Shown here in pieces: positions 1-64,000 of a stretch of 64,000 bases of DNA. The stretch is taken from positions 124,001 to 188,000 of IMG/VR virus record IMGVR_UViG_3300031521_001337; one strand, 5' to 3'. Under the pieces are notes generated by a model that ran no database searches, had not been told where the DNA came from, and worked only from the letters and a program-made list of their open reading frames with translations. How positions within the stretch are numbered: the first letter of the stretch is position 1; every line of letters starts with the position of its first letter. The translations under genes and the position numbers were made by a program.

Positions 1-629
1 ATGTATTTGATGGTGAATTATATCATCATGGAACACATTTACAAACTATATCAGGTGTTGCTCGACTTAAAACTTGGGAAGATCGTTGTGATATGTTAGA
101 ATTTTGGATTTATGATTTAGCTATTCCTGATATGATATTTACGGATAGACTTTCAATTTTAGAAGAATTTGCATTTGAATGTGAAAAACCTGAATTTGAT
201 AAAATTAAAGTAATTGAACATGTTTTAAGTTCTAGTTGGGATGATATTCAACGATTACATGATCGTTGGGTACTTGAAGGATTTGAAGGATTAGTTGCGC
301 GTAAGCCTGATAAAATGTATGAATTTGGTAAACGTGGTTCAACTATGATTAAAGTTAAACAATATAAAGATGATGAATTTTTAATTGTTGATTATCAAGA
401 TGGATTGAGACCAGAAGACTTCTGTTTTATTTGTGAAACTAAAGATGGTAAACCGTTTGCTGCGAAGCCAATTGGTGATAGAGAGTTGAAAGCTTGGTAT
501 TTAGAAAATATTAATGATATTATTGGACATAAAGGTAAAGTTAAATACTTTAACTATTCTATTGATGGAATTCCTATCCAAACTATATTTCAAGCTGTTA
601 GATATGATGAGGATATTGATAAAAAATAA
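1..629 (+). CDS. ATP-dependent DNA ligase, C-terminal part (starts before the window)
   Basis: Frame is open from base 3: FDGELY (motif III), FWIYDL (IIIa), FEGLVAR (IV), MIKVK (V), then an OB-fold-like tail. Confidence 0.9.
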   Translation, partial: VFDGELYHHGTHLQTISGVARLKTWEDRCDMLEFWIYDLAIPDMIFTDRLSILEEFAFECEKPEFDKIKVIEHVLSSSWDDIQRLHDRWVLEGFEGLVARKPDKMYEFGKRGSTMIKVKQYKDDEFLIVDYQDGLRPEDFCFICETKDGKPFAAKPIGDRELKAWYLENINDIIGHKGKVKYFNYSIDGIPIQTIFQAVRYDEDIDKK

Positions 630-632
630 ACG

Positions 633-887
633 ATGCGAAAACTAATTAAATTCGGAGCCGATTGGTGTGTTCCATGTAAAACTGTCGATAAAATTCTTAT
701 CGAATTGAGAAAAGAAACTGATATTGTTATTGAACACATCGACATTGATGAAGACGATAATAATCTAGTAGGATATTACAATGTACGTAATATTCCAACA
801 ATCATCTATTTTGTAGATGATCAACAAGTGGGTAAAACTGTAGGTTCAGTATCTAAAGAAAAGATACTAGAATCTTTTAATGTTTAA
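633..887 (+). CDS. Thioredoxin
   Basis: F-x-A-D-W-C-V-P-C active site and the NIPT cis-Pro motif; 84 aa. Confidence 0.9.
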   Translation: MRKLIKFGADWCVPCKTVDKILIELRKETDIVIEHIDIDEDDNNLVGYYNVRNIPTIIYFVDDQQVGKTVGSVSKEKILESFNV

Positions 888-898
888 AAAATAAAATT

Positions 899-1135
899 AT
901 GTATGCATTATATAAAGTAGAAGTGTGGATTAAAGCTGATTTAGAATCAAGAACTCCATTAGCTGAAATACTGCAACAAGCTGAAAATATTCCATCTGGT
1001 CAAGTTAACTTTATCGAAGATGAAAATTACAAAACAGCAACAGAGAAATTCATCACCCCAGTAGAGGGTGGTGAAGCTACTCTAAAAATATTCTCTGATA
1101 AAGGAGAAGAGTTATACACAAATGAAAAACGATAA
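899..1135 (+). CDS. Hypothetical protein
   Basis: 78-aa ORF in a tightly packed operon with an A-rich leader. Confidence 0.7.
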   Translation: MYALYKVEVWIKADLESRTPLAEILQQAENIPSGQVNFIEDENYKTATEKFITPVEGGEATLKIFSDKGEELYTNEKR

Positions 1136-1403
1136 AAGTAATTTAAAAAATAAAATATTATCCGATTTTAAAAAATTTATAAAAAATTCATCTTTTCATA
1201 AAATGAATTTTAATAATAAAATGGTTAATAAGAAAGTATCTGAATATATATATTTATATTTTAGTGATATAATTATAAAAAATGATTATGTATTAATTTG
1301 GAGTGATAATACATCACTACTTTCTGCAAAATCATTAGGAATTAAAGGATATTCGAATAAATATAAAAATTTTACTTATAGAGTAATAAATAAAATCAAT
1401 TAA
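1122..1403 (+). CDS. Hypothetical basic protein
   Basis: 93-aa, very AT-rich ORF that fills the operon gap. Confidence 0.55.
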   Translation: MKNDKSNLKNKILSDFKKFIKNSSFHKMNFNNKMVNKKVSEYIYLYFSDIIIKNDYVLIWSDNTSLLSAKSLGIKGYSNKYKNFTYRVINKIN

Positions 1404-1404
1404 A

Positions 1405-1551
1405 ATGGCTACAACAGTAAAACAATGTAACTGCACAGGACCTGCTGCAGAATTTCAAGACAAAACTTATGGTAAAGGAATGCGTTTGCATAACGAAAAA
1501 CTTGTAGGTAAAGGTGCTAAATGCACTGTGTGTGGAACAATTAAAAAATAG
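1405..1551 (+). CDS. Small putative Zn-binding protein (48 aa, not in ORF track)
   Basis: MATTVKQCNCTGPAAEFQDKTYGKGMRLHNEKLVGKGAKCTVCGTIKK*; CxC ... CxxC; fills the gap between flanking genes exactly. Confidence 0.75.
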   Translation: MATTVKQCNCTGPAAEFQDKTYGKGMRLHNEKLVGKGAKCTVCGTIKK

Positions 1552-1553
1552 TA

Positions 1554-2210
1554 ATGATAGTTGATAATTTTGAACAAATTAAACAACTTTTAACTTTCAA
1601 ATCTGAGGATGAGTTTTATCATCTTCAGATTCTGAAAAGAAAGAAAGATTGTCCAGAGCATGAACGAGCTCGTAATAACAATGCTCGTTGTGTTAAGACC
1701 TACTATATAAAAAATATTGAGTATTTAGAGTCGAAGAAATCCGAAATTATTGGATTGTGTGAAATGTTTAATGCTCGTGCATACATAAATCTTAATACCA
1801 AAAGCTTTGAGAAAGCGGCTTTACAATTAACTAAAGAAACAGTTAATCGAATTATATTCAAACAATATGAGCATGTATATCGTGCTTATGAAACTGTAGT
1901 AGGTGCTAAAGAATCTAATGTTGGTGATAAACGATGGATTATTGATGTTGATGAAAAAAATATGGAACTTGTATCTAAAACAATTTATGAAATTACTAAA
2001 TGTCAATCTAATCGACCTAAAATAGGTGAAAGTACAAGTGGAATTCCAGTATATCAAAATACAATTGCTTTAATTCCAACTGTAAATGGATATCATATTA
2101 TAACACACCCGTTTAATCTTAAACAGATTGAACCTTTTAAAGCGTTACATCCTTTTGATATTCAAAAGAATAATCCAACGCTTTTATATTTTAATAAAAA
2201 AGAAGAATAA
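1554..2210 (+). CDS. Conserved phage protein, putative AEP (primase-polymerase) superfamily fold
   Basis: WIIDVD (hhhDxD) and PTVNGYHII (TxxGxH) resemble AEP motifs I and II. Confidence 0.5.
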   Translation: MIVDNFEQIKQLLTFKSEDEFYHLQILKRKKDCPEHERARNNNARCVKTYYIKNIEYLESKKSEIIGLCEMFNARAYINLNTKSFEKAALQLTKETVNRIIFKQYEHVYRAYETVVGAKESNVGDKRWIIDVDEKNMELVSKTIYEITKCQSNRPKIGESTSGIPVYQNTIALIPTVNGYHIITHPFNLKQIEPFKALHPFDIQKNNPTLLYFNKKEE

Positions 2211-2926
2211 TGAAAAAAATAATAATTGGAGATATCCATGGAAGAACTAACTGGAAACAGATAGTTGAGAAAGAAAAGGATGCTGATGAGTTTATCTTCA
2301 TGGGAGATTATTTTGATCCTTATGATTGGACTATATCACTTGTTGATATGGTTCGTAATTTTAACGATATTCTTGAATTTAAAATAGCCAATCCAACTAA
2401 AGTAATAATGCTTATAGGAAATCATGATTTAGCTGCATTTGAAAGTTTTGCTAATAAATGTAGATATGTTGATGGAACTTATGAAAATATGGCTCCAGTT
2501 CTTTATAATGCAATTAAGACAGGAGTTATTAAATTATGTCACTTTATTGATGATAATATAGTATGTTCTCATGCAGGATTTACTAAAACTTGGCTAGATG
2601 AATCTGAACTTTCTTTTGATGAAGATGGTTTAAATGAGGATTTTAGAAAACATGTTGAAGATAAAACGTGTCTTGATAAATATGATTTTATTTGTAAAGA
2701 ATTTTGTCAAGACGGTTCTGGTGATGATTTATGGCAGGGACCTTTATGGGTTCGTCCTGTAAGTTTATTACAAGATATGATTGATGGTTATATCCAAGTA
2801 GTAGGACACACTAGAATTAGAAAGAATTCACCACAAGAAGTTGAAAATCTGTTATTAGCAGATTGTTTAGAACACGATGAATATTACAGTTATGAAAATA
2901 ATAAATTTAAATACAATAAGATATGA
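2210..2926 (+). CDS. Calcineurin-like metallophosphoesterase
   Basis: GDIHG, GDYFD, GNHD, HAG and GHT motifs. Ends in TGA (ATGA overlap) with an in-frame TAG three codons later. Confidence 0.9.
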   Translation: MKKIIIGDIHGRTNWKQIVEKEKDADEFIFMGDYFDPYDWTISLVDMVRNFNDILEFKIANPTKVIMLIGNHDLAAFESFANKCRYVDGTYENMAPVLYNAIKTGVIKLCHFIDDNIVCSHAGFTKTWLDESELSFDEDGLNEDFRKHVEDKTCLDKYDFICKEFCQDGSGDDLWQGPLWVRPVSLLQDMIDGYIQVVGHTRIRKNSPQEVENLLLADCLEHDEYYSYENNKFKYNKI

Positions 2927-3249
2927 AAGAAATAGTAGATAATTATTTAGCACTTAAAAGTGCAGCAACTAAGCATATGATGAAATATGTTATGGATAAA
3001 AGTATTCCATTAAGTGAAAGGTGGTATGAATTCGTAAGATCTGGTTTAGGTGAAGATGATTACTACTACTTTGATTCACATTTTGTGGATGTATCCGTTT
3101 ATTATAACGATGCTGATAAATACAGCGTTAGCAGTGTTGAAGATTTAGTTACAAGATTAGCTAATCAAGGTATTGATGAAACTATCATAGATAATGTAAA
3201 AGAAGAAATGCTAAATGCATTTAAAAAATCATATACATACAATTGGTAA
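2923..3249 (+). CDS. Hypothetical protein
   Basis: 108-aa ORF, translationally coupled at both ends. Confidence 0.7.
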   Translation: MKEIVDNYLALKSAATKHMMKYVMDKSIPLSERWYEFVRSGLGEDDYYYFDSHFVDVSVYYNDADKYSVSSVEDLVTRLANQGIDETIIDNVKEEMLNAFKKSYTYNW

Positions 3250-3500
3250 TGCAAGAACAAGAACAAGAATTTGCAGAGAACTTAGACGATAAGTTCTCTG
3301 AAGAATTAATCCAGGCGAAAGAAGATCAAATGTTATTTAACGAGATCATGCAATCCGGATTATTATACTCTAGAGCTGGAAGAGATGCACTAGGTGTAAG
3401 ACTACAACCTCAAAGACGTGAGTCCTCAAAGGTTCGTAGAAATGAGAAATGTCCATGTAATAGTGGATTGAAGTACAAAAAATGTTGCGGCTTAAATTAG
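3243..3500 (+). CDS. SEC-C motif protein
   Basis: C-terminal RNEKCPCNSGLKYKKCCG matches the SEC-C metal-binding motif. Confidence 0.85.
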   Translation: MVMQEQEQEFAENLDDKFSEELIQAKEDQMLFNEIMQSGLLYSRAGRDALGVRLQPQRRESSKVRRNEKCPCNSGLKYKKCCGLN

Positions 3501-3506
3501 AATATT

Positions 3507-4016
3507 ATGGCAAATTTATGCAGTAACATAATTAACGTAACATATTTTGATGAAACTGAGGAATTAAAATTAAAGACATCAAGATTATTACACGAAGAAT
3601 TACAAGAAAATTTTAGTAGTTTATATCCAGAATACTGTAATGCAGAAGATTGTGAAGATGAATACGAAATTGAATGTTATTTTGAAGTTGGTAGTAAATG
3701 GGTAGCTCCTTTACAATTCTTTCATCATTTATGTAACAAATATAATGTAGACATTATAGGAGTTGCATACGAATTTGGTGGAGGTTATGTAGAATCATTT
3801 GAATTACATAATCAATTAGTAGAAGTAGAAGAACATGGTCAACATGTAATAACTTTTGTAGACGTTGATGAAGATGCAGAGATTGAAACTATTGAAGTTT
3901 TACCTAATGCTCAAGATGATGAGATTTTAGACAAAGAATGTCCTAAAATTATAGAAGATGATGATTTTGAATTAAATTGTAAAACAATTTTAGGTGATGG
4001 TGAAACATACTATTAA
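3507..4016 (+). CDS. Acidic hypothetical protein, possibly YubB/DUF1281-like ferredoxin fold
   Basis: MANLCSN N-terminus and SKWVAP resemble the MPNWCxN / TAWxPP pattern of that family. Confidence 0.4.
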   Translation: MANLCSNIINVTYFDETEELKLKTSRLLHEELQENFSSLYPEYCNAEDCEDEYEIECYFEVGSKWVAPLQFFHHLCNKYNVDIIGVAYEFGGGYVESFELHNQLVEVEEHGQHVITFVDVDEDAEIETIEVLPNAQDDEILDKECPKIIEDDDFELNCKTILGDGETYY

Positions 4017-5127
4017 TGCAAAGATAGTAGCTGATTCTATTAACTCACAAGGCAATAGAATCACTACTTTCGTGTTAACTTACCCGAGAATTATTCATGC
4101 TGAGATGATGACTCACAGAGTATTCTCAAGGAATGCAGCTTCTAGTAGAGCTATTCCTTTTAATAAAATGGTTAAATCTGTAGAAGATGATCCATTTATT
4201 CCAATTGCTTGGCAAAAGGATCATAAAGGAATGCAGGGAACTAAATATATTGTTGATCCTATTGAAATTAAAAATTGTATTAAACAATGGTTATTTGCAA
4301 GAGATGAAGCAGTAAATCATAGTGAAAATTTACATGGAGATTATTACATATATGATGGAACAGATATACCTCTTCAAATGGGAGTAACTAAACAACTTTG
4401 TAATCGTTTACTTGAACCTTATCAATGGTATACTTGTTTAGTAACTACTACTGAACTTGAAAACTTTTATAAGTTAAGATGTCCTCAGTATTATAATATT
4501 ACTACAGGAACATATTTTAAATCTAGAAAAGATTGGATTAAATTTTATTTAGAAAATGGTGGAGTTAATACTAATTTAAGTATATATAATACAGAATATT
4601 GGCAATCTATTAATTATTCACAAGCAGAAATACATATCCAAGCATTAGCTGAAGCTATGTGGGATGTCCAGAACGAATCTAAGCCTAGTTTATTGGAAGC
4701 AGGTGAATGGCATATTCCTTTTGGTGATAAAATATTTTCAGAAGATAAAATTGAAGATTTTCTTAGAACTCAAGATGTTCAATGGGTTACAGCAGAAGGT
4801 CATGATGCAGAATTAGAAAAAATTGCATTAAAAATAGCAACTGCTCGTGCAGCTCGTCTATCTTATATGACATTTGATGGAGAAATTGATTATAACAAAG
4901 ATATTCAACTTCATGATATGTTACTTAATAGTAAACATATGTCACCATTTGAACATTGTGCTCGTGTAATGACTGAGGAAGAATATCATTTATTTATTAG
5001 AGGTAAAACTAAAGAAGATGAATCCGATAATCCTAAATCAATCTATGGTTGGTGTAATAATTTTAAAGGATTTATTCAATATCGTTATTTATTAGAACAT
5101 GGAACAGGAACAAGCGAAACGTTATAA
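3994..5127 (+). CDS. thyX: Flavin-dependent thymidylate synthase (ThyX/Thy1, phage long form)
   Basis: THRVFSRNAASSRAIP fits the (R/T)HRx7S signature; also KQLCNRLLEP, AARLSY and HMSPFEH. Confidence 0.85.
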   Translation: MMVKHTINAKIVADSINSQGNRITTFVLTYPRIIHAEMMTHRVFSRNAASSRAIPFNKMVKSVEDDPFIPIAWQKDHKGMQGTKYIVDPIEIKNCIKQWLFARDEAVNHSENLHGDYYIYDGTDIPLQMGVTKQLCNRLLEPYQWYTCLVTTTELENFYKLRCPQYYNITTGTYFKSRKDWIKFYLENGGVNTNLSIYNTEYWQSINYSQAEIHIQALAEAMWDVQNESKPSLLEAGEWHIPFGDKIFSEDKIEDFLRTQDVQWVTAEGHDAELEKIALKIATARAARLSYMTFDGEIDYNKDIQLHDMLLNSKHMSPFEHCARVMTEEEYHLFIRGKTKEDESDNPKSIYGWCNNFKGFIQYRYLLEHGTGTSETL

Positions 5128-5404
5128 TGAAGGAAAACCTCAATGGTCATTAGTTCATTATAAAAGTTTAGAACCAATGGTTAGAGTTTTAGAATTTGGA
5201 TGTGAAAAATATGATAGGGATAACTGGAAAAAAGGTATGCCTACTAATAAAATTTTAGAATCTATGCAACGACACTTAGCTGCTTTGATGGATGGTGAAC
5301 AATTTGATTCTGAGACAGGAATATCTCATATGGGTCACATTCAATGTAACGCAATGTTTTATAATTATCATACAAAGAATGGCGAAATCGAAAGCAAAAT
5401 TTAA
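5099..5404 (+). CDS. dATP/dGTP diphosphohydrolase-like protein (DUF5664 type)
   Basis: RYNEGKPQWSL...VLEFGCEKYDRDNWKKG...RHL...DSETGISHMGH..CNAMF pattern. Confidence 0.8.
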   Translation: MEQEQAKRYNEGKPQWSLVHYKSLEPMVRVLEFGCEKYDRDNWKKGMPTNKILESMQRHLAALMDGEQFDSETGISHMGHIQCNAMFYNYHTKNGEIESKI

Positions 5405-5573
5405 ATTAAATGGTGGGAATCCTGTATTATTGTGCTCTAAATGTAGTACGATTATAAAGTATTCTCATCATTTTACAGAAGATGAAACTAAAGCTGCAAG
5501 TGGGGAAATTAAAATACCTGCGCAGTTTTGTGATAAATGTGAGGAGAAAATGAAAATCTATGGAGATGAATAG
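5379..5573 (+). CDS. Small Zn-ribbon protein (start revised from 5292 to 5379)
   Basis: MAKSKAKFKLNGGNPVLLCSKC...FCDKC; two CxxC pairs. The longer start overlaps the upstream gene by more than 100 nt. Confidence 0.65.
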   Translation: MAKSKAKFKLNGGNPVLLCSKCSTIIKYSHHFTEDETKAASGEIKIPAQFCDKCEEKMKIYGDE

Positions 5574-5595
5574 TGTTGTTGAAAAGTAAATTATT

Positions 5596-5643
5596 AAATA
5601 GGGGAACTCATGGCGAAAGCTGTGGGTTCCCCTATTTTTTTTT
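5596..5643 (+). terminator. Rho-independent terminator ending the early/replication operon
   Basis: AAATAGGGGAACTCATGGC-GAAA-GCTGTGGGTTCCCCTATTT stem-loop followed by a T-run. Confidence 0.9.
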
Positions 5644-5645
5644 AA

Positions 5646-5683
5646 TTTATGATATTTATTCCAAAAATTATTATTACTTTTGT
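5646..5683 (+). promoter_or_regulatory. Bacteroidota-type promoter (-7 box TACTTTTG at 5675-5682) with upstream TTTAT
   Basis: Matches TAnnTTTG, 25 nt upstream of the 5708 ATG; same layout as the sites at 39227-39263 and 56611-56647. Confidence 0.7.
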
Positions 5684-5707
5684 GAGTTAAACTAAAACAC
5701 TTTTATT

Positions 5708-6415
5708 ATGCCTAATGAATTAAACCAATTTGCAACATTCAAACCTATAGAAATAGCTAATGACTCTCGAGCACAAGAAGCTAGACAATATTATCAAGAT
5801 AATGGACTTGTTCCAGACAATCCTTTTATGACTAAATTTTTAGATCAAGCTACTACTACACAATCAATTCCTAATATCTCTACACCTAGTAAAGATACCG
5901 ATATAGCTGCGTTATTAGTTAATAAATTAACTAAAGTTCCAATGTCTACTCCTGAAAAAGCATTAAATGATATTAATGTTAATGCTTCTGTTTTTACACC
6001 AAAAGTATCTGTTTCTCAAAAAGCTAAAGAAGCAATTAAATTCTTTATGGGTAAAGGTTATACTAAAGAAGTAGCTTCTGGTATTACTGGTAATCTATAT
6101 GCAGAATCAGGTTTAAATCATATGCGACCTCAAAATAATGGCGGTCCAGGATTTGGTTTAGCTCAATGAGAAGGACCAAGACAAGCGGATTTTAAACGCA
6201 TTATGGGTAAAGATGTACATTCATCTACAGCACAAGATCAATTAGAGTTTATTAATTGAGAATTAAATAATACACAAAAGCATGCAAAAGCAGCTATATT
6301 ACAAGCTAAATCTCCAGCAGAAGCAGCTTATGCATTTGCTAATAAATATGAACGTATGAAGAAATATAATAAAGAACGTGAATCTTACGCTAATACTTTT
6401 TACACAACTAAATAA
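5708..6415 (+). CDS. Phage tail-lysozyme-like peptidoglycan hydrolase (235 aa with TGA=Trp)
   Basis: ASGITGNLYAESGL...GFGLAQ[TGA]EGPR...QLEFIN[TGA]EL...AAYAFANKYER; the first TGA is the W of the family GLAQW motif. Ends TAA at 6413-6415. Confidence 0.85.
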
Positions 6416-6421
6416 AACAAG

Positions 6422-6459
6422 AAAATCCCCTAGCCTTAACGGTTAGGGGATTTTTTTTT
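6422..6459. terminator. Bidirectional terminator between convergent genes
   Basis: AAAATCCCCTAGCC-TTAAC-GGTTAGGGGATTTT with A- and T-runs on either side. Confidence 0.88.
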
Positions 6460-9400
6460 ACTTTCTATCAACAGTTGGTAAGATTTCCATCATATTTCAA
6501 TTACCTCTTAAAAACGTAACTAAATCAGATTTACCTGCAAGTACACTCTTAAAATCGGTCATAGTATTAGTCATAATTGAAGCAAAAGCTGGTTCTCAAC
6601 TTAATGCTCCAAATACACCACCAAATGGATCAAACTCCCCAAAACTCTTCATACCTACTTTAGTAGCTAGTTGTTCGTATTGAGACATTTCTTTCATTGG
6701 TTTCATACCATCTTCTCCTTTAGACATTAATATATGTCCTAATCAAATCATCATCATAGCGATTAATAAATCATGTAACGCAACTTTAGCATTAGCTAAT
6801 CTTTGAGGATCAGTATTCTTTAAATCACCAGTAGCAAGAGCTCTAATAGTTAAACCTAATGAATACATTAAACCTTCACTAGGAGAACCAATTCAAGCAT
6901 TAGCAGGAATAATAGGATCTTTAGAACCTAATTGATCTTTAGTTACTTCTTGCATTTCATAATTACCTTGTTCATCAATTACAGGTTTACCATTTTCATC
7001 AGTAGTCATTTTTTGATAATATAGAATTTTATTTCCATTATCATCAATTGTAAACTTTTGACCCATATAACCTCTAGGAGATTTTTGATCAGGTTTACCA
7101 AAATAATATTTAACTTTAGATGGTCAGAATGTTAAGAATTGTCCAAAAATAATACCCATTGCAGTATGTTTAATCAAAGGTGACATATCTTGATCATAAA
7201 ATCCATAAGCCATATCAGAAAAATTCTTAATACTACCACGTTCTTTAGATGTGTATGCTGATGGAATATTATCTTTTTCAGTTAAAAGTTTTTCACCAAA
7301 CGAAGAATTCTCACCATTAAACTCGTCAATTATAGTTAAATACAAACTACGTTGTTTATTGTATAATTCATCAGATGCATTATATTGATATCCATTAGCT
7401 TCGCGATTTTTAAAATAATGAGCATATCTTTTATCTTTAGAAGGATCATATTGTAGTTGTCCTTCTGAATTTAAACTATGTGCATCATAACAACCATCAT
7501 GAATCATTTTTGCAAATAATAAGGATAGTCGATTTACATAATCTGGTGCAGTATTGAATCAATACATATTTTCACCCAAGAAGTTAAATCCGAATTTATC
7601 AACTTTCTTTCTATCAACAATGTGATTTAAATCTTGATTAGCAAAACGCATTTCTAAGTTGATAGCTTCATTTAAGGCATATGTTTCTTTATTAGGATCT
7701 AATACTAATTTATAAGCTTTTGCAAGATGATCTCCATTAAAACTATCATCTCCATAAATTTTACTTCATGCATAAGATGTATTCTTAACTGTTCCAACAA
7801 GTAACTCTTTAATTAATAATGCAGGTCTTAATGAAATTGCCATTAAACTCGATATTTTTTGTACCTTTTTAATAACAGCTAATGCTTCTGCACCTTCTTT
7901 ATCAGCTACTAACGATTGACCATATACAGCAGTTTTCATTTGATTAAAGAAATCTTCAAGAGCTTCTGTAAGTTCTTTAGTCTTTCCTGAACTTCATCCG
8001 TGAAACTTCATTACTGTTAATGCAGAATGTATATTAGGAAGTACTGTATTAAAGTGTTTTTCTCTAATATTTTCAAAAGCATATTTTAAACCAATAACAT
8101 CTAAGTTTACTTCAAAAGCATTTACTCCATATTTTTCAATTAAACTTAATCTATAATTGTCATTAGTATTTTTAAATTGATTATACATACGTTTAAATCC
8201 ATTAACTGATTCATAAGATTCAACACGTTGTTCTTCTGTAATATCTCTAGGATCTAATAAACCTTTAGTATCATCTCAGAATTTACCAACAGTTTTTCTA
8301 AAACCATCTGTAGTAATTGATTTTCATTTACTTAAACTCATTTTCTTAACAAGTGGAGCTTTAAATAAATCAGATCCAATAGATGTTCATTCACTAAAGT
8401 TTTCGTGCTTTTTAAATTCTTCTAATGTTTCAATATTGTATTTATTTATAGGACTATATTTAAACATATTGAATACTACTGTTTCTAAATAAGCTCTTTG
8501 AGGATTATCAAGATTAGATTTAAGATCTCATGGATTTTTAAATCTAAAATCATTATCAATAACACCATTATGTTGTTCAAAGAAAACTTTGTGATATTGA
8601 TCAGCATCTCCAATAATTATTTTTTGAAGAGTAGAACGACCTATTGCTTCATAGTATTTATTAGTTGCACTTACAATTGAAGCAGATTCTTTATTAAATT
8701 CAGAAGCAATTTTGTTATGTGCAATGGTAATCATACCGTGTAAACGAGTCATAGCTTGTGATTGTAGAGCATCGGCAGTATTGAAATGTTGACCTTGAAA
8801 TAAACCTACAATCTTATTACCATTCTTATCATATTCTGGAGATGTTCCCATAACCATAGTTCTAATTCAATCAGTAGCATCACCAATTCTAATTCCATAT
8901 CTAGGAGTTGCATAATCAAATGTATCATTTAAATTAGTGTAATATGATACACCTAATGATACAAGATAGTATATATAATTCAAAGGGTCTGAGAAATCTT
9001 GAATTTCAGTTTGGTCTTTATTTTGAAGACTGTTTCCATATTTATCAAGAAGTTCATTTCTAAACTTTAAAAACCATTGTAATTTATCATTAGCTGTAGA
9101 CATTTCTTCATCATCTTGACGATATGAAGCAATTGTTGTTTTTAACGCAGAATTATCAATATTACCAGCTTTAGATAAAATTTCACCTCATATGGTTTTC
9201 ATCATATCAGATGCTTTTAAATTTCCTGTTTTAAAATTGTTTTTAAAATCAGATTTAACTTTTACAATTTCATCACCTAATAAATTAAAATTATGAATAG
9301 CTTTATCAATTGGAATAAAATCCGCTTTATCACTGAATCAGTTATATACAGATACATTATTAATTGTTGAACCTTTTAAGTTATCAGTTAAAGCATTTAA

Positions 9401-11128
9401 TACTGTCAAAGCTTTCATTATTTCAATATTAGCTGTACTTGCTGTAAGTATTCTACTATCATTAGCTAATGATTTATTAGGTTTAAATTTACCTAAAATA
9501 GTATTACCTCTAGTAAATTCATTAACTTGATCTAAAGCATTAATAGTAATTGCAATAGCTTCTACACTTCGAGTATTAATGTTTCTAAATAATAATACAC
9601 CAGCATGAGATAATTCAGGAATTGAATTTTCATCATTTACTATTTCCCATTCAGGTGTTAAATATTTATTAAGTACTCTTTGCATTTGAATTGGAGCTTC
9701 CTTACCATTAATAAGAATTCCATGTTCTTTATTTTTAGCAGCTTTAAATGACTTAACAAGGTCATTCATTTTACTATCTTTAGCATTAGTCCATTTTGTT
9801 ACATAATCTTCAACTTTAGCTTGAAATCTTTCTTCCCAACCTAGTTTAGTTTTATCTTCTTCAATCCTTTCAGTATTTAAATTATTTACAATATAAATCT
9901 TAGCTTGACCTTCTGAACGAGCAATAGCCTCTTTAACTAAATTTTCAACAGATTTACCTTTTGTTTTAGTTTTATAATCATAAGCAGGAAATGCAATCTT
10001 ACAAGTATCAACAATTTCAGAATCTAAATCAGTAGTAGATAAATGATCCCTTTTGATTTTAGAAGGAATAAGAGTTCTTAAATCATTACTCATATTACCT
10101 GAATTATATTCTAATCCTGATGATGAATTTGATCTGTCTGAAATTTCTTCTAATGTAATAGCGTTAGGATTTATTTCAATATTATTACCTTTTTTAGGAA
10201 CAATTAATTGTAGTATATTTAAAGAAGATTGAGCTGTATCAACATAACTATCTAACAACTGACGTTTTATTCCTAAAATATAATCAGTTTCTAATTTCTT
10301 AGATGAATCCCAATCAGAATATTTATTTCTTGAAACTTTAATTTCATATAAATTAGGAATTCCTTTATCATCAATTTCTAATACATGAATATTTCCATTC
10401 ATATGATTAGCAGTACTGTTTACAGATTGACCTATTTTAATAATACTATTAGACGATTGCATTTTTCTACCTCAAACAATTAAATCATTTTTAAGTGTAG
10501 CAATCGCTATTTTGTAATTGTCTAAATTAAATTCTTTTTTCTCAAAGTTAGACGTTCCATCTAATTTATCAAATTCTTTAGATGCAAATTGATTATAATT
10601 ATGAATCTCTTTCATAAGATTCTCTAAATACATATCAATATCTTTATCCTTATATAATTTACCAGCATCAGATAAAGCCAATCTTACAAGATTAGAACCA
10701 ATTTTACTCATTTCCATCATTCTATTATCAAGAGATAAATTTAAATTAACTCTTGCCATTAGAACAGCAGCAGATTCATTAGGATATTTAACTTTTAATA
10801 AAGCTAATTGATTCTTTTTAAAATTTGCTTCAATAAATTCGGGGGAGAGTAATTTCTCTTCCCCGTTTATATTATGTGTAAGTTTTATAAAACTATAAGG
10901 TGTTAATCCATCAGATACTTTAGGATCGATATTTGATTTTGCTGTATTATCTTCTAACACATTTAAAGTTAAGTCTTGTAAAGATTGGGTTAGTGTATCT
11001 TCAGATCTACTGTGTTTTACACCCACTTCTTTATCCAGATTGTTCTTAACAAAATCTGTTAGTTCTTTATCCGAATTAAAAGTTGCATTAAATCCGTCTA
11101 TATTTAAATAGTATTTACATTTATCCAT
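6458..11128 (-). CDS. Giant virion-associated protein D (1556 aa with TGA=Trp), possible degenerate PD-(D/E)xK domain near the N-terminus
   Basis: Track fragments 10472, 9338, 8867, 8528, 7994 and 7124 are in one frame, joined by TGA only. Starts MDKC, ends TAA at 6458. Confidence 0.85.
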
Positions 11129-11139
11129 TTTATTTTATT

Positions 11140-14100
11140 TTAATAACTGCAATCTTGTATCAGTTGATCATTTTTTATTAATTGTTTTATCTTTCCTGAT
11201 ACATTAAACATTTCAAATGCGTTTGTAGTATCAATTAATCCATCTTCTGCACCTATTAATTTAGAACCAAACTGAGTCATTATACTATCAATTGGTTGAC
11301 CTAATAAATCTATTGAATCTTCTCATTTTAAATCAGCATCTAAATTTAATAAATCAGATATTGATTTTTTAATAGATTCATTAAATACTTTCTCAGTAAA
11401 TAATTCATCAGGTTTAATATTGCTTTTAACTGTCATTGTTAATAATTTAACAAAAGTTTCCTCTAATTTATCAGCATTTATATCTCCATTATAACTCTTA
11501 GATATTTCTGAAAACATAGGATGATATTGTACTGAATTCACAATTCTATAATAAGAATCAGAATCATTACTTTTCATTGTAGCTAATACTAAATGTAGAA
11601 TCTCGTGTAATGGTTCTTCCATTCCAGCTTTATCAACATTTACATAAACTCCACCTTCATAAACAAATGCCGCAGAATTATTTACATCTAAATGTGTAAA
11701 GTCTTTTAAATCATCATTTGTAATAATATTGATCGGAACTCCGAATTTATTTTGAAGAACATCAATCATAGCGTTAACTATTTCAACTGAATCAGATTTA
11801 CTGTAAGCAGTAACATATGAACTCTTAGAAGGATTACTTTGAGTAACAACATCTTTAACTTTTTCAAAATTATCGGTTGCTCATTTTGGTAAAAACAATT
11901 GTTTTATATTAGTAGCATCTACTCCAATAAAAAATCGTTCTGCTTTAACATGATTTATTTTACTATCGTCTCCAACATTAGGAATATTTGAATAATGATA
12001 TGCAGAAACTAATAGTTTATCTCCAATCATTTTCTCAACAATAAAAGGTTTAGCGTTTCCTTCTACAAGTAAATAAGAACCTGGAACTATATATTGAAAT
12101 ACTTTATCAAAACTTGTATTATCCAATGCAATTTTTACTGTATTAAAATCATCTTTTAATATACCTTTTTGTCCATTAATAGGATTACCTTCATACATAT
12201 AAAGTTTATCGGGAATTGAATTTCATTTATAGCGTTCAGCTAAAGACTCTTTATATTTCTGTGTAATATCTATATCAGATGATTCGTATTTAGATTCAGA
12301 TATAGGTCTACTATAAACATAACCTGTTTTACTTTGATAAACTTTAACTTCTTGACTATTAGTATTAGTTATATTAGGAGTGTTTCCAAGTTTAAATCTG
12401 TTTTTAATTATTCAACCTTGAGCAAAAGATTCATTTTGTGATTTATTACTCAATAATAAATATCTTGATAAATTTAAATCTGATGTAGCTACATCAATAT
12501 AACGATTAACTCCTCCAAACTCAGATGATGTTTTAATATGATCATAAGCTGATTCAAGTACTTTTAATACATTACCAGTTGAAGTATCATATATAAAATC
12601 ATCTTTATTAATTGTAGATTGACTATTAATTTGCTCTATAGAAAATTCTGAATTTTTAAAAGCTCCATGATTATTTTTCTTTGGACTAAGAAATATTTCT
12701 TGCATGTTATCTAATATCTTACCATTTGAATCTGTTTTAAACACATCACTAATTGATTGTTTAACACTAACCTTTTCAGTAGCTGATATAACATGATCAA
12801 TACTTGGAGAAGTTACATATTTAATACTATTTTCCATAACATATTTTACAGTATTGTTCTTAGTTAAATAATATACAATTTTCTTATCTCCTGCATCAGA
12901 TTGACTAGTACCATGAGCTAATACAATAGCATCAACAAGTTTATCATCTTCTTTAACAAGAACGTGTGCACCATTCATTACTCCAAATTGTACAGGTTGT
13001 CAAGCATCATTATTTTCAATTTCTGAAATCGTATGACTTTTAAATGTATTTGTATCAACATCTGTTCCGATTGAAAAGTTTTTAATATCACTTACTGGAA
13101 CTTGTTCTCCATTAACAGTTAACATAGAACCATTTATTTCAGAAATTTCTCTATACGTTTTACTTCTTCCAACTTTTACTTTAACTCTACCAGATTTAAT
13201 TAAATCAAGCATAGTACCTCACTTAACTTTACTAAATTTATTTATAGATAATTCAGATTCAGTTTTACTTGATTTGTATACAGGTTTAATTGTAGTATCA
13301 TCAACTTTTCTAGAATATATATAATCTGATTTAAGTAATGATTTACGTGTTGTTAATCCATCCCCACCTGAAATTGTAGTAATAACTTTATTACCATCAG
13401 TATCTACTTTATAATCAAAAAAGATTTCATAAATAGTTTTATCTCCAAATTTAACTCCAATTAAATCACCTTGTCTAAGATTTTTAATTAGAGTTTTTTC
13501 AGCAGGTTGATAATAATAATCACGATTTTCTTTTAATACTTTAGTTTCAAAGTTAGATTTTATAGTGTAAGCTGAATCTCTTGTATTTATTAAATCTGAT
13601 ACACCGTTAACATCTATAGTATTTTTATAAGATGCTTCATTATAAACAAATAATAATTTACTAAGTAATTTAGATTTATCTCCAAATCCTGGATTAATTA
13701 TATTATTTAATATCTCAGTTCTTTGTGCATCAGTACCAGTTCTAAGAGTTTCAGAGTTTTTAATGTAATTATCATTATCGTATAAATTTAATGCCAACTC
13801 AGTTAAAGCCATTATCTTATTTTGTTCATCATAAGCATAATTTAGATTTAAAAATATATGACCTTTATGAAATTGAGTTTTTACGTTTTCATTTGCAATT
13901 CCAGCAATAACCATTTTAGAGGTCCATGATGGTTTAGGAATATTAAGTCCTTGCATTAATTTAATTACATTCTTATCTTTAATCAACTCCGCAGGGCTGT
14001 AAAGCCCCACGGAATTTTCATTAATGTTTGTAAGTTCAATATTCTCAATTGAATCAAATTGTGGAAGCATTTCCATAATTGATTTAAGTTCATCCAAACT

Positions 14101-14208
14101 TCTACCTGATAATAATTTTTTAATTTCATTAATATCAGTAACAGGTTTTTCAACTGAACCTAAATTATATTTCTTACCTCCAACGTTAAGTATTATTTCA
14201 CAACTCAT
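11140..14208 (-). CDS. Virion-associated protein C with zincin-like metallopeptidase domain (1022 aa with TGA=Trp)
   Basis: Fragments 13219, 13000, 12412, 11881 and 11323 are in frame; PLHEILHLVL (HExxH) plus downstream EE. Starts MSC, ends IQDCSY-TAA. Confidence 0.85.
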
Positions 14209-17200
14209 TATTTATTACATTTAGTTTCTAATACACCATTTATAGATGTTAGACTATTTAAAATTTGTTTTTCTAAATTCTTTCTTTCCTCACTAGCAAT
14301 TTCAGATTCATCTAAAGAGTCTAATAAAGTATAATATCTATTCTTAACAGAATCAACAATATCAACTGGATTTTCAATATCAGACATATCTTGAGATCTA
14401 GCTACAGATTTTTGTTCTAAATCTCTCTTTCCAAATATCTGTAAATATAATACATGTCTAAAATCTTTATCAGTTTTAATTCTATCCATTAATTTTGGGA
14501 TTAGATTTTTATCTAAGTCCATCATCCTTTGGAATTCTACGAATTTTCTTGAGAAAGTGTTAGGATTTTCCATATCTTGTGAGAAAAATATAGTTGCTCT
14601 ATTTCCACCAAATCGTCCTTCGTTGACTAAATGATTATACAAATATAGTAAATCTAAAGCTCTAATATTCTCAGAATTGTACTTATTTGATCCAGGATCA
14701 GTCTGAGATACTTTGATATTTAAATTATATTTATCATCACGATTTTCATTAAATAAATTGAGACCATGTTGAATCTTAGTCATTATTTTATGATTTGATT
14801 TATCATCATAGAATTTAATCTGACGTTGCATATTGAATATTTTATTGTTTCCAAACTTATAATCTTTTAAGAAGTTATTACTCTTAAATTTAGATTTAAG
14901 TGAATTAATTAAATAATTCTCCATAATATATTTGTATTGTGCTAATCCAAATTCAGTTCCAAGATCAATAATTCTATAAGGAGTATTTAAAGATTCTTCT
15001 TTAGTATCAGGATCTGTACTTAATTTAATTTCAGAAGTACTAATCCTTTGTTTATCAGGATCGAGTATATTCATCTCTTTTATATTTAAGTATTTCATGA
15101 TTTGAACAATGTCTAATTGTAAATTTAAATTTTTAAGCCATTCTTGTGATACATAATTATCATAAGCATCACCTGCTCCAGATAGTACTTTTTCTCTAAG
15201 TTGTACAGAATTATCGATATTTGACATTGCTCTTGTTTGTTTAACAATATCTTTATGGTCTAATTCACCATTATCTCTACCTATATCAACTAAAGCATGA
15301 GTAAAATCAGTAACGAAAGCATATTTATTAATATCAGTTCTCATTGTTTTTTCACTATAATTAAATGATTTCAACATTCCATTAAAGTGAGGTAACTTAT
15401 TTACAACATCTAATACATTGAATGTATATTTCAATAAATTATAATAACCTGTAACAGCTTCAAAATATCTTGGTTCTGTTGTAATAGGATGATCCATACT
15501 TTCGTAATAACGATTGATATCAACTCCACCAAATACAATTCCAGCTAATACAGCATCAGATAATCTTCCTTTAATATAACCTTCTGATAAATGAGGTTTG
15601 TCAGTTTTAATTATTCTAACTAACTCAGGTAATAAAGTTTTATTAAATTCTTTAAGTATTAAAGTTTGTTCAGATGAAGATGCTTCATTTCATTGTTTTT
15701 TAACATTATTTAAATCCGTTTTAACTTCTTCAAATATTGTATTTTGTTGAGATGTAACAACTGAATTAATTTTTCTAACAATATTATATATATCAATTTC
15801 AGAAGCTTTAATACCTTGATTAGCAGATAGTAATCCACCCAAAGTTTTAAGTTCTTTAGAATAGTTATAAATTTTAATAAACTCATCAAAATAAGCTTTA
15901 TTAATTCCAGCTTTAGCAGGATTAAGTTTTCCTAATTGTGCATCAATTGATGAACTTTTACCAGATTTAAAGAAGTCTTCTTGTAAAGCAGCTTTAATTT
16001 TTAACGCATCATCACTAGTCATAAATTTACCAATAAGTGCTTCATCCATTCCTAATACTAACATATAAATATGCATTGAAGCAAAATCTATACCAGCATT
16101 AATTTTAGCTAACATTAACTCTTTAGCATTATCAGTTGCAAGAGATAATAAAGCAGATATATTTAAAGCCGGATCATTTTCATCAAGAACTTTAGATAAC
16201 TCTAATTTCTCTTCATCGTTAAATAAAGATCCATCTTTCTTAGTTAGATTAACTTCTTTAAGATTTTTATATACAATATCTTCTAAAGTTTTAGTTGCTT
16301 TTTCTGTTAAGTTTAATCCTCCAATCTTTTTAAGATTGTAGTTCTTACCTAAAATATGAAAGTTTCTACTAAAGAATTCATTATCTTCTGATGTTACTTC
16401 ACCATTATAATAATTAGAATAATATGTAACTAAAGCAAAATAATCTTTAAGTCCTGTAGCAGCAGCTCCAATTACTTTTTTACCTACAGCATTTTGTTCT
16501 TGTTGTAAGAATGTTGTATGACCATCATAATTACTTAAAGCATAAGAACCATCAATTTTCTTACCAATTTCTGTATACTTACCAAATGAGATTGGAGAAT
16601 AAGATGCAACTTGATTTCTAGGACTAGTACTTAATGCAATTAACTTATTAACTACAAAGTTTTTAAATCCATTTTCATTATTGTATTTATTATGTTTAGA
16701 TAATTGTTTAATAAATTTATCAGCAATTAAATCATTTTCACTATCAATATATTTAATTTCAGGATGATCTTTCAAATAGTTATAAATATCAGCTCTTTCT
16801 TTTAATCTAAATGGATTCATGGTTGTAGGAATAACAAATGTTTCGCCTTCAAACTTTCCTCTAGTATATTCCTTTCCATTAGGTGCAGGAAGTCTTAAAG
16901 AATCTCTAACGTTATCATCAGATGAGAAATCAAAGAATGGTGATCATTTTTCAAAAGAACCATTTCTATAATCATACATCATCATATAAACTTTATCAAT
17001 ATCAAAGTCAGAACCTTGTAACCATAATTGTCAGTGAGATACAAATGCATTATTCAAGTGTTCTTGAGTATATGCTACAGTATTCATAGACATAAATGAT
17101 TGATAAGCTTGTGCAGGAATACGAGCACTTAATGATAGATTAGACATTTTCCATGAATTAAACATAGTATTTTTCAAGTTAAACACATAACTGTCTTTAG

Positions 17201-20200
17201 CTCTACTTTCTCTTAATTTATCACGATATCCACCAGTATCTCAAAGATAACTACTAATATCTTTTGTTTTAGAATCTTGAGATAAACCTGCTGTTTTAGC
17301 AGCATTTTTCATTTCAAGATAATACTTTTGTTTATTTTTCAAATAAGTTCTTGATGCAGCATCATTTGTATTATCAACTAAAAGTTTATATACATCTAAT
17401 AAAGAATCAAGATTATCATCAGATACAATATTTTTATTAATGTTCATAAAATCATTTACATCAATTAGATCAAATTTGTTTTTACTACCACTAATAAATG
17501 ATTTTAAATCTTCTAAAGAATTAACAACTAACATTTCATTATTTGATTTATCTTTAAATAATTTACTACCTTCTGGAAGATTATACATCTTTTTACCTTG
17601 CATATCTTTACGAACTCTTACATCCTTTCCATTAAAATTTTCAGTAGATTCGTTAACAAAAAATGATTCTCCAATTTGAGTATCTTTTCTTTTTAAAACA
17701 TCATTGTCAATTGTATATCTATTATCAGAATTTATAATAATACCTAATTTCTTTCCAGTCTTTGAGTCAGATAAAAATACATCACGTTCTAATTTTCTAG
17801 GAACATTTAATGCATTATTGATAATATTTCCAAAGAAATTCGGAGTTATATCAGCATGTTTAAATTCTTCTAATGAAAATTCAGATTGATAAACTTTAGG
17901 AATAATATTTTCAGCATGTTTATGTACATAATCACTAATTATATCTGTACTAAGATATTCAGCTTCTGGATCAATACCATAAGCAAATGTATCATTCTTT
18001 TCAGAACCACCTGATTTATATTTAAATATTTCATCAAAAGGATTAGCTGTTGTAGCGTCAGATGTTCTTTTAAAAATAACACCTTTTTCTAATAAAGTAT
18101 ATGATCTATTAACTCATTTTTGCAAATATTTACCAATAAATTCATAATAATCTCTCATGTAATCTTTATGAGTTTCATGAGTATCTAATGGCATCATACT
18201 ATGTATTGATTTAAAACGTTCATCATTCTTTGATAAATAATCAATGAAATTCAATACTTGTGGATGTGGAGCAAATACTCCAGTTTTCTTCCAAACCTTT
18301 ATAGCTTGTTCAAAATTTCATTTAAGTTGAACTGCTTCTAAATCAAATGAGTTTTGACGTAGTCCATTAACATTATAAGTAATTTCAACAGGTTTTAAAT
18401 CTCTAGTAAGTCCATATATTTTTTCAAATTCATATTGACTATTTTCAAATAAATTCTTAAAGTTATAATAATTTTCAATTCTATCAAGATTAATTATATT
18501 GTTAGATTTATTATATTCAACTCCTCCAATTTCAACAGCATTATTATCTGTAAAAATAATTCGTATTGTATCTAAAGGATTGATTTCATTTAATAATACA
18601 GGTTTAGGTTTGAATTCATCAGAAAAATTTAAAACATGATCAATCTTAGATTTTAATTTATCATATTCAGTATCACCAATTGGAACAAATGATGCTTTAA
18701 GTTCATCAGAAAGTTTATCAAATTTACTAAGGATATCATCCATTATATATGTCTTGCCAACATTGTTCTCATAAATCTTCATAATGCCCTGAGATGGATT
18801 TAAAACCATCGCAGCACCCCTAAATTTACGACGAATATAATCCGTATTTATTTTAGAAATTATTGATGAAACAAATTGTTTATAAATTGTTTTATTACCA
18901 TAAGGTATAAAATCAGAATCAGCAGGATTTAAAGTAGCTTCAACATTTTTATATAAAGAATCAACAATAATTTTACTGTTATTTATTTGTGAACTATTCT
19001 CTAAACTTTTTACAAATAATTTAGTCAGTTGTTTCAGTTTATCTTCTCCACCTAACTTTTGGAATTGTTTTAAAGTATTATCAATTATTGATCCAATTCC
19101 ATTATATAAATCATTAAATAACTCAGGAGCTGCATTGTTTTCAGATGCAGCAGAAAGTACTTGTGTAATTTCAGATACAGATGATTCATCAGAAGTGTGA
19201 CCAGCATCTAATTGAATTCCAAAAAATGATGTATCAAAGTTAAACCAATTAGGTTTTGACTTATTAGTATGATGTAAAACATCAGTATGATTGATATTAG
19301 TTGCACCATTTTTAACAGCAGATTCAGGTAAAAACATTGCAATCATTTTATCTTTTAATTTCAATCCTCCATTTAAAGCATGCTTTTTAATGATTTCATT
19401 TACTATTTGAATTGATTGTTCAGTTTGAACAATTTTTTCAATCGTTCTACCATTTAAAAGTTTAGTAATCTTTTTAGATGAAAATGCTCCACCAAAGGCT
19501 TCTCATAAATCAAATAAGTTTTTAATTTTTAATGGTTGAATTTCAATATCTCCATTTGCATTAGCGTAACTTAATTCATAACTTGTTTTACCTTTACCAT
19601 CAGCTTTTTTAATAGAAATAACTTGTCTAAATTCTCCGTTAATTGGAATATATAAATTATCAAGATCAATACTTAAAGCTTCTCCTGTAAGAGATGTAAA
19701 TATATTATCATGATCAGAATCTTTGAATATATCAAAATGATTCATTTTCTTCATCCATTCTCTTTGATTATAAGGAGAATTGATACTAGTTCTAATATTT
19801 TCATTAGTCATTCCAAATGTAGCACATTTCAAAAAAGTACTATGTCCATTGTGAATAGAAGTACCAATTGGTTTTTGAGTTCCGTTTAAACCTTTACCAG
19901 GTTGAGCAGATATAGATTGAGCAACAAAGAAAGGGTTAGCAGGAATACCACCATCAAATACTTTTTGATCATCTGATGCACCAACTTGATTAAATACTTG
20001 AGCTTCTGGATCTTTAAATATTGCTAATTTAATTTGAGGTTCAATTCCTTGAGGACCTTTATTAAATATTGTCATACTAGCTCCAGTAATTACCATACGT
20101 TTTGTAAAACCTGTAGTTCTTTCTTTTTCTTCTAATCTCCAATCATTAAATCATCCTGATTCTTTAGTATTGATTTCAATAAAACTCTTTTTAAATGGGT

Positions 20201-23162
20201 GAATATATGCACCTTTAGTAGAAAGATTTTCATATTGACTTAATATTAAATTTCTAGACCACATATATTTTCTACCTAATTCAGATAGTTCAGTACCATC
20301 AGCATTATTCAATTTAAGATTACTAACTGATATTCTTTTACCATCTTCCATATTATAATCAAAAATATCATCAACATCTATATTAAAATGTTTAGCTATT
20401 TGTTCAGCAATGTGTTCAGATTTAACATGATAAGTTCCTTCGAATTTAGTATTTAATTTGATTTCTTTTGGAGAAATATGTGTATTTTCTAATGTTCAAG
20501 AAGCTAAACTTCCTTCCATATTTTTACTCCATTCATTAAATAATGATTGATCATTAAATATCATGAAATTAGTTTTAAGAGCTTGATTAATTTTCAAAGC
20601 CTTTTTACCATCAACTGAATATTCAGAATAATGTAAATCTCTAACTATTTCAGGATTTCTAAAATTATCATCATTACTATGATTATGTGTATAAGATCTT
20701 GTTAATTTTTCAATAGCTTTAACACTAGTATTTTTTTCAAAGAATTCTTCAATTTGACTAATTTTATCTTTAGGATCACGTACTGTAGATAATGAAGATG
20801 AATTATCAATCAATAATAAATCAGCATGAATATTATTTATAACTGATGTATAATATTGTAATTGATTTTGTTTAAAGTGAGATTTTAATTCATCACTTGA
20901 TAATTTAGCTAGTGTTCCACCTAAGTTATCTGTAACATTTGAATTAATTTCTAAAGCTAATATCTTACCTTTATCAGAAAAATTCCAAGGTTGAATAAAC
21001 ATTCTATCTTCATTAATACTTGACATTAAGAAATTTCTAGTAAATGCAAGTTTAAATAAATCTTTTGAATTTAATTCATCAATTGATTTAGCTTCATTTT
21101 TACCAACTACTTCACTTATAATAGCAGTACCTTTTATTAGATTAGGATTTTGTTTAAAGAAAGTATTAGCATTTGCTTTAGCTAATAATCTTCCAGTTAA
21201 TGCTCCAACATAAGCAATTGACATAGTTGGTCATGAATCACCTTCCGAACTTTTAACTTGTGTTACAACGTTATATTTTTCTTCTTGATGTCTTAATTTA
21301 AATAACTTTTTAAAGTCAAATTCTTTAGATACATTATCTTCTTGTAGTTTAGCTATAATTTCATCATTAGTTAATACTCTATCAGCTAAAGAGACATCTT
21401 CATTCATAACTTTAATATCTTTCATTAAAAGATTTTCTAATGATTTTCTAGTATTAGCTGTTAATGGATCTGATTCAGATTTAGTAGAACCTAAAAATGA
21501 TTCTTTACTTTCTTTAGATAACTGTATATCAGCATATTTATCAATAAATGCAAATACTCCACCATAAGTAGAAAAATCAGCATCTCTAAATATAGTAGAA
21601 TCTGTTTTAAGTTTTTGCTTATAAGAAACTGTATTATTTACAAGTTGTTTGAAATCCACACCTACTTTAGTATCCATATGTAGATTGTCAACAGTTGTAC
21701 CATTTCCTTCTACATCTTCCGATCTATATGTATTTTTAACTGTATTTCTTATAGCGTGAATTAATATTTGTTCAATATCAATTGGTTTATCAGATATACC
21801 GATATTAGTTGCTTTCCATTCATTAAATAATCCCACAACTCCAGTATCTCTATGATATAAGAAATCATGAATACTATACATATAATTTTTAATGATACTT
21901 AAATCATCATATTTATCAGATTCATTTACTAAAGCTTTTAATATTGTTCTGAATGGTATATCGTTATTATCACGTTCATGTCTTTCAAATGCTTCATCAA
22001 CTGTTAGTTTTGAACCTTTAATATTAAGTGTTAAGTCTTGAGGTAATGAATTCATTACTGCTCCAATAACATTAACACTAGTTGTTCCTAATGTAATACG
22101 ATTATTTCCAAATAAATATCCTGAAGTTTTATCTCCATTTGATTCTTCAGATTCTTCAATTACATTGTGTTGTTTGAATGGGATGATATTAGAAAGTAAT
22201 TTAAATAAACTTGAAGTATGATGTGATACATCAGTTCCTTCTATTGAATCAGAAGCTCATGTTGAAGTAGATGCTCCTTTAAATTTTAATGTATATTTAA
22301 ATTCACTATTAGAAGGAGGTGCATATGTATTCATCCCATCCGGATTTACATTTATTACATCTCCATGTTTTTCTGACATTAATTTATCAAAATTTGTAAG
22401 AATCAACATTCTTATATATCCTGATGTAGTTGAAATACCTTTAGTATCAATACTATATTTATCTAAAGCTTCAAATTTAGTTGTTACTGATTCTAATACT
22501 TTAGAATATGGTGTTTTACCATCTGTATCTGGAAAAAATAAATCAGGATTCAATCTAAATGCACGAGATCCAGTAGAATCTTTATCTGTATTATACAGAT
22601 TAGAATCTTTTACTTCAGTTACTCCTGAAACTTTAGTTAGATATTTTCAAATATCATTCTTATAAACAAAGATATTATGTTCCAATGCTAAATCAGATAC
22701 TACAAAGTTATTAAATCCGTTATCCCTGTTATCGTTATTAACGAATGAAACAGCATACATAGCGTACTCTAATTCAGAATCTAAAAAATTTTCAAGTGAT
22801 TTATCATGTTTTAATAGTTTTGCTATATTTGAAGCATCTATTAAAGTTGGATTAGTTGATAACGATCCAGATGTTTTAGATAGTCCATATCTAACTTGAG
22901 ATATAATCTCATTAATATTATCAGAAGTTAAGTTAGGTTTGTTTAACTTTGACATTGATAAATATAACGAATTGAAATCATACACCCGTGCTTCAGGAGA
23001 TTCTTCTATTCCCTTTAATATAAAATCTGACGCAGCAGATATTTCTTCATTTAATTTTTCATTATCTACTAAATCAGAACCGAAAATACCAAGGGGTTCT
23101 ATCCCCTTGGCACCATTCAGTTTCTTGATTATTGCTTTAAAATTTTGTGAACATTTACTCAT
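14208..23162 (-). CDS. Single-chain virion DNA-dependent RNA polymerase, crAss type (2984 aa with TGA=Trp)
   Basis: Ten track fragments are in one frame. The catalytic region SARIPAQ...QLWLQGSDFDIDK (DxDxD loop at 16992-17015) lies in a TGA-bounded stretch absent from the track. Starts MSKC, ends ETKCNK-TAA. Confidence 0.92.
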
Positions 23163-23169
23163 TTTTTAT

Positions 23170-26100
23170 TTAAAATTTACAATTGTATTGGTTATTATCA
23201 TTTAATCCACTTAATACTAGATTTTTGATTAATGAATTGTTTTTATTAAGTTGAACATTTTTATCAGGACCTAATTCAAATAATGAACTTAGGGCACTAG
23301 TTATATTTAATCCGTCCATCTTTAACACTCCATTTTCAACATCTAAATCATCATAATTTTGATCAATAAATCCATTTATTATTTTGCTTACTACAGCTTT
23401 ACTTTTTTCAACATCTTTTGCTTTGTCAAACAAATTACCAAGTGGAACTCCAAATGTATTACCTTCAAAATCAAATGATATGTGATTTGGTATTTCTACT
23501 CCAACTAATGTTGGTTCAGTTTTTACATTATTAGTATTTACTTCGTTTCCACCAATCTTACTTAATATTTTATCCATATTTAACATAATTTGATTAGGTT
23601 CAACAGGATATTGCATTTCATAATTATTATTAGTAGATACTGGTAATTTACCTTCAAATTCACCACTAACAGCAGGAGAATCAATAATAGTATTGTAATA
23701 GATAGGTTTGTCATAAGTTTGAACAAAACTATTAAATCTAGTTACAGTATCTTCGTATTGAGATTTACCTTCTGTCATTATATTATGTATAACATATAAA
23801 GGATTTGGAATTTTAACAGGTATAACATCTCTAAATCTATTTCCGATTATGGATTTTAATTTAGGATTTTCTAATAAATCATCAAAAGTTTTTTGAGTTG
23901 ATGCATCATTGTTTATAAATCGCCCTAAATCCATTAAAGTTTCTACAATATGAAATGATTCTAAATCATTCTTAGATAAATAATTTTTCCAAGAAATATG
24001 ATTAACCATATCATCAATAATAGTATCAATGTTTTTACCAGCAACTTGTTCAGATTTTAAGAAATCATAGAATACTTTCCATCCAGTATATTTAGACATT
24101 AATGCTAATTTTTTATATTTAGCATCTACATCTGTTTCATGGTCAGCAAGATGTTCTTGATTTTTTAATTTCTTATCAGCTTTAAGTTCTGTATCAGCTG
24201 TAGTTATTTGTGTTCAAGCTTCACTTAAAGTTCTACTTTTAGCATTTAATACAACTAATTTAGAATATTTAATATTTCCTTTAACATATTCAATAGTAAC
24301 ATAAGGTCTATAAGCATATCGGTTGTAATATTCTTCCGAGTTTCTTAATGTGAATTCATCATTAGTTTCATTCTTACCTTGAGTATTATAAGGAGTTTGT
24401 CTGTATTCTTCCATTGTTTTTTTAATATATTTAAGATAATCTCCATTTTGTAATACACCATGTGCATCATATTTTGGACCTCTAAATACTTTAATCTCAC
24501 TAATGAAAGCTCCTGGAAATTTAGCTTTTAAATCTTTTACAGTTATAGCAGAATCCTTTTTAAAGGCATCTTTTTGAGCATCATTCATAGTTGGAACTTG
24601 AACTCCCATATATGTTTTAATATCAGCACTATCAACTGTAATATCTCCTTTACTTGCTAAATCATATAACTTAGAAAGTTTTTCGAAATCAACATTAGCT
24701 TTAACAGCAGGATTTGAAATATCAGGCAATGCTGAAAGAGTTATAAAATGATTTGCACCACCAATTTCAACATTCATTCCAAGAACATAAATATCTTTAC
24801 CTTTTAAAGCATTACTATTTACTAGTTTACCATAAGGATCAGTATACTCTCCACTTTTAAGTTTTCTTATTACTAAATCTTTTTGTTTAGTATCATTATT
24901 AAATAATCTAAAATCATCAGGTCTAGTATAAATTGTGTTATCAATTGTAGAAAATAATACTAAATTTTTCCATTTAATATAATCGCCAACAACATCTCTA
25001 ACACTTTGATCAGATATATTTACTAATCTAAGAATTGAACCTAAATCAGTTCCAGTACTATTCTTTATTAAGTCATCAATATCAATATCAGATCCAATTA
25101 TTTTATCTAAGTTATTAGAAATATCATGAATTCCAATATTATTAAAGAATGAATATCCTAATATATTACTAGGATCTTTAGTTTGAACAGTAGTAGAAAT
25201 TGGAGTAATTATTTCAGGGTCTGAAGTTTCTTTCCAATCGGTATTAAATTTCTCATTTACAACTTTAACATCTTTATGTTTTATAGGATCAGATTGTTTA
25301 TAATCCTTTGTCATATCTGATAATTCATCAATTCTCTTAGTTAAGAAATCTTTAGCTCTATCGTTATCAAATACTTTTTCTTCTGTACTTAATGACATTT
25401 CTGTTTTAATTCCAAAATTATCTAATAGAGTTTTAGAACCAACAATTAAAGTTCCAATTTTAGATCTAGTAACAAGAGTATATAAACTACGTATAGTATC
25501 AAAATCAGAATCAGATATTTTAATTGGATCAAGAATTACTACTTGATCAAATTCTTCACCTTGTACATTTTTAGAATAAACTTTAATGTCAGCAGATTGA
25601 ATACCTAAAGTACTTGTAATTAAAGATTGTGTTGAATCAGATAATTTACCACTATCAGTTAAGAACACAATTTCTTTAGAAGTATCTAATTTTAAAAGAT
25701 CAGCTTTTGTAAGATTATCTACAAACTTATCTCCATTTAAAAATGTTTTATCATAATAAACTAAAGTAGGTCTATATTTAATAGGTTCTTTCAAATATGA
25801 ATCTCTATAAATAGCATCTGTAAAATTCTCCATAAGAATACAATTATCATTATGGTGTACATTCTTAGATCTAATTGTACTTTTAAGTTTAATAGATCTA
25901 GGAGTAGATATATTCTGTGTAGAAAATGATGTAGTACCAATTTTACTTCCATTTTGTAAATTATCACCCATTGCAATAACATAGTAGTTATTGTTTTTAG
26001 CTAGATAATTAAACATTTGCCATTCAAGTGTAGATAATTGACTCATCTCATCAATCATTACAATTTTAGAACCTTCAATATTATGACCTAAGAATACAGA

Positions 26101-29100
26101 ATCTAACCATTTTTCATTTATAGCAACTGCACCATCTCCTTCACCTTTTATAAAAATCTCAGGATTTAAATCATCATATTTATCTTGTTCTATTAAATTT
26201 AATTGTTCCATGTATTCATCATACTTAGAACCAATCATTGTTTTAATGTAGTCTTTAATTAAGTCTTCTTTTATTTCAACAGATACCTGATTCTTTAAAT
26301 TCTCTTTTAATCCAGTAAGTGTTTTAGGTGTTGGTGCTAAAGCATGAATAGAAATATTTTCACTCGGAACTTTAGAATCAATTATCATTCTTAAAGGAAA
26401 GTTTCCTAAAATTGTAGTTTTACCTGTTCCAGCAGAGCCAAGAACATTAAATACATATCCAATAGAGAAACTTCTAGATTGATCAATAGCTTGTTTATAG
26501 GCTTCTTTTTCAGTAATTGTAGTACCTGCATCTTTTGCATCAGCAAGTATAGAATTCTTTAAAGTATAAATACTAGGTTGTACAAACTCTATAGAATGAG
26601 CCATTATATCTTTTCCTAATCTACCATTAAAATAAGCTTGTTCTTGTCTTTGTACAAATTGTTGTACAAAAAATGGAGCTTTTACTTCCGACAAAGATAC
26701 TTCATTTTCTAGTAACTTTTTATAGTTTAGATAAAAATCTTTACTACTAAGAGCCAGTACAGAATGTAAATAAAAATATCAATCTTTTTTCTCAAGTTGA
26801 GTCAAATCCTTTGTCAGATTAGAATCCTTACCATCAATAATTGACTTGATAATATTTTCAGAATTATCATTGCCTTTAAACGGAGCAAAAACTTCATCTA
26901 ATTTGTCTGTCAAGTTTCCTTCAGCATTATGAAAATTAGTATAAATTCTATGTTCAAATTCAGCAAGTTTACTTTCAGCTAAAACTATTTTATTAATAGC
27001 ATCAAGATCATTTTGATTTATTAAAGTTCTTCCATTCACAGTTAGTTTACCTGCTGAAATTTCAGAACCATCAGTCATTCTTTTTAAAATAGAACTAACT
27101 AATGCTGTTTTGATTAAATTATGTTCTTCAATTAAAGATCCAGAGTTTCTTTCTGCAAGAGTTTTAAAATAGTTTAATTTATCTGAAATGAAAGTTAAAT
27201 CATCATTTATGATCTTAGCTGACGTACTATCAACCAATCCAAATTTTCCACTAACTTCTTCGAACTTTTCAGCAGCCATATTTAATGAAACATTATAACC
27301 ATACAAATCACCACCTAATCCTACTTCTGTAGAAGTCATTGCTGAAATTACAGAACGTACAGCAGTTATTGTAGATAAAGCTTTATTTAATTGATCAATT
27401 TGAACATTATTTCTAATAAATTGAGACGGTGCTACAATATTATCAAATAAATCATAATTATCTCTTAATAGTTTAAAGAATGAAATAGGACCTGTTTTAC
27501 CTCATAGATTTATCTGAAACTCATTCAACTTGTCCAAAAACGTATTCATTTTACGTTTATTGTATTTAAGAATTTCATGAATGTTTAAATAGTCTTTATA
27601 TCCACGATCAATTAAAGCTTTACCTAATTCTGAATTTTCATCGAATTCAAAATTATCTAAATCAGGAATTAATGCAGAAAGAGAACTATTTTGAATATTT
27701 ACTCTAATTTCATTAGCAGCATCTGTTAATTCTTTAACCGCTTCATTATCTAAATCTTCACCTCTAGCAATTACATTATTAGCATATTTAATTAATAAAG
27801 ATCTACGTGGTGAAATCTTATCATTGCCTTTTGTAAAAGTATAATAATCATCATCAGAATGTAGCGCTTCATTATAAACTTCTTCTAATTTAGGATCTGA
27901 ATTTCCTTGATTGATAGATATTTGATCCATTTTACTTTTAACAGTAGAATTGAATACATCTTGAATTTCAGTAAGTGTTACATCAGTTCCTTTATTTTGA
28001 ACATAAGTATCTAATGCTGTAACAATATCATGAGTAACTTCATCAGTATCTTTGTCAAATCAGTCTGCTAAAATTTGGTCAGCATCAGAAAAACTAATAA
28101 TTCCATCTTCATTAGTAACACTAGATAATTCATCTAATACTTTATTAGCTTCAACTAATAATTTAGATTTTATTAAATCTTTATTAACAGCTTTCTTTTC
28201 ATATCCATTAACGTGGATTGTTCCAATGTTCCCAATAGTTGTAATTTCACTATCTTTGGCTAAATGTTGCATTAGAACATCTTCTGTAGCTAAATCCGCA
28301 GATTGAGAAATTGTTTCTTTCTCACCCATGATTTGTTTTACTCGTCCATTTTTACTTCCGTTATAAGCATCAAATGCTTTTTGTATAATACCGTAATCTA
28401 ACTCTGTAGACGGAAGACCTAATGAATTTACAATAGCAAATAAATGTTCTTTATCTCCAGTACTTAAAGTATTAATATCCCTCTTTTGATTTAATTCTAC
28501 ATCAGCATTATTAATATCAGTATTAATTTCTTCTTGAAGTGGAGCAATTTTTTCATTTATTGTATTAATTTCATCTGGTTCTGTAACAGTAGATAATTGT
28601 TCTTCTAACTTATTTAATTCTTCAAGTTTAGGATTGATTAAAGCATCACGTCTGTTAATTATTTCAACTTTTTGTTCTTCTGGTAAACCAATTTGAATTA
28701 AATTCATATCGTTTAAGAAATGAGCAACATCAATATCAGTATCAGATGTAAGACTTGCAGTTCTAAAACCATTCTTATCTAATTCAGTATTTAATTGTTG
28801 TAATCATTGTCAGTTAGTATAAGCGTCAGTTAAACTTAAACCTTTACCTTTATTTCTAAAGTTAGCTAAGAATGAACTTCTAGTATTAGCATATCCATCA
28901 GCATTAAACTCTGCAATTGAATGTGAGAACTCTTCATTAATTTCCAAAAATCTATCAAACATTGATTTCATTTTGTTTTTAAAATCACCTTTACTTTCAT
29001 CAAATATATTATCAAATTCTGCTTTATAAGTTTTCTTTTCAGATTCACTAAGTGAATAGAAATCTTTATCATATTTATCTTTAACATAATCGTCAACAGA

Positions 29101-31617
29101 TAAAGAAATAAATGGTGCGTGTAAATTTTTATTTAATGTAAATAGTGATAACTTATGATAGTATTCAGCCTTTTCACCTTTTAATAATTCTTCAACTAAC
29201 TTTCTTTTTTCATTAAGTTTAGATTGAATATCACCTTTACCTACTTCATTTTTATTTACACTTTTATCATCTTTTTCAGTTTGTACATTTTCTAATTGAG
29301 TAGTAAGATCTACAATATCTCCAATTAATTGAGTAAAATCTGATTTTACAAAAGAATCAGTTCCGTTTTTCTTTAAATCAGCAATTCTAATATCATCAAC
29401 AATTGCTTTTCTAATAACAGATTCATCATCTTCTTTTATGTTTTCAAGATTTAAAATTCTATCAGCATTTTGAATATATGCTTTAGTAGCATTAGCAATA
29501 ACATCAGCTTGACTCATTCCACTATCACCATCTTTAGCTAGATAAATTTGTTTACCATCTACATTAGTTGTAACTGGAGATAAATCAGTACTTCCAAATC
29601 TACTTTTTTGTTTATCAATTTCTTTATATAAATCTTCTGCTTGACCATTAGCTACAAGTTGAAGTACATTATATTTTGTTTCTTGTTCAATACCGTGTCC
29701 AGATAAAATAGGTGATATAACTGAATGTTCTAATTCAAACATAGGTCCTCCAACCATACCTCCAACTAAGTTAGATACATAACGTTCAAATCCTGATTTA
29801 CTAAATACATTATCAAATCCTCCAAATGAACCTTGTTTCTTAGTAAATCCACAAGCACTCATAATATCAACAATACCTTTAGCTGCATCAGAAGCAAGTT
29901 CTTCTGAAACTTCTTCAATACCTTCAATCATTGATACTTTAAATAATTTTTCAGCTAATTGACTTTCTCCAATAGGTTGTGTAATTAAATTTTGAAATCC
30001 TTGTTTAGCTTTTGAAAATACATTCCCCAATGCTTTTTTACCAGCAATTTTATCTGTTGCAAGTAAATTAACAGCTTCTTGTGTTTCACCCATTAATTCA
30101 CGAGTAACACTTCTAATTCCAGCTTTATTAACTTCTTCAGTATAACCTGTAGATTTATCTAAAAACCAGTGACCTAAATTATTATTCTTCATTAAAGCAT
30201 ATTGACCTGATGCGGCTAATAATGCAGCAAAACCTGCTGTTCTATTATCATATCCTCCAGCTTTAGCATCACCATAAACATCAGCAGATTGCGTCATAGC
30301 CATGTAACCTAAGTTTAATGTTTCAGCTAATTGTGATCGTTTATGATTTATAGATTCAAGTGTTCCAATTTTATCGTAGGCAACTTGAGCAAGACGTTCG
30401 TAGTTTTCTTTACTTCTAGTTATACCTTTTACAGCATCACCAATAGCAACATCTTGAAGAATATCTTCAGTTTGATTAGCTAATTTTGCTAAATATTCAG
30501 TCTCATGTGACTTATAAAATAAATTAGACAAACTACCAGCAGCACGTTGTTCATAGATTTGTGAAAAAGTATCTGCAACCATACTTCCCATTTGTTCATA
30601 ATTCCACATAGATTGTGAACCCGCATCTGAAATACTTCTAACATCATATTTAGAAAGATATCCTTGTGCAGTATTCATTGCTTTCCATAGTGATGTTTCA
30701 TTACCTTTTTCAGTATCACCTGTAAATAATGCTTCTGCGGCTTTATAAAAAGTTGGAAGTACAGTAGCTAAACCTAATGCCATTTTCATTCCACCATAAT
30801 ATACATTAACTCCAGGAATTAAATAAGGTGCAACTTGTGTAGCAAGTTTCATAGTAGTCCCAAATACAGATTTATCTTTACCATCAGAATCAAAGAAATC
30901 TACTTTATTTAATTTAGAACCATCAACAGTAATTAAATCCATAGGATTTACTATTTGTTTACCATATACTTCACGTTTACCAAGTGTTTCAATATAAAGA
31001 TTTCCATCTTTATCATATTTCCAATCACCTTTTTTATGATTTACATGTCTTTTTGTCATAGGATCTATATCAGCACCATCTTCATCCCACTGAGCATAAA
31101 CCATTGTAGGTCCCACTAAAGAACCCATTAAACCCATGTCATTAGCTGATTTATCTAATCATTGTTTAGATTCAGAATCATATACTTTTGATTGTTGAGC
31201 TAATTCTCTTAAAGATAAATCAGATACATCAATACTATTTATTCCAGTTTTACTATATAATTGTTTAAACGGATTATAATCCTTAGTTATAACTGGAGCT
31301 ACATCTGCACGTAATGCTCCTTTTGGAGCAGTAAAATCTGTTGGATCATATTCTAACGCTTTAGCTAAAGCTTTATCATTTCCTAGGTCATTATACAACG
31401 ACGCAGCTTTTTGATAAGCTGCGTTGAAGGTTTTGTCATCGAATTTACCAGATGCATCTTTAAACATCGATTGAACTTTATCTAATTTTTTATAATCGTC
31501 CATAGGTAATAGTTGAGTATTACTTGGAACAACATTAGAACTAGCTAAATCGAATAAATTTAAATCTGGTTTCTGCACTAATGCAGAAAATATATCATTT
31601 GGTTTTGTAATTTCCAT
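23170..31617 (-). CDS. Giant virion-associated protein A with SF1 (RecD/Dda-like) helicase domain (2815 aa with TGA=Trp)
   Basis: Seven fragments in frame; GSAGTGKTT (26413-26439), MIDEMSQ, GDNLQ, QGEEFDQV, LYTLVTRSK. Ends QYNCKF-TAA. Confidence 0.85.
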
Positions 31618-31625
31618 ATTATTGT

Positions 31626-33479
31626 TTATTTACTATTGAAAAAACTGAAATCAGCTTTAACTTGTGGAGTTTCATATTTTTGCAGATCTACTCTAGCATC
31701 TGTTAAGTTTTGTTGTTTATTCTGCATATGACCTGCAATTGAAGCAGCATATATAGAAGCATCTCGTTTATATGGAACTGCAATCATTCCTTTATAATAA
31801 GTGGTTGTCATATCAGTTCAACCAGTAGGAGCCTTAACTTTATTATCTTTTCATACTGTTTTTAAAGCATCTGATACAGTATCTTGTTCTTTACTGTCCA
31901 AGGCTTTAACTTCAGAATTATTATCTGCTTCAGAAGCACCTTCAGCAGTATAACCATACATTATTAAGAATGGTTTTATATTATTGTTTTCTCGTACTAC
32001 AAAATCATTACCAACTTGAACATATCCAAATCCATGACGTTTGTAATAATCATTGATTATAGCAGGAGACCAATCATTTTTATGTTTTTCAATTTCTGAT
32101 TGAACTTCATTAAATTGTTTAAGTGCATTATAATTAACAGTACCATCATTATTAGACGGCATATATACTTTAGCAGCAGTTCCACCATCATAAATAATAT
32201 CATTAGCGCCTTTCATTCCAATAATTTTATCACCAAATGTAGCCTTACTCATATCAACAAGAGAACCATTTTTAGAATTCATTATATTTTTAAATGTAGT
32301 CATACCTAATGGAGTTCCATCTTCTGTAGCTAATCTTGCAGCACCTGTAACATGTAATATCATTTTCTTATTAGTTGTAATATCATTTCATTGCATTGGA
32401 GCTGAACCAGTTTTGCCATTATGTAATAATTCAAAAGGTGATACATTAGCTAATCCTTTTGCCGCGGCTGAAGCTTCTTCTGTAGCTCCTGGTAATTTCT
32501 CTGGAGAAATCGCAGAAGATGTTTTAGCAGTTGTATTAGTAATCAACATATCTAATATAAAATCTCTTGGATCTTTACCACCATTAACTATAGCAGTTGC
32601 TTTTAGTTTTTGTTGAGCATGAACATCCATTGTTTTTCATAAATAGTCTAAAGCTTTATCAATATGATTTCTTTCTGAACTATTTTCTGTAATAACTTTA
32701 TAATGATCTCCAGGAGTGTTAATTATTTGATTTAAACTTTCTAAAGCAGATTGTTGTTCTTTTGTTGGACCTTTTACTGATACTTGTGATTTTAAAATAT
32801 CATACTGTCCTTTAACTTGATCTTTAGAATAAAAATTTTCATTATGAGTATCTTCTGTTCCTAAAGAAGCAATTAAATCTTTAAGATTAGTTTTTATTTT
32901 ATCTAACCCAATAGCATTATTTGCAACATCAAATATTGAATTTTGTCCTGATAATTTAGGATTATATTGTCTTTCATTTAATAACTCTGCAACAGATAAT
33001 AGTTTATATTGATCTTTGTGTTTATCGTATTCGTTAACGTTAATTGCACTAACATTTCCTTTAGCATCTTTACCATAAACCATATCATTATTTACAGCAA
33101 CTTCACCATAACCTCCTGCAGCAGTAGCTGTTTTAGCAGCTTCATCTCAAGCAGATTTACTTTGTTTAAGTTCATTAATTTTACCAACTAATCTTAATGA
33201 CATTGCTCTATTATTACTTTGAGCATATGGATACATACTTCCCGAATTAGTTGATTCAATTTTAGCTAATTCAGAAACAAATCCGTTAACATCATTTACT
33301 AAACCTTTACCCATTAAATCTTTAAATACATCATCATCTAACATAGATGAAATAGTATGTTTACTTTCTTTAGATGAACTAGATGATGAAGAAGTTGCTT
33401 GTACAGGTTGTTGTTCAATGATGGGGGTGAATGTTGCAAACCCACCCCCTTGTTGAAATTTATTTATATTATATTTCAT
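31626..33479 (-). CDS. Putative virion cargo protein (617 aa with TGA=Trp)
   Basis: Fragments 33147, 32637, 32388, 31851 and 31626 are in frame; N-terminal KFQQGG motif. Confidence 0.8.
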
Positions 33480-36400
33480 TATTTTGCATTTACTTTCTTA
33501 TTGTTTGATGCTATTGTCTCATAAAATAATTTATCTGAATCTAAAGCATTTGTTTCAGTTTGACTCAAATCTATATTATGTTTATCCACAGGATTATTAA
33601 CACTATGAATTACTTTATAAAATTGTTTTCTGTCTGCTTCTACTTTTTTAGCTATTTGTCCACCTTTCTTTAAAGATTGTCCGTACATCATAGCCATTTG
33701 AATATTTTTTAAACGTTCATTAAATGGTTTAATTTGAGATTCTTTAGCTTTAAGAGCAGTTTGTCATTTAGCATAATCAGATGATTTTTCCCAATCAATA
33801 GGAGTTATTCCAGGAGTTTTCATTTGAGTATCATAATTCTTTCTAAATGAATTATTAGTTTCATCAGCTAATGTATTATACTCTTCACCTAATTGTTTAT
33901 ATTTAGGATCTTGTAAAATATTAAACATTCCAGTTTGACCTTCACGTTGTTTTTTCATTATATCGTTTTTCTGATTAGCTAATAATAGAACATTAAGAGC
34001 TGTATTCTGAGCTGAACTTTGAAGCGCATTTATTCCGTGGATTTTTCCAAATGCGTTAGCGGCTAAACCTCTATTCTTACCAAGAACTTCAGTATTATAT
34101 TTAGCGGTATTAGCGTTCATTTGTAATTGTTGTCCACGCATTTGATCAAGTCTTTGAGTATCTGCCATTTGAGCTTTATCTTTTAAAATATTACCTTGAT
34201 TAATTCCAGATAATCTAACACTAAATCCTTTATCAATGTCAGCAGTTGAAGCAGCCATTCTAGCAGTTTTACTGTTAACAGCAGCAGCTTGTTTGTCAGC
34301 TTCTAAAGTATGTGGTCTATCAGCTCTAATATAAGTATTTGACATATAAGGTAATGTGTACATACTATCTGCAACACCTTTCCTTTGAGCATTTCCAATA
34401 TCTTTATTAGTTCTAACTGTATTTAAATACATTGCTGTATTTAATAAATCAACTTTATTAAGTTTAGGAAATTTAATTCCTTCACTTTGTTTATTAACTG
34501 TTGTTCCAGATTGTGTAGTTGGTGTAGTTGTGTTTCCAAATAAATTAGTTGGAAGTTTTACTGCGGCAACATCAAATCCTTTATTTTTAGGTTCTAATCT
34601 TGTAGCAGATTCATTAAATTTATTAGTCATATAATTATGATATGGACCATATTTATTATCAGTAGCTAATCCTTTAACTTGTGCTAAATCTTTTACTGAT
34701 ACATTACTTCCAGCAGATTGAATAAATTTATTTAAATCTTCTTTATTTCTAGCTAACCAATTTTCATCAAGACCATTAACAAAATTAGTGTATTCAGGAG
34801 TATACCCTCCATCTTTAGTTTGCCATGTAGATACATCTTTTAAATCACTATAAGGTAAATAATTACCTGAACCTGGATGTTTATATGTAGTATTAGCTGT
34901 TGGTGCAACTGTAACTTTAGGTGCAATAGTACCAACTAATTTAGTAGGAACAATTGGTTTATTAATAACAGGTGCAGATATAATAGGTTGTTTTGTAGAA
35001 TCAGGCAATGTCATAGATTGACCTTTATTATTAGTAAATGTATGACCAGAAGCTCCGATTGTTTCATTAGTAAATCCAGCCTTTCTAAGTTTACCTTCTT
35101 TTAAAGCTTTATCTAATACAGAAAAATCCATTTTAAATGCTCCACCTTGTTGGAATTGTATAACTCCACCTTCTTTATGTTCTACCATATTTTTATTATA
35201 TTTGTTTCAGGCTTTGTTTAAACTTATTTTTCTTTTATAATCAGTGGCTTTATTAGCTCTATCTAATCCAAGAATAGCTTTTACTTTAGGATCTTTAAGT
35301 TTTTCTAAATTCTTTTGTTCACCTTGACGTAATTTACTAATAGCACTTTCTTGGAATTTCTTACCATATCAAGAACGTGGATCAGATTCTTCTTTTATAA
35401 CTCGTTCTGATTTAGCTTTGTTATCATTCATACCCGTAACCTTAGCTACTTTACCTTTAATACCTAACCAACCTTTATCAATTTTAGCAGCTTTTTTAGC
35501 TTCATCAAGAGTTTCTATTTCAGCTTTAAGTTTAGAAATAGCACCTTCATCAGGAGTTTCTTTTGCATTTAAAGCATCTAATACTGATTTTTTAGGTGCA
35601 ATTACTTTATCAAAATGTTCATTAATTGCAACTTCTGGATCAGTTCCTTTAGGAATTGTAATTTTAGATTCAACACCTTCTGGTACATTCTTTAATTTAA
35701 AGTCCGTACTAGCTTCTTGTGTTTGAATTTTAGTAGTTCCAGCGTGTACTTGTGCTAAATTATATAAACCTTTAACAGCTTGCACACCATGTACTAAACC
35801 TCTAGCATCTTGAATAGAAACATTTCCTAATCCACCTTCTTCTATATCTTGTGCAGTTTGTCTAGCAGCTGTTCCAGCATTTACTAAACCATAACCTAAA
35901 AATGCAGGTTTTGCTAATTTTGCAGCTTTTGATACTATTGATGATGCTGGTTTGAATGCTCCTTTTACTAAAGCTTTAGTTTCTGGAATTCCATATTTAG
36001 CAATTTTAGCAACTTTTTCAACTTCACTTAAACCCTCAGCTGATTTTACAATAGCTTTAGCTCTATTTAAATTTAATAATTCTTTACCTACTAATTCAAC
36101 ACCTTCTGCATCTTTAATTGCAGTTTTTGCAATTTTAAGAATATGTTCAGCCTTTTCAGCTTTAGTTGCAAGTTTAGCTATTTCAATACCTGTTTTAGCA
36201 CCTTTTAAACCAAGTTTAGCAGATGCTGCTCCTGGAATTAATGATAATGCTGTAAATCCTAAATTCAATGCAGCATTTCCAGCAGTTTCTCCAAATCCAT
36301 GTCCACGTAATATATCTGAACCTAATGTTGCAGCTGTTGATGTTAAACCTCCTGCAAGTCCGGCAGCGGTTCCACCTAAACTTACAACATCTCCACCTAA

Positions 36401-37387
36401 TGCAATAGCATCTAAATAATCTGCTGTAGATCCTTTTCCAGATAACATATCTCCAACTTTACCACTACCTGTAGCAGTTGGTTTTTCTTTTGGATGAAAA
36501 TAAGTTGTAGTTGTTTTACGAATATATGCTTGTGGTTTATGTGGTGTTGGTACTACTGGTGCAGTTTTTGCAGCAGTTGCTGCTGTTAAAGCAGCTGCAT
36601 CATCAGCAGCTTTCTTTTCTGCATCTAATTCAGTTTGTGTTTTTGGTGGAATCAAATAATCATTCATTTTCCAACCTAATGCATATGCTTTCTCAGTTAC
36701 TTTATCCCAATTAGGATTTGGTTCACTTAAAGCAAGTTTTAATGCCTGAGCATTATCGTAATCTTTATAATCGTAAGAATCTTTATTCTTAGTGTAATCA
36801 TTTAAATAATCATCAACTCCTTCTTTTGCCCAACCTAATACTCTAGCTTTTCTTTCATCATTAGTTTTGAAAGTATTTAAATGTGTAGCAAGTGCATTAA
36901 CATCATCATGATAATGTTTATTTGATACAATATTAGTTAAACCTTGTACTTCTTTTGAATACCCTGTTTGCGCTGTTGGAGTTGTAGTAGAATTTGTTGA
37001 CTCTATGTGTGTTCTTAGTGCATTCATTGCTGAACTAAGTGATTCTTTATCAGCATCATTACCTCTAATCTTAACACCTAATCCTAACATATCTTTACTA
37101 AGAGGTTCGTCATGACCTGTTCAGTTGAATTTCTTTAATTCTTCTGGAAGTTGAGATGTGTCAATACTATATGTTTGATCTGGATTAAATTTTAAAGCTT
37201 TATCCATAGCTCCACTTTTTACAAGAGCAGCTACTTGATCGTAAGCAGGCTTAGCTCTTCTAGCTTCTTTAGAAGACATCGAATACAAATTATCGTATAA
37301 TGCCTTTTCTACCTGAGAATAATCTTTTGGAGTATTATTTGGATCAGGAGCTTTACTTCCCGTTTGTAATTTTCTTACTAATGCCAT
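33479..37387 (-). CDS. Putative virion cargo/ejection protein with hydrophobic membrane-like segment (1302 aa with TGA=Trp)
   Basis: Fragments 37121, 35369, 33764 and 33479 are in frame; Gly/Ala-rich hydrophobic stretch at about 36200-36420; several xxGG motifs. Confidence 0.8.
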
Positions 37388-37413
37388 GTTTATAATTTTT
37401 TTAAATTAAACAA

Positions 37414-37449
37414 TAAAAGGGAAACAGGTTTTTTACTGCTTCCCTTTTA
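37414..37449 (-). terminator. Rho-independent terminator-like hairpin
   Basis: Minus strand AAAAGGGAAGCAG-TAAAAAAC-CTGTTTCCCTTTTA, directly after the 37458 stop. Confidence 0.7.
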
Positions 37450-37457
37450 AGGTAGGC

Positions 37458-37754
37458 TTATTTTCTGCCCACGAATACTAGTTTACCGCCTTTTCTTTGG
37501 TAAGTAGGTTGACCTTGTGCTTCTGGAGCTCCACCTTGTTCACCTTGTGCACCTTGAAGCATTTGCATGATCATTTGTGCTAACATAGCAGCTGCTTCTG
37601 GTCCTAATTGTTGAACAATTTGTTGTGCCATTTGAGCAACTTGTTCTTCTGCTCCACCACCTTGTTGTCCACCTTCTGCAGGTGCTGCTGCCGGAGCTGC
37701 ACCTTGTTCTGGAGCAGGAGCTGCTCCACCTTCTTGTAAAAATTTTACTTTCAT
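37458..37754 (-). CDS. Small Q/A/G/M-rich virion-associated protein
   Basis: 98 aa, low complexity; FLQEGG at the N-terminus and QRKGGKL at the C-terminus. Confidence 0.8.
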   Translation of the reverse strand: MKVKFLQEGGAAPAPEQGAAPAAAPAEGGQQGGGAEEQVAQMAQQIVQQLGPEAAAMLAQMIMQMLQGAQGEQGGAPEAQGQPTYQRKGGKLVFVGRK

Positions 37755-37762
37755 TTTAATTA

Positions 37763-38341
37763 TTAATTTTTGGATTTTACATATTCAGGATCAGTTTCAG
37801 ACTGTACCTGTAAAAACTTAAACATTCTTTTACCTAATGTTTTGTAATCATTATCATTATTAGTTATTGCAGCTTTTTTCGCAAACTTAATTAATGTTTT
37901 AGTATGTGTCCGACTAAATATTCTTTCACCACCAACTAATTCCATTTGAGAATTTCCTTCTGCATCTAACACGTGCATTTTATCTGATTTTAGTTTATTA
38001 TCAGGTTTGAATTCTAGTTCATCACCTTCTTTAACTCCAGAATCTTTGTTTAATTCTAACACATACATCACATTTTGTTCTGTGATTAAGTCTTCTGATT
38101 CAGGTACTCCTTCATGAACTGATATAACGTTCATTTCTTCATCTATAAAAATTATATCTAATGGAATATGAGTATCTTTCATATAGAAAGAAATCTCATC
38201 AGGCTCATTAAATATAAATAACATTCCTTCGTTTTCAGGTAATTCAGTTACACCTTGTAATCCTTTATCATGATCTTCATCAGATTCAGCAAGTTTAACC
38301 GTATATTCTTTATTACCAATCTCTATTTTTATTTCTTTCAT
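37763..38341 (-). CDS. DUF192-family protein with C-terminal extension
   Basis: GLQGVTELPENEGMLFIF...FYMKDTHIPLDIIFID...YVLELN pattern. Confidence 0.8.
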   Translation of the reverse strand: MKEIKIEIGNKEYTVKLAESDEDHDKGLQGVTELPENEGMLFIFNEPDEISFYMKDTHIPLDIIFIDEEMNVISVHEGVPESEDLITEQNVMYVLELNKDSGVKEGDELEFKPDNKLKSDKMHVLDAEGNSQMELVGGERIFSRTHTKTLIKFAKKAAITNNDNDYKTLGKRMFKFLQVQSETDPEYVKSKN

Positions 38342-38565
38342 TTGGTTAATATCTCAGGGATAATACTATTTAAAATTCCTCCATTTTCATGATGTCATTT
38401 TTTTGCATTTTGAGCAAAAATTGCACGTTTCTTCGTTAATGGATTTTTACTATGTGTAAGTTCTTCTGTAGATTTTCCAGTTTTCTTTTTAGTTGCAGTA
38501 AATTTTCCTTTATTTGCAGGATTAATATGAATACCACCCGATTTAAAACTTTGGATATTATTCAT
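38329..38565 (-). CDS. Small basic virion-associated protein (about 78 aa with TGA=Trp)
   Basis: MNNIQSFKSGGIHINPANKGKFTA...KRAIFAQNAKK[TGA]HHENGGIL...; read-through ends TAA at 38329. Alternative start at 38589. Confidence 0.7.
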
Positions 38566-39205
38566 TTGATTTGATATTGTATATTTCATAATTTTTTATA
38601 TATTCATTAATTAATCGTTGAGATTTTATATCTCCATCATGAGCAATATAATGACAATATATACACAAAGTTATTCCATTAGTTTCATCAAATTCTAATG
38701 AGTTATCAATTGATTTTGGAATAATATGATGAGCATGTTGTATAGTTTTTTCAGAATTACCACAATTTTGACAAGTATAATTATCTCGAGTTTTTACTAA
38801 TTTTCCTCATTTTCTAAATGCGTCTTTTCTTCCTTCAATATGATTACATTCTTTTCATTCATAATGATTTTTACCTATTGTGTATTCTTCTGAACATTTT
38901 TTACAACAGAAATTATTTGTAGAATTAATAAGATGTTCTTTTCTATTAAAATTTGAACCACAATTAGTACATTGTATTGCTATTATATCTGAACTTTTAT
39001 TTTTAACTTTACATTCATGCGAACAAAATTTAGAATCTCTATATTCTTGAACTTCATACTCTTTATTACATTCTTCACAAATTAATATCTTTCTTAATTT
39101 TCTAGAATTATGTGAACATTCTTGACTGCAATATTTTCTAGTTTTTATCCCTTGAAATTCAGCTCCACAATGTTCACATATTTTAGATTCTTTCTTATAA
39201 CCCAT
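38558..39205 (-). CDS. Free-standing HNH endonuclease with N-terminal Zn-binding repeats (215 aa with TGA=Trp)
   Basis: Three CxxC...FC/YCxxxC repeats, two TGA, then RDNYTCQNCG...HAHHIIP...NGITLCVYCH. Confidence 0.85.
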
Positions 39206-39225
39206 ATTTTATTTTTTGATATTAT

Positions 39226-39263
39226 ACAAAAGTATAATAATTTTTCCATATAATATCTATAAA
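39226..39263 (-). promoter_or_regulatory. Bacteroidota-type promoter (-7 box TACTTTTG at 39234-39227) upstream of the HNH gene
   Basis: Minus strand TTTATAGATATTATATGGAAAAATTATTATACTTTTGT, very similar to 5646-5683. Confidence 0.7.
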
Positions 39264-39288
39264 CTGATTAAATTTTTAATTACAAAGA

Positions 39289-40428
39289 TTAAGCTTCAAC
39301 AGTTTCTATAAGTCCTGTATTGTCTTGAGTATTTTCTAATATCTCATAAACTAACAACTTACCAGCTTTAAGTGCTATGTCTTCATCTCCATCTTTATAT
39401 TGTTTAAACATCTCTTCTAACTTGTCTGTAACATCTTTATTAAAAATGATTTCATTAAGTTCAATTTCTGCGTGTTGAGTTATAGCACCACCTTCATCCA
39501 TTGTTACAACCGGAATACCTTTATCAGTAACTTGTTCTGAAATTTCTTCTGGCAGATCGTGTTTTCTAGCATGTAATGCTCCATCAGGTATAACATTAAA
39601 TTTACCACCATCTTCAAATACATCTATTTCAGGAACTTCAATTACTTCTATGATCGGTTTAACTCTTAAAGAATAATTAACCCGATTTTTAATATTAGTC
39701 ATTTGTAGTTTACTTCCGCGTTTTGCAGCTAATATATTAGTTGTTATACCTCCAAACAATTTCTGTTGATTTTTGGTAGCGATGTCTCCAAATGAATTCG
39801 CAGAAGCTAACATATTCTGTTTACTTTGAAACATAGAATTACCCGCAAGTAAATTCTGTTTATCATCATATTTAGTCAAATTGTTAGCATTTCTAGTTTT
39901 ACCAGCTCAAGTACCTAATAAAGTCTGTTTCTTTCCAGCATTAGTATTCATATTAAATGAATATGCTCCAGTATCTAATCCAGTAGTACCTTGCTTTTTA
40001 GCTGTAGTTCCTGCAAATTTATTTAATGTTGTAAGAGCAGTAAGACCAGCTCCGATTCCCATTAATGCAGGATTACCAGATTTAAGCATCATACCAGCTC
40101 CTTTATCCATAAGTCCCATTGTACCCTCTTCTAAATCTGAGCCAGTTTCAGCACGTTTTAAACCTGCTGCTTGTAATCCAGTTTCTAATAGTTGTGGAGC
40201 TTCTCCAAGTATTTCAGATCCTACAGAAGCAGCGGGTGCTGCTCCTGGGATTTGTGTTGAACCTGATTTAATAGTAGATCCATTTGCATTCATACCTAAG
40301 TTTTTATTAAGTCCTTTTATAATTTTATTTATATCTAGACTATTTGTAGATAAATATGAATTCTTAGAACTTAATTGTTGTAAAGATCCAGATGGTGTTT
40401 GATATTTTTTAATTAATTCTTTAGGCAT
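39289..40428 (-). CDS. Putative virion cargo protein (379 aa with TGA=Trp)
   Basis: Fragments 39907 and 39289 are in frame; Gly/Ala hydrophobic segment, FEDGG and MDEGG motifs, GALH...EIELNEIIF domain. Confidence 0.8.
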
Positions 40429-43400
40429 AACTTATAGTGAATAATGTTCTTAGAGCATTAATGACTGCATATTGTGTACCATCATATTTTACTCGTATTT
40501 TAATATATTTATCTCTAATTTTCATTTCATTTGCTTTAGTAAATAATAATTCATTATTTTTAACATAAGCATAAGTAAAATTAATTGGTTGAATTTGAAT
40601 ATCTCAAGAATCTTCCATATATTGCATATTACCTTTTACTCTACCAAATTGTTTAAGGTTTAAACCTTGTTGATAACTGTTAACTAATTTTTCTTTAGTT
40701 TTATTATGTTCTTTAATACTTATATCTTTAGTACGTATTAAATTTCCATAAAATGAATTTGGTAAATTAATATCAAAATATTCACTATTAGAATTACTAT
40801 CTTTTTGTGTAATAATATAAGGAAGTTTTGGTGTTAAAGGTTTTGCAATTAAATAAAGTCTATAGCGTTCATCTAAATCTGTGATTCCAGTTAAATTAAC
40901 TCCATTAACATTATTTATTGTGATGTTATTTAATTTTAATATTAAATCTTTATCTTTATTCCAATCAAATCCTTCGCCAACAACTTCATAATAAAATGAG
41001 TTGGGTTCTGCTAAATTAGATATAATTTTTAAGTTATTAAATATTTTCTGAACTCCAGGAATTCCATTAGCAACAAATTCAAATTCGAATGGATATTGGG
41101 CATCATACCAATAAGTTGGAAGAATTGTTCCTTGCTCTTCTTCGAATCCCGCAAATCCGTGTTTATACAAGTAATTAGATGCATTTTCATGCTTCTCTGT
41201 ATTTGCAAAGGTATAAAAAATATTATTTATATTTTCTGAAAATTCTGGAAACCATGTATATTGAGTAACCCATTTGTTTGTAAGTTCACTATGACATAAA
41301 TGTCAAGATACATTATTATATTTAAACACAAACATAACATCTTGTTTAAATGCGTTATAATGTGATTTTACAAAATTTACATTTATACTATTATCATAAT
41401 CAGATTCTTTTAAATTAATATGATCATTTAAGAATTTTTGAATTTTCAAATCAGATATAACTTCAAATTGTTGTCCATTAGTTCTCCAAATCTTTTTAGC
41501 AACAGTATCAATACCGTAAATAAACTTAGATGTTTTAATTATAGAATCTGCTCACATAGATCCAAATGTATTTGATAATACTTTAGGATTTTTAGGAAGT
41601 ACTGTATCAGTATTAATGTATACATTATCTCCTTGTGCATTTGTCATCATTGCTCTTTCGTTTACAGGAATCATTAATACTCCATGTTCCATAACAGCAA
41701 TAAGTGTTCCATATCATTCCTCTAATTTTACAAGTTCACCATGTTCAAGAGTATAATCTTGATAATTTGGAGATTCGAATATACGAGTTCCATTTACAAA
41801 TGATGATTGTTGTAATTTATTTGAATAATTGATTCTATTTGTAAATGAAGTTTTGATAAAAGGAACATCAGGGATTTCAAAATAATTTTTATCTCCTAAT
41901 GATTTACTAATACCTCCATTAATTATATGAGATTCAGGTAAACTATCTTGCATATCAATTGAATGATAAGGATAGAATCCTCTTTTCTTTTTATGAACAG
42001 CTTCTTCCATTGGATTTGAAAAATCTACATCTCTCATTGCTAAATTAGTATTACTGCAAACTTTAATTGTAACTCAATAACCTAAAGGAACTGCATTAAC
42101 ATCAGGTTTATTAATCTTCTGTGATCCAAATAATCCATTAATTTCAGAATACTTTTTGAACTTCTTACCATCAGCTTCAATTATTGAATTATTTCCAGGT
42201 TCTCCATCACTAGTTTCTCCTGAGAATGATGCAACAAAGTTTCCTCTATAAGTAAAAACGGGTAAAAGTTTTCTATACGATAATGATTCAGTTGTAAGTG
42301 TTCCATCTGTTCCACCTGACTTAACAATTGTAGAAGCTTTATTAATAACTCTAAAATTTTTATATCAAGTTCAAGGATCTATAATTTTTTTATTAGTTGG
42401 AACTTCACCATCAGTAAAATTTCAAGTCATTCTTTGAGTTACTGTATTTATATAACAATCACCTCTAAAAATATTATTAATATATTTTGAGTCAGTTCCA
42501 GATAATTTACTTCATTCAATTCTATCAGTAATAGGAAAAAATGGAGAAGAATTATTATATCTTATTTTAAAGTAATCTTTTCAACTTACATTAAAATTAT
42601 AATCTTTTTGAAAAATATTATAGTATTCACCATCAACAATAGCATCTGATTCAGTTGCTAAATAAGTATTAAATATACCTCTAACTTTAGTAGATGTATA
42701 ATTTACATTATCATCAGTAACTGTATTTTCTAAATCTTCATATGCTCCATATTTAGGATCTGCATATTTAGAAACATCAATATCATTACCTGCTTGTGAA
42801 CTAAATGAGAATTTACTATTTTTAATTAATTCAATACCTGGTTCAATTAAAGTAATTGGGGTATTAATTTCTGTAACATCTGATACTTTTGGAATAGTAT
42901 TTTCTAATATTAAATTTAAATAATCTTTGGAATTATTTATAAATGATTTATTAGAACGAGTATACTTAGTAGTTCTTAATAAGAATTCAGATGAATTAAA
43001 AAATGAATTAAATGTATTTACTTTTAAAGTAGCTTCTGGACAAAGTAATGCATTATGATTAATATCATCTACTTTAAATAAACTTGTTCCTAATTTAGGT
43101 TTACCTGAATTATTTGTAGGACTATTAGTTGTAGTTAAGAAAGATTGTCCAAAATGAGCATCATTAATATCTTCTTTATAATTGTTATTTACAATTTTTA
43201 AAGTTGGAGTGTATGCTTTTGTTGATGTAGATATACCTACAGCCTGAGCTAATATAGTAGGAATTCTTTTTTGTCTAACAATAAAAAATCCTTTAGTTAT
43301 GTCTTTTAAACCATCAATTATATCAGATCCTTCTAATACACTATTTCCAAGTTCATCATTTTGAAATGATACTTTTAAACCAATTGGTTTAATTGATAAA

Positions 43401-44680
43401 GTTCCATTCATCATTGACTTTTCAGTCATATCTATTTTGAATACACCTTTTACATTTTCATCAGTACCTTCGATTAAATAATCATCTCCATAATTAATAT
43501 CATCTCCAATTTTAGGAAGATATGAATATATTGTATTTTCATTAATAACTTTTTTACCTCTAATATTAAATACTGGAGATAATGTATAATCATTCATAAT
43601 ATAAACTATTCCTAATCGATAAACTTCTTCATCTCAATATCCTAATTTATAATATATATTATTTGCATTAAAATATTCATTTCCTATAAATGGATATCTT
43701 TCATTATAATTTTCATCTAAATATCCAATGCCATTAGTATCATACATAGGAGTAGGTATAGCATATAAACTATACTTTTCTAATGTTTTAAATACTTCAT
43801 AATTATTTGTAATATTTCCAGCAAAACAAATATTTTGACAAGTTGCCAATGTTTTTACTGAATCAAAATTTGCATATTTAATATTAATACTATCTGTTGT
43901 AATTTCAGTATGATTTTCATAACCTGTAATAGAAATTTCAGTATTATTGTTTACAATTTTAAATTTGTCTTCAATAAAATATGTTTTAACTATTTCAGAA
44001 TCTCCATCACCTGTAGATCTTGTATAATATATATTAATGTAATCATAAGCTAAATCTAAATTGTTTAATCTAAATTTAATAACTTTATTACTATTCTCAT
44101 CTAATTGACCTCCTCTTATTGATTTAGGTGAATTTACTGTTCCTATGTGACATATTACTTTTCCTGATTCAGCAATAAAATCTGATTCATTTCCATCATA
44201 ATCTGCTAATTTAAAATAAAAAGTATAATTTCCAACTTTCATATTACCACCATCTTTAATTCCTAAAAAATCAATAGTAGTAATTTTATTAGTATTCTTT
44301 ATTAAACTTGCTTCAATTTTAAAATTGTCAGCTGAATAAATATTTGTGTCTAAGTTACCATGTCTATCTGCAATTTTATATTCAGTTGAACTTGTCAAAT
44401 AGAATCTAGAATTTATGATTTTAGGAGGATTAACATCATCCGTAACTATTATATTTACTGAATCATCATAAGATACTTCAGTAGTAATCGCTATAGGATG
44501 ATCAATATTTACTTTTGCTACATCAGCATCTAATCTTAACGGTAAAAGAGATTTTTCAGGTACAGTTGCACTAGGATTCAATAAATTATAAAAAGGAGCA
44601 TATTCATATAACAGGGTTCCTGATTCAGGAATCCCGTATATAGAATTAGTTATTGATAAATTTATTATTGGTAATGCCAT
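40421..44680 (-). CDS. Tail stabilization/muzzle-type structural protein (1419 aa with TGA=Trp)
   Basis: Fragments 43634, 42581, 41714 and 40604 are in frame; FRGDCYI and the C-terminal KIRDKYIKIRVKY resemble crAss tail stabilization proteins. Confidence 0.7.
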
Positions 44681-44681
44681 T

Positions 44682-45329
44682 TTATTTTATTCTTAGTATA
44701 TAATTAACTACAAAGTAAGGAGGCATATTATTATGAGGCATTGTTACTCCACTATCTCCACCAGCGTTACCTGTAAGACCTTGATAAGTACGTGCATTAT
44801 TTTCACCAACTATTGTATTTGTAGCATTACCAGGCATTCCTGTAGTTACTTTATTATATACAAAGAAAGAACCATTATCATCCGCAATACCATTTGGATG
44901 ATTATGTACTGGTGATTCAGTAAGATCTAATTGATGTGAAAATTCACCTGCTGAAGCACCTAATTCAAGAGTTGCATATGCATATAATGGAGGAATTCCT
45001 GCTTGAATTAATGATGATCCAGGTTTAATATAAGGAATACCTATAGTTGTAACTCCATCTCCTCCATAAACTAGAAACATAGGTCCCATTGTAGAAACAA
45101 ATGAAGGATGACAATCTGCTACATTAACTGTTTGACCTGGAACATTACATCACACATATCCCTCTGGTGGTAACGTACTTGAGAAAAAAGGTTTAGGTAT
45201 TCCTCAATCTGAATAATATAATGCTGAAATCATTTCATCATTTGCATTCACATGATCACCTCTCTTTATTTTATTCCCAGCTACTGGAATATAATTTTTT
45301 ACAGCTGTTTTTATTGCTTCTAGTAACAT
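44682..45329 (-). CDS. Tail-collar-domain protein (215 aa with TGA=Trp)
   Basis: Start extends to ATG 45329 through two TGA; PPEGYV[W]CN...GEFSHQL...HNH...PHNNMPPYFVVNYILRIK. Confidence 0.75.
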
Positions 45330-45350
45330 ATTTTTATATTTTTTTTGTGT

Positions 45351-46460
45351 TTAGTAATAATCATATCCTTCATAATCATTGGAATCATAATTAAAAACAT
45401 TAGTTAGTAATTCAGAACCTGAGAGAGTATATTTATTTAAGTATATTGTTGGTAATTCATCTGTTACATCATCAGTAGTTCCAGGATTATTAAATACAGG
45501 AGTTATACTAAATTCTAATATATTTCCTTCTTCAGAAAATGGAATAGTAATTATATAATCATCTGTAGGTGAACCTAATATAATATCAGTTCATGTTCTT
45601 GTAGCTCAACCATCTAATGAATAGTTTATTCGTAAATGTGTAATATTTCAAGTAGTTTGATTATCAACAGAAATATTAAATGTAGCTTGATAACCTTGTC
45701 CATCTATTTGATCTAAATTATAATAATTTAAATGAAATAAAGGTAAATCTTCAAGTTCAACAGATAAAACTAATTTACCTTTAAAGTTATTTTTACAATA
45801 ATATTTGAAAGTTGGATCATCAAACCAAAATTGGTCAGTTAATGTTCCACCTTTAAAACGTGCATATTCATTTCATACATCCGTTGTAAGGTCAATAAAT
45901 CCATTAGTTAATTGAAGGTATAGTTTGACATTATATATTCTTAAATCTGATGAAATTCGTAAATTTCCTGAGTAATGATAGCGAGTTACATTTGATAAAT
46001 CTAAATCAACTCCTTCAAATACAGTATATTCTCCAGCTTTAAATATATAATTATTTAAAACATTAGAAGTAAATAATGAATATTTTGTTGGATCATTAAA
46101 TGTAAACTGAATTCCATTTCCTACTGATTCTTCTGTTAATATTTGTGGACATGGATAACTTCCAAACTCTACTTGATTAGTATTTTTATTAGCAGATACA
46201 ATATATAATACTCCACCAAATTCTCTTATTCCAATTGGATAAAATCCATCTGTTAAAGATATATATTTTGGAGTTTCTTCTGTCCAATCTGGTGCTTTAA
46301 TCTTTGTATTTCCAGCATCATTTTGTAATGCCATTTCATCTGAATTAAAAGTTATGAAAGTTCCATTTATACAATCAGTTAATGTATTAGAAGGCATCAT
46401 AATTGGATTAATATCGTAATTTAATCCTTCAGAAAAAGTATTTATTGTTTCTTTTTTCAT
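45351..46460 (-). CDS. Tail protein with muzzle/stabilization-like N-terminal domain (369 aa with TGA=Trp)
   Basis: NTFSEGLNYD..P...P...TDCINGT...LQNDAGN...GFYPIG..EFGG..YIVS...EFGSYP; reads through four TGA to TAA at 45351. Confidence 0.65.
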
Positions 46461-47404
46461 TAATTAAAAATTTTATATTTAATTATTATTTTCTGTCCAT
46501 CTTTAGTTTTACAATATTTAGTTTTTCCAGATAATACATTAGATGTAGATGAACTTGTTATATTATAATAATCACAAACATCTTTAGCACAATTAAAAGT
46601 TTTAATAAAATTATTTTCAAAATCAAAAATATCAACAATTATTGGTTTTAAAATTTTTTTATCTTCTAAATTAAAATTATCATCTTTATATCTTCAAATT
46701 AATCTTAAATTTTCTAATTTACCACATGTTTGTACTATTCGTTTACAATTTTTTGTCACAGAACTAGGGTCAACATTATAAAATTTTGCTCCATCTTTAA
46801 TACATTGAAATGTATTTATTAATGCTCCATCTTCTGTAAAAATATTAACCCCAAGTTGTAATCCTTCTTTTATTTTTTTAGATCTTTCAGGATTATTTTC
46901 ACAAGCTATTTTAGTATTAATTTTTATTTTTTCTTTATGTCCTTCAGAAAGTGAAATATTTAATTTAGCTTGTCTAATTCTTTCTTTAGATTCATCTGAT
47001 CTTTTTGTTCCTAATTGTAAATCTCTTAATTTTTTTCTAGTTTCTGCAGATACAATTCTTCCTTTACTCCCTATACCACCTAAATTAGAATTATATCCAT
47101 TTTCAAAAGAATCAAACTCTTTAATGTAACTAATTTCTAATTCAAATAATTCGTTATATAAAGAATCTTTATCTATATTCCTACAAATTTTAATAATTTC
47201 TCAATTAAAATTTTCTTCTCCATATTTACGGATTGCATTATAAAAATATGAATTTCGATCTTTATGCTTTTTATTTCTTGCAGCACTTAGATGTTCGGTT
47301 TTTCTTCTTTTTAAAGATCTAATTGTTTCACCAATATAACATTTATTGTTTAATTTACAAGTTGCTTTGTAAATATATCCTTCATATTCATTATCTTTCT
47401 TCAT
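46460..47404 (-). CDS. Free-standing GIY-YIG homing endonuclease with NUMOD3/NUMOD1-like repeats (314 aa with TGA=Trp)
   Basis: GYIY...YIGET...R..EH...FN[TGA]EII...ELEISYI...NGYN..LGG, then SAETRKK and SDESKERI repeats. Confidence 0.85.
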
Positions 47405-48410
47405 TTCTTAATTCTTGTCATGTTTTGTTAGATGGTGTGAACTTGTGTTCATAAGCTTCACCCATATATTCTAAATCTCTAACTTTTAAACTATCTGCTC
47501 AATAACTCCATCCTTTAAAAGTTTTACTTTTAAATCTAAATACATAAATATGTTTTGCTTTATAATAAAGTTCTTCCTTAATTTTACGAGGAATAATATT
47601 ATTAAATTTGACAATTGATTTGCTAGTTTTATTATCTTCTAATCATTTGTTAAATCCGGTTGGATTTAATCCTATATAGTAATATCCATCGAATGGAGTT
47701 TTCTTTCATCCTTCGATCTTTCTTAATTTTCTATCTCTACGAATACTGTATTCTTTAATCTGTATATCAGGAGTTAGTGTTAAATGTCCGATATAAGCTA
47801 AACAATTAATATGTCTTTTTGATATTATAGATATGGCACATCCATACTTTATAGCGGAATGCATACGTCTGAATCCATGTGTCAATAATCTTTTTATTTC
47901 AGGTTTTGTAAAAGTATTGAATTCCATTTGAACTTCATCTATAAAGTCATCTAAGAATACATCTTTTGTTGTGTAAAATTTAACTCCAGAGTTAACTCCT
48001 TCCATAAATTTTCTCTTTAATTCACTCCCAATATATATGGGAATCATTTTAGGATATGCTCTAGTTTTAAAATAATAATTCATAAAATATCCTGTAAAAT
48101 CAGATTCTACAAAATCAACTTCTTGAAATCGTCCATTCTGACGTTGTGTTATAAATTTATCACCCGTTACAATTTCGAAGTCTATATAAGACTCCGCAAC
48201 TGTAGGGATTACAAATCTAACTCTATCATCAATAACTCTATGTAATATTAAACCAAGACAATATCTAAAAGGACCAGCTATAGCATCTTCATATGTTGCA
48301 TTTCATCCATAAGTATCATTAAGATTCCTTCATTTTTTATCAGTAACCTTTGTAGGAGTATTTGAATAAATCTCCCCAGGTGTTAGTCCATGATTAAATA
48401 ATATACGCAT
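47391..48410 (-). CDS. Conserved late-region protein, possibly HU/IHF-like (339 aa with TGA=Trp)
   Basis: Open from ATG 48410 to TAA 47391 with six TGA; the HU/IHF resemblance is weak and partly positional. Confidence 0.55.
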
Positions 48411-49114
48411 TAACGAGTTGGTTTAAATGATTTACCGAAACGTTTTCTATCTCATGAAGAAGAAACATTAAGGATTTCATCCATTTCATTTTGATTTATA
48501 TATTCGGGTACTCTAGCTTGAGTACACATTAATTTTCATTTCTGTTCAAGTAATTGAGACATTTGAATTATTCCTGAATTCATAGTAATTAAACCTTTCT
48601 TAAAAAATTCAGCTTGCGCACAAAAAGCCGCAACAGCATCAATCTCTCTAACATCTAAATAAGGTAATCCTTCTTCATCAACAATAACTCCTTTATAAAG
48701 AATATTTATTTTATTAAATTTATCAGCTAATTGAATTGTGTTTCCGGTTTGTTGATATTTAATAAATTTACCTGATGAATATCCAAATCCTGTATTATAT
48801 TTTCTTGATTCAACATAACCTTCAATTCATCCATTTTGATTATTTCCAGCTAATGTTGTTGGTGTAGTCTTTTGATAATCTTCATAATCTGCTGTAACAG
48901 CTTCGATTATATCACAATTACAAGGAAGATCTACATAAAAACTACCATCAGCATTTTTTTCAGCTTCAGTTTGGTAGTGATATCATCTATATTGTTTGTT
49001 ACCTATTTTATCTCAAGCAATTAAACCTAATGTTTCAAATTCATCAGGGTTTATTTCAAGACCGTATAATTGTCTCATTTGAGTATACGCTGTATTAAAT
49101 GGAAATCTTTTCAT
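48410..49114 (-). CDS. Tail tubular/ring protein (234 aa with TGA=Trp; absent from the ORF track)
   Basis: MKRFPFNTAY...VDLPCNCD...ILYKGVIVDEEGLPYL...; five TGA; TAATG coupling at both ends. Confidence 0.75.
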
Positions 49115-49785
49115 TAATGAGGAGCTTGTGTGTTAGGTATGGGTTGAGCAGCCATTTGACGATAATAACGTAATTTCTTTTCAGTTAAACGTTTTTTAAT
49201 CTCAGCTGATATAAATGTATAATTTTCTAAATCATCTCCAGCACAACAATCATATTGTGTGAGTTGTCTTGGATCTTTTGGTATAAATATAATTGATACT
49301 TTCTTTAATAACGGAGTATTAAATACTCAACAATCATACATGTTATTTGCATTTGGTGTAGTATCAATATATACGTGAGGTTTATTAGAACCATGTCTAA
49401 GATATCTATGTGATCTAAATCCGTTAATTGTAGTATAAACTTTAAATACAATTTCTTTATGAATTGAACCTAAATAATCAATTGCATCACAACTTAAATC
49501 ATTTACTATTTGAGGAATTTCAAAATGCATTTCAGGTCTACTATAATCAGGAAGATTACAAGGACATTTATCTAATGATTTAGTATCAACATCTACACAA
49601 TTAATAGACATTACTAAATCTCTTTTTGGAACAATTCCTTTTAAAGAATATTCCTTAATAATTTGAAGACGTTCGTCAACACAATCATCTTCTAATTGTT
49701 GTAGTGATAAATTAGGAGTACTTGTTATACCAGCAAGACCTCCAATAATATCATTATATATAGCTGATGCTAATTTAGTTACCAT
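49114..49785 (-). CDS. Head-tail connector ring-type protein (223 aa with TGA=Trp)
   Basis: Track fragment 49327-49785 extends through one TGA to TAA at 49114; position within the crAss structural cluster. Confidence 0.65.
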
Positions 49786-49800
49786 AAGTTAGATTTAATA

Positions 49801-49831
49801 AAAAAGGGTGAGGCAAGACGCCCCACCCTTT
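49801..49831 (-). terminator. Rho-independent terminator
   Basis: Minus strand AAAGGGTGGGGC-GTCTT-GCCTCACCCTTTTT after the 49848 gene. Confidence 0.85.
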
Positions 49832-49847
49832 AAGTAATTAATTAATA

Positions 49848-50930
49848 TTAAGCGATTACTGTAATTGTGATTGTACCAGTTGCACCAGTAGCATCAGTAG
49901 CAGTAATTACTGTAGTTCCAGCAGCTACACCAGTAACTACACCAGTTCCAGCTACAACAGTAGCAGTAGCAGTAGTTCCAGAAGCGAATGTTACAGCTCC
50001 TAATGCTCCAACAGGAGTAATAGTAGTAGTATCACCTACGACGATTAAGTTATCATTAGTAGTTAATTGGAATGCACCAGCACCAGGACTAGAAGCTAAA
50101 ATAGATAAACCAGTATTAGTAATTGCAGTTTCAAATGTTGTTACATTAGCAGCAGGTACATAGAATACATGAGTTGTGATTGAATTACCTTCTGCGAGGA
50201 TTCCATCAGCACTATCTTTTTGGATTTTGTAACGAAGTGTATATTGAGAATAGTTTCCACCAATGATTGGTCTTTCTTCTTTGTTTGTACCAAAGAAACG
50301 AGTGTTTTCATAAGTAGGGAACATAATTGATCTTACCATGAAATCGTCATCTCCAAAACCAACAAGACCAGCAGTTGTAACTGTACCTGTAGCTTTTACT
50401 GTATATTCAGGTTGAATAATTGAGTTAGAGTTTAAAGTTAATGCAACTTCTTCAGTTTGTTTAATTGAGAAAAATCTTTGGTTATTATCAGTAGCGGTTA
50501 ATGTAATAATACCAGAACCACCAGAAGTAGCAGTGATATAAGAGAAACCGAATCTATCTTTAAGTCCGTTAATTTGAGCAATAAGAGCAGTTGCGTCAGT
50601 AGCAGCTACACCTGATGAAAGTACTTCAACTACAACCGGTTTTTTGAAATACAAATAAGTATTTGCATATTCAGAATTGGTTTGTTGAGATAATCTTACA
50701 TCTACTTCTAATCTATTTACTAGCCCACTTGTTGAAGCGGCGATTGTAATTGAAGCTACTTCTTTAACACCAGCACTATAAGCTTTTTTATAAACGCTTA
50801 CGATACCTGCTTTCTTGAAGAAATTTACTCTAGTTACATTCAGACCTTGGGCAGTTCCAGCATATTTAGCTGTAGAACCATTTGAATCTAATTGAGAATT
50901 TAAAATTGTTGTTGTTGTAAATTGATACAT
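49848..50930 (-). CDS. Auxiliary capsid/decoration protein with C-terminal Ig-like (Big_2-type) domain
   Basis: Thr/Val-rich tail VGDTTTI...ATV...GVVTGVAAGTTVITAT...ITVIA; no Trp; followed by a strong terminator. Confidence 0.7.
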   Translation of the reverse strand: MYQFTTTTILNSQLDSNGSTAKYAGTAQGLNVTRVNFFKKAGIVSVYKKAYSAGVKEVASITIAASTSGLVNRLEVDVRLSQQTNSEYANTYLYFKKPVVVEVLSSGVAATDATALIAQINGLKDRFGFSYITATSGGSGIITLTATDNNQRFFSIKQTEEVALTLNSNSIIQPEYTVKATGTVTTAGLVGFGDDDFMVRSIMFPTYENTRFFGTNKEERPIIGGNYSQYTLRYKIQKDSADGILAEGNSITTHVFYVPAANVTTFETAITNTGLSILASSPGAGAFQLTTNDNLIVVGDTTTITPVGALGAVTFASGTTATATVVAGTGVVTGVAAGTTVITATDATGATGTITITVIA

Positions 50931-50959
50931 TTTTTATAGTTTATATCATTTAAAAATAT

Positions 50960-52144
50960 TTATCTATGTCTTTGTTGTTGTTCTTGTTGTGGACCAGCTA
51001 CTGATGTATTAACAGGAATATGTGATTGTAATCTAGGATCACTAGCATTTTCCATTAATATATTAGTTAGTTCATTTATAATTTCTTGAACAACGTAATC
51101 TGGGAATTCTAATATTTGAGATGTATCTTCTACTGCATCTACCTGTTCTTGTGTAAGTCTGATAAATTGTGGAGATTTTAAATAATCTACATATATTCTT
51201 GTTGGTTGAAAAATCTTATCATCTTTTCCAAATCTTAACTCCATTCTAGTTGCATCTCTATTACCGTAGCGAATATCTTCTTCTCTAGTTATTAAAGATC
51301 TTTCAACACTTTCATAAGTTAAAGTACCTGATGTATTAGATTTAGATACTACAAATGTATCATACATTGATTTAATTGTTAATATATTAGTATTAACATC
51401 TAAAAAGTAGTATGCTCTTTGTATTTTAGGATCTGAACTTACAGATAATTTAGAATATAAATTTGCAAGAGTTCCATTATTAGTAGTATTTATTAATACT
51501 TCTAAAGGATTTGATATAGATGGTGAAGTTTTTAAAGTATATGTAATTCCATTTACTATAATTGTATCTCCATCTACTTCAGTTCCATCTAAATCTAATG
51601 TATAAATATTAAAATTAGTTCCCGATAAGATTGTTTTAGAATCTTCTGTTGGGAATGTATTTATTGTATTTACGTTATGAATATAAAAATAAGGATTAGA
51701 ATATGAAGGTCTTTGATAATAGTTATTAATTATTTGTGACCACATATCTCCAGTTAGACGTTTTGCACCCATTTGTAAATATGAATTAGCATTGTAACAT
51801 TTAAAAGATTTTAATACTTTATATTCTACAATACAATTCAAAATATGTACGTAATCTGGTGGTAAATCTACTTCATAAGTCGCTTGAAATAAAGGACTTG
51901 GTGAAGTAGGTGAGGTATAACCAGGGTATACCGTTTGTAATTTTGGTTCTAAAACAGCAGTACTTTTTAACACTCTCAAATCGTCAGTTTTCTGTTGATT
52001 CATGTCATAAGCGTTATACATTTTATTAACGTATTGCAAAATTGCTTTATTAATAAAATAGTTATAATCTTCCAACAATAAACTTGGAGCATTGACTTTA
52101 TTTAATTCTGTTAGAGCTGCTTCAAATAGTTGGCTAGCTGTGAT
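50960..52144 (-). CDS. Ring/connector-type structural protein, probable non-ATG start (ATC 52144 or ATT 52147)
   Basis: Frame is open upstream of track start 52078 (ITASQLFEAALTELNKVNAPSLLLEDYNY) up to an in-frame TAA at 52157-52159, with no ATG or GTG. Confidence 0.7.
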   Translation of the reverse strand: MTASQLFEAALTELNKVNAPSLLLEDYNYFINKAILQYVNKMYNAYDMNQQKTDDLRVLKSTAVLEPKLQTVYPGYTSPTSPSPLFQATYEVDLPPDYVHILNCIVEYKVLKSFKCYNANSYLQMGAKRLTGDMWSQIINNYYQRPSYSNPYFYIHNVNTINTFPTEDSKTILSGTNFNIYTLDLDGTEVDGDTIIVNGITYTLKTSPSISNPLEVLINTTNNGTLANLYSKLSVSSDPKIQRAYYFLDVNTNILTIKSMYDTFVVSKSNTSGTLTYESVERSLITREEDIRYGNRDATRMELRFGKDDKIFQPTRIYVDYLKSPQFIRLTQEQVDAVEDTSQILEFPDYVVQEIINELTNILMENASDPRLQSHIPVNTSVAGPQQEQQQRHR

Positions 52145-52168
52145 AATTGTATAGTTTTAATAATTTAA

Positions 52169-53062
52169 TTATATTATCTTATTTGGAGGATTATCTGATC
52201 TGGTTCATAAAAATCCATTACACGATCTTTTTAATTTTATAGCAGAACTAATACTAGCTAATTTTAAATCTAGTTTATTTTTAGCTTGAATAATAGTATC
52301 AAAACTATCAATATATATTCCATCTAAAGAATATCTATTTAATTTTTCTGATTTTTTATTAACTATTATTTGTAATTTATCATATTTTTCAGTACTTATA
52401 AAGTATCCTGAAATTTTATAATTTGCTCTAATAGCTCTATTAAGATTTCCAGAATTTGTATCTAAAAATAATATAGCATCTGACATTTTTTCAAATTCTT
52501 CTACTAAAAATCCATCAACATCATAAATATAATATTTATTAGGATTATGTAGATTATATTCTGAAATATTTATTAGATTATTATAACTCCATAAAAACCC
52601 ATTACAAGTTCTTTTTTCATTAATTGCTCCATATATATTAGATATATCTCTTTCTATAATTTTACTAGCTTCTATAGCAGATTCATATGATTTTAATAAA
52701 TTTCCGTTAAAATCAAATTGATAAACAAAATTATATGGTCTAGGTCTTCCTTTTCCACCTAATGATGTATTGTATGTTTTATCACTATTTATAAATTCTT
52801 CAGTAACTAATTCTGATTCTTTTATATACGCATCTTCTTCTTTTTCAAATACATATAAAATATCTCTTTTAAAATTTGATATTCCATGTTTTATTATTGC
52901 AAAATGAAAAGGACGAATAGGATAATTCAAATAATGTGTATTGTTTAAATTAAATCCATTTCCTAAATATCCATCAAAAATATCAGGATTTTCAGTTTTA
53001 TGTACTCCAATATAAATTTTATTGTTAATTAAACAAGTAGTTTTGTAAACAATGTATTTCAT
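52169..53062 (-). CDS. Free-standing GIY-YIG homing endonuclease with NUMOD1-like repeats (297 aa with TGA=Trp)
   Basis: YIVYKTT...KIYIGVHKT...DGYLGNG...AYIKESEL...TYN..LGG; three VYQF/YSLDG-type repeats; one TGA near the C-terminus. Confidence 0.85.
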
Positions 53063-53085
53063 ATATAATTATATTATGGTTAATA

Positions 53086-54000
53086 TTATTTTTTAGATGT
53101 TGGTCCTTTTTTGACAGTAACTGTTTCAACAGGTTCTTCATAATAAGGAATATCTTTAGTGATATCTTCTTGAGCAACGTCAATTTCACGTTTAGTCATT
53201 AACTCAGGATAAGTTTCACGTTTAATAGAATCTAATAGTTTTTTGAATCTAATATCTCTTAGGAATGTTATTGTTGATTCTAATGAACCTCCAAGCATTT
53301 TATCATCGTATTTATATATTCCGTCTGAACGTCTAATTACTCCACGATCAACTGCATCGAGAATAAACAAATGCATTTTCCAATCTTCTCCTTCGTATAA
53401 TTCAATTATCCTTTTTGGAGTTTTCTCAGCGATTTCAACTAGATAATCTAGTATATCAGCAGGGATTGCATTTCCTAAATTGCGTCCTAACACTCTACAT
53501 TTTTTGATTCTTTCCGATTCTGAATCTTCATAGATATAACTTAAAGCTCTATAAACAAATTGTTTTTTGTCCATTTTAACTTTAGTAAGTTCTCCTGGTC
53601 TTTCAACATATAAATCAGCAATGCCATATTTACGAGCACCACCATCTACAATTAAATTACCATCTGAATCTCTTTGGAATCTATCTTTTGCAATCCAGTT
53701 ACAATATTCAATAGCTTCTCATTTAGCTTTATCTATTACATCATCTAAGTCAAATGAAGTTCCGTCCACTATTTCAAATACGTGATCGGCTGCAATATAA
53801 TGGGCTTCACCATTACTCATTTTAGTAATATCATCTTCTGACAAAACCATTTCGGTAGCACCTTTATTGACATCACCTCTGACTAATCTAACACAATCGG
53901 GGTATCTTCCTGTACGTGGATTTGGACAGGGTTGTATAAAGTACGTTTGATTAACTTTTCCATAAGCACTTCTAAGAATTATTTCATTATTCATATTCAT
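53086..54000 (-). CDS. Conserved crAss-like protein downstream of the major capsid gene (304 aa with TGA=Trp)
   Basis: Fragments 53719 and 53086 are in frame, joined by one TGA. Confidence 0.75.
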
Positions 54001-54050
54001 ATTTTTTTGTATTTTTTAATTTTCATCTACTTGTAAAATATCTAAAATTA

Positions 54051-54071
54051 GGGGAAGGTTAATCCTTCCCC
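54051..54071. terminator. Hairpin after the major capsid gene (terminator or mRNA-stabilising stem)
   Basis: GGGGAAGG-TTAAT-CCTTCCCC, perfect 8-bp stem. Confidence 0.75.
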
Positions 54072-54082
54072 ATTTTTTATTA

Positions 54083-55513
54083 CTAAACTTCTTCAATAAT
54101 GAATGATTTATAAGGAGCGAATGCTGCAATACCAGAGTATCCTGCAACGATCAATTTAGATCCTGCGATTGGAGAACTAACGATACCACTAGTGATACCA
54201 TCTACACCACCAACACCTGGATATTTAGATGTTACAAATTCTGCACCTTCTAATGTAAATGCTGCGATAGCTGGTTGATTTGTTGAAACGTCAGGTGACA
54301 TATCAAGACAAATACCGTATCCTTTTCTATCATATTCTTTAGTAAGAGCACGATCAACCATGAATGTTACCATATTACCGGCAATTTCATAAGAAGTGAA
54401 AGTTCCACCAACTTTGATAGGATTATCAGCTTTAACCATTGATTGAGCTGCTTTAGAATACATCATTGTTGGAGTTGATCCCCACAATTTCAACCAGTCT
54501 CCTAAAGTAGAGTTAATTTGACCCCAAAGTCTATCATTAACAATAAATGTGTAACTGTTACCAATTGCATTTGCTGCTTTTTGATTCATTTGATCAATTA
54601 CTGTATTGATGATGTTTACATTCAATTTAGCATATTTATACTTAGATGCAAATCTTTCGATTTGAGGAATAAGACCATCACCCGCGATAAGTGGACGACC
54701 ATCTTCTGTAAGTACAGTAGATTTACCATTAACATCCATAGTTGTTTTTCCCCATAGTAAGTGGTTATTTTTAACTGTTTGGAAGTTTTCAAACAAATCT
54801 TTTTCCATTTTGTTTAACTTAAAGATCTTTTCTTTCAAGTCTCCAGCTCCATCTCCTGATGCAATTTTGATAAATTGATCTTCCATTTGAGCATAACGAG
54901 AAGAGTAAGAAATGTCATTTCTATGTTCTGTGATCCATTGACGATGTTTTTCAATGTTTGATTGATACTTAGTATAACCTTCTTCATGGTACTCAGGCAT
55001 AATATTAGATAAGAAACGAGTTGTTCCACCTACTTGACATGCTGAAGCATCAAGAATTGAAGAGAAATCTGCATCAATTAATTGAACCGTATATTCCCAG
55101 AATACATCTGCTTTTCTTTGTGGGGTTGCTTTAACAATACATTGCTGACGCGATCCGTCAATTTTGAATGTATCATATTTTTCATAATATCTTTCTTTGA
55201 AATACATTATGATATCTGCACCACCTGCACCAGTACCCGTTGGTGCTGCTGCGAATTCAACTCTTTTTACGAATTCTACATCAATTTCCCATTCTACCAT
55301 TAAGGTATTAAGTGGTTGAAATTTATTAGCTGTTTTAGAGTTGTAATAAATGTTCATTAAGGCTTCTGTTAAGAAAGTCGCTGTATTATGTGTATACATG
55401 CGAGCCATAACTCCCATCATTTTAGGACGAGTTCCTAAAAGTTTGTAGAAATCCTCATAGGTTCTACTGTGTGCCAATTCTGGCTTTACGTTAACGTAAC
55501 TTGCTACTACCAT
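54083..55513 (-). CDS. Major capsid protein, crAss-like
   Basis: 476 aa with crAss MCP-like blocks (VEWEID, PEYHEEGYTKYQSNIEKHR, LLWGK, GDGLIPQI); preceded by an acidic scaffold-like gene and followed by a hairpin; all 7 Trp are TGG. Confidence 0.85.
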   Translation of the reverse strand: MVVASYVNVKPELAHSRTYEDFYKLLGTRPKMMGVMARMYTHNTATFLTEALMNIYYNSKTANKFQPLNTLMVEWEIDVEFVKRVEFAAAPTGTGAGGADIIMYFKERYYEKYDTFKIDGSRQQCIVKATPQRKADVFWEYTVQLIDADFSSILDASACQVGGTTRFLSNIMPEYHEEGYTKYQSNIEKHRQWITEHRNDISYSSRYAQMEDQFIKIASGDGAGDLKEKIFKLNKMEKDLFENFQTVKNNHLLWGKTTMDVNGKSTVLTEDGRPLIAGDGLIPQIERFASKYKYAKLNVNIINTVIDQMNQKAANAIGNSYTFIVNDRLWGQINSTLGDWLKLWGSTPTMMYSKAAQSMVKADNPIKVGGTFTSYEIAGNMVTFMVDRALTKEYDRKGYGICLDMSPDVSTNQPAIAAFTLEGAEFVTSKYPGVGGVDGITSGIVSSPIAGSKLIVAGYSGIAAFAPYKSFIIEEV

Positions 55514-55527
55514 TGTAATCTAATTTT

Positions 55528-56526
55528 TTAAAAATTTAAGTCGTAAATGCTATTTTGTGTTTTGCCGGAAGGATTATTCCTAATAACGGCGGGTTTTGGT
55601 TTTATCTGTGATTTAAGTTTTGCTATCTCCGACTCATATGCATTCTTCAATGCATCGAATGAATCTTTTCCGTAACGTGAAAACCAAGCAAGTTCATATA
55701 ATTTTTTTGGATCATTTAAACTTTTATAAAACTCACTGGTTCCATTTTCGTCTAAATCCAAAATCTGTGAAAGTACTTCATTTTTTTCATCATCATCTAA
55801 CTCTATTCCGTAGAATTCTGGCGTTTGCAATGCCACATTAACCATAGTTTCAGAAAATTGGTTAAATTGTTCTTCTCTTTCGGTTTCAGCTTCTTGCTTT
55901 TGAGCTTCGTTATATTGATCTTCTAGTTGTTTATATTCTGTTCTAAGCACACCTACTTTTTTAGTAAATAATGCCTCATCTTGTAATTCTTTTTCTAATT
56001 CTCTAGCTAATTCTTCTTCGGTTAAATCATACTTTTGTTTTAAGTCTAATAAGAATAATTCTTGATCATCGTAAGAATCAATACTATATTCAGATGCAGC
56101 TCCTTGTGTAAATTCTTTAATTACTGAAGTTTTATATGCTTCAAGGAATTCTTCAACTGTTAAATTTTCACCTCTAATTTGATTAATAAGTTCAATTTCT
56201 TCATCATCTAAATCGTGATCTACAGGTTCTTGTTCTGGATCAGCAGCTTTTAAAATTTCTAATTGTTCTTCTTCTGTCAAATCATAGAAATCAATTTCTT
56301 GTTCATTATCGTTTTCATCCAAAACACTAATTTTAGAATTTTCAATTCCAAGTGTTTTAAGATATTTATTTAAAATAAACTCTTCGGTATCAGGTCCTTC
56401 GCTTTTTTCTGCAAAAAAGTCATCGACATCATCTCCAGGAATATCTAATTGTATTTCGGGTTCGTGTTGGGGGTTATCGGGCAAAAGATCGCCTTCAAAA
56501 AGTTCATCAAATTCATCCATATTCAT
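55528..56526 (-). CDS. Acidic coiled-coil protein upstream of MCP (putative scaffold)
   Basis: Very D/E-rich and helical; immediately precedes the MCP. Confidence 0.7.
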   Translation of the reverse strand: MNMDEFDELFEGDLLPDNPQHEPEIQLDIPGDDVDDFFAEKSEGPDTEEFILNKYLKTLGIENSKISVLDENDNEQEIDFYDLTEEEQLEILKAADPEQEPVDHDLDDEEIELINQIRGENLTVEEFLEAYKTSVIKEFTQGAASEYSIDSYDDQELFLLDLKQKYDLTEEELARELEKELQDEALFTKKVGVLRTEYKQLEDQYNEAQKQEAETEREEQFNQFSETMVNVALQTPEFYGIELDDDEKNEVLSQILDLDENGTSEFYKSLNDPKKLYELAWFSRYGKDSFDALKNAYESEIAKLKSQIKPKPAVIRNNPSGKTQNSIYDLNF

Positions 56527-56609
56527 TTATCATTTATAATGTGTATTATTTTTCTATCTATTAAATATATTCATCTTTCATAATGATTTTTATATATTCA
56601 TTATTTTAT

Positions 56610-56647
56610 ACAAAGTTACCACCTTTATCAACAATAAAATATATAAA
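56610..56647 (-). promoter_or_regulatory. Bacteroidota-type promoter (-7 box TAACTTTG at 56618-56611) for the capsid operon
   Basis: TAnnTTTG plus TTTAT 29 nt upstream, as at the other two sites. Confidence 0.65.
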
Positions 56648-56680
56648 CTATAAACTTTATTGAAAATAATTGTGGTAACT
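56614..56680. repeat. Imperfect 25-bp inverted repeat with 17-bp spacer
   Basis: AGTTACCACCTTTATCAACAATAAA (56614-56638) versus TTTATTGAAAATAATTGTGGTAACT (56656-56680): 20/25 complementary, outer 9 bp perfect. Confidence 0.6.
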
Positions 56681-56691
56681 ATTAAGATGCA

Positions 56692-57207
56692 CTAATTGAA
56701 GAATTTAACTTCGCCAGTATTAAATAACATAGCTTCAGACTGACGTCTAAAACTTAATCCTTTTAGAACTTTACCTCCAGCTTTATTTCACATCATGAAT
56801 GCATGTTCAATATTAGCAGGAGTATCTTTTGCAATAATCCTTTTTAAAAGTGTACTCTTTGCAAGAGATCCAAATCCTACATTATATGAAAATGAAATTA
56901 AAGCTTCATATTGATTCTGAGTTAAATCTAACTTCAATTTATCAATTTGTTTAGCAAATAGTTCCAAATCAACCTTTAACATTTTAGTAGCATCTTCAAT
57001 AGTATTAAGTTTATGATAACTATATGCTTTTTCTTTATTTTCAGCACCTCTAATCATTTTACCATCTCTATCTAATATAACTTTTCCATAACCTTCAGTT
57101 CAGATTCCAATAGGATCCATTTTAGGTTGAAGTCCAATATGAGAGAGATCTCCGTCATGGAGACTCTCATAATGGGATACTAATTTAATCAGTTTGTCTG
57201 TAATCAT
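56692..57207 (-). CDS. Endolysin, GH24 phage lysozyme (171 aa with TGA=Trp)
   Basis: HYESL...MDPIGI[TGA]TEGYG...LTQNQYEALISFSYNVG...FMM[TGA]NKAGGKVLKGL..RRQSEA; both TGA are at conserved W positions. Confidence 0.9.
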
Positions 57208-57208
57208 T

Positions 57209-57493
57209 TTATTTATTTAATTCAGAGAATATTGTATCAACATCTATTACAATTGTACTTCTAATTAATACTTCTGTATTTGAAGTAAAATTAAAATTAA
57301 AATTTATATTATTTTCAATTCCAGGATTATTCGATACATTAAAATTTCCTTTATTAACACCTTCTATATTAGCAGAGCCATTAAAAGATATTATTTTACT
57401 TTCTTTAATTGAATAATTGAAAGTATAATCTACATTTCCAATTGTTACTTTAGCTTCAACACTAGTTGATTCATTTGTTTTTGTAATTTCCAT
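57209..57493 (-). CDS. Hypothetical protein
   Basis: 94-aa ORF between the FISUMP gene and the endolysin; not hydrophobic enough for a holin. Confidence 0.7.
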   Translation of the reverse strand: MEITKTNESTSVEAKVTIGNVDYTFNYSIKESKIISFNGSANIEGVNKGNFNVSNNPGIENNINFNFNFTSNTEVLIRSTIVIDVDTIFSELNK

Positions 57494-57518
57494 AATTTTA
57501 TTTTATTAATTTTTTATT

Positions 57519-58622
57519 TTATAATCCACCTTTAGCATAATGATATGTTCCACTATTTGTAGGAGATACTGAAAGTAATGTTAATCCAGTAAAATAACCT
57601 CCGATTATAGTACTAGTTGATTGAGATTGTCCTGATGATATTGTTAAATTAGCTCCTGATACATTAAATGATCTTCCTGCAGCAGCATCATAATAACTAT
57701 AATTAAATGTTATAGTAACATTTGTATTTACAACAACTGCACTCGGTGATCCTGCATATACTGAATACGCATACATTTTTCAATTTGTACCATCATATAA
57801 ATAATCTACATATATTTCAACATATGTATCATTAATTACATAATTATCTGCATAAGCTCAAGCATCATTATTATTGTAACTACAACAAGCTCCACTAGTT
57901 AAAGTAGATCATGTAGTATTATCAGTTACTATTGAAATATCATTTCCATTTCTATATTTAGTACCTCTTAAATTTGATGCCATTCATACTTGATTACCAA
58001 TTTTTACTGTCTTATAAGTATAACCACTATTATCAGTCATTATACCTGAATTAGTAGAATCATCTTTGATTAATCTAACTGAAGCACCTGTTGCAGATCC
58101 ACCACCTTCTAAACTAACTCATTCAGAATCATAATGCATATCCATCATAGTTGAAGTAGATAAATATAATCCAGTCTGTTTTATATATGCAAAATTTCCA
58201 GTATTATATCTAAATCCTCCGCCGACAGCAGCAAATTGATATATATCTGTAGCATTAGTATTTGGAGTTAACCAATGAGTTGTATTTGCTTCTTTCAATT
58301 TTCCACCACCTGTAGTTGTTCCTCCAATAGTTGAAACTAAAGTTTCTAATTCTGTTAAAGTTGGAACATGTCATCCACTTGGAGATATATTTCTAGAATC
58401 TAATACAGCATATGAATTATATAATCTACCATAACCACCATTAGGTAGTATGTGTTGATAGTTTCTAAAATTATATAAACTGTTTTTACTACCTACGTAG
58501 TTACTATCAAATGCACCAATAGCAGCGGAGAATAACTCAGTTAAACTCCTATTACTACTATCAGCATATATTTCAGTAACTACATCTCTTTGATTAAAAT
58601 GATCATTATCTGGAACTGACAT
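57519..58622 (-). CDS. FISUMP (Fibrobacter succinogenes major paralogous) domain protein, circularly permuted (367 aa with TGA=Trp)
   Basis: YGRLYN...PSG[W]HVPT...GKLKE...SVRLIKD comes before YKTVKIGNQV[W]MASNL...YRNG; six TGA. Confidence 0.8.
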
Positions 58623-61410
58623 ACTTTTCCTCCAATTGTTTTATTCTTGATTCAGCACTAGCAAGTTTTGCTATTATCAAGTCAATGTATTTTACTTTAT
58701 ATTCACCCTCTCTATTTCCAACTACAAATTCACTAAATCCATTAGATAATAAATCTTGAGCAATAGTACCAAATCTTAATTCTTCTAAGTTATTTTTAAA
58801 ATTAAATGAAACTAAATTGAGCCTACTATAGTCTTTAATGATTGGTTGAATATTAGTCTTTAAAGTTCTATCTGACGATAAAATAAAATTACTAGCAGTA
58901 ACATTACCATTGAAATGAGAATTATCACTTCCATCAATATAAAATGGAGTTGTACCATCGGAAGCATTTCTAATTGAAAATCCAGTGTTTGAAATTCCTT
59001 GTATTGAATTTTTAATATAGTATTGCTTAACTCCTGCTTGTGAACCTTGTAATTGTATTCTTGCCTCACCTCCAACATCATTTCTAATTAGCACAGCACT
59101 TTTGTTAATTAGAGCAATATCACCTGTTCCACTTTCAGCACTAATATATACTGCATTGCCAGTAAACTGTAAGTAACCTTGTCTAACTGTATTTGCTGAA
59201 TTATAACCACTCAAATAAGCGGCATCAGCAATCATTTTTATTCCCTCACCTGCATAAGTATTAACAGTTCCAGTTGCCATTAAAGTACCATTCACTGCCA
59301 ACTTATACCCTTGGTCAGAAATATATCCAATCCCAGTATTACCATTAGGGCTAATATAAAACCTCCCAATATCGGGTACTGTATTAGCACTTTGGGTTGA
59401 TTGAGTAGTAATTGCAAAATCTCCATAAGACTGATAATCTGTATGTATGAACCATTTCCTAGAACTACCATTAGATACATTATGGTCAAATGATAACATT
59501 CCTACCCAACCTGAACCGCTAGGCAATGATAATCTTCCGTTAATTCCCATCCCACCATTAAGAACTAATGCTCCTGTTGATGGTGATAGTGATTGAGTTG
59601 TGTTTGGTATACTTACTACTCCATTACTTTCAATAGTCAATAAGGGAGTAGTTGCATAATTAAAAGTAAAGGCTTTGTTTCCCCACTGTCCAACAGAATT
59701 AAAAATCATTGACCCATAATTATCTCCACTACTAATAAAATAGTCAAAAGAAGAACCTGAACCAAATTTTAATTTACCTGAATAATTATTAGATGGTATA
59801 TTAATAGCAAAATAATCACCTCTAGCTGATGCATTTGTCCCATCATCACTTATCAAACTATTTACAAAATTACTCCCATTCCATTTAGGAATGTAGTTTG
59901 TTGATAAACTTGATAAATCTTGTGTAGCAATATTATTTACGCCAATAAAATTTCTAATTTGAGTACTAGTAGCAGGACTCATTCTAGCATTAGGGGCATC
60001 GTATACCATTACATAACTTACCGTAGACGCAAAATCAGCGCCATAGTATTTTAAACCATTTACCATTTCAGCATTCAAATTCCCCACCATAGTAGTAGAA
60101 TTTACAGTTAATGGTGCTGTTCCAGTTGCTACTGTTGATTGTAGTTGAGTTGCATTTACTGTAGAAGTAAAAGTTACTGCTCCTGTTTTACTTAACCTAA
60201 ATCTTTCTGTATAAGTATGTGCAATAGCTTCTGTATTGTATGCTCTAGCATCAGAATAATCAATTACTAAATCAGTACCACTTCCACTGTATTTGTTGGC
60301 AATTCTATAAACTCTTTGGTCAGTTCCACCATCGGCATATAAGTACATAGCACTACCATAATCAGAATCCAATGCTCTTAATTCAACACTATGATATGTT
60401 ACACCAAATTTGCCTTTTCCATACGCTGTAACATCCCCACTAATCCACATATTTGCAGATTGTGCAGAGCTATTTTGGTTTAATATGTGGTCGTTATTGT
60501 TGGTATAAGCCGATGAACCTAGACCTAACCAAGATTGTATTTGATTTTGTGTAAAATTATAAACATATCCGTTAGAGTAACCTCCTAGTAAATTAGTAGG
60601 TACGGATTGATTAGCAGTTCCATTATATACTGTTCCTAGTGTTATACTAGAGCCTAAAGTCCCACTAGAAGATACAAAGTCTCCAGTGTTACTACTGGCT
60701 GCTGAACCGAATGTTCTAGTAGGTAGTGGAGTATAACCTAAAGCAGTAGTAACCATTCCTGAGTTGATACCAGTTATCCATCCACCGTAGTTACCAAGAT
60801 TATTATTAAATTGACTGAGATTAGTAGGTCTTGCTGCTGTCAATGCATAAGGTGCTAAACTACTTGCAGTTATAAAACCATTTGGATTAGTTGAATTATA
60901 AGGTACATATCCCAAAGCATTAGTAACAAGTGTTGAACTAATTTGTGTTAATGCTCCATTCTCAACACCAATCAATCTATTATTCATTTGATTGATTGTG
61001 TAGGCATTGAATGTATCAGTTAATGTTGCATTACTGAAAGAACCACCTAAATTAGCATAACCGAATACTGTTTGTATTAGTCCACCAGATCCAGAACCAC
61101 CAGAAGTAACACCAAATGCACAAACTTCACCTTTAACAGATAAATTACCATTACTATCTAAAGTCATTAAATCAGTGAATGTTCCATCTGTATTAACAGT
61201 TGAAAAATTTCAACCATTATCGGTTAACAAATAATTAGAAAGTGGTAATTTTATCACACCATTAGCACCAGCCAAATTAGTTGACTGTGCTACTAATGAT
61301 AAATAATTAAGTGGTACATAAGCACTACCAGAACCACCAGAACTATAATTATTAATAGCAGTAGTTGTTGAACCTCTTTGTAAGGCTATATTTTTACTTT
61401 GAAATTCCAT
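58606..61410 (-). CDS. Tail fibre/spike with C-terminal peptidase S74 intramolecular chaperone (934 aa with TGA=Trp)
   Basis: 61210 fragment joins in frame through one TGA; VT.ALGY.P repeats, GTAPLTVNST, SSDRTLKTNI...GTIAQD...VKY and a terminal coiled coil. Confidence 0.85.
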
Positions 61411-61437
61411 TTTATTATTGTTTTACTGTTGTTTCTG

Positions 61438-63552
61438 TTATTTCTTTGATACTATATTCAATAGATTAGTATCATTTTTTATATCTATACTCATACCATC
61501 AACAATAAATTTTTCAGTTGGAAAAATACTATTTATTGTTAGTAATGAATACGGTTTAAATATATTAGCCAGCGTTATATTTAGTTTTTTGGCTGGTGTT
61601 GAATACTGATTCACATAAGACTGGATAATGTTGTATTCTTGTTTCTGGTCAATTCCTAAAGCCTTTGTTTTGATACTTTGATTGTATGTATAATCTGTAC
61701 CTATTTTTTGAATAACAGATGAATAATTCAATCCTTTATTTGTATCACTACATACTTTTAAATTCATATCAGAAAATTCATTTACAAACGCTGTATTGAT
61801 TACGTTTTTATATTCTGTATCTGTTTCCGCTTTTTTCTCACTTGTAGGTTTAACTAACTTGATGTCAAAATCTTTCAATCATACAGCACCACAAGTACCA
61901 CCCTTATATATTTCAGATGGTTCATATAATGAAAACTCAATATCACCGAATAACATATCTGCCTTTTTAATGGTTATTTTATTACCAACTTCATTTATAA
62001 ATGCTGTTGTATCAACTTCGTTTAATATGTTTTTCCAGTTGTTATAAAGATGTCCATCTTTGTATTCAAACTTAATTGGGAAAGTCATTTCAATATTAGT
62101 TCAATACTTTTGATAACCGTTCCAGTATTTATTTCCGATCTTTAATTTTGCATATAATAATACGTAAGTTGATAAATAATAATCACCTGTAGATGCTTTT
62201 TTACTTTCATCTATATAAGCTACATTAACCGCTGAATCCCAATAAGCAGAGCCACTAATTATTAAATAGTAATCATCATAAAAATAACTACCCTCATTGC
62301 TTGATGAATATTTCAGTACAACATTATTTGTACAGTCAAGCCAAGTTTGTAAAGGTAATGCGCCAGTTGGTGCAACATATCCAGACCTATAAAGACAAAC
62401 ATAATCAGAGAAACTAACAGAAGAACTTAATGCTACATTATTTTCATAGTTTGCCATTCTTACAAAGGATGCACCCTCTTTAGTTGATATTGTATCATAA
62501 TCAAGTTCGGTTAATTCAGACCAAGTACCACCAGTTTTATTATATGTTTTGTATTTATCATTTTTGAAATATTTAAACACATAGTTCTTACTTCCATAAG
62601 TTTTAGGAATAGAAGAAAACCAGTTTGTTGTTCCTGTTACTTTTGTAATGTTGGTTAGATCATCATCAGAAAAAAACTCTGGTATCAAACTATCATTTGT
62701 GCTTACACTGGTTTTAATGCTTACTTGATTATAAACCTCAGCTAATTCAATACTAGCACCATTCGATTTAAAACTTTCATTTGTAACATCTACTGTATTA
62801 CTTAATGTTGTGTAGCCAGTTGAATAATTCAACCAATTGTTTGCAGTAGTATAGGTATGATAGTTTACAAATCCACCTTTTATATAATCATAGTTCAATA
62901 TATAAACCTCATCACCATCTGCTACAATTGTATAGTTTAGGAATTGAAGAAGCTGTGTTAGTACTTCTTTGTATGTTATTGCTTCGTTATCATCAAAGAA
63001 ATTTTGCTCAGCTACGAGTAATTTATCTATGATTTTTTGATCTTCAAAGCCCGGTAAATAGTTGTTTTCATTCACGTATATTTTAGAATAGCAATTACAC
63101 TTTTTGATGATATGAATCAATAAATCTTCAAAGCTTTTTATCTTTCTGTTTACCAGATCAACCGTTTCAAATTTGTAATTGTCTAATGTACTCAAACCAT
63201 CTATTGCTTCAAGTTCAATACTTTCATAATGTTGTTCAAAGCCTTGTGTATATATGTTTGGTGTCAAGTAACCAACTCATTTAATCAGATTATTATCAAC
63301 ATCTTTCAAAGTCATTTTAGTACCTTGTGCAGTTGCTGAATAAAGGTTGAAATTGTAACTATCAGATATAATTGTACAAGTTGCATTTGATAATTTCAAC
63401 GGTTCGTAAATTGTACTATTTGTATTTAATTCGATTTTAAATGGTTCATCTGAGAAAATAATCTCAGATGTTCCACTATTACCATCATTCACATTTATAT
63501 CCACTTGATATAAAGTGTTACTTATATTTTTAAATTGTCCTGTGTAAATCAT
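61438..63552 (-). CDS. Siphovirus-like tail-tip protein (704 aa with TGA=Trp)
   Basis: Fragments 63277, 62101, 61879 and 61438 are in frame; MIYTGQFKN...EPF...[W]VGYLTPNIYTQ...ELEAIDGLSTL resembles the gene that follows the tape measure in Bacteroides siphophages and prophages. Confidence 0.7.
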
Positions 63553-63553
63553 A

Positions 63554-64000
63554 TTACTTTGCTTTGCTTTTTATATTATCATAGTTAGTTAGAACGCCTT
63601 TTAAATTCTTTCCCTCAATAATAAATTTTACTTCACTATTATTTGTTGTAGTTCAATTTATACCACCTTGACCATTTAAAAGAGCAAATAGTGTACTTTG
63701 TTGACCTTGATTTAATATCATTTCACCAGCATTTACTCTAGCTAGTATTTTATCACCAGAAATAGAACCACCTTGTACAATACCACCGTTTGCAAACTTT
63801 GGAATACTTGAAGCTAATATAGCACCTTGCATTACTCCAATTTGAGCCAATGCTAAACCTTCACCTACAAAGGGAATAAAAGCATAAGCTGCTGCTGTTT
63901 CTGCTGCCATAAGTCCAGTATAAGAAGCTGTTTCTGCAACATTGGTTGCAATTTTAGCTGCTGCTGTTCCCGCTTCAATTCCTGCTTGTGTTTGTTTTGC
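63554..64000 (-). CDS. C-terminus of a tape-measure-like protein (starts beyond the window)
   Basis: Ala-rich helix, IPFVG, IPKFANGGIV...GDKILARVNAGEMILNQGQQ..LF, then [TGA]...EVKFIIEGKNLKGVL.NY-TAA. Confidence 0.75.

What the first reader, a model, noticed from the sequence alone, without database searches (positions are those of the whole stretch)
5708..64000. Two genetic codes in one genome: TGA=Trp confined to late genes
Seen: nearly every break between track fragments is an in-frame TGA, and true ends are TAA or TAG. TGA falls on diagnostic Trp sites: GLAQ[W], GI[W]T, [W]NKAGG, G[W]HVP, QV[W]MA. In the 1-5573 block all of about 28 Trp codons are TGG with no internal TGA. Established: TGA-to-Trp and TAG-to-Gln recoding enriched in late genes is known in crAss-like and other gut phages. 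Inference: a code switch times structural and lysis gene expression. The switch machinery (tRNA-Trp with TCA anticodon, release-factor manipulation) is not in this window.
Basis: partly seen in the sequence, partly recalled or inferred. Interest (0 to 1): 0.7.

Follow-up and report, generated by a model that had tools for sequence, protein, structure and literature searches.

The report
Late-gene TGA=Trp recoding, crAss-like phage
A large crAss-like phage from peat reads TGA as tryptophan in its virion, tail and lysis genes but keeps the standard code in its replication genes, using its own UCA suppressor tRNA; this is a known phage strategy, and the 213-kb record is in fact a mis-joined mix of this phage, a second small recoded phage and a piece of host DNA.

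Summary
Reading TGA through fuses the fragments on the minus strand of the window into tidy genes that end in TAA or TAG. Coding density of the late region rises from 0.77 to 0.96, while the early block hardly changes.

TGA means Trp:
- TGA and TGG swap freely between relatives.
- TGA sites match W in standard-code homologues: phi29 gp13 lysozyme, Paludibacter chromosomal Fib_succ proteins and Bacteroidales prophage TerL.
- Gly and Cys are excluded.

A tRNA(UCA) with A1-U72 and G73 lies outside the window, at record c30014-30087. It sits among TGA-free early-type genes, and two relatives of 172-178 kb have one at the same syntenic position. I found no release factor or TrpRS.

Replication genes use TGG only and still use TGA as a stop. 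The capsid gene also avoids TGA, and two homing-endonuclease genes in the early block do carry it.

This matches the pattern already published for crAss-like phages, especially the Zeta group, and for other recoded phages.

New here: the record is composite. It joins about 1.6 kb of Paludibacter-like host DNA, a 28.7-kb TGA-recoded temperate siphovirus with no suppressor tRNA, and the 176.6-kb crAss-like phage. The join runs through an exact 1,945-bp tail-fibre repeat. Window 60826-64000 belongs to the small phage.

The parts
1..5573 (+). End of the early (replication and nucleotide-metabolism) block, in standard code. It holds DNA ligase (ends at 629), thioredoxin, metallophosphatase (2210-2926, which stops at TGA in an ATGA overlap), a ThyX-like gene (3994-5127) and a dGTP-diphosphohydrolase-like gene. 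Trp is always TGG.
5596..5637 (+). Strong intrinsic-terminator hairpin (19-bp stem, T run) exactly at the boundary between the standard-code block and the first recoded gene.
   Evidence: 2 terminator-like sites found, 0.8 expected from shuffles
5708..6415 (+). Phage_lysozyme2 lysin, 235 aa. Both of its Trp positions are TGA (codons 154 and 184) and it has no TGG. It is its own transcription unit between two terminators.
   Evidence: PF18013, 110 bits.; both TGA sites align with W of phi29 gp13 (PDB 3CSR), and the first also with W of Gp16 (9M7N).
6419..6457 (+). Second strong hairpin terminator (17-bp stem), between the convergent lysin gene and the late minus-strand block.
6458..37387 (-). 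Six very large late ORFs with 50 in-frame TGA in all: 1556, 1022, 2984, 2815 (with an SF1 helicase domain), 617 and 1302 aa. They are conserved at 25-40% identity in relatives G001 and G002. Their function is unknown; they sit where crAss-like phages keep their giant transcription or virion proteins.
   Evidence: no PDB or PHROG hit
37458..58622 (-). Late structural cluster of the crAss-like phage. It holds a DUF192 protein, a muzzle-like protein (40421-44680, 11 TGA), GIY-YIG and NUMOD1 homing endonucleases, an Ig-domain structural protein and Fib_succ_major fibre proteins (57519-58622, 6 TGA).
   Evidence: three TGA sites of 57519-58622 align with W in Paludibacter chromosomal homologues.
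54083..55513 (-). crAss-type major capsid protein, 476 aa, with 7 TGG and no TGA. The neighbouring head genes (49848-56526) are also almost free of TGA.
   Evidence: PF23898, 48 bits against a cut-off of 27
58881..60825 (.). Exact 1,945-bp direct repeat, identical to record 6236-8180. It lies in frame inside two tail-fibre genes and is the point where the assembler joined the two phages.
   Evidence: depth of the repeat is about the sum of the depths of the two phages.
60826..64000 (-). Part of a separate 28.7-kb temperate siphovirus, also TGA-recoded. It holds the N-terminus of a 934-aa fibre, a 704-aa distal-tail protein (61438-63552, 3 TGA) and the end of a 1070-aa tape-measure protein.

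Best explanation
Most of the window (1-58880) comes from a crAss-like phage of about 176.6 kb that infects a standard-code Bacteroidales host, probably Paludibacter-like.

Its replication and nucleotide-metabolism genes are written in the standard code. Trp is TGG there, and TGA still serves as a stop in about 12 of 162 genes. Its virion, tail and lysis genes use TGA for 63-85% of their Trp codons and stop only at TAA or TAG.

The phage carries one tRNA with anticodon UCA. It is an ordinary elongator tRNA with the bacterial tRNA-Trp marks A1-U72 and G73. It lies among TGA-free early-type genes, at a position conserved in relatives.

Inferred mechanism. Early genes are translated by the unmodified host apparatus. 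The suppressor tRNA then accumulates, is charged by the host TrpRS and outcompetes RF2 at UGA. Only then can full-length late proteins and the lysin be made. The in-frame TGAs therefore act as a translational lock on late and lytic functions.

Shown here: the recoding, its meaning (Trp), its distribution over genes, the tRNA, and the integrity of the early/late junction.

Inferred: charging by TrpRS, competition with RF2, and the timing function.
For: Meaning of TGA:
- TerL of the small phage: all 5 TGA columns are W in 110-120 of 120 homologues.
- Standard-code Bacteroidales prophages have TGG at those sites.
- The 96 TGA sites of the big phage inside the window, compared with relatives: 48 sites are well aligned, giving 257 aligned codons. 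Of these, 155 are TGA, 66 TGG, 15 Leu, 6 Tyr, 1 Gly and 0 Cys. In the other direction, 21 of 31 aligned TGG sites are TGA in some relative.
- Both lysin TGA sites align with W in phi29 gp13.
- Three Fib_succ TGA sites align with W in Paludibacter chromosomal genes.

Distribution: (Fisher p = 7e-48). G001 and G002 show the same pattern.

The tRNA(UCA): Aragorn; Rfam RF00005 at 62.9 bits, not the tRNA-Sec model; G73 in all three phages, and the G001 suppressor is closest to that phage's own tRNA-Trp. Its place is syntenic in the relatives.

Genome integrity: single contigs from three runs bridge window 3000-8900. Many independent ENA, JGI and Logan contigs hold the same junction. The early block holds only replication and metabolism genes, and the late block holds TerL, portal and MCP.

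Host code: four Bacteroidales genomes that carry related prophages each have two PCRF release factors. Host genes beside the Paludibacter prophage have no in-frame TGA.

Terminators bracket the lysin gene exactly at the code boundary.
Against: - There is no protein-level evidence that W is inserted, and none on how efficiently.
- No phage RF1, anti-RF2 factor or TrpRS was found, so how RF2 is outcompeted is unknown.
- The tRNA's marks (A1-U72, G73) are shared with the phage tRNA-Asp, so they do not prove Trp identity on their own.
- The most abundant late protein (MCP) has no TGA, so recoding is not uniform across late genes.
- Two homing-endonuclease genes in the early block carry TGA.
- The host of the big phage is inferred only from the shared tail-fibre segment and from crAss-like kinship.
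Confidence: 0.88

Rival explanations
1. The 'two codes' are an assembly artefact: a standard-code phage and a recoded phage were joined in one contig.
For: The record is demonstrably composite elsewhere. It holds a host hisB flank at 1-1348, a 1,945-bp repeat that joins two phages, and two full sets of TerL, portal and MCP.
Against: The early/late boundary is not at that join:
- It is bridged without a difference by contigs of 29, 43 and 78 kb from three runs.
- It is held by about 24 independent contigs.
- G001 and G002 have the same two-part layout plus a tRNA(UCA).
- The two halves are complementary in gene content. Replication genes are found only in the TGA-free genes, and structural genes only in the recoded part.
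Confidence: 0.03
2. TGA is read as something other than Trp: Gly as in code 25, Cys, or selenocysteine.
For: Aragorn labels the tRNA 'SeC' because of its anticodon. TGA=Gly hosts do exist in nature.
Against: - Of 257 aligned codons, 1 is Gly and none is Cys. TGA and TGG interchange in both directions.
- Standard-code homologues have W at the TGA sites.
- The tRNA is 74 nt, fits the general tRNA model and has no long Sec-type arm.
- About 135 TGA sites in the big phage's late genes is far too many for SECIS-directed insertion.
Confidence: 0.01
3. The host itself uses code 4 (Mycoplasma-like), and the phage simply follows it.
For: The G+C content is low (about 29%), which is typical of code-4 lineages.
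Against: - About 95 kb of early genes use no TGA for Trp (327 TGG) and end at TGA in about 12 cases, several of them ATGA overlaps.
- Portal, MCP and muzzle are crAss-type, and such phages infect Bacteroidota.
- The small phage that shares the tail-fibre segment is integrated beside hisB of a Paludibacter-like genome. That genome has RF1 and RF2 and no in-frame TGA in its genes.
Confidence: 0.03
4. TGA is only partly suppressed. Late genes are then made at reduced, tunable yield rather than under a clean reassignment, and the lock never fully opens.
For: - No RF2 antagonist was found.
- The capsid and head genes, which are needed in the greatest amounts, avoid TGA.
- The small recoded phage and the Paludibacter prophage have no suppressor tRNA at all. 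This suggests that some read-through may come from the host or another source.
Against: Giant ORFs with 12-16 TGA each could not be completed unless suppression per site were very efficient. No late gene uses TGA as its stop.
Confidence: 0.1

Closest known systems
Zeta-group crAss-like phages with opal reassignment (Yutin et al. 2021, PMC7886860; phage Lera, PMC12386605)
   Same: - Genome of 145-192 kb (here about 176.6 kb).
- About 25 tRNA genes, including tRNA-Sup(UCA). Relative G001, like Lera, also has a tRNA(CUA).
- TGA=Trp mostly in structural, muzzle, TerL and lysin genes, with replication genes in standard code.
- Mobile endonuclease genes.
- Replication block with DnaG-type primase, DnaB and SNF2-type helicases, an AAA+ ATPase, ThyX and RNR.
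   Different: - It comes from peat metagenomes, not the human gut.
- Portal and MCP are only distantly related to named Crassvirales (20-27% portal identity).
- Placement in the Zeta group by TerL phylogeny was not tested.
- No RNAP signature could be shown in the giant ORFs.
TGA-recoded Jade, Agate and Sapphire phages and the 'code switch controls lysis' model (Borges et al., bioRxiv 10.1101/2021.08.26.457843)
   Same: - Standard-code host.
- Replication genes in standard code.
- Recoded structural and lysis genes.
- The suppressor tRNA gene itself lies among standard-code genes.
- The lysin is fully recoded.
   Different: There is no RF1 or TrpRS 'code change module' as in Jade. The tRNA is not next to the lysis gene.
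Recoded prophages Garnet and Topaz (TAG) in standard-code hosts (Borges et al.)
   Same: This comparison concerns the small 28.7-kb phage in window 60826-64000:
- It is temperate.
- Its integrase is free of recoded stops, while most other genes carry them.
- It, or a close relative, is integrated in a standard-code Bacteroidales chromosome.
   Different: It uses TGA=Trp rather than TAG=Gln. It has a large serine recombinase. No suppressor tRNA is detectable, although a relative in Bacteroides neonati has one upstream of TerS and TerL.
NCBI table 4 organisms (Mycoplasma, Spiroplasma)
   Same: TGA is read as Trp by a tRNA with a UCA anticodon.
   Different: Here the reassignment covers only part of one genome. 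It is imposed by a virus on a host that keeps RF2.

Membership tests
Stop-codon-recoded phage (TGA=Trp in late genes, standard code in early genes) | Conserved late genes are interrupted only by TGA and are restored under table 4 | tested here: met
Stop-codon-recoded phage (TGA=Trp in late genes, standard code in early genes) | TGA positions correspond to Trp in homologues | tested here: met
Stop-codon-recoded phage (TGA=Trp in late genes, standard code in early genes) | Phage-encoded suppressor tRNA with anticodon UCA | tested here: met
   It lies at record c30014-30087, outside the window.
Stop-codon-recoded phage (TGA=Trp in late genes, standard code in early genes) | Replication genes are free of in-frame TGA, and TGA is still used as a stop there | tested here: met
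   The exceptions are two homing-endonuclease genes.
Stop-codon-recoded phage (TGA=Trp in late genes, standard code in early genes) | The host uses the standard code | tested here: inconclusive
   The host of the big phage is not identified directly. Bacteroidales genomes with related small prophages have two release factors and no in-frame TGA.
Stop-codon-recoded phage (TGA=Trp in late genes, standard code in early genes) | Trp is actually inserted at UGA in phage proteins | not testable with these tools
   This needs proteomics.
crAss-like phages (Crassvirales in the broad sense) | crAss-type major capsid protein | tested here: met
   PF23898, 48 bits against a cut-off of 27
crAss-like phages (Crassvirales in the broad sense) | crAss-type portal | tested here: met
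   PDB 7QOG gp20, E = 2.6e-17. The tblastn hits are almost all portals of crAss-like, Flavobacterium and Cellulophaga phages.
crAss-like phages (Crassvirales in the broad sense) | Muzzle protein | tested here: met
   PF25731, 71 bits
crAss-like phages (Crassvirales in the broad sense) | TerL falls inside the crAss-like clade | not tested
   A TerL was found (phrog_6681, E = 1.8e-70), but no tree was built.
crAss-like phages (Crassvirales in the broad sense) | Giant RNAP with a DxDxD motif in the transcription block | tested here: inconclusive
   ORFs of 2984 and 2815 aa lie in the expected place, but they have no Pfam, PHROG or PDB match to an RNAP.
crAss-like phages (Crassvirales in the broad sense) | Replication block with DnaG primase, DnaB and SNF2 helicases and an AAA+ ATPase | tested here: met
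Zeta group of crAss-like phages | Genome of 145-192 kb with many tRNAs and mobile endonucleases or introns | tested here: met
   176,645 bp once the small phage is removed. There are 25 tRNA genes and a tmRNA gene, and GIY-YIG, NUMOD and HNH genes. Introns were not examined.
Zeta group of crAss-like phages | Phylogenetic placement with Zeta genomes | not tested
   No Zeta reference proteins were available as tool output.
Code 25 (TGA=Gly) or selenocysteine decoding | TGA columns match Gly, or Cys/Sec with a Sec-type tRNA | tested here: not met
   Gly in 1 and Cys in 0 of 257 aligned codons. The tRNA fits RF00005 with an ordinary arm structure.

The most novel reading that the evidence does not exclude
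The small phage (28.7 kb) is a TGA-recoded temperate siphovirus with no suppressor tRNA of its own. It co-occurs with the crAss-like phage in the same peat samples, shares an identical 1,945-bp tail-fibre segment with it, and lies as a prophage in a Paludibacter-like host.

It may rely on, or profit from, the crAss-like phage's tRNA(UCA) to translate its own late genes. On this reading a shared private genetic code would link two unrelated phages of one host.

Alternatively, the two phages may really form cointegrates through the repeat.
Probability: 0.08. Interest if true: 0.7.

Novelty: new member of a known kind. Interest (0 to 1): 0.3.

Why it matters
It adds a clean, well-controlled example of block-wise TGA=Trp recoding from a non-gut habitat (peat). 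The suppressor tRNA, the code boundary at a terminator and the host lineage are all pinned down.

It also shows that a '100% complete' 213-kb virus record is a chimera of two recoded phages plus host DNA. That matters for anyone using such records for genome-size, gene-content or code statistics.

The recoded prophage without a suppressor tRNA, sitting in a standard-code Paludibacter, sharpens an open question: how do such phages get their TGAs read?

Tried and rejected
- Release factor and TrpRS. Searches of the whole record for release-factor domains (PF00472, PF03462) and for TrpRS/TyrRS (PF00579) found nothing.
- Giant ORFs. The four largest (2984, 2815, 1556 and 1022 aa) had no PHROGs match, and apart from helicase/AAA domains in the 2815-aa one no Pfam match. 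The 2984-aa ORF and the muzzle-like ORF had no PDB sequence match, so an RNAP assignment could not be made.
- Lysin homologues. The close homologues from the protein database looked like independent proof of W. The two I checked at DNA level turned out to be called with TGA=W themselves. I dropped that evidence as circular and used phi29 gp13 instead.
- Promoters. Sigma-70 promoter scans were no better than shuffles and were not used.
- Early-block TGAs. Almost all of the 33 apparent in-frame TGAs were read-through of true stops or upstream extensions. The one in 112774-113223 lies in the overlap with the primase gene and was rejected. Only two, both in endonuclease genes, look real.
- Sequencing runs. 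Co-occurrence of the two phages could not separate 'two replicons' from 'cointegrate', because they share 17 of 24 listed runs and the lists are capped. Depth alone also cannot separate them, since both models predict that the repeat's depth equals the sum.
- Depth hole. The zero depth over window 56000-58880 in Logan contigs is unexplained, and I did not interpret it.
- Exact look-up. The ThyX-like protein was not found on record by exact look-up.
Full report
**1. What the record is**

The window is bases 124001-188000 of a 213,486-bp IMG/VR virus record. I laid out the whole record and analysed it. It is A+T-rich (about 29% G+C) and has three parts.

- A plus-strand block at 34.7-129.4 kb holds replication and nucleotide-metabolism genes. 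These include a DNA polymerase (phrog_1252), DnaB helicase, Toprim primase, SF2 helicase, ATP-dependent ligase, a ThyX-like gene, AAA+ ATPases, exonuclease, NAMPT and GSP synthase. It also holds a tRNA array and a tmRNA gene.
- A short minus-strand stretch at 22-34.2 kb holds early-type genes: a replication initiator, ribonucleotide reductase, a PD-(D/E)XK nuclease and Cpn60.
- The rest is mostly minus-strand and holds virion, tail and lysis genes.

**2. The observation**

- Under table 11 the minus strand of the window is a string of fragments. Under table 4 they fuse into close-packed ORFs of up to 2984 aa.
- Over the whole record, late-region coding density goes from 0.768 to 0.955 and median ORF length from 116 to 203 aa. 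The early block goes only from 0.876 to 0.899.
- Every late ORF under table 4 ends in TAA (87) or TAG (9).
- Early ORFs inside the window use TGG only. Their single TGA is the real stop of 2210-2926, in an ATGA overlap.
- Of 162 plus-strand early ORFs, 123 end in TAA, 25 in TAG and 14 in TGA. About 12 of the TGA cases are plainly true stops, being ATGA overlaps, TGA-TAA tandems or cases with 0-11 codons to the next stop.
- TGA therefore has two meanings along one molecule.

**3. What TGA encodes**

Codon-level comparison is the strongest test, because it does not depend on how database proteins were called.

- I compared the 96 TGA codons of big-phage ORFs in the window with two complete relatives (G001, 178 kb; G002, 172 kb) and about 20 further IMG/VR loci. 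Well-aligned relatives cover 48 sites.
- The 257 aligned codons are TGA 155, TGG 66, Leu 15, Tyr 6, Ser 5, Gly 1 and Cys 0.
- In the other direction, 21 of 31 aligned TGG sites are TGA in some relative.

Standard-code homologues agree:

- Both TGA sites of the lysin (GFGLAQ-x, FIN-x-ELNN) align with W of phi29 gp13, PDB 3CSR.
- Three TGA sites of the Fib_succ_major protein (G-x-HVP, QV-x-MA, TT-x-S) align with W in chromosomal, stop-free Paludibacter genes.
- In the small phage's TerL all five TGA columns are W in 110-120 of 120 homologues. Standard-code Bacteroidales prophages have TGG there.

One piece of evidence had to be dropped. The close lysin homologues in the protein database were, where I checked the DNA (two of them), called with TGA=W, so their W's are circular.

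Gly, Cys and Sec are excluded.

**4. The machinery**

- Aragorn finds one tRNA with anticodon UCA at record c30014-30087, outside the window.
- It is 74 nt with normal arms. It scores 62.9 bits on the general tRNA model, not the Sec model.
- It has A1-U72 and discriminator G73. Of the 25 phage tRNAs, only tRNA-Trp(CCA) and tRNA-Asp share both marks. From my own knowledge, G73 and the last two anticodon bases are the main bacterial TrpRS identity elements.
- G001 and G002 each carry a tRNA(UCA) at the syntenic place. The G001 suppressor is most similar to that phage's own tRNA-Trp.
- The gene lies among TGA-free early-type genes, so it can be expressed before any TGA has to be read.
- No release factor or TrpRS is encoded.

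**5. Where the code boundary lies**

- The last early ORF ends at 5573.
- A 19-bp-stem terminator sits at 5596-5637.
- The lysin gene (5708-6415, with both of its Trp codons TGA) follows.
- A second terminator (6419-6457) separates the lysin gene from the convergent late block.

The recoding follows function, not strand:

- The lysin is on the plus strand and is recoded.
- RNR, the replication initiator and the nuclease are on the minus strand and are not.
- The crAss-type capsid gene (7 TGG, 0 TGA) and the neighbouring head genes avoid TGA. This would fit selection against dependence on the suppressor in the most highly expressed proteins, but that is an inference.
- Two homing-endonuclease genes inside the early block do carry one TGA each, and these align to W, F or TGA in relatives.

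**6. Is it one genome?**

For the early/late junction, yes.

- Window 3000-8900 is covered without a single difference by contigs of 29, 43 and 78 kb from three separately assembled peat-metagenome runs.
- About 24 independent ENA, JGI and Logan contigs hold the same junction.
- G001 and G002 have the same layout.

For the whole record, no.

- Relatives lack everything between record 180.7 kb and 13.5 kb going through the contig ends.
- That region holds a second complete head-tail module: TerS, TerL, Phage_portal (330 bits), S78 protease, HK97 capsid and tape measure. It also holds a large serine recombinase.
- The big phage has its own TerL (phrog_6681), a crAss-type portal (PDB 7QOG gp20) and an MCP.
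- An exact 1,945-bp direct repeat lies in frame in two tail-fibre genes, at record 6236-8180 and at 182881-184825 (window 58881-60825).
- One IMG/VR contig (L017) passes through the repeat the other way and skips the small phage. Three others end inside the repeat.
- An ENA contig of 26,998 bp is the small phage on its own, at 99.9% identity over the 21.6 kb read.
- The protein index lists a 174,982-bp contig with the big phage's lysin. The predicted sizes are 176,645 and 28,661 bp.
- Depths differ between the two parts: 11.4 against 27 in run X1, and 19.3 against 24.5 in run X10. The repeat's depth is about the sum. That sum fits two replicons as well as a cointegrate with extra free small phage, so depth alone does not decide.
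- Record 1-1348 is a hisB gene, 96.9% identical to a Paludibacter MAG exactly where that MAG carries a related prophage. The record's ends repeat 6.6 kb of the small phage at 99.92% identity.

The simplest reading is that the assembler walked from host DNA into the small prophage, through the repeat into the whole crAss-like phage, through the repeat again into the rest of the small phage, and across attP back into the small phage. Hence window 60826-64000 is from the small phage.

**7. The small phage**

- It is also TGA-recoded (44 TGA against 32 TGG). Its recombinase and a few neighbouring genes are TGA-free.
- Its relatives are prophages in Bacteroides, Parabacteroides, Paludibacter, Tannerella and Muribaculaceae. 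Some are recoded and some are not.
- The four host genomes tested each have two release factors.
- The Paludibacter prophage lies at G006:C3, about 386.5-422.2 kb. Its G+C is 0.26-0.34, against 0.39-0.45 in the flanks. It has TGA in its late genes, while the flanking host genes have none.
- No tRNA is detectable in the small phage or in that prophage region. A relative in Bacteroides neonati has a 94-nt tRNA(UCA) just upstream of the terminase genes.
- How the copies without a suppressor tRNA get TGA read is open.

**8. Comparison with what is known**

- Block-wise TGA=Trp or TAG=Gln reassignment in late genes, with phage suppressor tRNAs, is described for crAss-like phages, especially the 145-192-kb Zeta group (PMC7886860).
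- Zeta phage Lera has 26 tRNA genes, tRNA-Sup(UCA) and 41 TGA-containing ORFs, mostly structural and lysis genes (PMC12386605).
- For other clades the 'recoding regulates late and lytic genes' model and recoded prophages are described (bioRxiv 10.1101/2021.08.26.457843).
- The present phage fits this kind in every tested respect. Family placement by phylogeny, and an RNAP assignment for the giant ORFs, were not achieved.

**9. Verdict**

The phenomenon is already known, so this is a new member from a new habitat. The useful extras are the exact anatomy (the tRNA's position, the terminators at the code boundary, TGA stops in early genes, a capsid gene that avoids TGA), the demonstration that the record is a chimera, and the recoded prophage without a suppressor tRNA.

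Noticed in passing
record 1-1591 (outside the window; L003:1-1591): The start of the 'virus' record is bacterial. It holds a bifunctional hisB gene (IGPD + HAD, 201 bits) at 41-49% G+C, 96.9% identical to a Paludibacter MAG at the edge of that MAG's prophage. This is a host-prophage junction inside the record.
   Followed up: yes
window 58881-60825, identical to record 6236-8180: An exact 1,945-bp direct repeat lies in frame in two tail-fibre genes (934 aa and 1579 aa, each with its own S74 chaperone domain after the repeat). It is shared by the crAss-like phage and the small siphovirus, which points to recent exchange and a common host.
   Followed up: yes
record 184826-206897 plus 1592-8180 (window 60826-64000 is part of it): A 28.7-kb temperate siphovirus that is TGA-recoded. 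Its serine recombinase (record 203813-205534) has no TGA, and it has no detectable suppressor tRNA. It also carries a 150-aa tRNA_SAD (AlaX-like editing domain) gene at record 205659-206111.
   Followed up: partly
G006:C3 about 386,500-422,200 (L089-L091): A TGA-recoded prophage of about 36 kb lies in a Paludibacter MAG. Its own genes, and its two release factors, are standard code. There is no tRNA in the 60 kb examined.
   Followed up: partly
L072:9493-9586 (Bacteroides neonati locus): A related prophage carries a 94-nt tRNA(UCA) with a long extra arm, A1-U72 and G73, just upstream of its terminase genes. The G001 suppressor (96 nt) and the big phage's tRNA-Trp(CCA) (82 nt) also have long extra arms, which is unusual for Trp-type tRNAs.
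   Followed up: no
record 68160-68566 (L006:14160-14568): The phage encodes a tmRNA (Rfam RF00023, 107 bits; tag GNKTISFARTAFMAAA).
   Followed up: no
record 37201-37278, 39692-39760 and 58909-58970: Two RAGATH-1 hammerhead ribozymes and one Pistol ribozyme, all above Rfam gathering scores, lie in the early block.
   Followed up: no
record 82862-83037: Aragorn calls two odd tRNA-like genes with long extra arms next to tRNA-Trp: 'Tyr(ata)' of 90 nt, and one with a two-base anticodon (tc).
   Followed up: no
window 49848-56526: The head-gene cluster, including the crAss-type MCP (7 TGG, 0 TGA), is almost free of TGA although it lies in the middle of the recoded block.
   Followed up: partly
G001 (178-kb relative) 24197-24271 and c161242-161337: This relative has both a tRNA(CUA) and a tRNA(UCA), as reported for Zeta phage Lera.
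   Followed up: no
window 56000-58880: Logan contigs of four runs show almost no depth here, although five IMG/VR contigs hold all or part of the stretch at 100% identity. This is unexplained, and the tool warns that holes prove nothing.
   Followed up: no
record 81839-82618 and 120712-121602: Two homing-endonuclease genes (one HNH-like, one GIY-YIG-like) inside the standard-code early block each carry one in-frame TGA, aligned to W, F or TGA in relatives.
   Followed up: partly

Follow-up and report, generated by a model that had tools for sequence, protein, structure and literature searches.

The analysed window is a 64,000-nucleotide stretch of IMG/VR virus record IMGVR_UViG_3300031521_001337 (positions 124,001 to 188,000 of that record). 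Four consecutive minus-strand genes, here called A, B, C and D, lie at 6458-31617 (Table 1). Only TAA and TAG close long frames on the minus strand of 6458-31629, and reading TGA as sense gives four stop-to-stop frames of 2820, 2986, 1024 and 1559 codons. The four genes contain 41 in-frame TGA codons. In relatives that use TGA as a stop, the aligned residue is mostly Trp (9 of 37), then Tyr or Phe (8 of 37). TGA is read as Trp here. We found no suppressor tRNA in the window.

Table 1. Features of the window; coordinates are those of the 64,000-nucleotide stretch, and genes A to D are translated with TGA as Trp.
Position	Strand	Feature	Description and basis
93-629		Ligase	Early nucleotide-metabolism block
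633..887	+	Thioredoxin gene	Early nucleotide-metabolism block; thioredoxin at 633-884, Pfam PF00085, 4e-14
3997-5127		ThyX-like gene	Early nucleotide-metabolism block
6458..11128	-	Gene D	1556 aa, 177 kDa; starts MDKCKYYLNIDG (M1, C4, Y6, N9 and G12 invariant in relatives); ends PTVDRK, no C-terminal Cys
11117..11119	-	Cys4 codon of D	TGT; protein starts MDKC
11140..14208	-	Gene C	1022 aa, 115 kDa; start overlaps the stop of B (TAATG); zincin-like HEILH motif at aa 868
11149..11151	-	Cys1020 codon of C	TGC; protein ends IQDCSY
14200..14202	-	Cys3 codon of C	TGT; protein starts MSC
14208..23162	-	Gene B	2984 aa, 340 kDa; virion RNA polymerase homologue by its catalytic block
14217..14219	-	Cys2982 codon of B	TGT; third residue from the end (ETKCNK), in a predicted unstructured 11-residue tail after the last helix; invariant alignment column
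16995..17009	-	DFDID (DFDxD) motif of B	aa 2052-2056; catalytic metal-binding motif by alignment to GSDFDIDKMY of phi14:2 gp077 (PDB 6VR4) and to cr1_1 and cr50_1
23151..23153	-	Cys4 codon of B	TGT; protein starts MSKC
23170..31617	-	Gene A	2815 aa, 316 kDa; no N-terminal Cys
23179..23181	-	Cys2813 codon of A	TGT; third residue from the C-terminus (QYNCKF)
25447..26454	-	SF1 (RecD/UvrD-like) helicase domain in A	About aa 1722-2057; Pfam AAA_30 (3e-10), AAA_19 and UvrD_C_2; Walker A GSAGTGKT at aa 1727
31626..33479	-	617-aa ORF	No Cys; second cargo-like protein, directly before A
33479..37387	-	1302-aa ORF	No Cys; by position, between the muzzle-like gene and A, the likely counterpart of crAss001 cargo proteins gp45/gp46
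40421..44680	-	1419-aa ORF	Muzzle-like; ends TISYA, resembling the C-termini (YRYSMI and similar) of the stabilization/muzzle proteins annotated in cr10_1, cr109_1 and cr118_1; marks the start of the cargo block
54083..55513	-	Major capsid protein, Crassvirus type	Pfam PF23898 Crass_capsid, 8e-13, above the cutoff; 50% identical to MT835470 and MT835492

The window belongs to a divergent crAss-like phage. This is evident from the major capsid protein, and the late block has the order seen in the annotated genomes of crAss001, cr10_1, cr50_1 and cr111_1: a muzzle/stabilization protein, small cargo proteins, then giant RNA polymerase (RNAP)-associated proteins, although the muzzle assignment rests only on a similar C-terminal motif. 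Residues 2010-2066 of B, which include RIPAQ and GSDFDIDKVY, align with residues 1318-1375 of the phi14:2 virion RNA polymerase (gp66, GenBank gp077; PDB 6VR4, 'DNA-dependent RNA polymerase') and with cr1_1 and cr50_1. BLAST aligned only about 60 residues (E about 1e-3 in a small database), not the whole fold with its two double-psi beta-barrel domains, and Pfam and PHROGs returned no hit on the pieces of B. A, C and D gave no BLAST hit to crAss001, DAC15 or phi14:2 proteins; what they share with the crAss001 cargo proteins gp47 and gp49 is only position, size, cysteine depletion, the terminal cysteine pattern and a zincin-like HExxH (in C here, in gp47 in crAss001).

Cysteine is scarce in the four proteins, and it is not randomly placed. 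There are 11 Cys in 8377 residues (0.13%): residues 589, 1926 and 2813 of A; 4, 1113 and 2982 of B; 3 and 1020 of C; and 4, 376 and 1213 of D. Six of the 11 lie at exactly the six ends that face each other in gene order. The exact probability that 11 randomly placed cysteines would hit all six 4-residue facing windows is 3.9e-15, and only 0.03 Cys are expected in those 24 positions. By contrast, other ORFs in the same and related loci have a Cys in residues 2-6 in 4.4% of cases and in the last 11 residues in 10.2% (n=225). The initial annotation had counted 11 cysteines by eye, six of them at the facing ends and none at the two outer ends, and this observation proved to be exact.

We next asked whether the pattern extends beyond this locus, conservation in homologues and dependence on gene order having been named beforehand as points on which the idea could fail. 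We examined 24 genomes, covering the window's clade (including three relatives here labelled L004, L079 and L080, with MT835470 and MT835492), Steigviridae (crAss001, DAC15, phi14:2, cr111_1, cr116_1), Intestiviridae (p-crAssphage, crAss002, cr8_1, cr271_1, cr11_1), Suoliviridae (cr50_1, cr1_1, cr7_1, cr60_1, cr109_1, cr118_1, cr10_1) and Flavobacterium phage Fpv1. Across 40 junctions, 80 of 80 facing termini carry a Cys, at residue 3-6 of N-termini and within the last 1-11 residues of C-termini, whereas 0 of 41 observed outer termini do (Fisher 3e-33). Apparent exceptions were group I introns or gene-calling errors, apart from one fragment described below. Some Intestiviridae cargo proteins outside the chain (p-crAssphage gp47 and gp48, crAss002 gp30, cr8_1 gp90) also carry terminal Cys, without an identified partner.

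The terminal cysteine is often the only one in a huge protein. crAss001 gp47 has 1 Cys in 2341 aa and gp49 has 1 in 1349 aa; phi14:2 gp078 has 1 in 1797 aa; Fpv1 gp33 has 1 in 4401 aa. The phi14:2 RNA polymerase has only Cys3 and Cys2179, the latter its next-to-last residue, and three B homologues of over 3000 aa each (P0126, P0128 and P0130) have exactly two, one at each end. Over the 19 genomes tallied for composition, Cys makes up 0.15% of the cargo residues, against 0.94% in neighbouring ORFs.

The cysteine pairs follow gene architecture. A fusion of A with B (Suoliviridae, Fpv1) or of B with the next protein (Intestiviridae) removes exactly the pair at that joint. Conversely, MT835492 splits A in two and has a new pair at the split (EACKVIA at the C-terminus of one part, MQSNC at the N-terminus of the next), giving five proteins and four pairs. 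The order of modules in the fusions equals the order implied by the Cys positions. Gene adjacency, however, is not required: in crAss001, DAC15 and cr116_1 the first protein is encoded on the opposite strand and still keeps its C-terminal Cys. This corrects the initial annotation, which had tied the pattern to gene adjacency.

Selection acts on the amino acid. The residues flanking the cysteines vary, and the ratio of TGT to TGC is 55:7 at the termini against 115:16 internally. Among 23 B C-terminal domains with 20% mean column identity, the terminal Cys is one of five invariant columns. Of 32 representatives clustered at 50% identity, 29 end in Cys; two of the three exceptions were TGA miscalls, and the third, a 136-aa fragment (P0171), stands unresolved. 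Moreover, 119 of 120 gp49 homologues have Cys5. An AF2 model of the C-terminal piece of B (mean pLDDT 82.8) places the Cys in an unstructured tail after the last helix (465-482 of the piece). The corresponding model of the N-terminus of D is of low confidence (pLDDT 53).

Comparison thus strongly supports the view that the six cysteines are selected features that work as C-terminus/N-terminus pairs between consecutive cargo proteins. We propose that the RNAP-associated cargo proteins of this phage, and of crAss-like phages in general, are joined end to end after translation, the Cys near the C-terminus of one protein bonding, most likely as a disulfide, to the Cys near the N-terminus of the next. 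In the window this would give one unbranched chain A-B-C-D of about 949 kDa, in crAss001 a chain gp47-gp50-gp49, and in general a linear chain of about 0.7-1 MDa. Such a chain would behave like the single fused polyprotein that other lineages encode directly, and would guarantee 1:1 stoichiometry. Because the links sit at the extreme ends and run C-terminus to N-terminus, the partly unfolded cargo could leave through the portal and tail channel as one thread of constant polarity, each protein drawing in the next. The links would then be reduced, or simply tolerated, in the host cytoplasm, where the RNA polymerase starts early transcription.

We consider this reading somewhat more likely than not. 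Our data establish where the cysteines are, that they are conserved, that they covary with fusion and fission, that other Cys are generally depleted, and that a confident model has a flexible C-terminal tail; the disulfide chemistry, the identity of the partners (assigned by parsimony) and the role in packaging and ejection are inferences, as are the presence of B in virions of this uncultured phage and its activity at the start of infection, which rest on what is known of phi14:2 and crAss001. There is no direct chemical evidence of a cross-link in any crAss-like virion, only the indirect evidence of the pairing logic and the flexible tail, and the cargo was not resolved by cryo-EM. The hosts of the gut phages are strict anaerobes with a reducing cytoplasm, which leaves when and how a disulfide would form unexplained, and recombinant phi14:2 RNA polymerase is active on its own. 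The initial annotation had inferred that the four chains are linked A-B-C-D by disulfides or a metal clasp, to be packaged in fixed ratio or threaded out as one string and then released in the reducing cytoplasm. That interpretation is partly supported: the pairing is borne out by comparison, but a disulfide rather than a metal or some other contact, ejection as one string and release by reduction remain inferences.

Other readings are less likely. The cysteines could be functional sites that each bind something other than the neighbouring cargo protein, such as the portal, the inner capsid surface, cargo proteins 1 and 2, or a second copy of the same protein, and so act as packaging anchors. 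crAss001 virions do use inter-protein disulfides elsewhere (in the tail hubs, the ring proteins and the gp57 dimer), the extra terminal Cys of Intestiviridae could be of this kind, and about six copies of each RNAP-associated protein per capsid are thought possible. However, this unlikely alternative does not explain why N-terminal and C-terminal Cys numbers are always equal, why the observed outer ends lack them, or why a fusion removes both Cys at a joint and a split creates both. It is also possible, though again unlikely, that the termini meet as proposed but are held by a shared metal ion in a zinc-clasp-like site, or that the cysteines only stabilize a non-covalent strand-to-hairpin docking. 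The anaerobic hosts favour this, and the termini at the B/C and C/D joints look like a β-strand (G-x-L-x-x-x-C) meeting a conserved N-terminal hairpin (C-x-Y-x-L-x-I-N-G). Yet there is only one Cys per terminus, with no conserved His, Asp or second Cys nearby to complete a metal site; the variable distance of the Cys from the C-terminus suits a flexible tether better than a fixed metal site; and disulfides are documented in crAss001 virions.

Two further schemes appear improbable. Proteins with a Cys at both ends (B and C) might close on themselves while the first and last proteins pair with each other, which also satisfies the parity of N-terminal and C-terminal Cys. Every fusion or fission would then orphan two Cys with different former partners and force rewiring, whereas under the chain model each event adds or removes one partner pair; moreover, circular 3000-residue proteins would have to pass the tail channel as doubled strands. 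Alternatively, the cysteines might serve a processing or ligation chemistry, such as a thioester-based transpeptidation that makes a true peptide bond, or recognition by the zincin-like protease domain that these proteins carry. An HExxH motif is indeed present in C, in crAss001 gp47 and in p-crAssphage gp45, and Drobysheva et al. suggest polyprotein cleavage in the fused forms. Against this, no conserved motif surrounds the Cys, we found no intein or transpeptidase domain in the terminal pieces, and virion mass spectrometry of crAss001 lists gp47, gp49 and gp50 as separate proteins at their predicted masses. Split inteins are specifically excluded by position, because Cys so close to the facing ends leave no room for intein halves (about 100 aa at the C-end of the first protein and about 35 aa at the N-end of the second, with Cys1 and Cys+1), and Pfam found no intein domain in the pieces scanned (C-terminal for A and B, N-terminal for C and D). 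Nor are these the lipobox cysteines of bacterial lipoproteins, which lie in an L-x-x-C that follows a signal peptide of about 15-25 residues; here the Cys is at residue 3-6, directly after the initiator Met. Chance, or a nucleotide-level signal in which TGT near stop and start codons forms part of a ribosome-binding or coupling element, is effectively refuted. The partner codons in the window do lie within about 30 nt of each other, but in addition to the improbability of the window pattern, the pairs are conserved with partner genes on opposite strands, across gaps of -4 to +130 nt and in genomes using three genetic codes, and both Cys codons are used in the background ratio.

We found no paper that mentions the paired terminal cysteines. 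Among the closest described systems is the crAss001 capsid cargo (Bayfield et al. 2023, PMC10172136). It has the same gene block after the muzzle and two small cargo proteins, although with three giant proteins rather than four. gp47, gp49 and gp50 are found in virions, are thought to be stored in the capsid and must partly unfold to exit, and gp45 is proposed to exit N to C. We find the same terminal Cys in them (gp47 ending RCNS, gp50 starting MSKRC and ending CGANTLYEL, gp49 starting MAKKC). That paper reports disulfides only in the tail and in gp57, and does not contain the word cysteine. The phi14:2 RNA polymerase (Drobysheva et al. 2021) also sits between two other virion proteins, but it has 2180 aa against 2984 aa in B, only the catalytic block is alignable, and it was studied as a tagged recombinant monomer; the preprint mentions neither cysteine nor disulfide. 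Fused RNAP polyproteins, which were noted by Drobysheva et al., comprise the same modules in the same order (Suoliviridae A+B, up to 5443 aa; Intestiviridae RNAP plus next protein, 4070-4620 aa). Their continuity is a peptide bond made by the ribosome, which the proposed chain would imitate, and the Cys pair is kept only at the remaining split.

In N4-like phages (Schitoviridae) a giant polymerase is likewise packed in the capsid and expelled through the tail (PMC11445570, PMC13434306). N4 uses one 3500-residue chain of a different polymerase family. The ejection proteins, including gp51 and gp52, are essentially Cys-free (0.00075%), a depletion explained by passage through the envelope, so that the retained terminal Cys of the crAss-like cargo stand out. 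The T7 gp14/gp15/gp16 and P22 gp7/gp16/gp20 ejectosomes are also ejected in order through the tail, at least partly unfolded, but form a trans-envelope channel rather than deliver a polymerase, and no covalent links between their proteins are known. Inter-subunit covalent bonds that form after assembly do occur in phage particles, as in the crAss001 tail disulfides, siphovirus tail-ring disulfides (PMC13576161) and the HK97 chainmail. Those bonds stabilize static shells or tubes, whereas here the bonds would join mobile cargo head to tail and would probably have to be undone or tolerated after delivery.

The initial annotation also suggested, speculatively, that the phage thioredoxin could be involved. 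The gene is real, but the idea has no support beyond its presence, and no evidence links it to the cargo cysteines. Here and in p-crAssphage, cr8_1 and cr111_1 the thioredoxin lies among nucleotide-metabolism genes (ThyX, dUTPase, ligase), which suggests an ordinary role.

On the minus strand between 6458 and 31629 only TAA and TAG terminate long frames. Reading TGA as sense merges 26 standard-code ORFs into four stop-to-stop frames of 2820, 2986, 1024 and 1559 codons. TGA codons align preferentially with Trp (9 of 37), then with Tyr or Phe (8), in relatives that use TGA as a stop, so the reading of TGA as Trp in the initial annotation is right. The recoding is concentrated in the late minus-strand block, with 41 in-frame TGA codons in the four giant genes. 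Close relatives use three codes: TGA as Trp (the window and the related loci L004, L079 and L080), the standard code (MT835470) and TAG as Gln (MT835492). No tRNA gene, suppressor or otherwise, lies in the window to explain the recoding. Translations in codes 4 and 15 were used only for counting and local alignment.

The four encoded proteins, A to D, hold exactly 11 Cys in 8,377 residues (0.13%), and six of these lie at the six facing ends, as verified codon by codon. The exact probability that 11 randomly placed Cys hit all six 4-residue windows is 3.9e-15. The observation made in the initial annotation is thus confirmed.

Coordinates of the features described in the window and in related genomes
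Genome	Feature	Coordinates	Strand	Length	Details
Window	Gene A	31617..23170	minus	2815 aa	No N-terminal Cys; ends ...QYNCKF
Window	Gene B	23162..14208	minus	2984 aa	Starts MSKC; ends ...ETKCNK
Window	Gene C	14208..11140	minus	1022 aa	Starts MSC; ends ...IQDCSY
Window	Gene D	11128..6458	minus	1556 aa	Starts MDKC; no C-terminal Cys
Window	SF1 (RecD/UvrD-like) helicase domain in A	25447-26454	minus		
Window	Two consecutive ORFs directly upstream of A	31626-37387	minus	1302 and 617 aa	No cysteine in either
Window	DUF192 (COG1430) protein	37763-38341	minus		Pfam 3e-24; no Cys; inside the cargo block
Window	Likely homing endonuclease	38558-39205	minus	215 aa	18 Cys in six CxxC pairs; HNH-like end; inside the late block
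Window	Likely homing endonuclease	52169-53062	minus	297 aa	PHROG 314 (1e-27) and NUMOD1; inside the late block
Window	Thioredoxin	633-884			Among ligase and ThyX-like genes
Window	Early genes	93-5127	plus		0 or 1 in-frame TGA each
MT835470	Group-I-intron-like insert with endonuclease ORF, in the virion RNA polymerase gene	11963-13003			Rfam RF00028 at 23 and 21 bits, below the gathering score; directly at the DFDxD catalytic codons
cr116_1	Group-I-intron-like insert with endonuclease ORF, in the virion RNA polymerase gene	14589-15461			Rfam RF00028 at 34.7 and 32.3 bits, below the gathering score
crAss002 (NC_055828)	Start region of annotated gp33	12088-12186			Annotated start probably 32 codons too far upstream
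cr10_1 (MT774382)	Unannotated gp49-like ORF after the fused polymerase	21739-25357		At least 1200 codons	Starts MKIICPNL...; runs to the end of the linear record

The window carries a Crassvirus-type major capsid protein (Pfam Crass_capsid, 8e-13). Protein B contains the block ...RIPAQ...GSDFDIDKVY, which aligns to the catalytic block of phi14:2 gp077 and of Suoliviridae polymerases; gp077 is the crystallised virion RNA polymerase (PDB 6VR4). Because A carries a helicase domain, a helicase would be packaged and injected with the polymerase, and the fused Suoliviridae homologues are annotated 'DNA helicase' or 'exonuclease V' for the same reason. C carries a conserved zincin-like HExxH motif. 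Upstream of A lie a muzzle-like gene and two Cys-free ORFs, which sit where crAss001 has cargo proteins gp45 and gp46; by analogy, their lack of cysteine fits ejected cargo proteins. PHROGs and Pfam searches of ten standard-code pieces of A, B and C returned nothing except the helicase domain in A, and the pieces of D also returned nothing. A tblastn search of GenBank phages with the C-terminal piece of B found no match.

The pattern is conserved in the window's own clade. A word-indexed search with the C-terminal piece of B found two relatives at 34% identity, which end ...NCN or ...NCK. L004, the 102-kb contig that encodes one of these two relatives, keeps the whole pattern: A' ends ...KTKCKI, B' runs MSNC...SVNCN, C' runs MAC...EQKCSY and D' starts MDKC. 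MT835470, which has a capsid protein 50% identical, has A ...SQNCKLNI, B MAC...RINC, C MSC...KENC and D MAC. In MT835492, A is split into two proteins and a new pair is present exactly at the new joint (...EACKVIA followed by MQSNC...), giving five proteins and four pairs. L079 and L080 both conform once TGA is read as Trp.

The same pattern is present in every family sampled. In crAss001, the first protein gp47 (2341 aa) has its sole Cys in its C-terminal ...RCNS, the RNA polymerase gp50 runs MSKRC...CGANTLYEL, and the next protein gp49 (1349 aa) has its sole Cys in MAKKC. In phi14:2, the sole Cys of gp078 is its last residue, the RNA polymerase has only Cys3 and Cys2179, and gp076 has only Cys3. 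DAC15, cr111_1 and cr116_1 behave the same way. Where modules are fused, only one pair remains, at the remaining split. This holds for the fusion of the RNA polymerase to the next module in Intestiviridae (p-crAssphage, crAss002, cr8_1, cr271_1 and cr11_1) and for the fusion of A to the RNA polymerase in Suoliviridae and Fpv1. Fpv1 gp33 has one Cys in 4,401 residues, at position -2, and gp34 starts MAC.

In total, across 24 genomes and 40 junctions, 80 of 80 facing termini have a Cys, whereas 0 of 41 observed outer termini have one (Fisher 3e-33). The N-terminal Cys sits at residue 3 (19 cases), 4 (6) or 5 (6), and once at 6; the C-terminal Cys sits 1 to 6 residues from the end, once at 9 and once at 11. 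By comparison, 225 neighbouring ORFs have a background of 4.4% for the N-terminal window and 10.2% for the C-terminal window, and contain 0.94% Cys against 0.15-0.2% in the giant proteins. Some other Intestiviridae cargo-block proteins also carry terminal Cys: p-crAssphage gp47 (sole Cys at 856 of 857) and gp48 (...RCGGHRR), crAss002 gp30 (...RCGGKKKIA) and cr8_1 gp90 (MTKKC...). No partner was identified for these, and there may be further links.

Wider sampling gave the same picture. An exhaustive HMMER search of 1.84 billion representatives with the C-terminal piece of B gave 32 hits that reach the C-terminal region. Of these, 29 end in Cys, mostly as ...C-x, and it is often their only Cys; three full-length homologues of more than 3,000 residues have exactly two Cys, one at each end. 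Two of the three exceptions (P0127 and P0146) proved to be standard-code miscalls of TGA-recoded genes, and the third, P0171, is a 136-aa fragment that stays unresolved. In a 23-sequence alignment with 20% mean column identity, the terminal Cys is one of five invariant columns. Of 120 gp49 homologues, 119 have Cys5, and it is the sole Cys in 117, although the word-indexed protein search with gp49 listed only relatives at 73-98% identity. All 52 crAss001-like IMG/VR loci keep the pattern, but the scan with crAss001 gp50 returned mostly relatives over 94% identical and is informative only for microdiversity.

The remaining apparent exceptions could be explained. MT835470 and cr116_1 have the polymerase in two ORFs without a proper pair at the break. 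In both, the break is a group-I-intron-like insert with an endonuclease ORF, placed in or near the catalytic block, and homologues align straight across it. In crAss002 gp33 the first Cys is at residue 35, but the annotated start is probably too early, because an internal Met-Ser-Cys matches the N-termini of p-crAssphage gp44 and cr271_1 gp48. Finally, cr10_1 seemed to lack both a C-terminal Cys and a next gene; the Cys is at -11, and the next gene is unannotated at the end of the record.

We consider pairing between consecutive proteins to be the best reading of these data. The numbers of N-terminal and C-terminal Cys are always equal; the first protein never has an N-terminal Cys and the last never has a C-terminal one; each fusion removes one C-terminal and one N-terminal Cys at that joint, and the one extra split adds both; and the module order in natural fusions is the order implied by the Cys. 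A model in which the cysteines form homodimers or act as anchors, or one in which the middle proteins close on themselves, needs extra assumptions for each of these points. Selection is on the residue and not on the DNA, as partners can be on opposite strands, flanking residues differ, and both Cys codons occur in the background ratio. We rejected a nucleotide-level motif on codon synonymy and non-adjacent partners, and rejected split inteins and a lipobox on geometry.

Structural predictions provide some hints. The AF2 model of the C-terminal 493 residues of B is confident (mean pLDDT 82.8) and ends with a helix (465-482) followed by an 11-residue unstructured tail that carries the Cys. The N-termini of C and D share a conserved C-x-Y-x-L-x-I-N-G pattern. 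A model of the N-terminal piece of D, built from a 4-sequence alignment, folds this as a β-hairpin directly after the Cys, but it is of low confidence (pLDDT 53) and we treat it as a lead only.

The interpretation offered in the initial annotation, that the four chains are linked in order by disulfides or a metal clasp, is partly supported. The positions and conservation of the cysteines are read directly from the sequences, and pairing between consecutive proteins is strongly supported by comparison; the disulfide chemistry and the role in packaging and ejection are inferred. Its suggestion that the phage thioredoxin could be involved is unsupported, although the thioredoxin itself is real. 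In the mechanism we propose, the links sit at the extreme ends and run C to N, so that the product would be an unbranched chain with uniform polarity, 949 kDa in the window. In crAss001 such a chain would join the C-terminal CNS of gp47 to CITTNSTIEELAAK of gp50, and the C-terminal ...ICGANTLYEL of gp50 to CAIIPQVR of gp49, with an expected mass of about 694 kDa (262.5 + 276.9 + 154.5). This fits published work on crAss001, in which gp47, gp49 and gp50 are capsid cargo, the tail constrictions force partial unfolding, gp45 is proposed to leave N to C, and disulfides exist in the virion. The chain would give fixed stoichiometry and let each protein pull the next, and reduction in the cytoplasm could release them, though the model does not explain when and how the bond would form in phages of anaerobes. 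N4-like phages solve the same task with one 3500-residue Cys-free chain, a precedent against which the retained terminal Cys are surprising.

A broader hypothesis, which the evidence permits but which we hold only tentatively, is that all crAss-like phages assemble their ejected RNA polymerase module into one linear, disulfide-stitched 'post-translational polyprotein' of 0.7-1 MDa that is threaded through the tail with a single polarity. In this view, reduction in the host cytoplasm would be the switch that frees, and perhaps activates, the polymerase, and gene fusion and Cys-pair linkage would be interchangeable evolutionary solutions to the same requirement.

The genes belong to a known system, and fused crassvirus polyproteins were noted earlier; the rule of terminal Cys pairs and the implied head-to-tail concatenation appear to be new. 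Full-text literature searches found no mention of these cysteines. The crAss001 atlas (PMC10172136) does not contain the word cysteine, the phi14:2 RNA polymerase preprint contains neither cysteine nor disulfide, and the PDB holds no gp47 or gp49 homologue. Crassviruses are the most abundant phages of the human gut, and how they deliver nearly a megadalton of protein with their DNA is an open question. A conserved, sequence-readable rule (one Cys pair per split joint, none at fused joints or outer ends) gives that question a concrete and directly testable hypothesis. The rule also helps to annotate these very divergent genes, to correct start codons, to recognise recoded stops and introns, and to define the order of cargo modules. 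If the chain model is right, it would be the first case known to us in which phage ejection proteins are covalently joined head to tail, and it would explain why lineages switch freely between fused and split polymerase genes.

A single-protein scan of IMG/VR returned only three identical contigs; the same sequence occurs on contigs of 213,486, 112,425 and 51,867 bp. The 213-kb contig is about twice the size of the 102-122 kb relatives (the L004 contig, MT835470 and MT835492), so it may be a concatemer or misassembly.

What the first reader, a model, noticed from the sequence alone, without database searches (positions are those of the whole stretch)
57519..58622. Circularly permuted FISUMP domain in a tail-associated gene
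Seen: the usual C-terminal half (YGRLYN..AV...PSGWHVPT...GKLKE...W..PNTNAT...GGFR...SVRLIKD) comes first, followed by the usual N-terminal half (D.SGYTYKTVKIGNQVWMASNL..TKYRNG...W......ACCSYNN). Established: canonical Fib_succ_major domains run D-GN-Y-TVKIG-Q-WMAENL to SVRC-KD and can be DGR targets diversified at the C-terminus. Inference: the permutation arose by tandem duplication and trimming, moving the variable end inside and allowing an extra C-terminal beta-rich domain. It is invisible in standard-code annotation.
Basis: partly seen in the sequence, partly recalled or inferred. Interest (0 to 1): 0.6.

Follow-up and report, generated by a model that had tools for sequence, protein, structure and literature searches.

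The report
Circularly permuted lectin domain, phage tail
A tail-module gene of a large crAss-like phage that reads TGA as tryptophan encodes a sugar-binding-type (FISUMP, C-type-lectin-like) domain whose two halves are in swapped order; the swap is real, but it defines a large, apparently undescribed family of phage proteins and is not peculiar to this gene.

Summary
Window 57519-58622 (minus strand) is one 367-aa gene once TGA is read as Trp. The genome supports that code: it has a tRNA with anticodon UCA and 233 in-frame TGAs, and a standard-code homologue has TGG at 5 of this gene's 6 TGA sites.

Pfam PF09603 matches in two pieces in swapped order: profile 49-187 at residues 63-186, then profile 1-45 at residues 206-254. 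A re-ordered copy made in a script gives one colinear full-length match. AlphaFold2 predicts residues 58-262 as one compact domain (pLDDT 93.6, pTM 0.90).

The gene follows a tail-fibre gene with a Peptidase_S74 chaperone domain, in a crAss-like tail module. It has three parts: a 58-aa N-terminal module, the permuted lectin-like domain, and a C-terminal beta-sandwich.

The permutation is not unique to this gene. 88 of 122 related proteins and 74 of 78 related viral loci start with the C-half and end with the N-half, and most are in standard-code phages. I found no reverse transcriptase and no template repeat, so there is no DGR. A hypervariable stretch (residues 141-180, dN/dS about 0.9) lies inside the domain.

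Most likely function: a tail-fibre-associated glycan-binding adhesin. This is a new variant of a known domain, of moderate interest.

The parts
57519..58622 (-). Whole gene, 367 aa plus TAA stop, read with TGA=W. The ATG at 58620-58622 follows a GGAGG Shine-Dalgarno sequence.
   Evidence: Full-length homologues P0002-P0018 (50-76% identity) start at the same Met.
58449..58622 (-). N-terminal module, residues 1-58, three short helices ending in the motif FRNY. Probable docking module.
   Evidence: phrog_21885 E 2.5e-12. 53% identical to the N-terminus of Cellulophaga phage phi40:1 gp086, which also follows an S74 fibre gene. pLDDT 72-85.
58062..58436 (-). First part of the permuted domain, residues 63-187. 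It corresponds to the C-terminal two thirds of canonical FISUMP (YGRLYN ... SVRLIKD), which is the C-type-lectin-like core.
   Evidence: PF09603 profile 49-187. Own canonical HMM 67-198. VIA-align matches to C-type-lectin-like folds cover only this part.
58083..58202 (-). Hypervariable stretch, residues 141-180, just before the conserved SVRLIKD strand. Putative ligand-binding loops.
   Evidence: Column entropy about 3 bits against 1-2 elsewhere. Pairwise dN/dS 0.89 against 0.03-0.07 in the flanks.
57855..58049 (-). Second part of the permuted domain, residues 192-256. It corresponds to the N-terminal third of canonical FISUMP (TDxxGxxYxTVKIGNQVWMxxNL ... CxYNNN).
   Evidence: PF09603 profile 1-45 at residues 206-254. 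Own HMM 2-64. dN/dS 0.034.
57831..57848 (-). Low-confidence linker, residues 259-264, between the permuted domain and the C-terminal domain.
   Evidence: pLDDT below 50.
57531..57827 (-). C-terminal beta-sandwich, residues 266-364, Ig / Calx-beta / macroglobulin-like.
   Evidence: pLDDT above 90 with seven strands. VIA-align Z 4-6.5 to beta-sandwich domains. Present in about 20 close relatives.
58371..58373 (-). In-frame TGA read as W84 (GWHVP motif).
58119..58121 (-). In-frame TGA read as W168, in the variable stretch. The homologue has Ser here.
57984..57986 (-). In-frame TGA read as W213 (QVWM motif). Trp is invariant in 53/53 homologues.
57909..57911 (-). In-frame TGA read as W238. Trp in 51/51 homologues.
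57858..57860 (-). In-frame TGA read as W255.
57780..57782 (-). In-frame TGA read as W281.
58606..61410 (-). Upstream gene, 934 aa: tail fibre with a C-terminal Peptidase_S74 intramolecular chaperone domain. Its stop overlaps the start of the target gene.
   Evidence: PF13884 at residues 846-888. Residues 837-929 are 83% identical to the fibre upstream of P0002 and 42% identical to phi40:1 gp085.

Best explanation
The gene encodes a three-module accessory tail protein of a 213-kb crAss-like phage that reads TGA as Trp.

Module 1 (residues 1-58) is a small helical module. In this phage, in a standard-code crAss-like phage (L009) and in Cellulophaga phage phi40:1, it is encoded immediately after a tail-fibre gene that ends in an S74 chaperone domain. 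I infer that it docks the protein to the fibre or tail.

Module 2 (residues 63-256) is a circularly permuted FISUMP domain. The C-type-lectin-like core comes first. The 50-60-residue hairpin-containing sub-domain, which is N-terminal in canonical FISUMP, follows it through a short conserved linker (KDDSTN.G). The new chain ends lie in the loop that joins YNND to YGRLYN in the canonical domain. The two parts are predicted to pack into one compact domain. A hypervariable loop stretch (residues 141-180) sits where C-type-lectin-fold receptor-binding proteins carry their variable ligand-binding surface. I infer that this is the glycan- or receptor-binding site, and that it diversifies by ordinary mutation and recombination rather than by a DGR.

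Module 3 (residues 266-364) is an Ig-like beta-sandwich of unknown role.

What is shown: the permutation at sequence level, the TGA=W code, purifying selection, the synteny, and how widespread the family is. What is predicted: a single compact fold. What is inferred: presence in the virion, docking, and glycan or receptor binding.
For: - Swapped, tiling profile matches. One colinear match after re-ordering in a script.
- AlphaFold2 on residues 58-262: pLDDT 93.6, pTM 0.90. Two BFVD models of viral FISUMP proteins superpose over 213-237 columns at TMq 0.88-0.89.
- The VIA-align hit list consists almost wholly of C-type-lectin-like folds on the first part of the domain, though with weak Z.
- Whole-gene dN/dS against P0002 is 0.155, with 0.034 for the junction plus N-half, 0.07 for the C-terminal domain and 0.89 for residues 141-180. 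Entropy profile.
- Context: the S74 fibre gene directly upstream, lysozyme downstream, and crAss capsid and muzzle genes nearby. The same fibre-then-FISUMP pair sits in a crAss-like tail module around P0002; P0088 likewise follows a long (789-aa, unannotated) gene in a crAss tail module, and a CN protein follows a virion structural protein gene in Rhodobacteraceae phage LS06-2018-MD05.
- The N-terminal module is shared with phi40:1 gp086, which follows gp085, an S74 protein found in virions by mass spectrometry according to the record.
- A second gene in the same genome (10654-12132, 492 aa) has the same permuted order with different flanking parts.
- Family breadth.
Against: - No experimental structure of any FISUMP domain was found. 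The claim of the same fold with different connectivity therefore rests on predictions, and I could not superpose coordinates.
- Matches to solved C-type-lectin-like folds are weak (Z at most 4.2), and Foldseek found nothing in the PDB.
- Presence in the virion, docking to the fibre and carbohydrate binding are untested inferences.
- Architectures such as C-C-N exist. This suggests the core can stand without its own hairpin sub-domain, so 'relocated accessory sub-domain' may describe the change as well as 'permuted domain' does.
Confidence: 0.65

Rival explanations
1. Domain-swapped oligomer. The hairpin sub-domain (residues 192-256) of one chain completes the lectin-like core of a neighbouring chain in a dimer or trimer, so the permuted order serves assembly and not an intrachain fold.
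For: Tail-fibre-associated proteins are usually trimers (general knowledge). In C-N-C-N proteins the N-to-C junction is as short as in canonical domains, so a given half could pair with either neighbour. C-C-N and C-C-N-N architectures exist.
Against: The monomer model packs both parts with pTM 0.90 and high pLDDT through the linker. The 10-residue linker is strongly conserved. No oligomer model was tested.
Confidence: 0.12
2. The fold is as described, but the role is different. The protein may be a tail-fibre assembly factor that is not kept in the virion. Or it may be a decoration that sticks virions to environmental glycans (mucus, polysaccharide) and is not a host-receptor adhesin.
For: Genes directly after fibre genes often encode assembly chaperones (general knowledge). 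Only the S74 chaperone region of the upstream fibre and the N-terminal module of this gene are conserved together across distant phages. Lectin-like and Ig-like domains on phages have been proposed to bind mucin glycans (PMC9853417, title and abstract only).
Against: A hypervariable surface with dN/dS near 0.9 inside an otherwise constrained protein is what is expected of a part that tracks variable host surfaces. A lectin-like domain plus an Ig-like domain is unusual for a pure chaperone.
Confidence: 0.18
3. Decayed remnant of a tandem FISUMP array. The two partial domains do not form a functional unit, or they are really separate short genes under the standard code.
For: Table 11 gives only fragments. 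The protein database itself holds a 259-aa fragment of this gene (P0004).
Against: - TGA=W is shown by the genome and by homologues.
- dN/dS is 0.155 overall and 0.034 across the junction.
- There are dozens of full-length relatives, including 210-220-aa proteins that consist of the permuted unit alone.
- The fold prediction is confident.
Confidence: 0.03
4. The gene is a DGR target whose variable repeat has been moved inside the protein by the permutation.
For: FISUMP and other C-type-lectin folds are known DGR targets (PMC5758913, PMC4159848). Zeta crAss-like phages often carry DGRs that act on tail fibre proteins (PMC12386605). One permuted relative, P0079, lies next to a real DGR.
Against: - There is no RVT_1 match in the genome, which CheckV rates 100% complete.
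- No template-like repeat of the gene exists anywhere in the genome. The only match is the paralogue's conserved motifs.
- In L014 the variable repeat lies in the neighbouring gene, not in the permuted FISUMP gene.
Confidence: 0.02

Closest known systems
Canonical Fib_succ_major / FISUMP domain (Pfam PF09603, NCBIfam TIGR02145)
   Same: It has all the conserved motifs and scores well above both curated cut-offs. The closest canonical relatives share 34-48% identity over the halves.
   Different: The order of the two segments is swapped. The chain ends lie in the YNND-to-YGRLYN loop, and the old ends are joined by a short conserved linker. There is no signal peptide: signal-like N-termini occur in 13 of 29 canonical relatives against 6 of 88 permuted ones by a crude test. 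Leu replaces Cys in the SVRC.KD strand. Neither Pfam nor NCBIfam has a separate model for this order.
C-type-lectin-fold variable proteins of DGRs (Mtd 1yu0, TvpA 2y3c, TaqVP 5vf4) and crAss-like tail fibre proteins with C-terminal lectin-like domains
   Same: The predicted core belongs to the same fold class (weak Z). It is a phage tail protein with a hypervariable stretch just before the last conserved strand of the core. The use of such domains in crAss-like tails is described in PMC12386605 and PMC7290462.
   Different: There is no reverse transcriptase and no template repeat. The variable stretch is internal and is followed by about 75 further residues of the same domain plus another domain.
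Compact C-type-lectin-like adhesin domains: invasin D5 (1cwv), intimin (1f02), Legionella Lcl C-terminal domain (8q4e, Pfam Lcl_C), Bdellovibrio Bd2740 tip domain (8oks)
   Same: These are the best structural matches to residues 59-190 (Z 3.5-4.2, 72-80 aligned residues). There is also a weak Lcl_C sequence hit.
   Different: They lack the extra hairpin sub-domain altogether. The similarity is at fold level only and is weak.
T2/T6-type gp38 adhesins, encoded downstream of the long-tail-fibre gene (comparison from my own knowledge, not tested here)
   Same: Gene order (fibre gene, then a small adhesin gene), an N-terminal attachment module, and a variable receptor-binding part.
   Different: No sequence or fold relation was tested. 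This is a functional analogy only.

Membership tests
Fib_succ_major / FISUMP (PF09603, TIGR02145) | Score above the curated whole-protein cut-off | tested here: met
   92.2 bits against 33.9, and 78.1 against 41.65
Fib_succ_major / FISUMP (PF09603, TIGR02145) | One colinear match across the model from the TVKIG.Q.WM start to the SVRC.KD end | tested here: not met
   Two pieces in swapped order: profile 49-187, then profile 1-45. Same result with my own canonical HMM.
Fib_succ_major / FISUMP (PF09603, TIGR02145) | Signature motifs present (TVKIGNQ.WM..NL, YG.LYN, GWH.P, GGKLKE, SVR..KD) | tested here: met
   Read directly from the translation and the alignment consensus
Circular permutation of a domain | The two segments tile the parent model without overlap in swapped order, and re-ordering restores one colinear match | tested here: met
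   HMM 67-198 plus 2-64 in the native order; HMM 2-198 at 213 bits after re-ordering in a script. Same result for the paralogue and for P0088.
Circular permutation of a domain | The permuted chain folds as one domain | tested here: met
   Prediction only: pLDDT 93.6 and pTM 0.90 for residues 58-262. Stand-alone proteins of 208-220 aa consist of this unit alone.
Circular permutation of a domain | Same three-dimensional arrangement as the parent domain, differing only in connectivity | not testable with these tools
   No solved FISUMP structure was found.
DGR target gene | Reverse transcriptase in the same genome | tested here: not met
   No RVT_1 candidate in six frames of the 213,486-bp record
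DGR target gene | Template repeat matching the variable region with mismatches at adenines | tested here: not met
   blastn of the gene against the genome finds only the paralogue's conserved motifs
C-type-lectin-like fold | Significant structural match to solved members | tested here: inconclusive
   The hit list is thematically consistent, but Z is at most 4.2 and only the first part of the domain is covered. Foldseek found nothing.
Crassvirales tail/structural module | crAss-type capsid and muzzle genes nearby, and conserved gene order with crAss-like relatives | tested here: met
   Crass_capsid at 54083-55513. crAss_MUZ at 40424-44686. P0002 and P0088 lie between a long gene (the Collagen+S74 fibre for P0002; a 789-aa gene without a Pfam hit for P0088) and the Ring/MUZ genes.

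The most novel reading that the evidence does not exclude
The permuted FISUMP unit is a distinct, largely phage-borne receptor-binding cassette that arose once from the bacterial canonical domain. A single split between permuted and canonical units is not rejected. By burying the hypervariable binding loops in mid-chain, the permutation freed both chain ends. The unit can then be strung in tandem, nested, or fused to docking and Ig-like modules, and may complete itself across subunits. It would thus be a DGR-independent route to host-range diversification in crAss-like and other Bacteroidota phages.
Probability: 0.25. Interest if true: 0.55.

Novelty: new variant of a known kind. Interest (0 to 1): 0.42.

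Why it matters
FISUMP domains are very common in Bacteroidota, in Fibrobacter and in their phages, but their structure and ligands are uncharacterised, and I found no solved structure.

Recognising a large permuted sub-family has four consequences:
- It explains why domain scans report two partial hits in these proteins.
- It gives annotators a defined unit for a dedicated model.
- It marks a probable receptor-binding protein, and its variable surface, in crAss-like phages, whose receptors are mostly unknown.
- It offers a natural test case for how circular permutation changes the way a binding domain can be combined with others.

For this genome it also shows that annotating with table 11 destroys the gene.

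Tried and rejected
- Complex prediction of the N-terminal module (residues 1-62, three copies) with residues 800-934 of the upstream fibre (three copies): no verdict (score 0.00). This counts neither for nor against binding.
- Foldseek against the PDB found nothing significant with the whole model or with the domain model.
- VIA-align on the whole model was filled by the C-terminal beta-sandwich, so the domain was folded alone.
I did not resend it elsewhere.
- Search for a solved FISUMP structure by sequence and by a canonical profile: none found.
- DGR search: no RT and no template repeat.
- A FastTree of 183 core units was poorly resolved, with 9 changes between permuted and canonical labels. 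I replaced it with a constrained-tree AU test.
- Literature: 11 papers mention the family names, and none mentions a permutation. One paper holds both 'circular permutation' and 'C-type lectin fold', but I did not open it, so I cannot say whether it links the two.
- I considered and rejected the idea that the permutation is needed to carry a C-terminal domain: most permuted relatives have none.

Full report
**Where the window lies and which code applies.**
The window is bases 124001-188000 of a single 213,486-bp IMG/VR virus record. The record is linear, CheckV rates it 100% complete, and its G+C is 0.30.

Read with table 11, the minus-strand genes are chopped. With TGA read as a sense codon, ORFs of 1,000 to 2,985 aa appear, and total long-ORF length rises from 15,535 to 22,991 aa in the window.

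Four results show that the genome uses this code:
- ARAGORN finds 24 tRNAs and a tmRNA, and also a 74-nt tRNA with anticodon TCA.
- 109 ORFs of at least 200 aa hold 233 in-frame TGAs, and all end in TAA or TAG.
- In the target gene, TGA falls on alignment columns that are Trp in 52/53, 53/53 and 51/51 homologues.
- The 76%-identical homologue P0002 lies in a standard-code phage and has TGG at five of the six sites.

TGA=Trp is therefore shown by the genome itself, not assumed. The pattern matches what has been published for Zeta crAss-like phages (opal suppression of structural genes, a tRNA-Sup-TCA, about 26 tRNAs; PMC12386605).

**The observation.**
Window 57519-58622 (minus strand) is a 367-aa frame, P0001, with six TGAs. 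Its ATG follows a GGAGG Shine-Dalgarno sequence. Full-length homologues share the start.

Pfam PF09603 and TIGR02145 both match well above their cut-offs, each in two stretches. Scanning the pieces apart gives residues 63-186 = profile 49-187 and residues 206-254 = profile 1-45.

I also built a canonical-order HMM from 56 canonical units found in the homology search. The native protein hits it as HMM 67-198 followed by HMM 2-64. A copy re-ordered inside the script hits it once, colinearly, over HMM 2-198 at 213 bits. The same holds for a paralogue and for a 217-aa relative.

**Fold.**
AlphaFold2 with 53 aligned relatives gives the whole protein pLDDT 89.6. Only residues 259-264 fall below 50.

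Residues 58-262 folded alone give pLDDT 93.6 and pTM 0.90.

Two BFVD models of viral FISUMP proteins superpose on it over 213-237 columns at TMq 0.88-0.89. A third aligns over only 128 columns at 0.9 Å, which fits a target in canonical order, though I could not read that sequence.

Against solved structures Foldseek finds nothing. VIA-align gives weak scores (Z at most 4.2), but the list consists almost wholly of C-type-lectin-like folds: invasin, intimin, Lcl C-terminal domain, Link modules, Mtd, TvpA, TaqVP, FGE. Nearly all of them fall on model residues 2-135, which is the first part of the domain.

My reading is that the first part is a complete compact lectin-like core. The canonical 'N-terminal half' is a hairpin-bearing accessory sub-domain that can sit on either end of the chain, because the two ends of this fold lie side by side. 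This reading rests on general knowledge of the fold.

No experimentally solved FISUMP domain was found by sequence or by profile.

The C-terminal 100 residues form a confident beta-sandwich similar to Calx-beta, macroglobulin and Ig-like domains (Z 4-6.5).

**Context.**
The gene's start overlaps the stop of a 934-aa gene with a Peptidase_S74 intramolecular-chaperone domain, which marks tail fibres and spikes. Downstream lie a 94-aa ORF, a phage lysozyme, a 332-aa ORF and a crAss-type major capsid protein. A crAss muzzle protein lies at 40424-44686.

The closest homologue, P0002, sits in a 93-kb standard-code crAss-like contig. There it directly follows a 931-aa Collagen+S74 fibre gene and precedes DUF5675, Ring-2, Ring-1 and muzzle genes. 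The 217-aa relative P0088 sits in the same kind of module, after a 789-aa gene that has no Pfam hit on record.

The first 58 residues (phrog_21885) are 53% identical to the start of Cellulophaga phage phi40:1 gp086. That protein also follows an S74-bearing protein, gp085, which the record lists as a virion component found by MS/MS.

Across these three phages the fibres share little beyond the S74 region (83% and 42% identity; a short shaft stretch is also 42% identical to the L009 fibre), and the downstream proteins share the 58-aa module.

A Rhodobacteraceae phage has a 209-aa protein matching the permuted unit (P0001 residues 65-244, colinear) directly after a virion structural protein gene. 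Tail association is thus well supported by synteny, but it is not shown physically.

**The permutation is a family trait.**
The word-based protein search returned 2,063 hits. I classified the best 120, plus the query and the paralogue, with half-domain HMMs:
- 88 begin with the core and end with the hairpin sub-domain. Of these, 54 are C-N, 25 are C-N-C-N, and the rest are variants such as C-C-N.
- 29 are in canonical order.
- 61 of the 88 end within six residues of the cut, typically at ...AYNND..NV.
- 26 of the 29 canonical ones end at SVRC.KD.
- By a crude test, signal-like N-termini occur in 13 of 29 canonical proteins and 6 of 88 permuted ones.

In IMG/VR, 318 stretches encode relatives. 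Of the 78 best loci, 74 have the permuted order, and 71 of the 78 read in the standard code.

The same genome holds a second permuted gene at bases 10654-12132 (492 aa) with different flanking parts.

So the gene is invisible to standard-code annotation only in this recoded genome. Its relatives are visible and are labelled simply as PF09603/TIGR02145.

**Origin.**
The junction in permuted proteins is the canonical C-terminal strand, six or so linker residues (DDSTN.G), and then the canonical domain's own start (.TD.DG..Y.TVKIG). A signal-less tandem protein, P0069, has almost the same junction between its two canonical units. This is what duplication followed by trimming would leave. It is not proof, and the direction (which order came first) is not resolved.

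A quick maximum-likelihood tree of 137 core units needed 5 changes of arrangement. A tree constrained to one split between obligately permuted and obligately canonical units had a higher likelihood (p-AU 0.99). A single origin is therefore not rejected. An earlier FastTree was too poorly resolved to use.

**Selection and the variable stretch.**
Against the P0002 gene, Nei-Gojobori dN/dS is as follows:
- whole gene: 0.155
- junction plus hairpin sub-domain: 0.034
- C-terminal domain: 0.07
- residues 63-140: 0.37
- residues 141-180: 0.89

Column entropy over 53 relatives tells the same story: about 3 bits for residues 141-180 and 1-2 bits elsewhere.

The estimate is pairwise, and dS is near saturation, so it is indicative only. 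Still, the gene is clearly functional. Its variable stretch lies just before the last conserved core strand, where lectin-fold receptor-binding proteins carry their variable surface.

**No DGR.**
There is no RVT_1 candidate in the genome and no template-like repeat of the gene.

One permuted relative, P0079, lies next to a genuine DGR in a bacterial prophage region. The template repeat is at L014 2971-3087, the variable repeat is at 2791-2907, all mismatches fall at template adenines, and the RT is at 3200-4276. However, the variable repeat belongs to the neighbouring 411-aa gene, not to the FISUMP gene.

**Conclusion.**

It is best described as a member of a large and apparently unnamed permuted branch of the FISUMP family, typical of phages. 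I found no dedicated Pfam or NCBIfam model. Of the papers I could search, the 11 that name the family do not mention a permutation; the one paper that holds both 'circular permutation' and 'C-type lectin fold' was not opened.

The most likely role is a fibre-associated glycan-binding adhesin whose internal variable loops diversify without a DGR. That role is inferred, not shown.

The complex-prediction job on the docking idea gave no verdict and is listed only among the things tried.

Noticed in passing
G000:C1 whole genome; window 1-64000: In-frame TGA density is uneven. It is 5-8 per 1,000 codons at genome 0-20 kb and 120-200 kb (structural and lysis genes), but 0.5-3 per 1,000 at 20-80 kb and 100-120 kb. 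This fits published ideas that recoding marks late genes.
   Followed up: partly
G000:C1:30014-30087 (minus strand), outside the window: A 74-nt tRNA with anticodon TCA, which ARAGORN calls SeC. It is the likely opal suppressor. It is not visibly similar to the genome's own tRNA-Trp(CCA) at 83042-83123. Its amino-acid identity was inferred only from Trp columns in homologues.
   Followed up: partly
G000:C1:68160-68566, outside the window: ARAGORN calls a tmRNA gene in the phage genome, with tag peptide GNKTISFARTAFMAAA.
   Followed up: no
G000:C1:10654-12132 (minus strand) = L001:700-2178: Second permuted FISUMP gene (492 aa, 9 TGAs), with a different N-terminal part and a 205-aa C-terminal extension. 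It lies next to an ORF with a GKGLSTNDLT fibre-like motif.
   Followed up: partly
window 14208-23165 and 23170-31629 (minus strand): Two adjacent giant frames of 2,985 and 2,819 aa that are open only with TGA=W. They were not scanned against any family library.
   Followed up: no
window 46463-47407 and 52169-53062 (minus strand): GIY-YIG and NUMOD1-type homing-endonuclease genes are inserted in the structural gene block.
   Followed up: no
G000:C1:1-1000: The first kilobase of the record has G+C 0.45-0.46, against about 0.29 for the rest. It could be a chimeric end, a host flank or an acquired piece.
   Followed up: no
L014:1686-4276: A complete DGR cassette in a bacterial prophage region: target gene of 411 aa with no Pfam hit, variable repeat at 2791-2907, template repeat at 2971-3087 with all mismatches at template adenines, and RT at 3200-4276. 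It lies directly downstream of the permuted FISUMP gene P0079.
   Followed up: yes
proteins P0025, P0027, P0030, P0033, P0034, P0039, P0040, P0072, P0076, P0086: Many C-N-C-N proteins begin with a short extra copy of the first core strand (GYGRLYNW), followed some 10 residues later by the full core. This is a local duplication at the permutation boundary.
   Followed up: no
proteins P0054, P0056, P0067, P0073, P0087, P0116: C-C-N and C-C-N-N architectures exist. Either the core can do without its own hairpin sub-domain, or the units are nested.
   Followed up: no
window 57209-57493 (minus strand): A 94-aa ORF between the target gene and the lysozyme gene, with no family match. By position it could be a holin or spanin, but this was not tested.
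   Followed up: no

What the first reader, a model, noticed from the sequence alone, without database searches (positions are those of the whole stretch)
58606..64000. Siphovirus-type tape-measure and tail-tip module joined to a crAss-like (short-tailed) capsid/RNAP module
Seen: a tape-measure-like C-terminus, a 704-aa tail-tip-like gene, an S74 tail fibre, a FISUMP gene and a lysozyme run directly into the crAss scaffold/MCP operon, while crAss ring and muzzle-like genes are also present at 40421-52144. Established: characterised crAss-like phages are podoviruses without a tape measure. The module also contains in-frame TGA-Trp (63653, 63277, 62101, 61879, 61210), so it shares the recoded regime, which argues against a simple join to a standard-code prophage. 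Inference: a captured receptor-binding module, a hybrid virion architecture, or a chimera of two recoded phages.
Basis: partly seen in the sequence, partly recalled or inferred. Interest (0 to 1): 0.78.

Follow-up and report, generated by a model that had tools for sequence, protein, structure and literature searches.

The report
Two phages merged by assembly
The tape-measure/tail-tip genes and the crAss-like capsid genes sit side by side only because the assembler crossed a 1.9-kb tail-fibre segment shared by two phages: a 28.7-kb temperate siphovirus and a ~177-kb crAss-like phage, so this is most likely not a hybrid virus.

Summary
The join is not a biological feature.

- **Source.** The window is bases 124001-188000 of a 213,486-bp IMG/VR contig from peat.
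- **Repeat.** That contig passes an exact 1,945-bp repeat R (window 58881-60825, inside the 939-codon fibre gene) three times.
- **Two loops.** One loop from R back to R is 28,661 bp. It is a complete HK97-type temperate siphovirus: TerS, TerL, portal, protease, capsid, tube, tape measure, 704-aa tail-tip protein, its own fibre, endolysin and serine integrase. The other loop is 176,645 bp of crAss-like phage.
- **Assembly signature.** Other contigs stop exactly 77, 99 or 127 nt into R. Assemblies that cross R link its flanks in three different ways.
- **Reads.** In four peat runs no contig bridges R, alternative paths leave at both ends, and the siphovirus side is 1.8-2.8 times deeper than the crAss side.
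- **Relatives.** crAss-type relatives have no siphovirus genes upstream of scaffold/MCP. Siphovirus relatives are prophages of Paludibacter (TGA-recoded) and Parabacteroides (standard code).

What remains real: two unrelated TGA→Trp late-gene-recoded phages share a near-identical distal fibre module, which implies a common Bacteroidales host. Short reads cannot exclude a minority cointegrate.

The parts
63554..64000 (-). C-terminal 148 codons of the siphovirus tape-measure protein. The full gene is 1,077 codons and continues beyond the window end.
   Evidence: phrog_24676 tail length tape measure, E 1.9e-14. Full ORF at L003 6490-9723.
61438..63570 (-). Siphovirus 704-aa protein directly after the tape measure, with three in-frame TGA. 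It is a distal-tail or tail-tip protein by position; it matches no family.
   Evidence: Conserved after the TMP in Paludibacter, Parabacteroides and Sodaliphilus prophage loci at 30-83% identity. Weak atlas leads to Sipho_Gp37 and Prophage_tail.
60826..61422 (-). Siphovirus-specific N-terminal 199 codons of the fibre gene (virion anchor). The assembly path junction lies at 60825/60826.
   Evidence: 94.6% nt identity to siphovirus contig L004 stops in this region. Identity to crAss-context contig L011 starts only at window 60825.
58881..60825 (-). R: a 1,945-bp exact repeat (648 codons, no TGA) shared by the siphovirus fibre and the crAss-like phage fibre. It is the graph node through which the two genomes were merged.
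   Evidence: 100% identical in all three passes of the 213-kb contig and in L011, L045, L048 and L052. Contigs end 77, 99 or 127 nt into it. Logan contigs break at both ends.
58606..58880 (-). crAss-context C-terminal 91 codons of the fibre, including the Peptidase_S74 intramolecular chaperone.
   Evidence: PF13884, E 9e-8. Continuous with L011, L009, L012 and L010. The siphovirus has its own different S74 C-terminus (E 4.6e-21).
57519..58640 (-). FISUMP-domain gene of the crAss-like phage, with six in-frame TGA.
   Evidence: PF09603 on two adjacent pieces. phrog_21885. A paralogue of 495 codons lies upstream of the crAss fibre (L011 728-2215).
57209..57502 (-). 98-codon gene of unknown function in the crAss-like phage.
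   Evidence: no family match.
56692..57216 (-). Phage lysozyme (GH24 type) of the crAss-like phage.
   Evidence: PF00959, E 6e-16; phrog_7 endolysin. Homologues upstream of the scaffold gene in crAss-type relatives L018, L019 and L038.
55528..56526 (-). Acidic 332-aa scaffold-like protein of the crAss-like phage.
   Evidence: Conserved directly upstream of the MCP in all crAss-type relatives at 44-65% identity. No family hit.
54083..55519 (-). crAss-type major capsid protein.
   Evidence: PF23898 Crass_capsid, 48 bits against a cut-off of 27. 32 related loci found.

Best explanation
The window is a piece of a metagenome contig that traverses a figure-of-eight in the assembly graph. Two separate phage genomes from the same peat samples share a 1,945-bp stretch (R) of their tail-fibre genes that is identical in every IMG/VR contig holding it.

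- **Genome 1** is a 28,661-bp temperate HK97-type siphovirus. It has a large serine integrase and no tRNA.
- **Genome 2** is a 176,645-bp crAss-like phage.

Both genomes read TGA as Trp in their late genes only.

R is longer than a read pair, so the assembler could not tell which entry into R goes with which exit. It walked sipho loop → R → crAss loop → R → sipho again. This placed the siphovirus tape measure, tail-tip gene and fibre N-terminus directly upstream of the crAss fibre C-terminus, FISUMP, lysozyme, scaffold and MCP.

**Shown:** the repeat, the two closing loops, contig ends at k-mer offsets, inconsistent phasing between assemblies, unequal depth on the two sides, and the absence of siphovirus genes in crAss relatives and of crAss genes in siphovirus relatives.

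**Inferred:** each phage builds its own virion. Each mounts the same distal fibre part on a different N-terminal anchor (199 codons in the siphovirus, 817 in the crAss-like phage) and folds it with its own S74 chaperone. The two phages therefore attack the same Bacteroidales host, probably Paludibacter-like, and exchanged the fibre module recently.
For: 1. **Window identity.** The window tail is 100% identical to contig 3300031521_001337 at positions 168086-188000.
2. **A complete second structural set lies upstream of the tape measure.** It comprises TerS, TerL (ATPase and nuclease domains), Phage_portal, Peptidase_S78, Phage_capsid, a gp6 connector and a tube protein. The same loop carries its own fibre C-terminus (S74), an M15 endolysin and a serine recombinase.
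3. **R occurs three times in the contig.** In sense direction its starts lie at 213486, 184825 and 8180, giving periods of 28,661 and 176,645 bp. The third pass repeats the first over all 4,765 bp available. A 64.8-kb contig gives the same period, 28,660 bp.
4. **The breakpoint is sharp.** Contig L011 is 99.98% identical from the first base of R onward and unrelated upstream of it.
5. **Contigs end 77, 99, 127, 127, 127 and 127 nt inside R** (L002, L001, L040, L046, L009, L012). Phasings observed: crAssN-R-crAssC (L011), crAssN-R-siphoC (L045, L048, L049), and siphoN-R-crAssC only in the 213-kb contig.
6. **Logan contigs of four peat runs**. None bridges the stretch. A siphoC continuation leaves at 58881 in all four runs, and a crAssN continuation leaves at 60825 in three. 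Depth on the crAss side against the sipho side is 6.7 vs 18.4, 22.8 vs 46.4, 49.1 vs 88.4 and about 5.6 vs 15.8.
7. **Relatives.** Eleven or more crAss-type relatives (MCP 65-93% identical) have giant fibre ORFs, not siphovirus genes, upstream of the scaffold. Their longest contigs are 172 and 178 kb. Siphovirus relatives are about 28-kb viral contigs and prophages in Paludibacter, Parabacteroides and Sodaliphilus genomes, with no crAss genes.
Against: - Short reads give the same four junctions for 'two circles' and for 'a cointegrate plus excess free siphovirus'. A minority of real cointegrates, formed by homologous recombination at R in co-infected cells, is therefore not excluded.
- R depth equals the sum of the two flanks only in run X8. 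In X1, X4 and X10 it is about the siphovirus depth, and variant paths leave R at 58984 and at 59830/59845. Many crAss genomes may therefore carry a diverged middle of R, and the 100% identity seen in IMG/VR contigs may partly come from strain collapse by the assembler.
- Three of the four full crossings from crAssN exit to siphoC rather than crAssC. That count is too small to carry meaning, but it is not the 'native' majority.
- I saw only about 85 kb of the 176.6-kb crAss loop.
Confidence: 0.86

Rival explanations
1. A genuine 205-kb cointegrate. The siphovirus and crAss-like genomes recombined at R by homologous recombination and exist, at least in part of the population, as one molecule carrying two direct copies of R.
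For: Both recombinant junctions are present in the 213-kb contig, and crAssN-R-siphoC recurs in two other contigs. 1.9 kb of perfect identity is ample substrate for recombination if the phages co-infect. Both phages occur in all 24 runs listed.
Against: The same junctions are expected from unresolved assembly. Contig ends fall at exact k-mer offsets. Depth differs 1.8-2.8-fold between the two sides. A parental crAssN-R-crAssC contig exists (L011). By inference, the cointegrate would be 16% longer than the crAss loop, which itself matches its relatives' 172-178 kb, and seven times the siphovirus genome, so neither capsid is likely to package it.
Confidence: 0.08
2. Hybrid virion. One phage genome encodes a crAss-type head and transcription apparatus together with a siphovirus-type long tail that has a tape measure.
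For: The genes are adjacent, on the same strand and in the same recoded regime in the window.
Against: The tape-measure side comes with its own terminase, portal, protease, HK97 capsid, connectors, lysis gene and integrase, and it closes on itself in 28.66 kb. crAss-type relatives lack all of these genes. The only connection between the two sides is the repeat R. The solved crassvirus virion is described with a muzzle and cargo proteins (abstract terms of PMC10172136); that it has a short tail without a tape measure is my own knowledge of that paper, which I did not open.
Confidence: 0.02
3. Phage-in-phage lysogeny. The siphovirus integrated into the crAss-like genome using its serine recombinase.
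For: The siphovirus encodes a 577-aa large serine recombinase that is free of TGA.
Against: In the contig the siphovirus is opened inside its fibre gene, at a 1,945-bp homologous repeat present on both sides. It is not opened at a short att site next to the integrase, which lies about 8 kb away. The close relative is integrated in a 432-kb Paludibacter MAG contig, that is, in bacterial DNA.
Confidence: 0.01

Closest known systems
Inter-genome repeat chimeras in short-read metagenome assembly (figure-of-eight de Bruijn graph)
   Same: An exact repeat longer than the insert size is shared by two replicons. Contigs end k nucleotides into the repeat. Different assemblies phase the flanks differently. 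Depth differs between the flanks.
   Different: Here the repeat is itself informative: it is the receptor-binding part of a tail fibre shared by phages of two different architectures. The resulting contig also carries an 8.18-kb terminal duplication, so it can pass for a complete circular genome.
Small alternatively coded temperate phages (Garnet and Topaz prophages; Borges et al., bioRxiv 10.1101/2021.08.26.457843)
   Same: The genome is 22-34 kb and temperate. Structural and lysis genes are recoded while the integrase is free of in-frame stops. These phages integrate in standard-code Bacteroidota or Firmicutes. Many recoded genomes in that study have no detectable suppressor tRNA (35-40% do).
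   Different: Those two examples are TAG→Gln phages from gut samples. This one is TGA→Trp, comes from peat, and is related to a Paludibacter prophage. Its Parabacteroides relatives still use the standard code.
crAss-like phages with TGA→Trp reassignment confined to late genes (Yutin et al. 2021, PMC7886860)
   Same: The MCP passes the Pfam crassvirus capsid model. There are giant downstream ORFs. Late genes are recoded while the early genes (ligase, ThyX, phosphoesterase) are TGA-free.
   Different: This phage is environmental (peat), has a loop of about 177 kb, and is very distant from the gut groups: most structural proteins hit no family. I did not test membership of Crassvirales beyond the MCP.
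Receptor-binding module sharing across morphotypes, for example the P22 (podo), 9NA (sipho) and Det7 (myo) tailspikes (own knowledge, not checked here)
   Same: The N-terminal virion anchors differ, the distal receptor-binding part is the same, and a C-terminal S74-type chaperone is present.
   Different: Here the shared part is identical at the nucleotide level over up to 1.9 kb, which implies a very recent exchange. The partners are a crAss-like jumbo-sized phage and a small temperate siphovirus.

Membership tests
Assembly chimera through a shared repeat | An exact repeat is present in both source genomes, and each genome closes on itself through it. | tested here: met
   R is 1,945 bp and 100% identical in three passes. 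The loops are 28,661 and 176,645 bp.
Assembly chimera through a shared repeat | Independent assemblies break at the repeat or phase it differently. | tested here: met
   Contig ends lie 77, 99 or 127 nt into R, and three different phasings are observed. No Logan contig bridges R in four runs.
Assembly chimera through a shared repeat | Unequal abundance of the two flanks. | tested here: met
   The sipho-to-crAss depth ratio is 1.8-2.8 in four runs. This does not exclude a minority cointegrate.
Assembly chimera through a shared repeat | Long molecules show only the parental phasings. | not testable with these tools
   Only short-read-derived contigs were available.
HK97-type temperate siphovirus (tape-measure side) | Own packaging and head genes: TerS, TerL, portal, S78 protease and HK97-fold MCP. 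| tested here: met
   PF05119, PF03354 with PF20441, PF04860, PF04586 and PF05065, all above their cut-offs.
HK97-type temperate siphovirus (tape-measure side) | Long non-contractile tail set: tube, chaperone, tape measure, distal tail protein, and no sheath. | tested here: inconclusive
   Tube: phrog_1407 (E 2e-9); PF06199 is just below its cut-off. Tape-measure C-terminus: phrog_24676. No sheath-sized gene lies between the connectors and the TMP. The chaperone and the 704-aa protein are assigned by position only.
HK97-type temperate siphovirus (tape-measure side) | Lysogeny functions, and relatives that are prophages. | tested here: met
   Large serine recombinase (PF00239 with PF07508). Colinear relatives occur in Paludibacter, Parabacteroides and Sodaliphilus genome contigs.
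Crassvirales-like phage (capsid side) | Crassvirus-type major capsid protein. | tested here: met
   PF23898, 48 bits against a cut-off of 27.
Crassvirales-like phage (capsid side) | P22-like portal, crAss-type TerL, ring and muzzle proteins, giant virion RNAP. | tested here: inconclusive
   The 740-codon ORF upstream of the fibre gives only a sub-threshold P22_portal match (E 0.006). The proposed ring and muzzle ORFs and the giant ORFs gave no family hit except a UvrD-like helicase. RNAP motifs were not examined.
Crassvirales-like phage (capsid side) | No tape measure or tail tube in the genome. | tested here: met
   None is present in crAss-type relatives within 9-10 kb upstream and 10 kb downstream of the MCP, nor in the 14.7 kb upstream of the crAss fibre. 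Only about 85 of 177 kb was seen.
Late-gene TGA→Trp recoded phages | In-frame TGA at conserved Trp positions in late genes, with early and lysogeny genes TGA-free. | tested here: met
   TGA at W in the FISUMP G-W-H-V-P and V-W-M motifs. Trp codons (TGA:TGG) are 92:58 in crAss late genes and 24:14 in sipho late genes. crAss early genes are free of in-frame TGA, and sipho integrase-side genes use 0 TGA and 13 TGG.
Late-gene TGA→Trp recoded phages | Phage-encoded TGA suppressor tRNA. | tested here: not met
   ARAGORN and Rfam find no tRNA in the whole 28.66-kb siphovirus, nor in about 85 kb of the crAss loop. The remaining 92 kb or so of the crAss genome was not seen. According to Borges et al., only 35% of code-4 phages have a detectable suppressor tRNA.

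The most novel reading that the evidence does not exclude
The small temperate siphovirus has TGA-recoded late genes but no suppressor tRNA of its own. It may complete its lytic programme only when the co-resident crAss-like phage switches the cell's code. That phage shares its host, its reassigned codon and its fibre tip, and was found with it in all 24 runs listed. This would be genetic-code hitch-hiking between two phages, with occasional real cointegrates at R as a by-product. Borges et al. raised the idea in general terms. This pair would be a concrete natural system in which to test it.
Probability: 0.06. Interest if true: 0.8.

Novelty: not a real feature. Interest (0 to 1): 0.22.

Why it matters
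- **Database quality.** A 213-kb 'UViG' that looks like a complete jumbo phage, with an 8.2-kb terminal duplication, is in fact two genomes. Taken at face value it would seed false claims of a long-tailed crassvirus or a two-capsid phage. It would also inflate genome-size and gene-content statistics.
- **Host clue.** The shared fibre module ties an uncultured ~177-kb environmental crAss-like phage to a siphovirus whose nearest relative is a prophage in a Paludibacter MAG. That suggests a Paludibacter-like host to try for isolation.
- **Recoding.** This adds a TGA-recoded small temperate phage. Its integrase side is in standard code and its Parabacteroides relatives are standard-code, which is useful for studying how recoding arises.

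Tried and rejected
- **Family searches on the 704-aa protein and on R.** Pfam and PHROGs gave nothing for the 704-aa protein pieces or for R. A PDB sequence search with R gave nothing. The protein atlas gave only viral hypothetical proteins and weak leads.
- **Exact-product look-ups.** Look-ups of the chimeric 853-aa fibre product and of the crAss-native 716-aa product found no record, probably because the called starts differ. I could not count assemblies per phasing this way.
- **tRNA and Rfam scans.** No suppressor tRNA was found in anything fetched.
- **Host with genetic code 4 or 25.** Rejected. The TGA positions align with Trp, the early and lysogeny genes avoid TGA, and the relatives sit in standard-code Bacteroidales.
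- **Integrase-mediated insertion.** Rejected. The siphovirus is opened at a homologous repeat, not at an att site next to the integrase.
- **Trp codon usage in R.** R has 0 TGA and 7 TGG, a hint of origin outside both recoded late regions (naive p about 0.001). I do not rely on it, because several crAss late genes, including the MCP, also lack TGA.
- **Direction of fibre transfer.** Only weakly indicated. A second siphovirus (L007) carries a segment 91% identical to R (aa 396-642), while no crAss-type relative does.
- **Not done.** I did not predict structures and did not walk the remaining ~92 kb of the crAss genome.
Full report
**1. The observation**

On the minus strand the window is read with TGA as a sense codon. 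Code-4 ORFs cover 57 kb against 46 kb under code 11. The region 54083-64000 then resolves into these genes:

| Window position | Gene | Evidence |
|---|---|---|
| 63554-64000 | Tape-measure C-terminus | phrog_24676, E 1.9e-14 |
| 61438-63570 | 711-codon gene (704 aa from Met 63552) | No family match |
| 58606-61422 | 939-codon fibre | Peptidase_S74 at the C-terminus |
| 57519-58640 | FISUMP gene | Two adjacent pieces match adjacent parts of PF09603 |
| 57209-57502 | 98-codon gene | No family match |
| 56692-57216 | Phage lysozyme | PF00959 |
| 55528-56526 | Acidic scaffold-like protein | Position, conservation in relatives |
| 54083-55519 | Major capsid protein | PF23898 Crass_capsid, 48 bits against a cut-off of 27 |

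**2. What lies beyond the window**

Searches of IMG/VR with the 391-aa piece of the tail-tip gene and with the MCP returned 39 loci. The window is 100% identical to IMGVR_UViG_3300031521_001337 (213,486 bp) and corresponds to its bases 124001-188000.

Upstream of the tape measure there is not a crAss gene set but a full second head-and-tail module. All of it is TGA-recoded:
- TerS (Terminase_4) and TerL (ATPase and nuclease domains)
- HK97-type portal (PF04860, E 2e-42)
- S78 prohead protease
- HK97-family capsid protein (PF05065)
- gp6-like connector and head closure protein
- tube protein and a chaperone-sized gene
- the 1,077-codon tape measure

Two different capsid systems side by side called for a check of the join.

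**3. The join is a path through a repeat**

crAss-type relatives (MCP 65-93% identical, contigs up to 172 and 178 kb) carry giant fibre ORFs upstream of the scaffold and MCP. They carry none of the siphovirus genes.

Contig L011 is 99.98% identical to the window's contig from one precise base inside the fibre gene onward, and unrelated before it. There it has a 1,556-codon fibre with a different 817-codon N-terminus. The siphovirus contigs L001 and L002 stop exactly 99 and 77 nt after that base. L040 and L046 stop 127 nt after it. L009 and L012 begin 127 nt before a second boundary. These numbers are the k-mer sizes I know as the metaSPAdes series (own knowledge).

Pattern searches showed that the 213-kb contig contains this segment three times. 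I call the segment R. It is 1,945 bp and lies at window 58881-60825. Pairwise comparison gives this order in sense direction:
- R, then the siphovirus continuation, through to the siphovirus fibre N-terminus: 28,661 bp.
- R, then the crAss fibre C-terminus, FISUMP, lysozyme, scaffold, MCP, the whole crAss genome and the crAss fibre N-terminus: 176,645 bp.
- R, then the siphovirus continuation again: 8,180 bp, identical to the other contig end over all 4,765 bp I could compare.

A 64.8-kb contig from another sample shows the same 28,660-bp period. Full crossings of R exist in three phasings:
- crAssN-R-crAssC in L011
- crAssN-R-siphoC in L045, L048 and L049
- siphoN-R-crAssC only in the 213-kb contig

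This is the signature of an unresolved repeat joining two circles into a figure of eight.

**4. Reads**

The stretch occurs in at least 24 peat metagenome runs. I laid Logan contigs of four runs on window 57801-63800.
- No contig bridges the stretch, and the breaks fall at 58881 and 60825.
- At 58881 all four runs show an alternative continuation whose reverse complement encodes the siphovirus fibre C-terminus (…SNGNVIAAGE…, compare).
- At 60825 three runs show the crAss N-terminal continuation.

| Run | crAss-specific depth | Siphovirus-specific depth |
|---|---|---|
| X1 | 6.7 | 18.4 |
| X8 | 22.8 | 46.4 |
| X10 | 49.1 | 88.4 |
| X4 | about 5.6 | 15.8 |

In X4 the siphovirus path siphoN→R→siphoC is carried by two contigs that overlap by 30 nt.

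One caveat applies. R depth equals the sum of the flanks only in X8. In the other three runs it is close to the siphovirus depth, and variant paths leave R at 58984 and at 59830/59845. Many crAss genomes therefore probably carry a diverged middle of R, and the perfect identity in IMG/VR contigs may partly reflect strain collapse. At least 127 nt at each end of R is shared exactly.

**5. The two genomes**

*Siphovirus.* I rebuilt the siphovirus circle at 28,661 bp with 29.3% GC. Besides the structural genes it carries:
- its own 961-codon fibre: a 199-codon anchor, R, and a 114-codon S74 chaperone (E 5e-21)
- a Peptidase_M15 endolysin
- a 577-aa large serine recombinase
- an AlaX-like tRNA_SAD protein
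- HTH proteins and two HNH endonucleases

It has no tRNA by ARAGORN or Rfam. Its late genes use TGA for 24 of 38 Trp codons. Five integrase-side ORFs use 0 TGA and 13 TGG.

Its nearest genomic relative is a colinear, TGA-recoded element in a 432-kb contig of a Paludibacter sp. MAG, at 80-97% aa identity for most proteins. Prophages of Parabacteroides segnis and P. gordonii are colinear at 65-75% for the head genes but use the standard code. This matches the published pattern of small recoded temperate phages whose integrase stays in standard code (Borges et al.).

*crAss-like phage.* The crAss-like genome shows the published late-gene-only TGA→Trp pattern (Yutin et al. 2021). Its plus-strand early genes (ligase, thioredoxin, phosphoesterase, ThyX) have no in-frame TGA. 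Apart from the MCP, its structural ORFs match no family. A 740-codon ORF upstream of the fibre gives only a sub-threshold P22_portal hit. I therefore call it crAss-like on the MCP and on gene order, not on a full membership test.

**6. Mechanism**

*Shown:* the adjacency is a graph path.

*Inferred:* each phage makes its own particle, and the two share the distal 648 residues of the fibre. Each phage mounts this part on its own anchor and folds it with its own autocleaving S74 chaperone. They should therefore recognise the same receptor on a Paludibacter-like host. Nucleotide identity of this degree implies a recent exchange.

A second siphovirus (L007) has a segment 91% identical to R while no crAss relative does. 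This weakly favours a siphovirus-to-crAss direction of transfer.

**7. Rivals**

- **Real cointegrate formed by recombination at R.** It cannot be excluded with short reads, because it yields the same four junctions. It can be at most a fraction of the siphovirus population, and it fits neither capsid by size.
- **Integrase-mediated phage-in-phage insertion.** Excluded by the position and nature of the junction.
- **Hybrid virion.** Contradicted by the completeness and self-closure of the siphovirus genome and by the crAss relatives.

**8. Verdict**

The gene calls are right, but the headline feature is an assembly artefact. What remains is ordinary in kind: fibre-module sharing between phages, late-gene recoding, and a recoded temperate phage. 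It is still useful as a host clue and as a warning about this IMG/VR record.

Noticed in passing
IMGVR_UViG_3300031521_001337, bases 1-8180 and 205307-213486 (L049, L047): The 213-kb contig has an 8.18-kb direct terminal duplication, verified over 4,765 bp. It is the third pass through R plus the siphovirus continuation. The duplication could make the chimera pass completeness checks as a circular genome.
   Followed up: partly
window 52169-53068; loci L025, L026 and L029-L035: A GIY-YIG/NUMOD homing-endonuclease gene (phrog_314, E 1e-27) lies two genes downstream of the MCP in the window. In several relatives a homologue sits between two fragments of the MCP gene, which suggests intron- or HE-split capsid genes of the kind reported for crAss-like phages.
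   Followed up: no
sipho circle 7376-7834 (L047 4381-4839, + strand): A 152-aa AlaX-like tRNA_SAD protein (PF07973, E 1e-10, no TGA) is encoded next to the integrase of a recoded phage that has no tRNA gene. A possible link to the code switch is unexplored.
   Followed up: no
window 58881-60825 (R): R has seven TGG and no TGA Trp codons, although about 61-63% of Trp codons in the late genes of both phages are TGA. In three runs Logan contigs also show a 158-nt skip (59908→60067) and short high-depth pieces at 59871-60117, which suggests an internal repeat or length variant in the fibre.
   Followed up: partly
L088 (Paludibacter sp. MAG JAFLKK010000008, 394991-415350) versus L089 and L090 (Parabacteroides): Colinear relatives of one siphovirus lineage differ in genetic code. 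The Paludibacter-associated members have 1-6 in-frame TGA per late gene, while the Parabacteroides prophages have none. This pair is suited to dating the recoding.
   Followed up: partly
window 23170-31629 and 14208-23165; L046 14031-14867: Two giant ORFs of 2,820 and 2,986 codons are present, and the first contains a UvrD/SF1 helicase domain. A GroEL-like (Cpn60_TCP1) fragment is encoded upstream of the crAss packaging region. Neither was studied further.
   Followed up: no
window 1-5600, + strand: The early/replication block has no in-frame TGA and at least one gene ending in TGA. It contains a ligase fragment, thioredoxin, a metallophosphoesterase, ThyX and a MazG-like gene. The code switch therefore falls at the strand switch near 6.4 kb.
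   Followed up: partly
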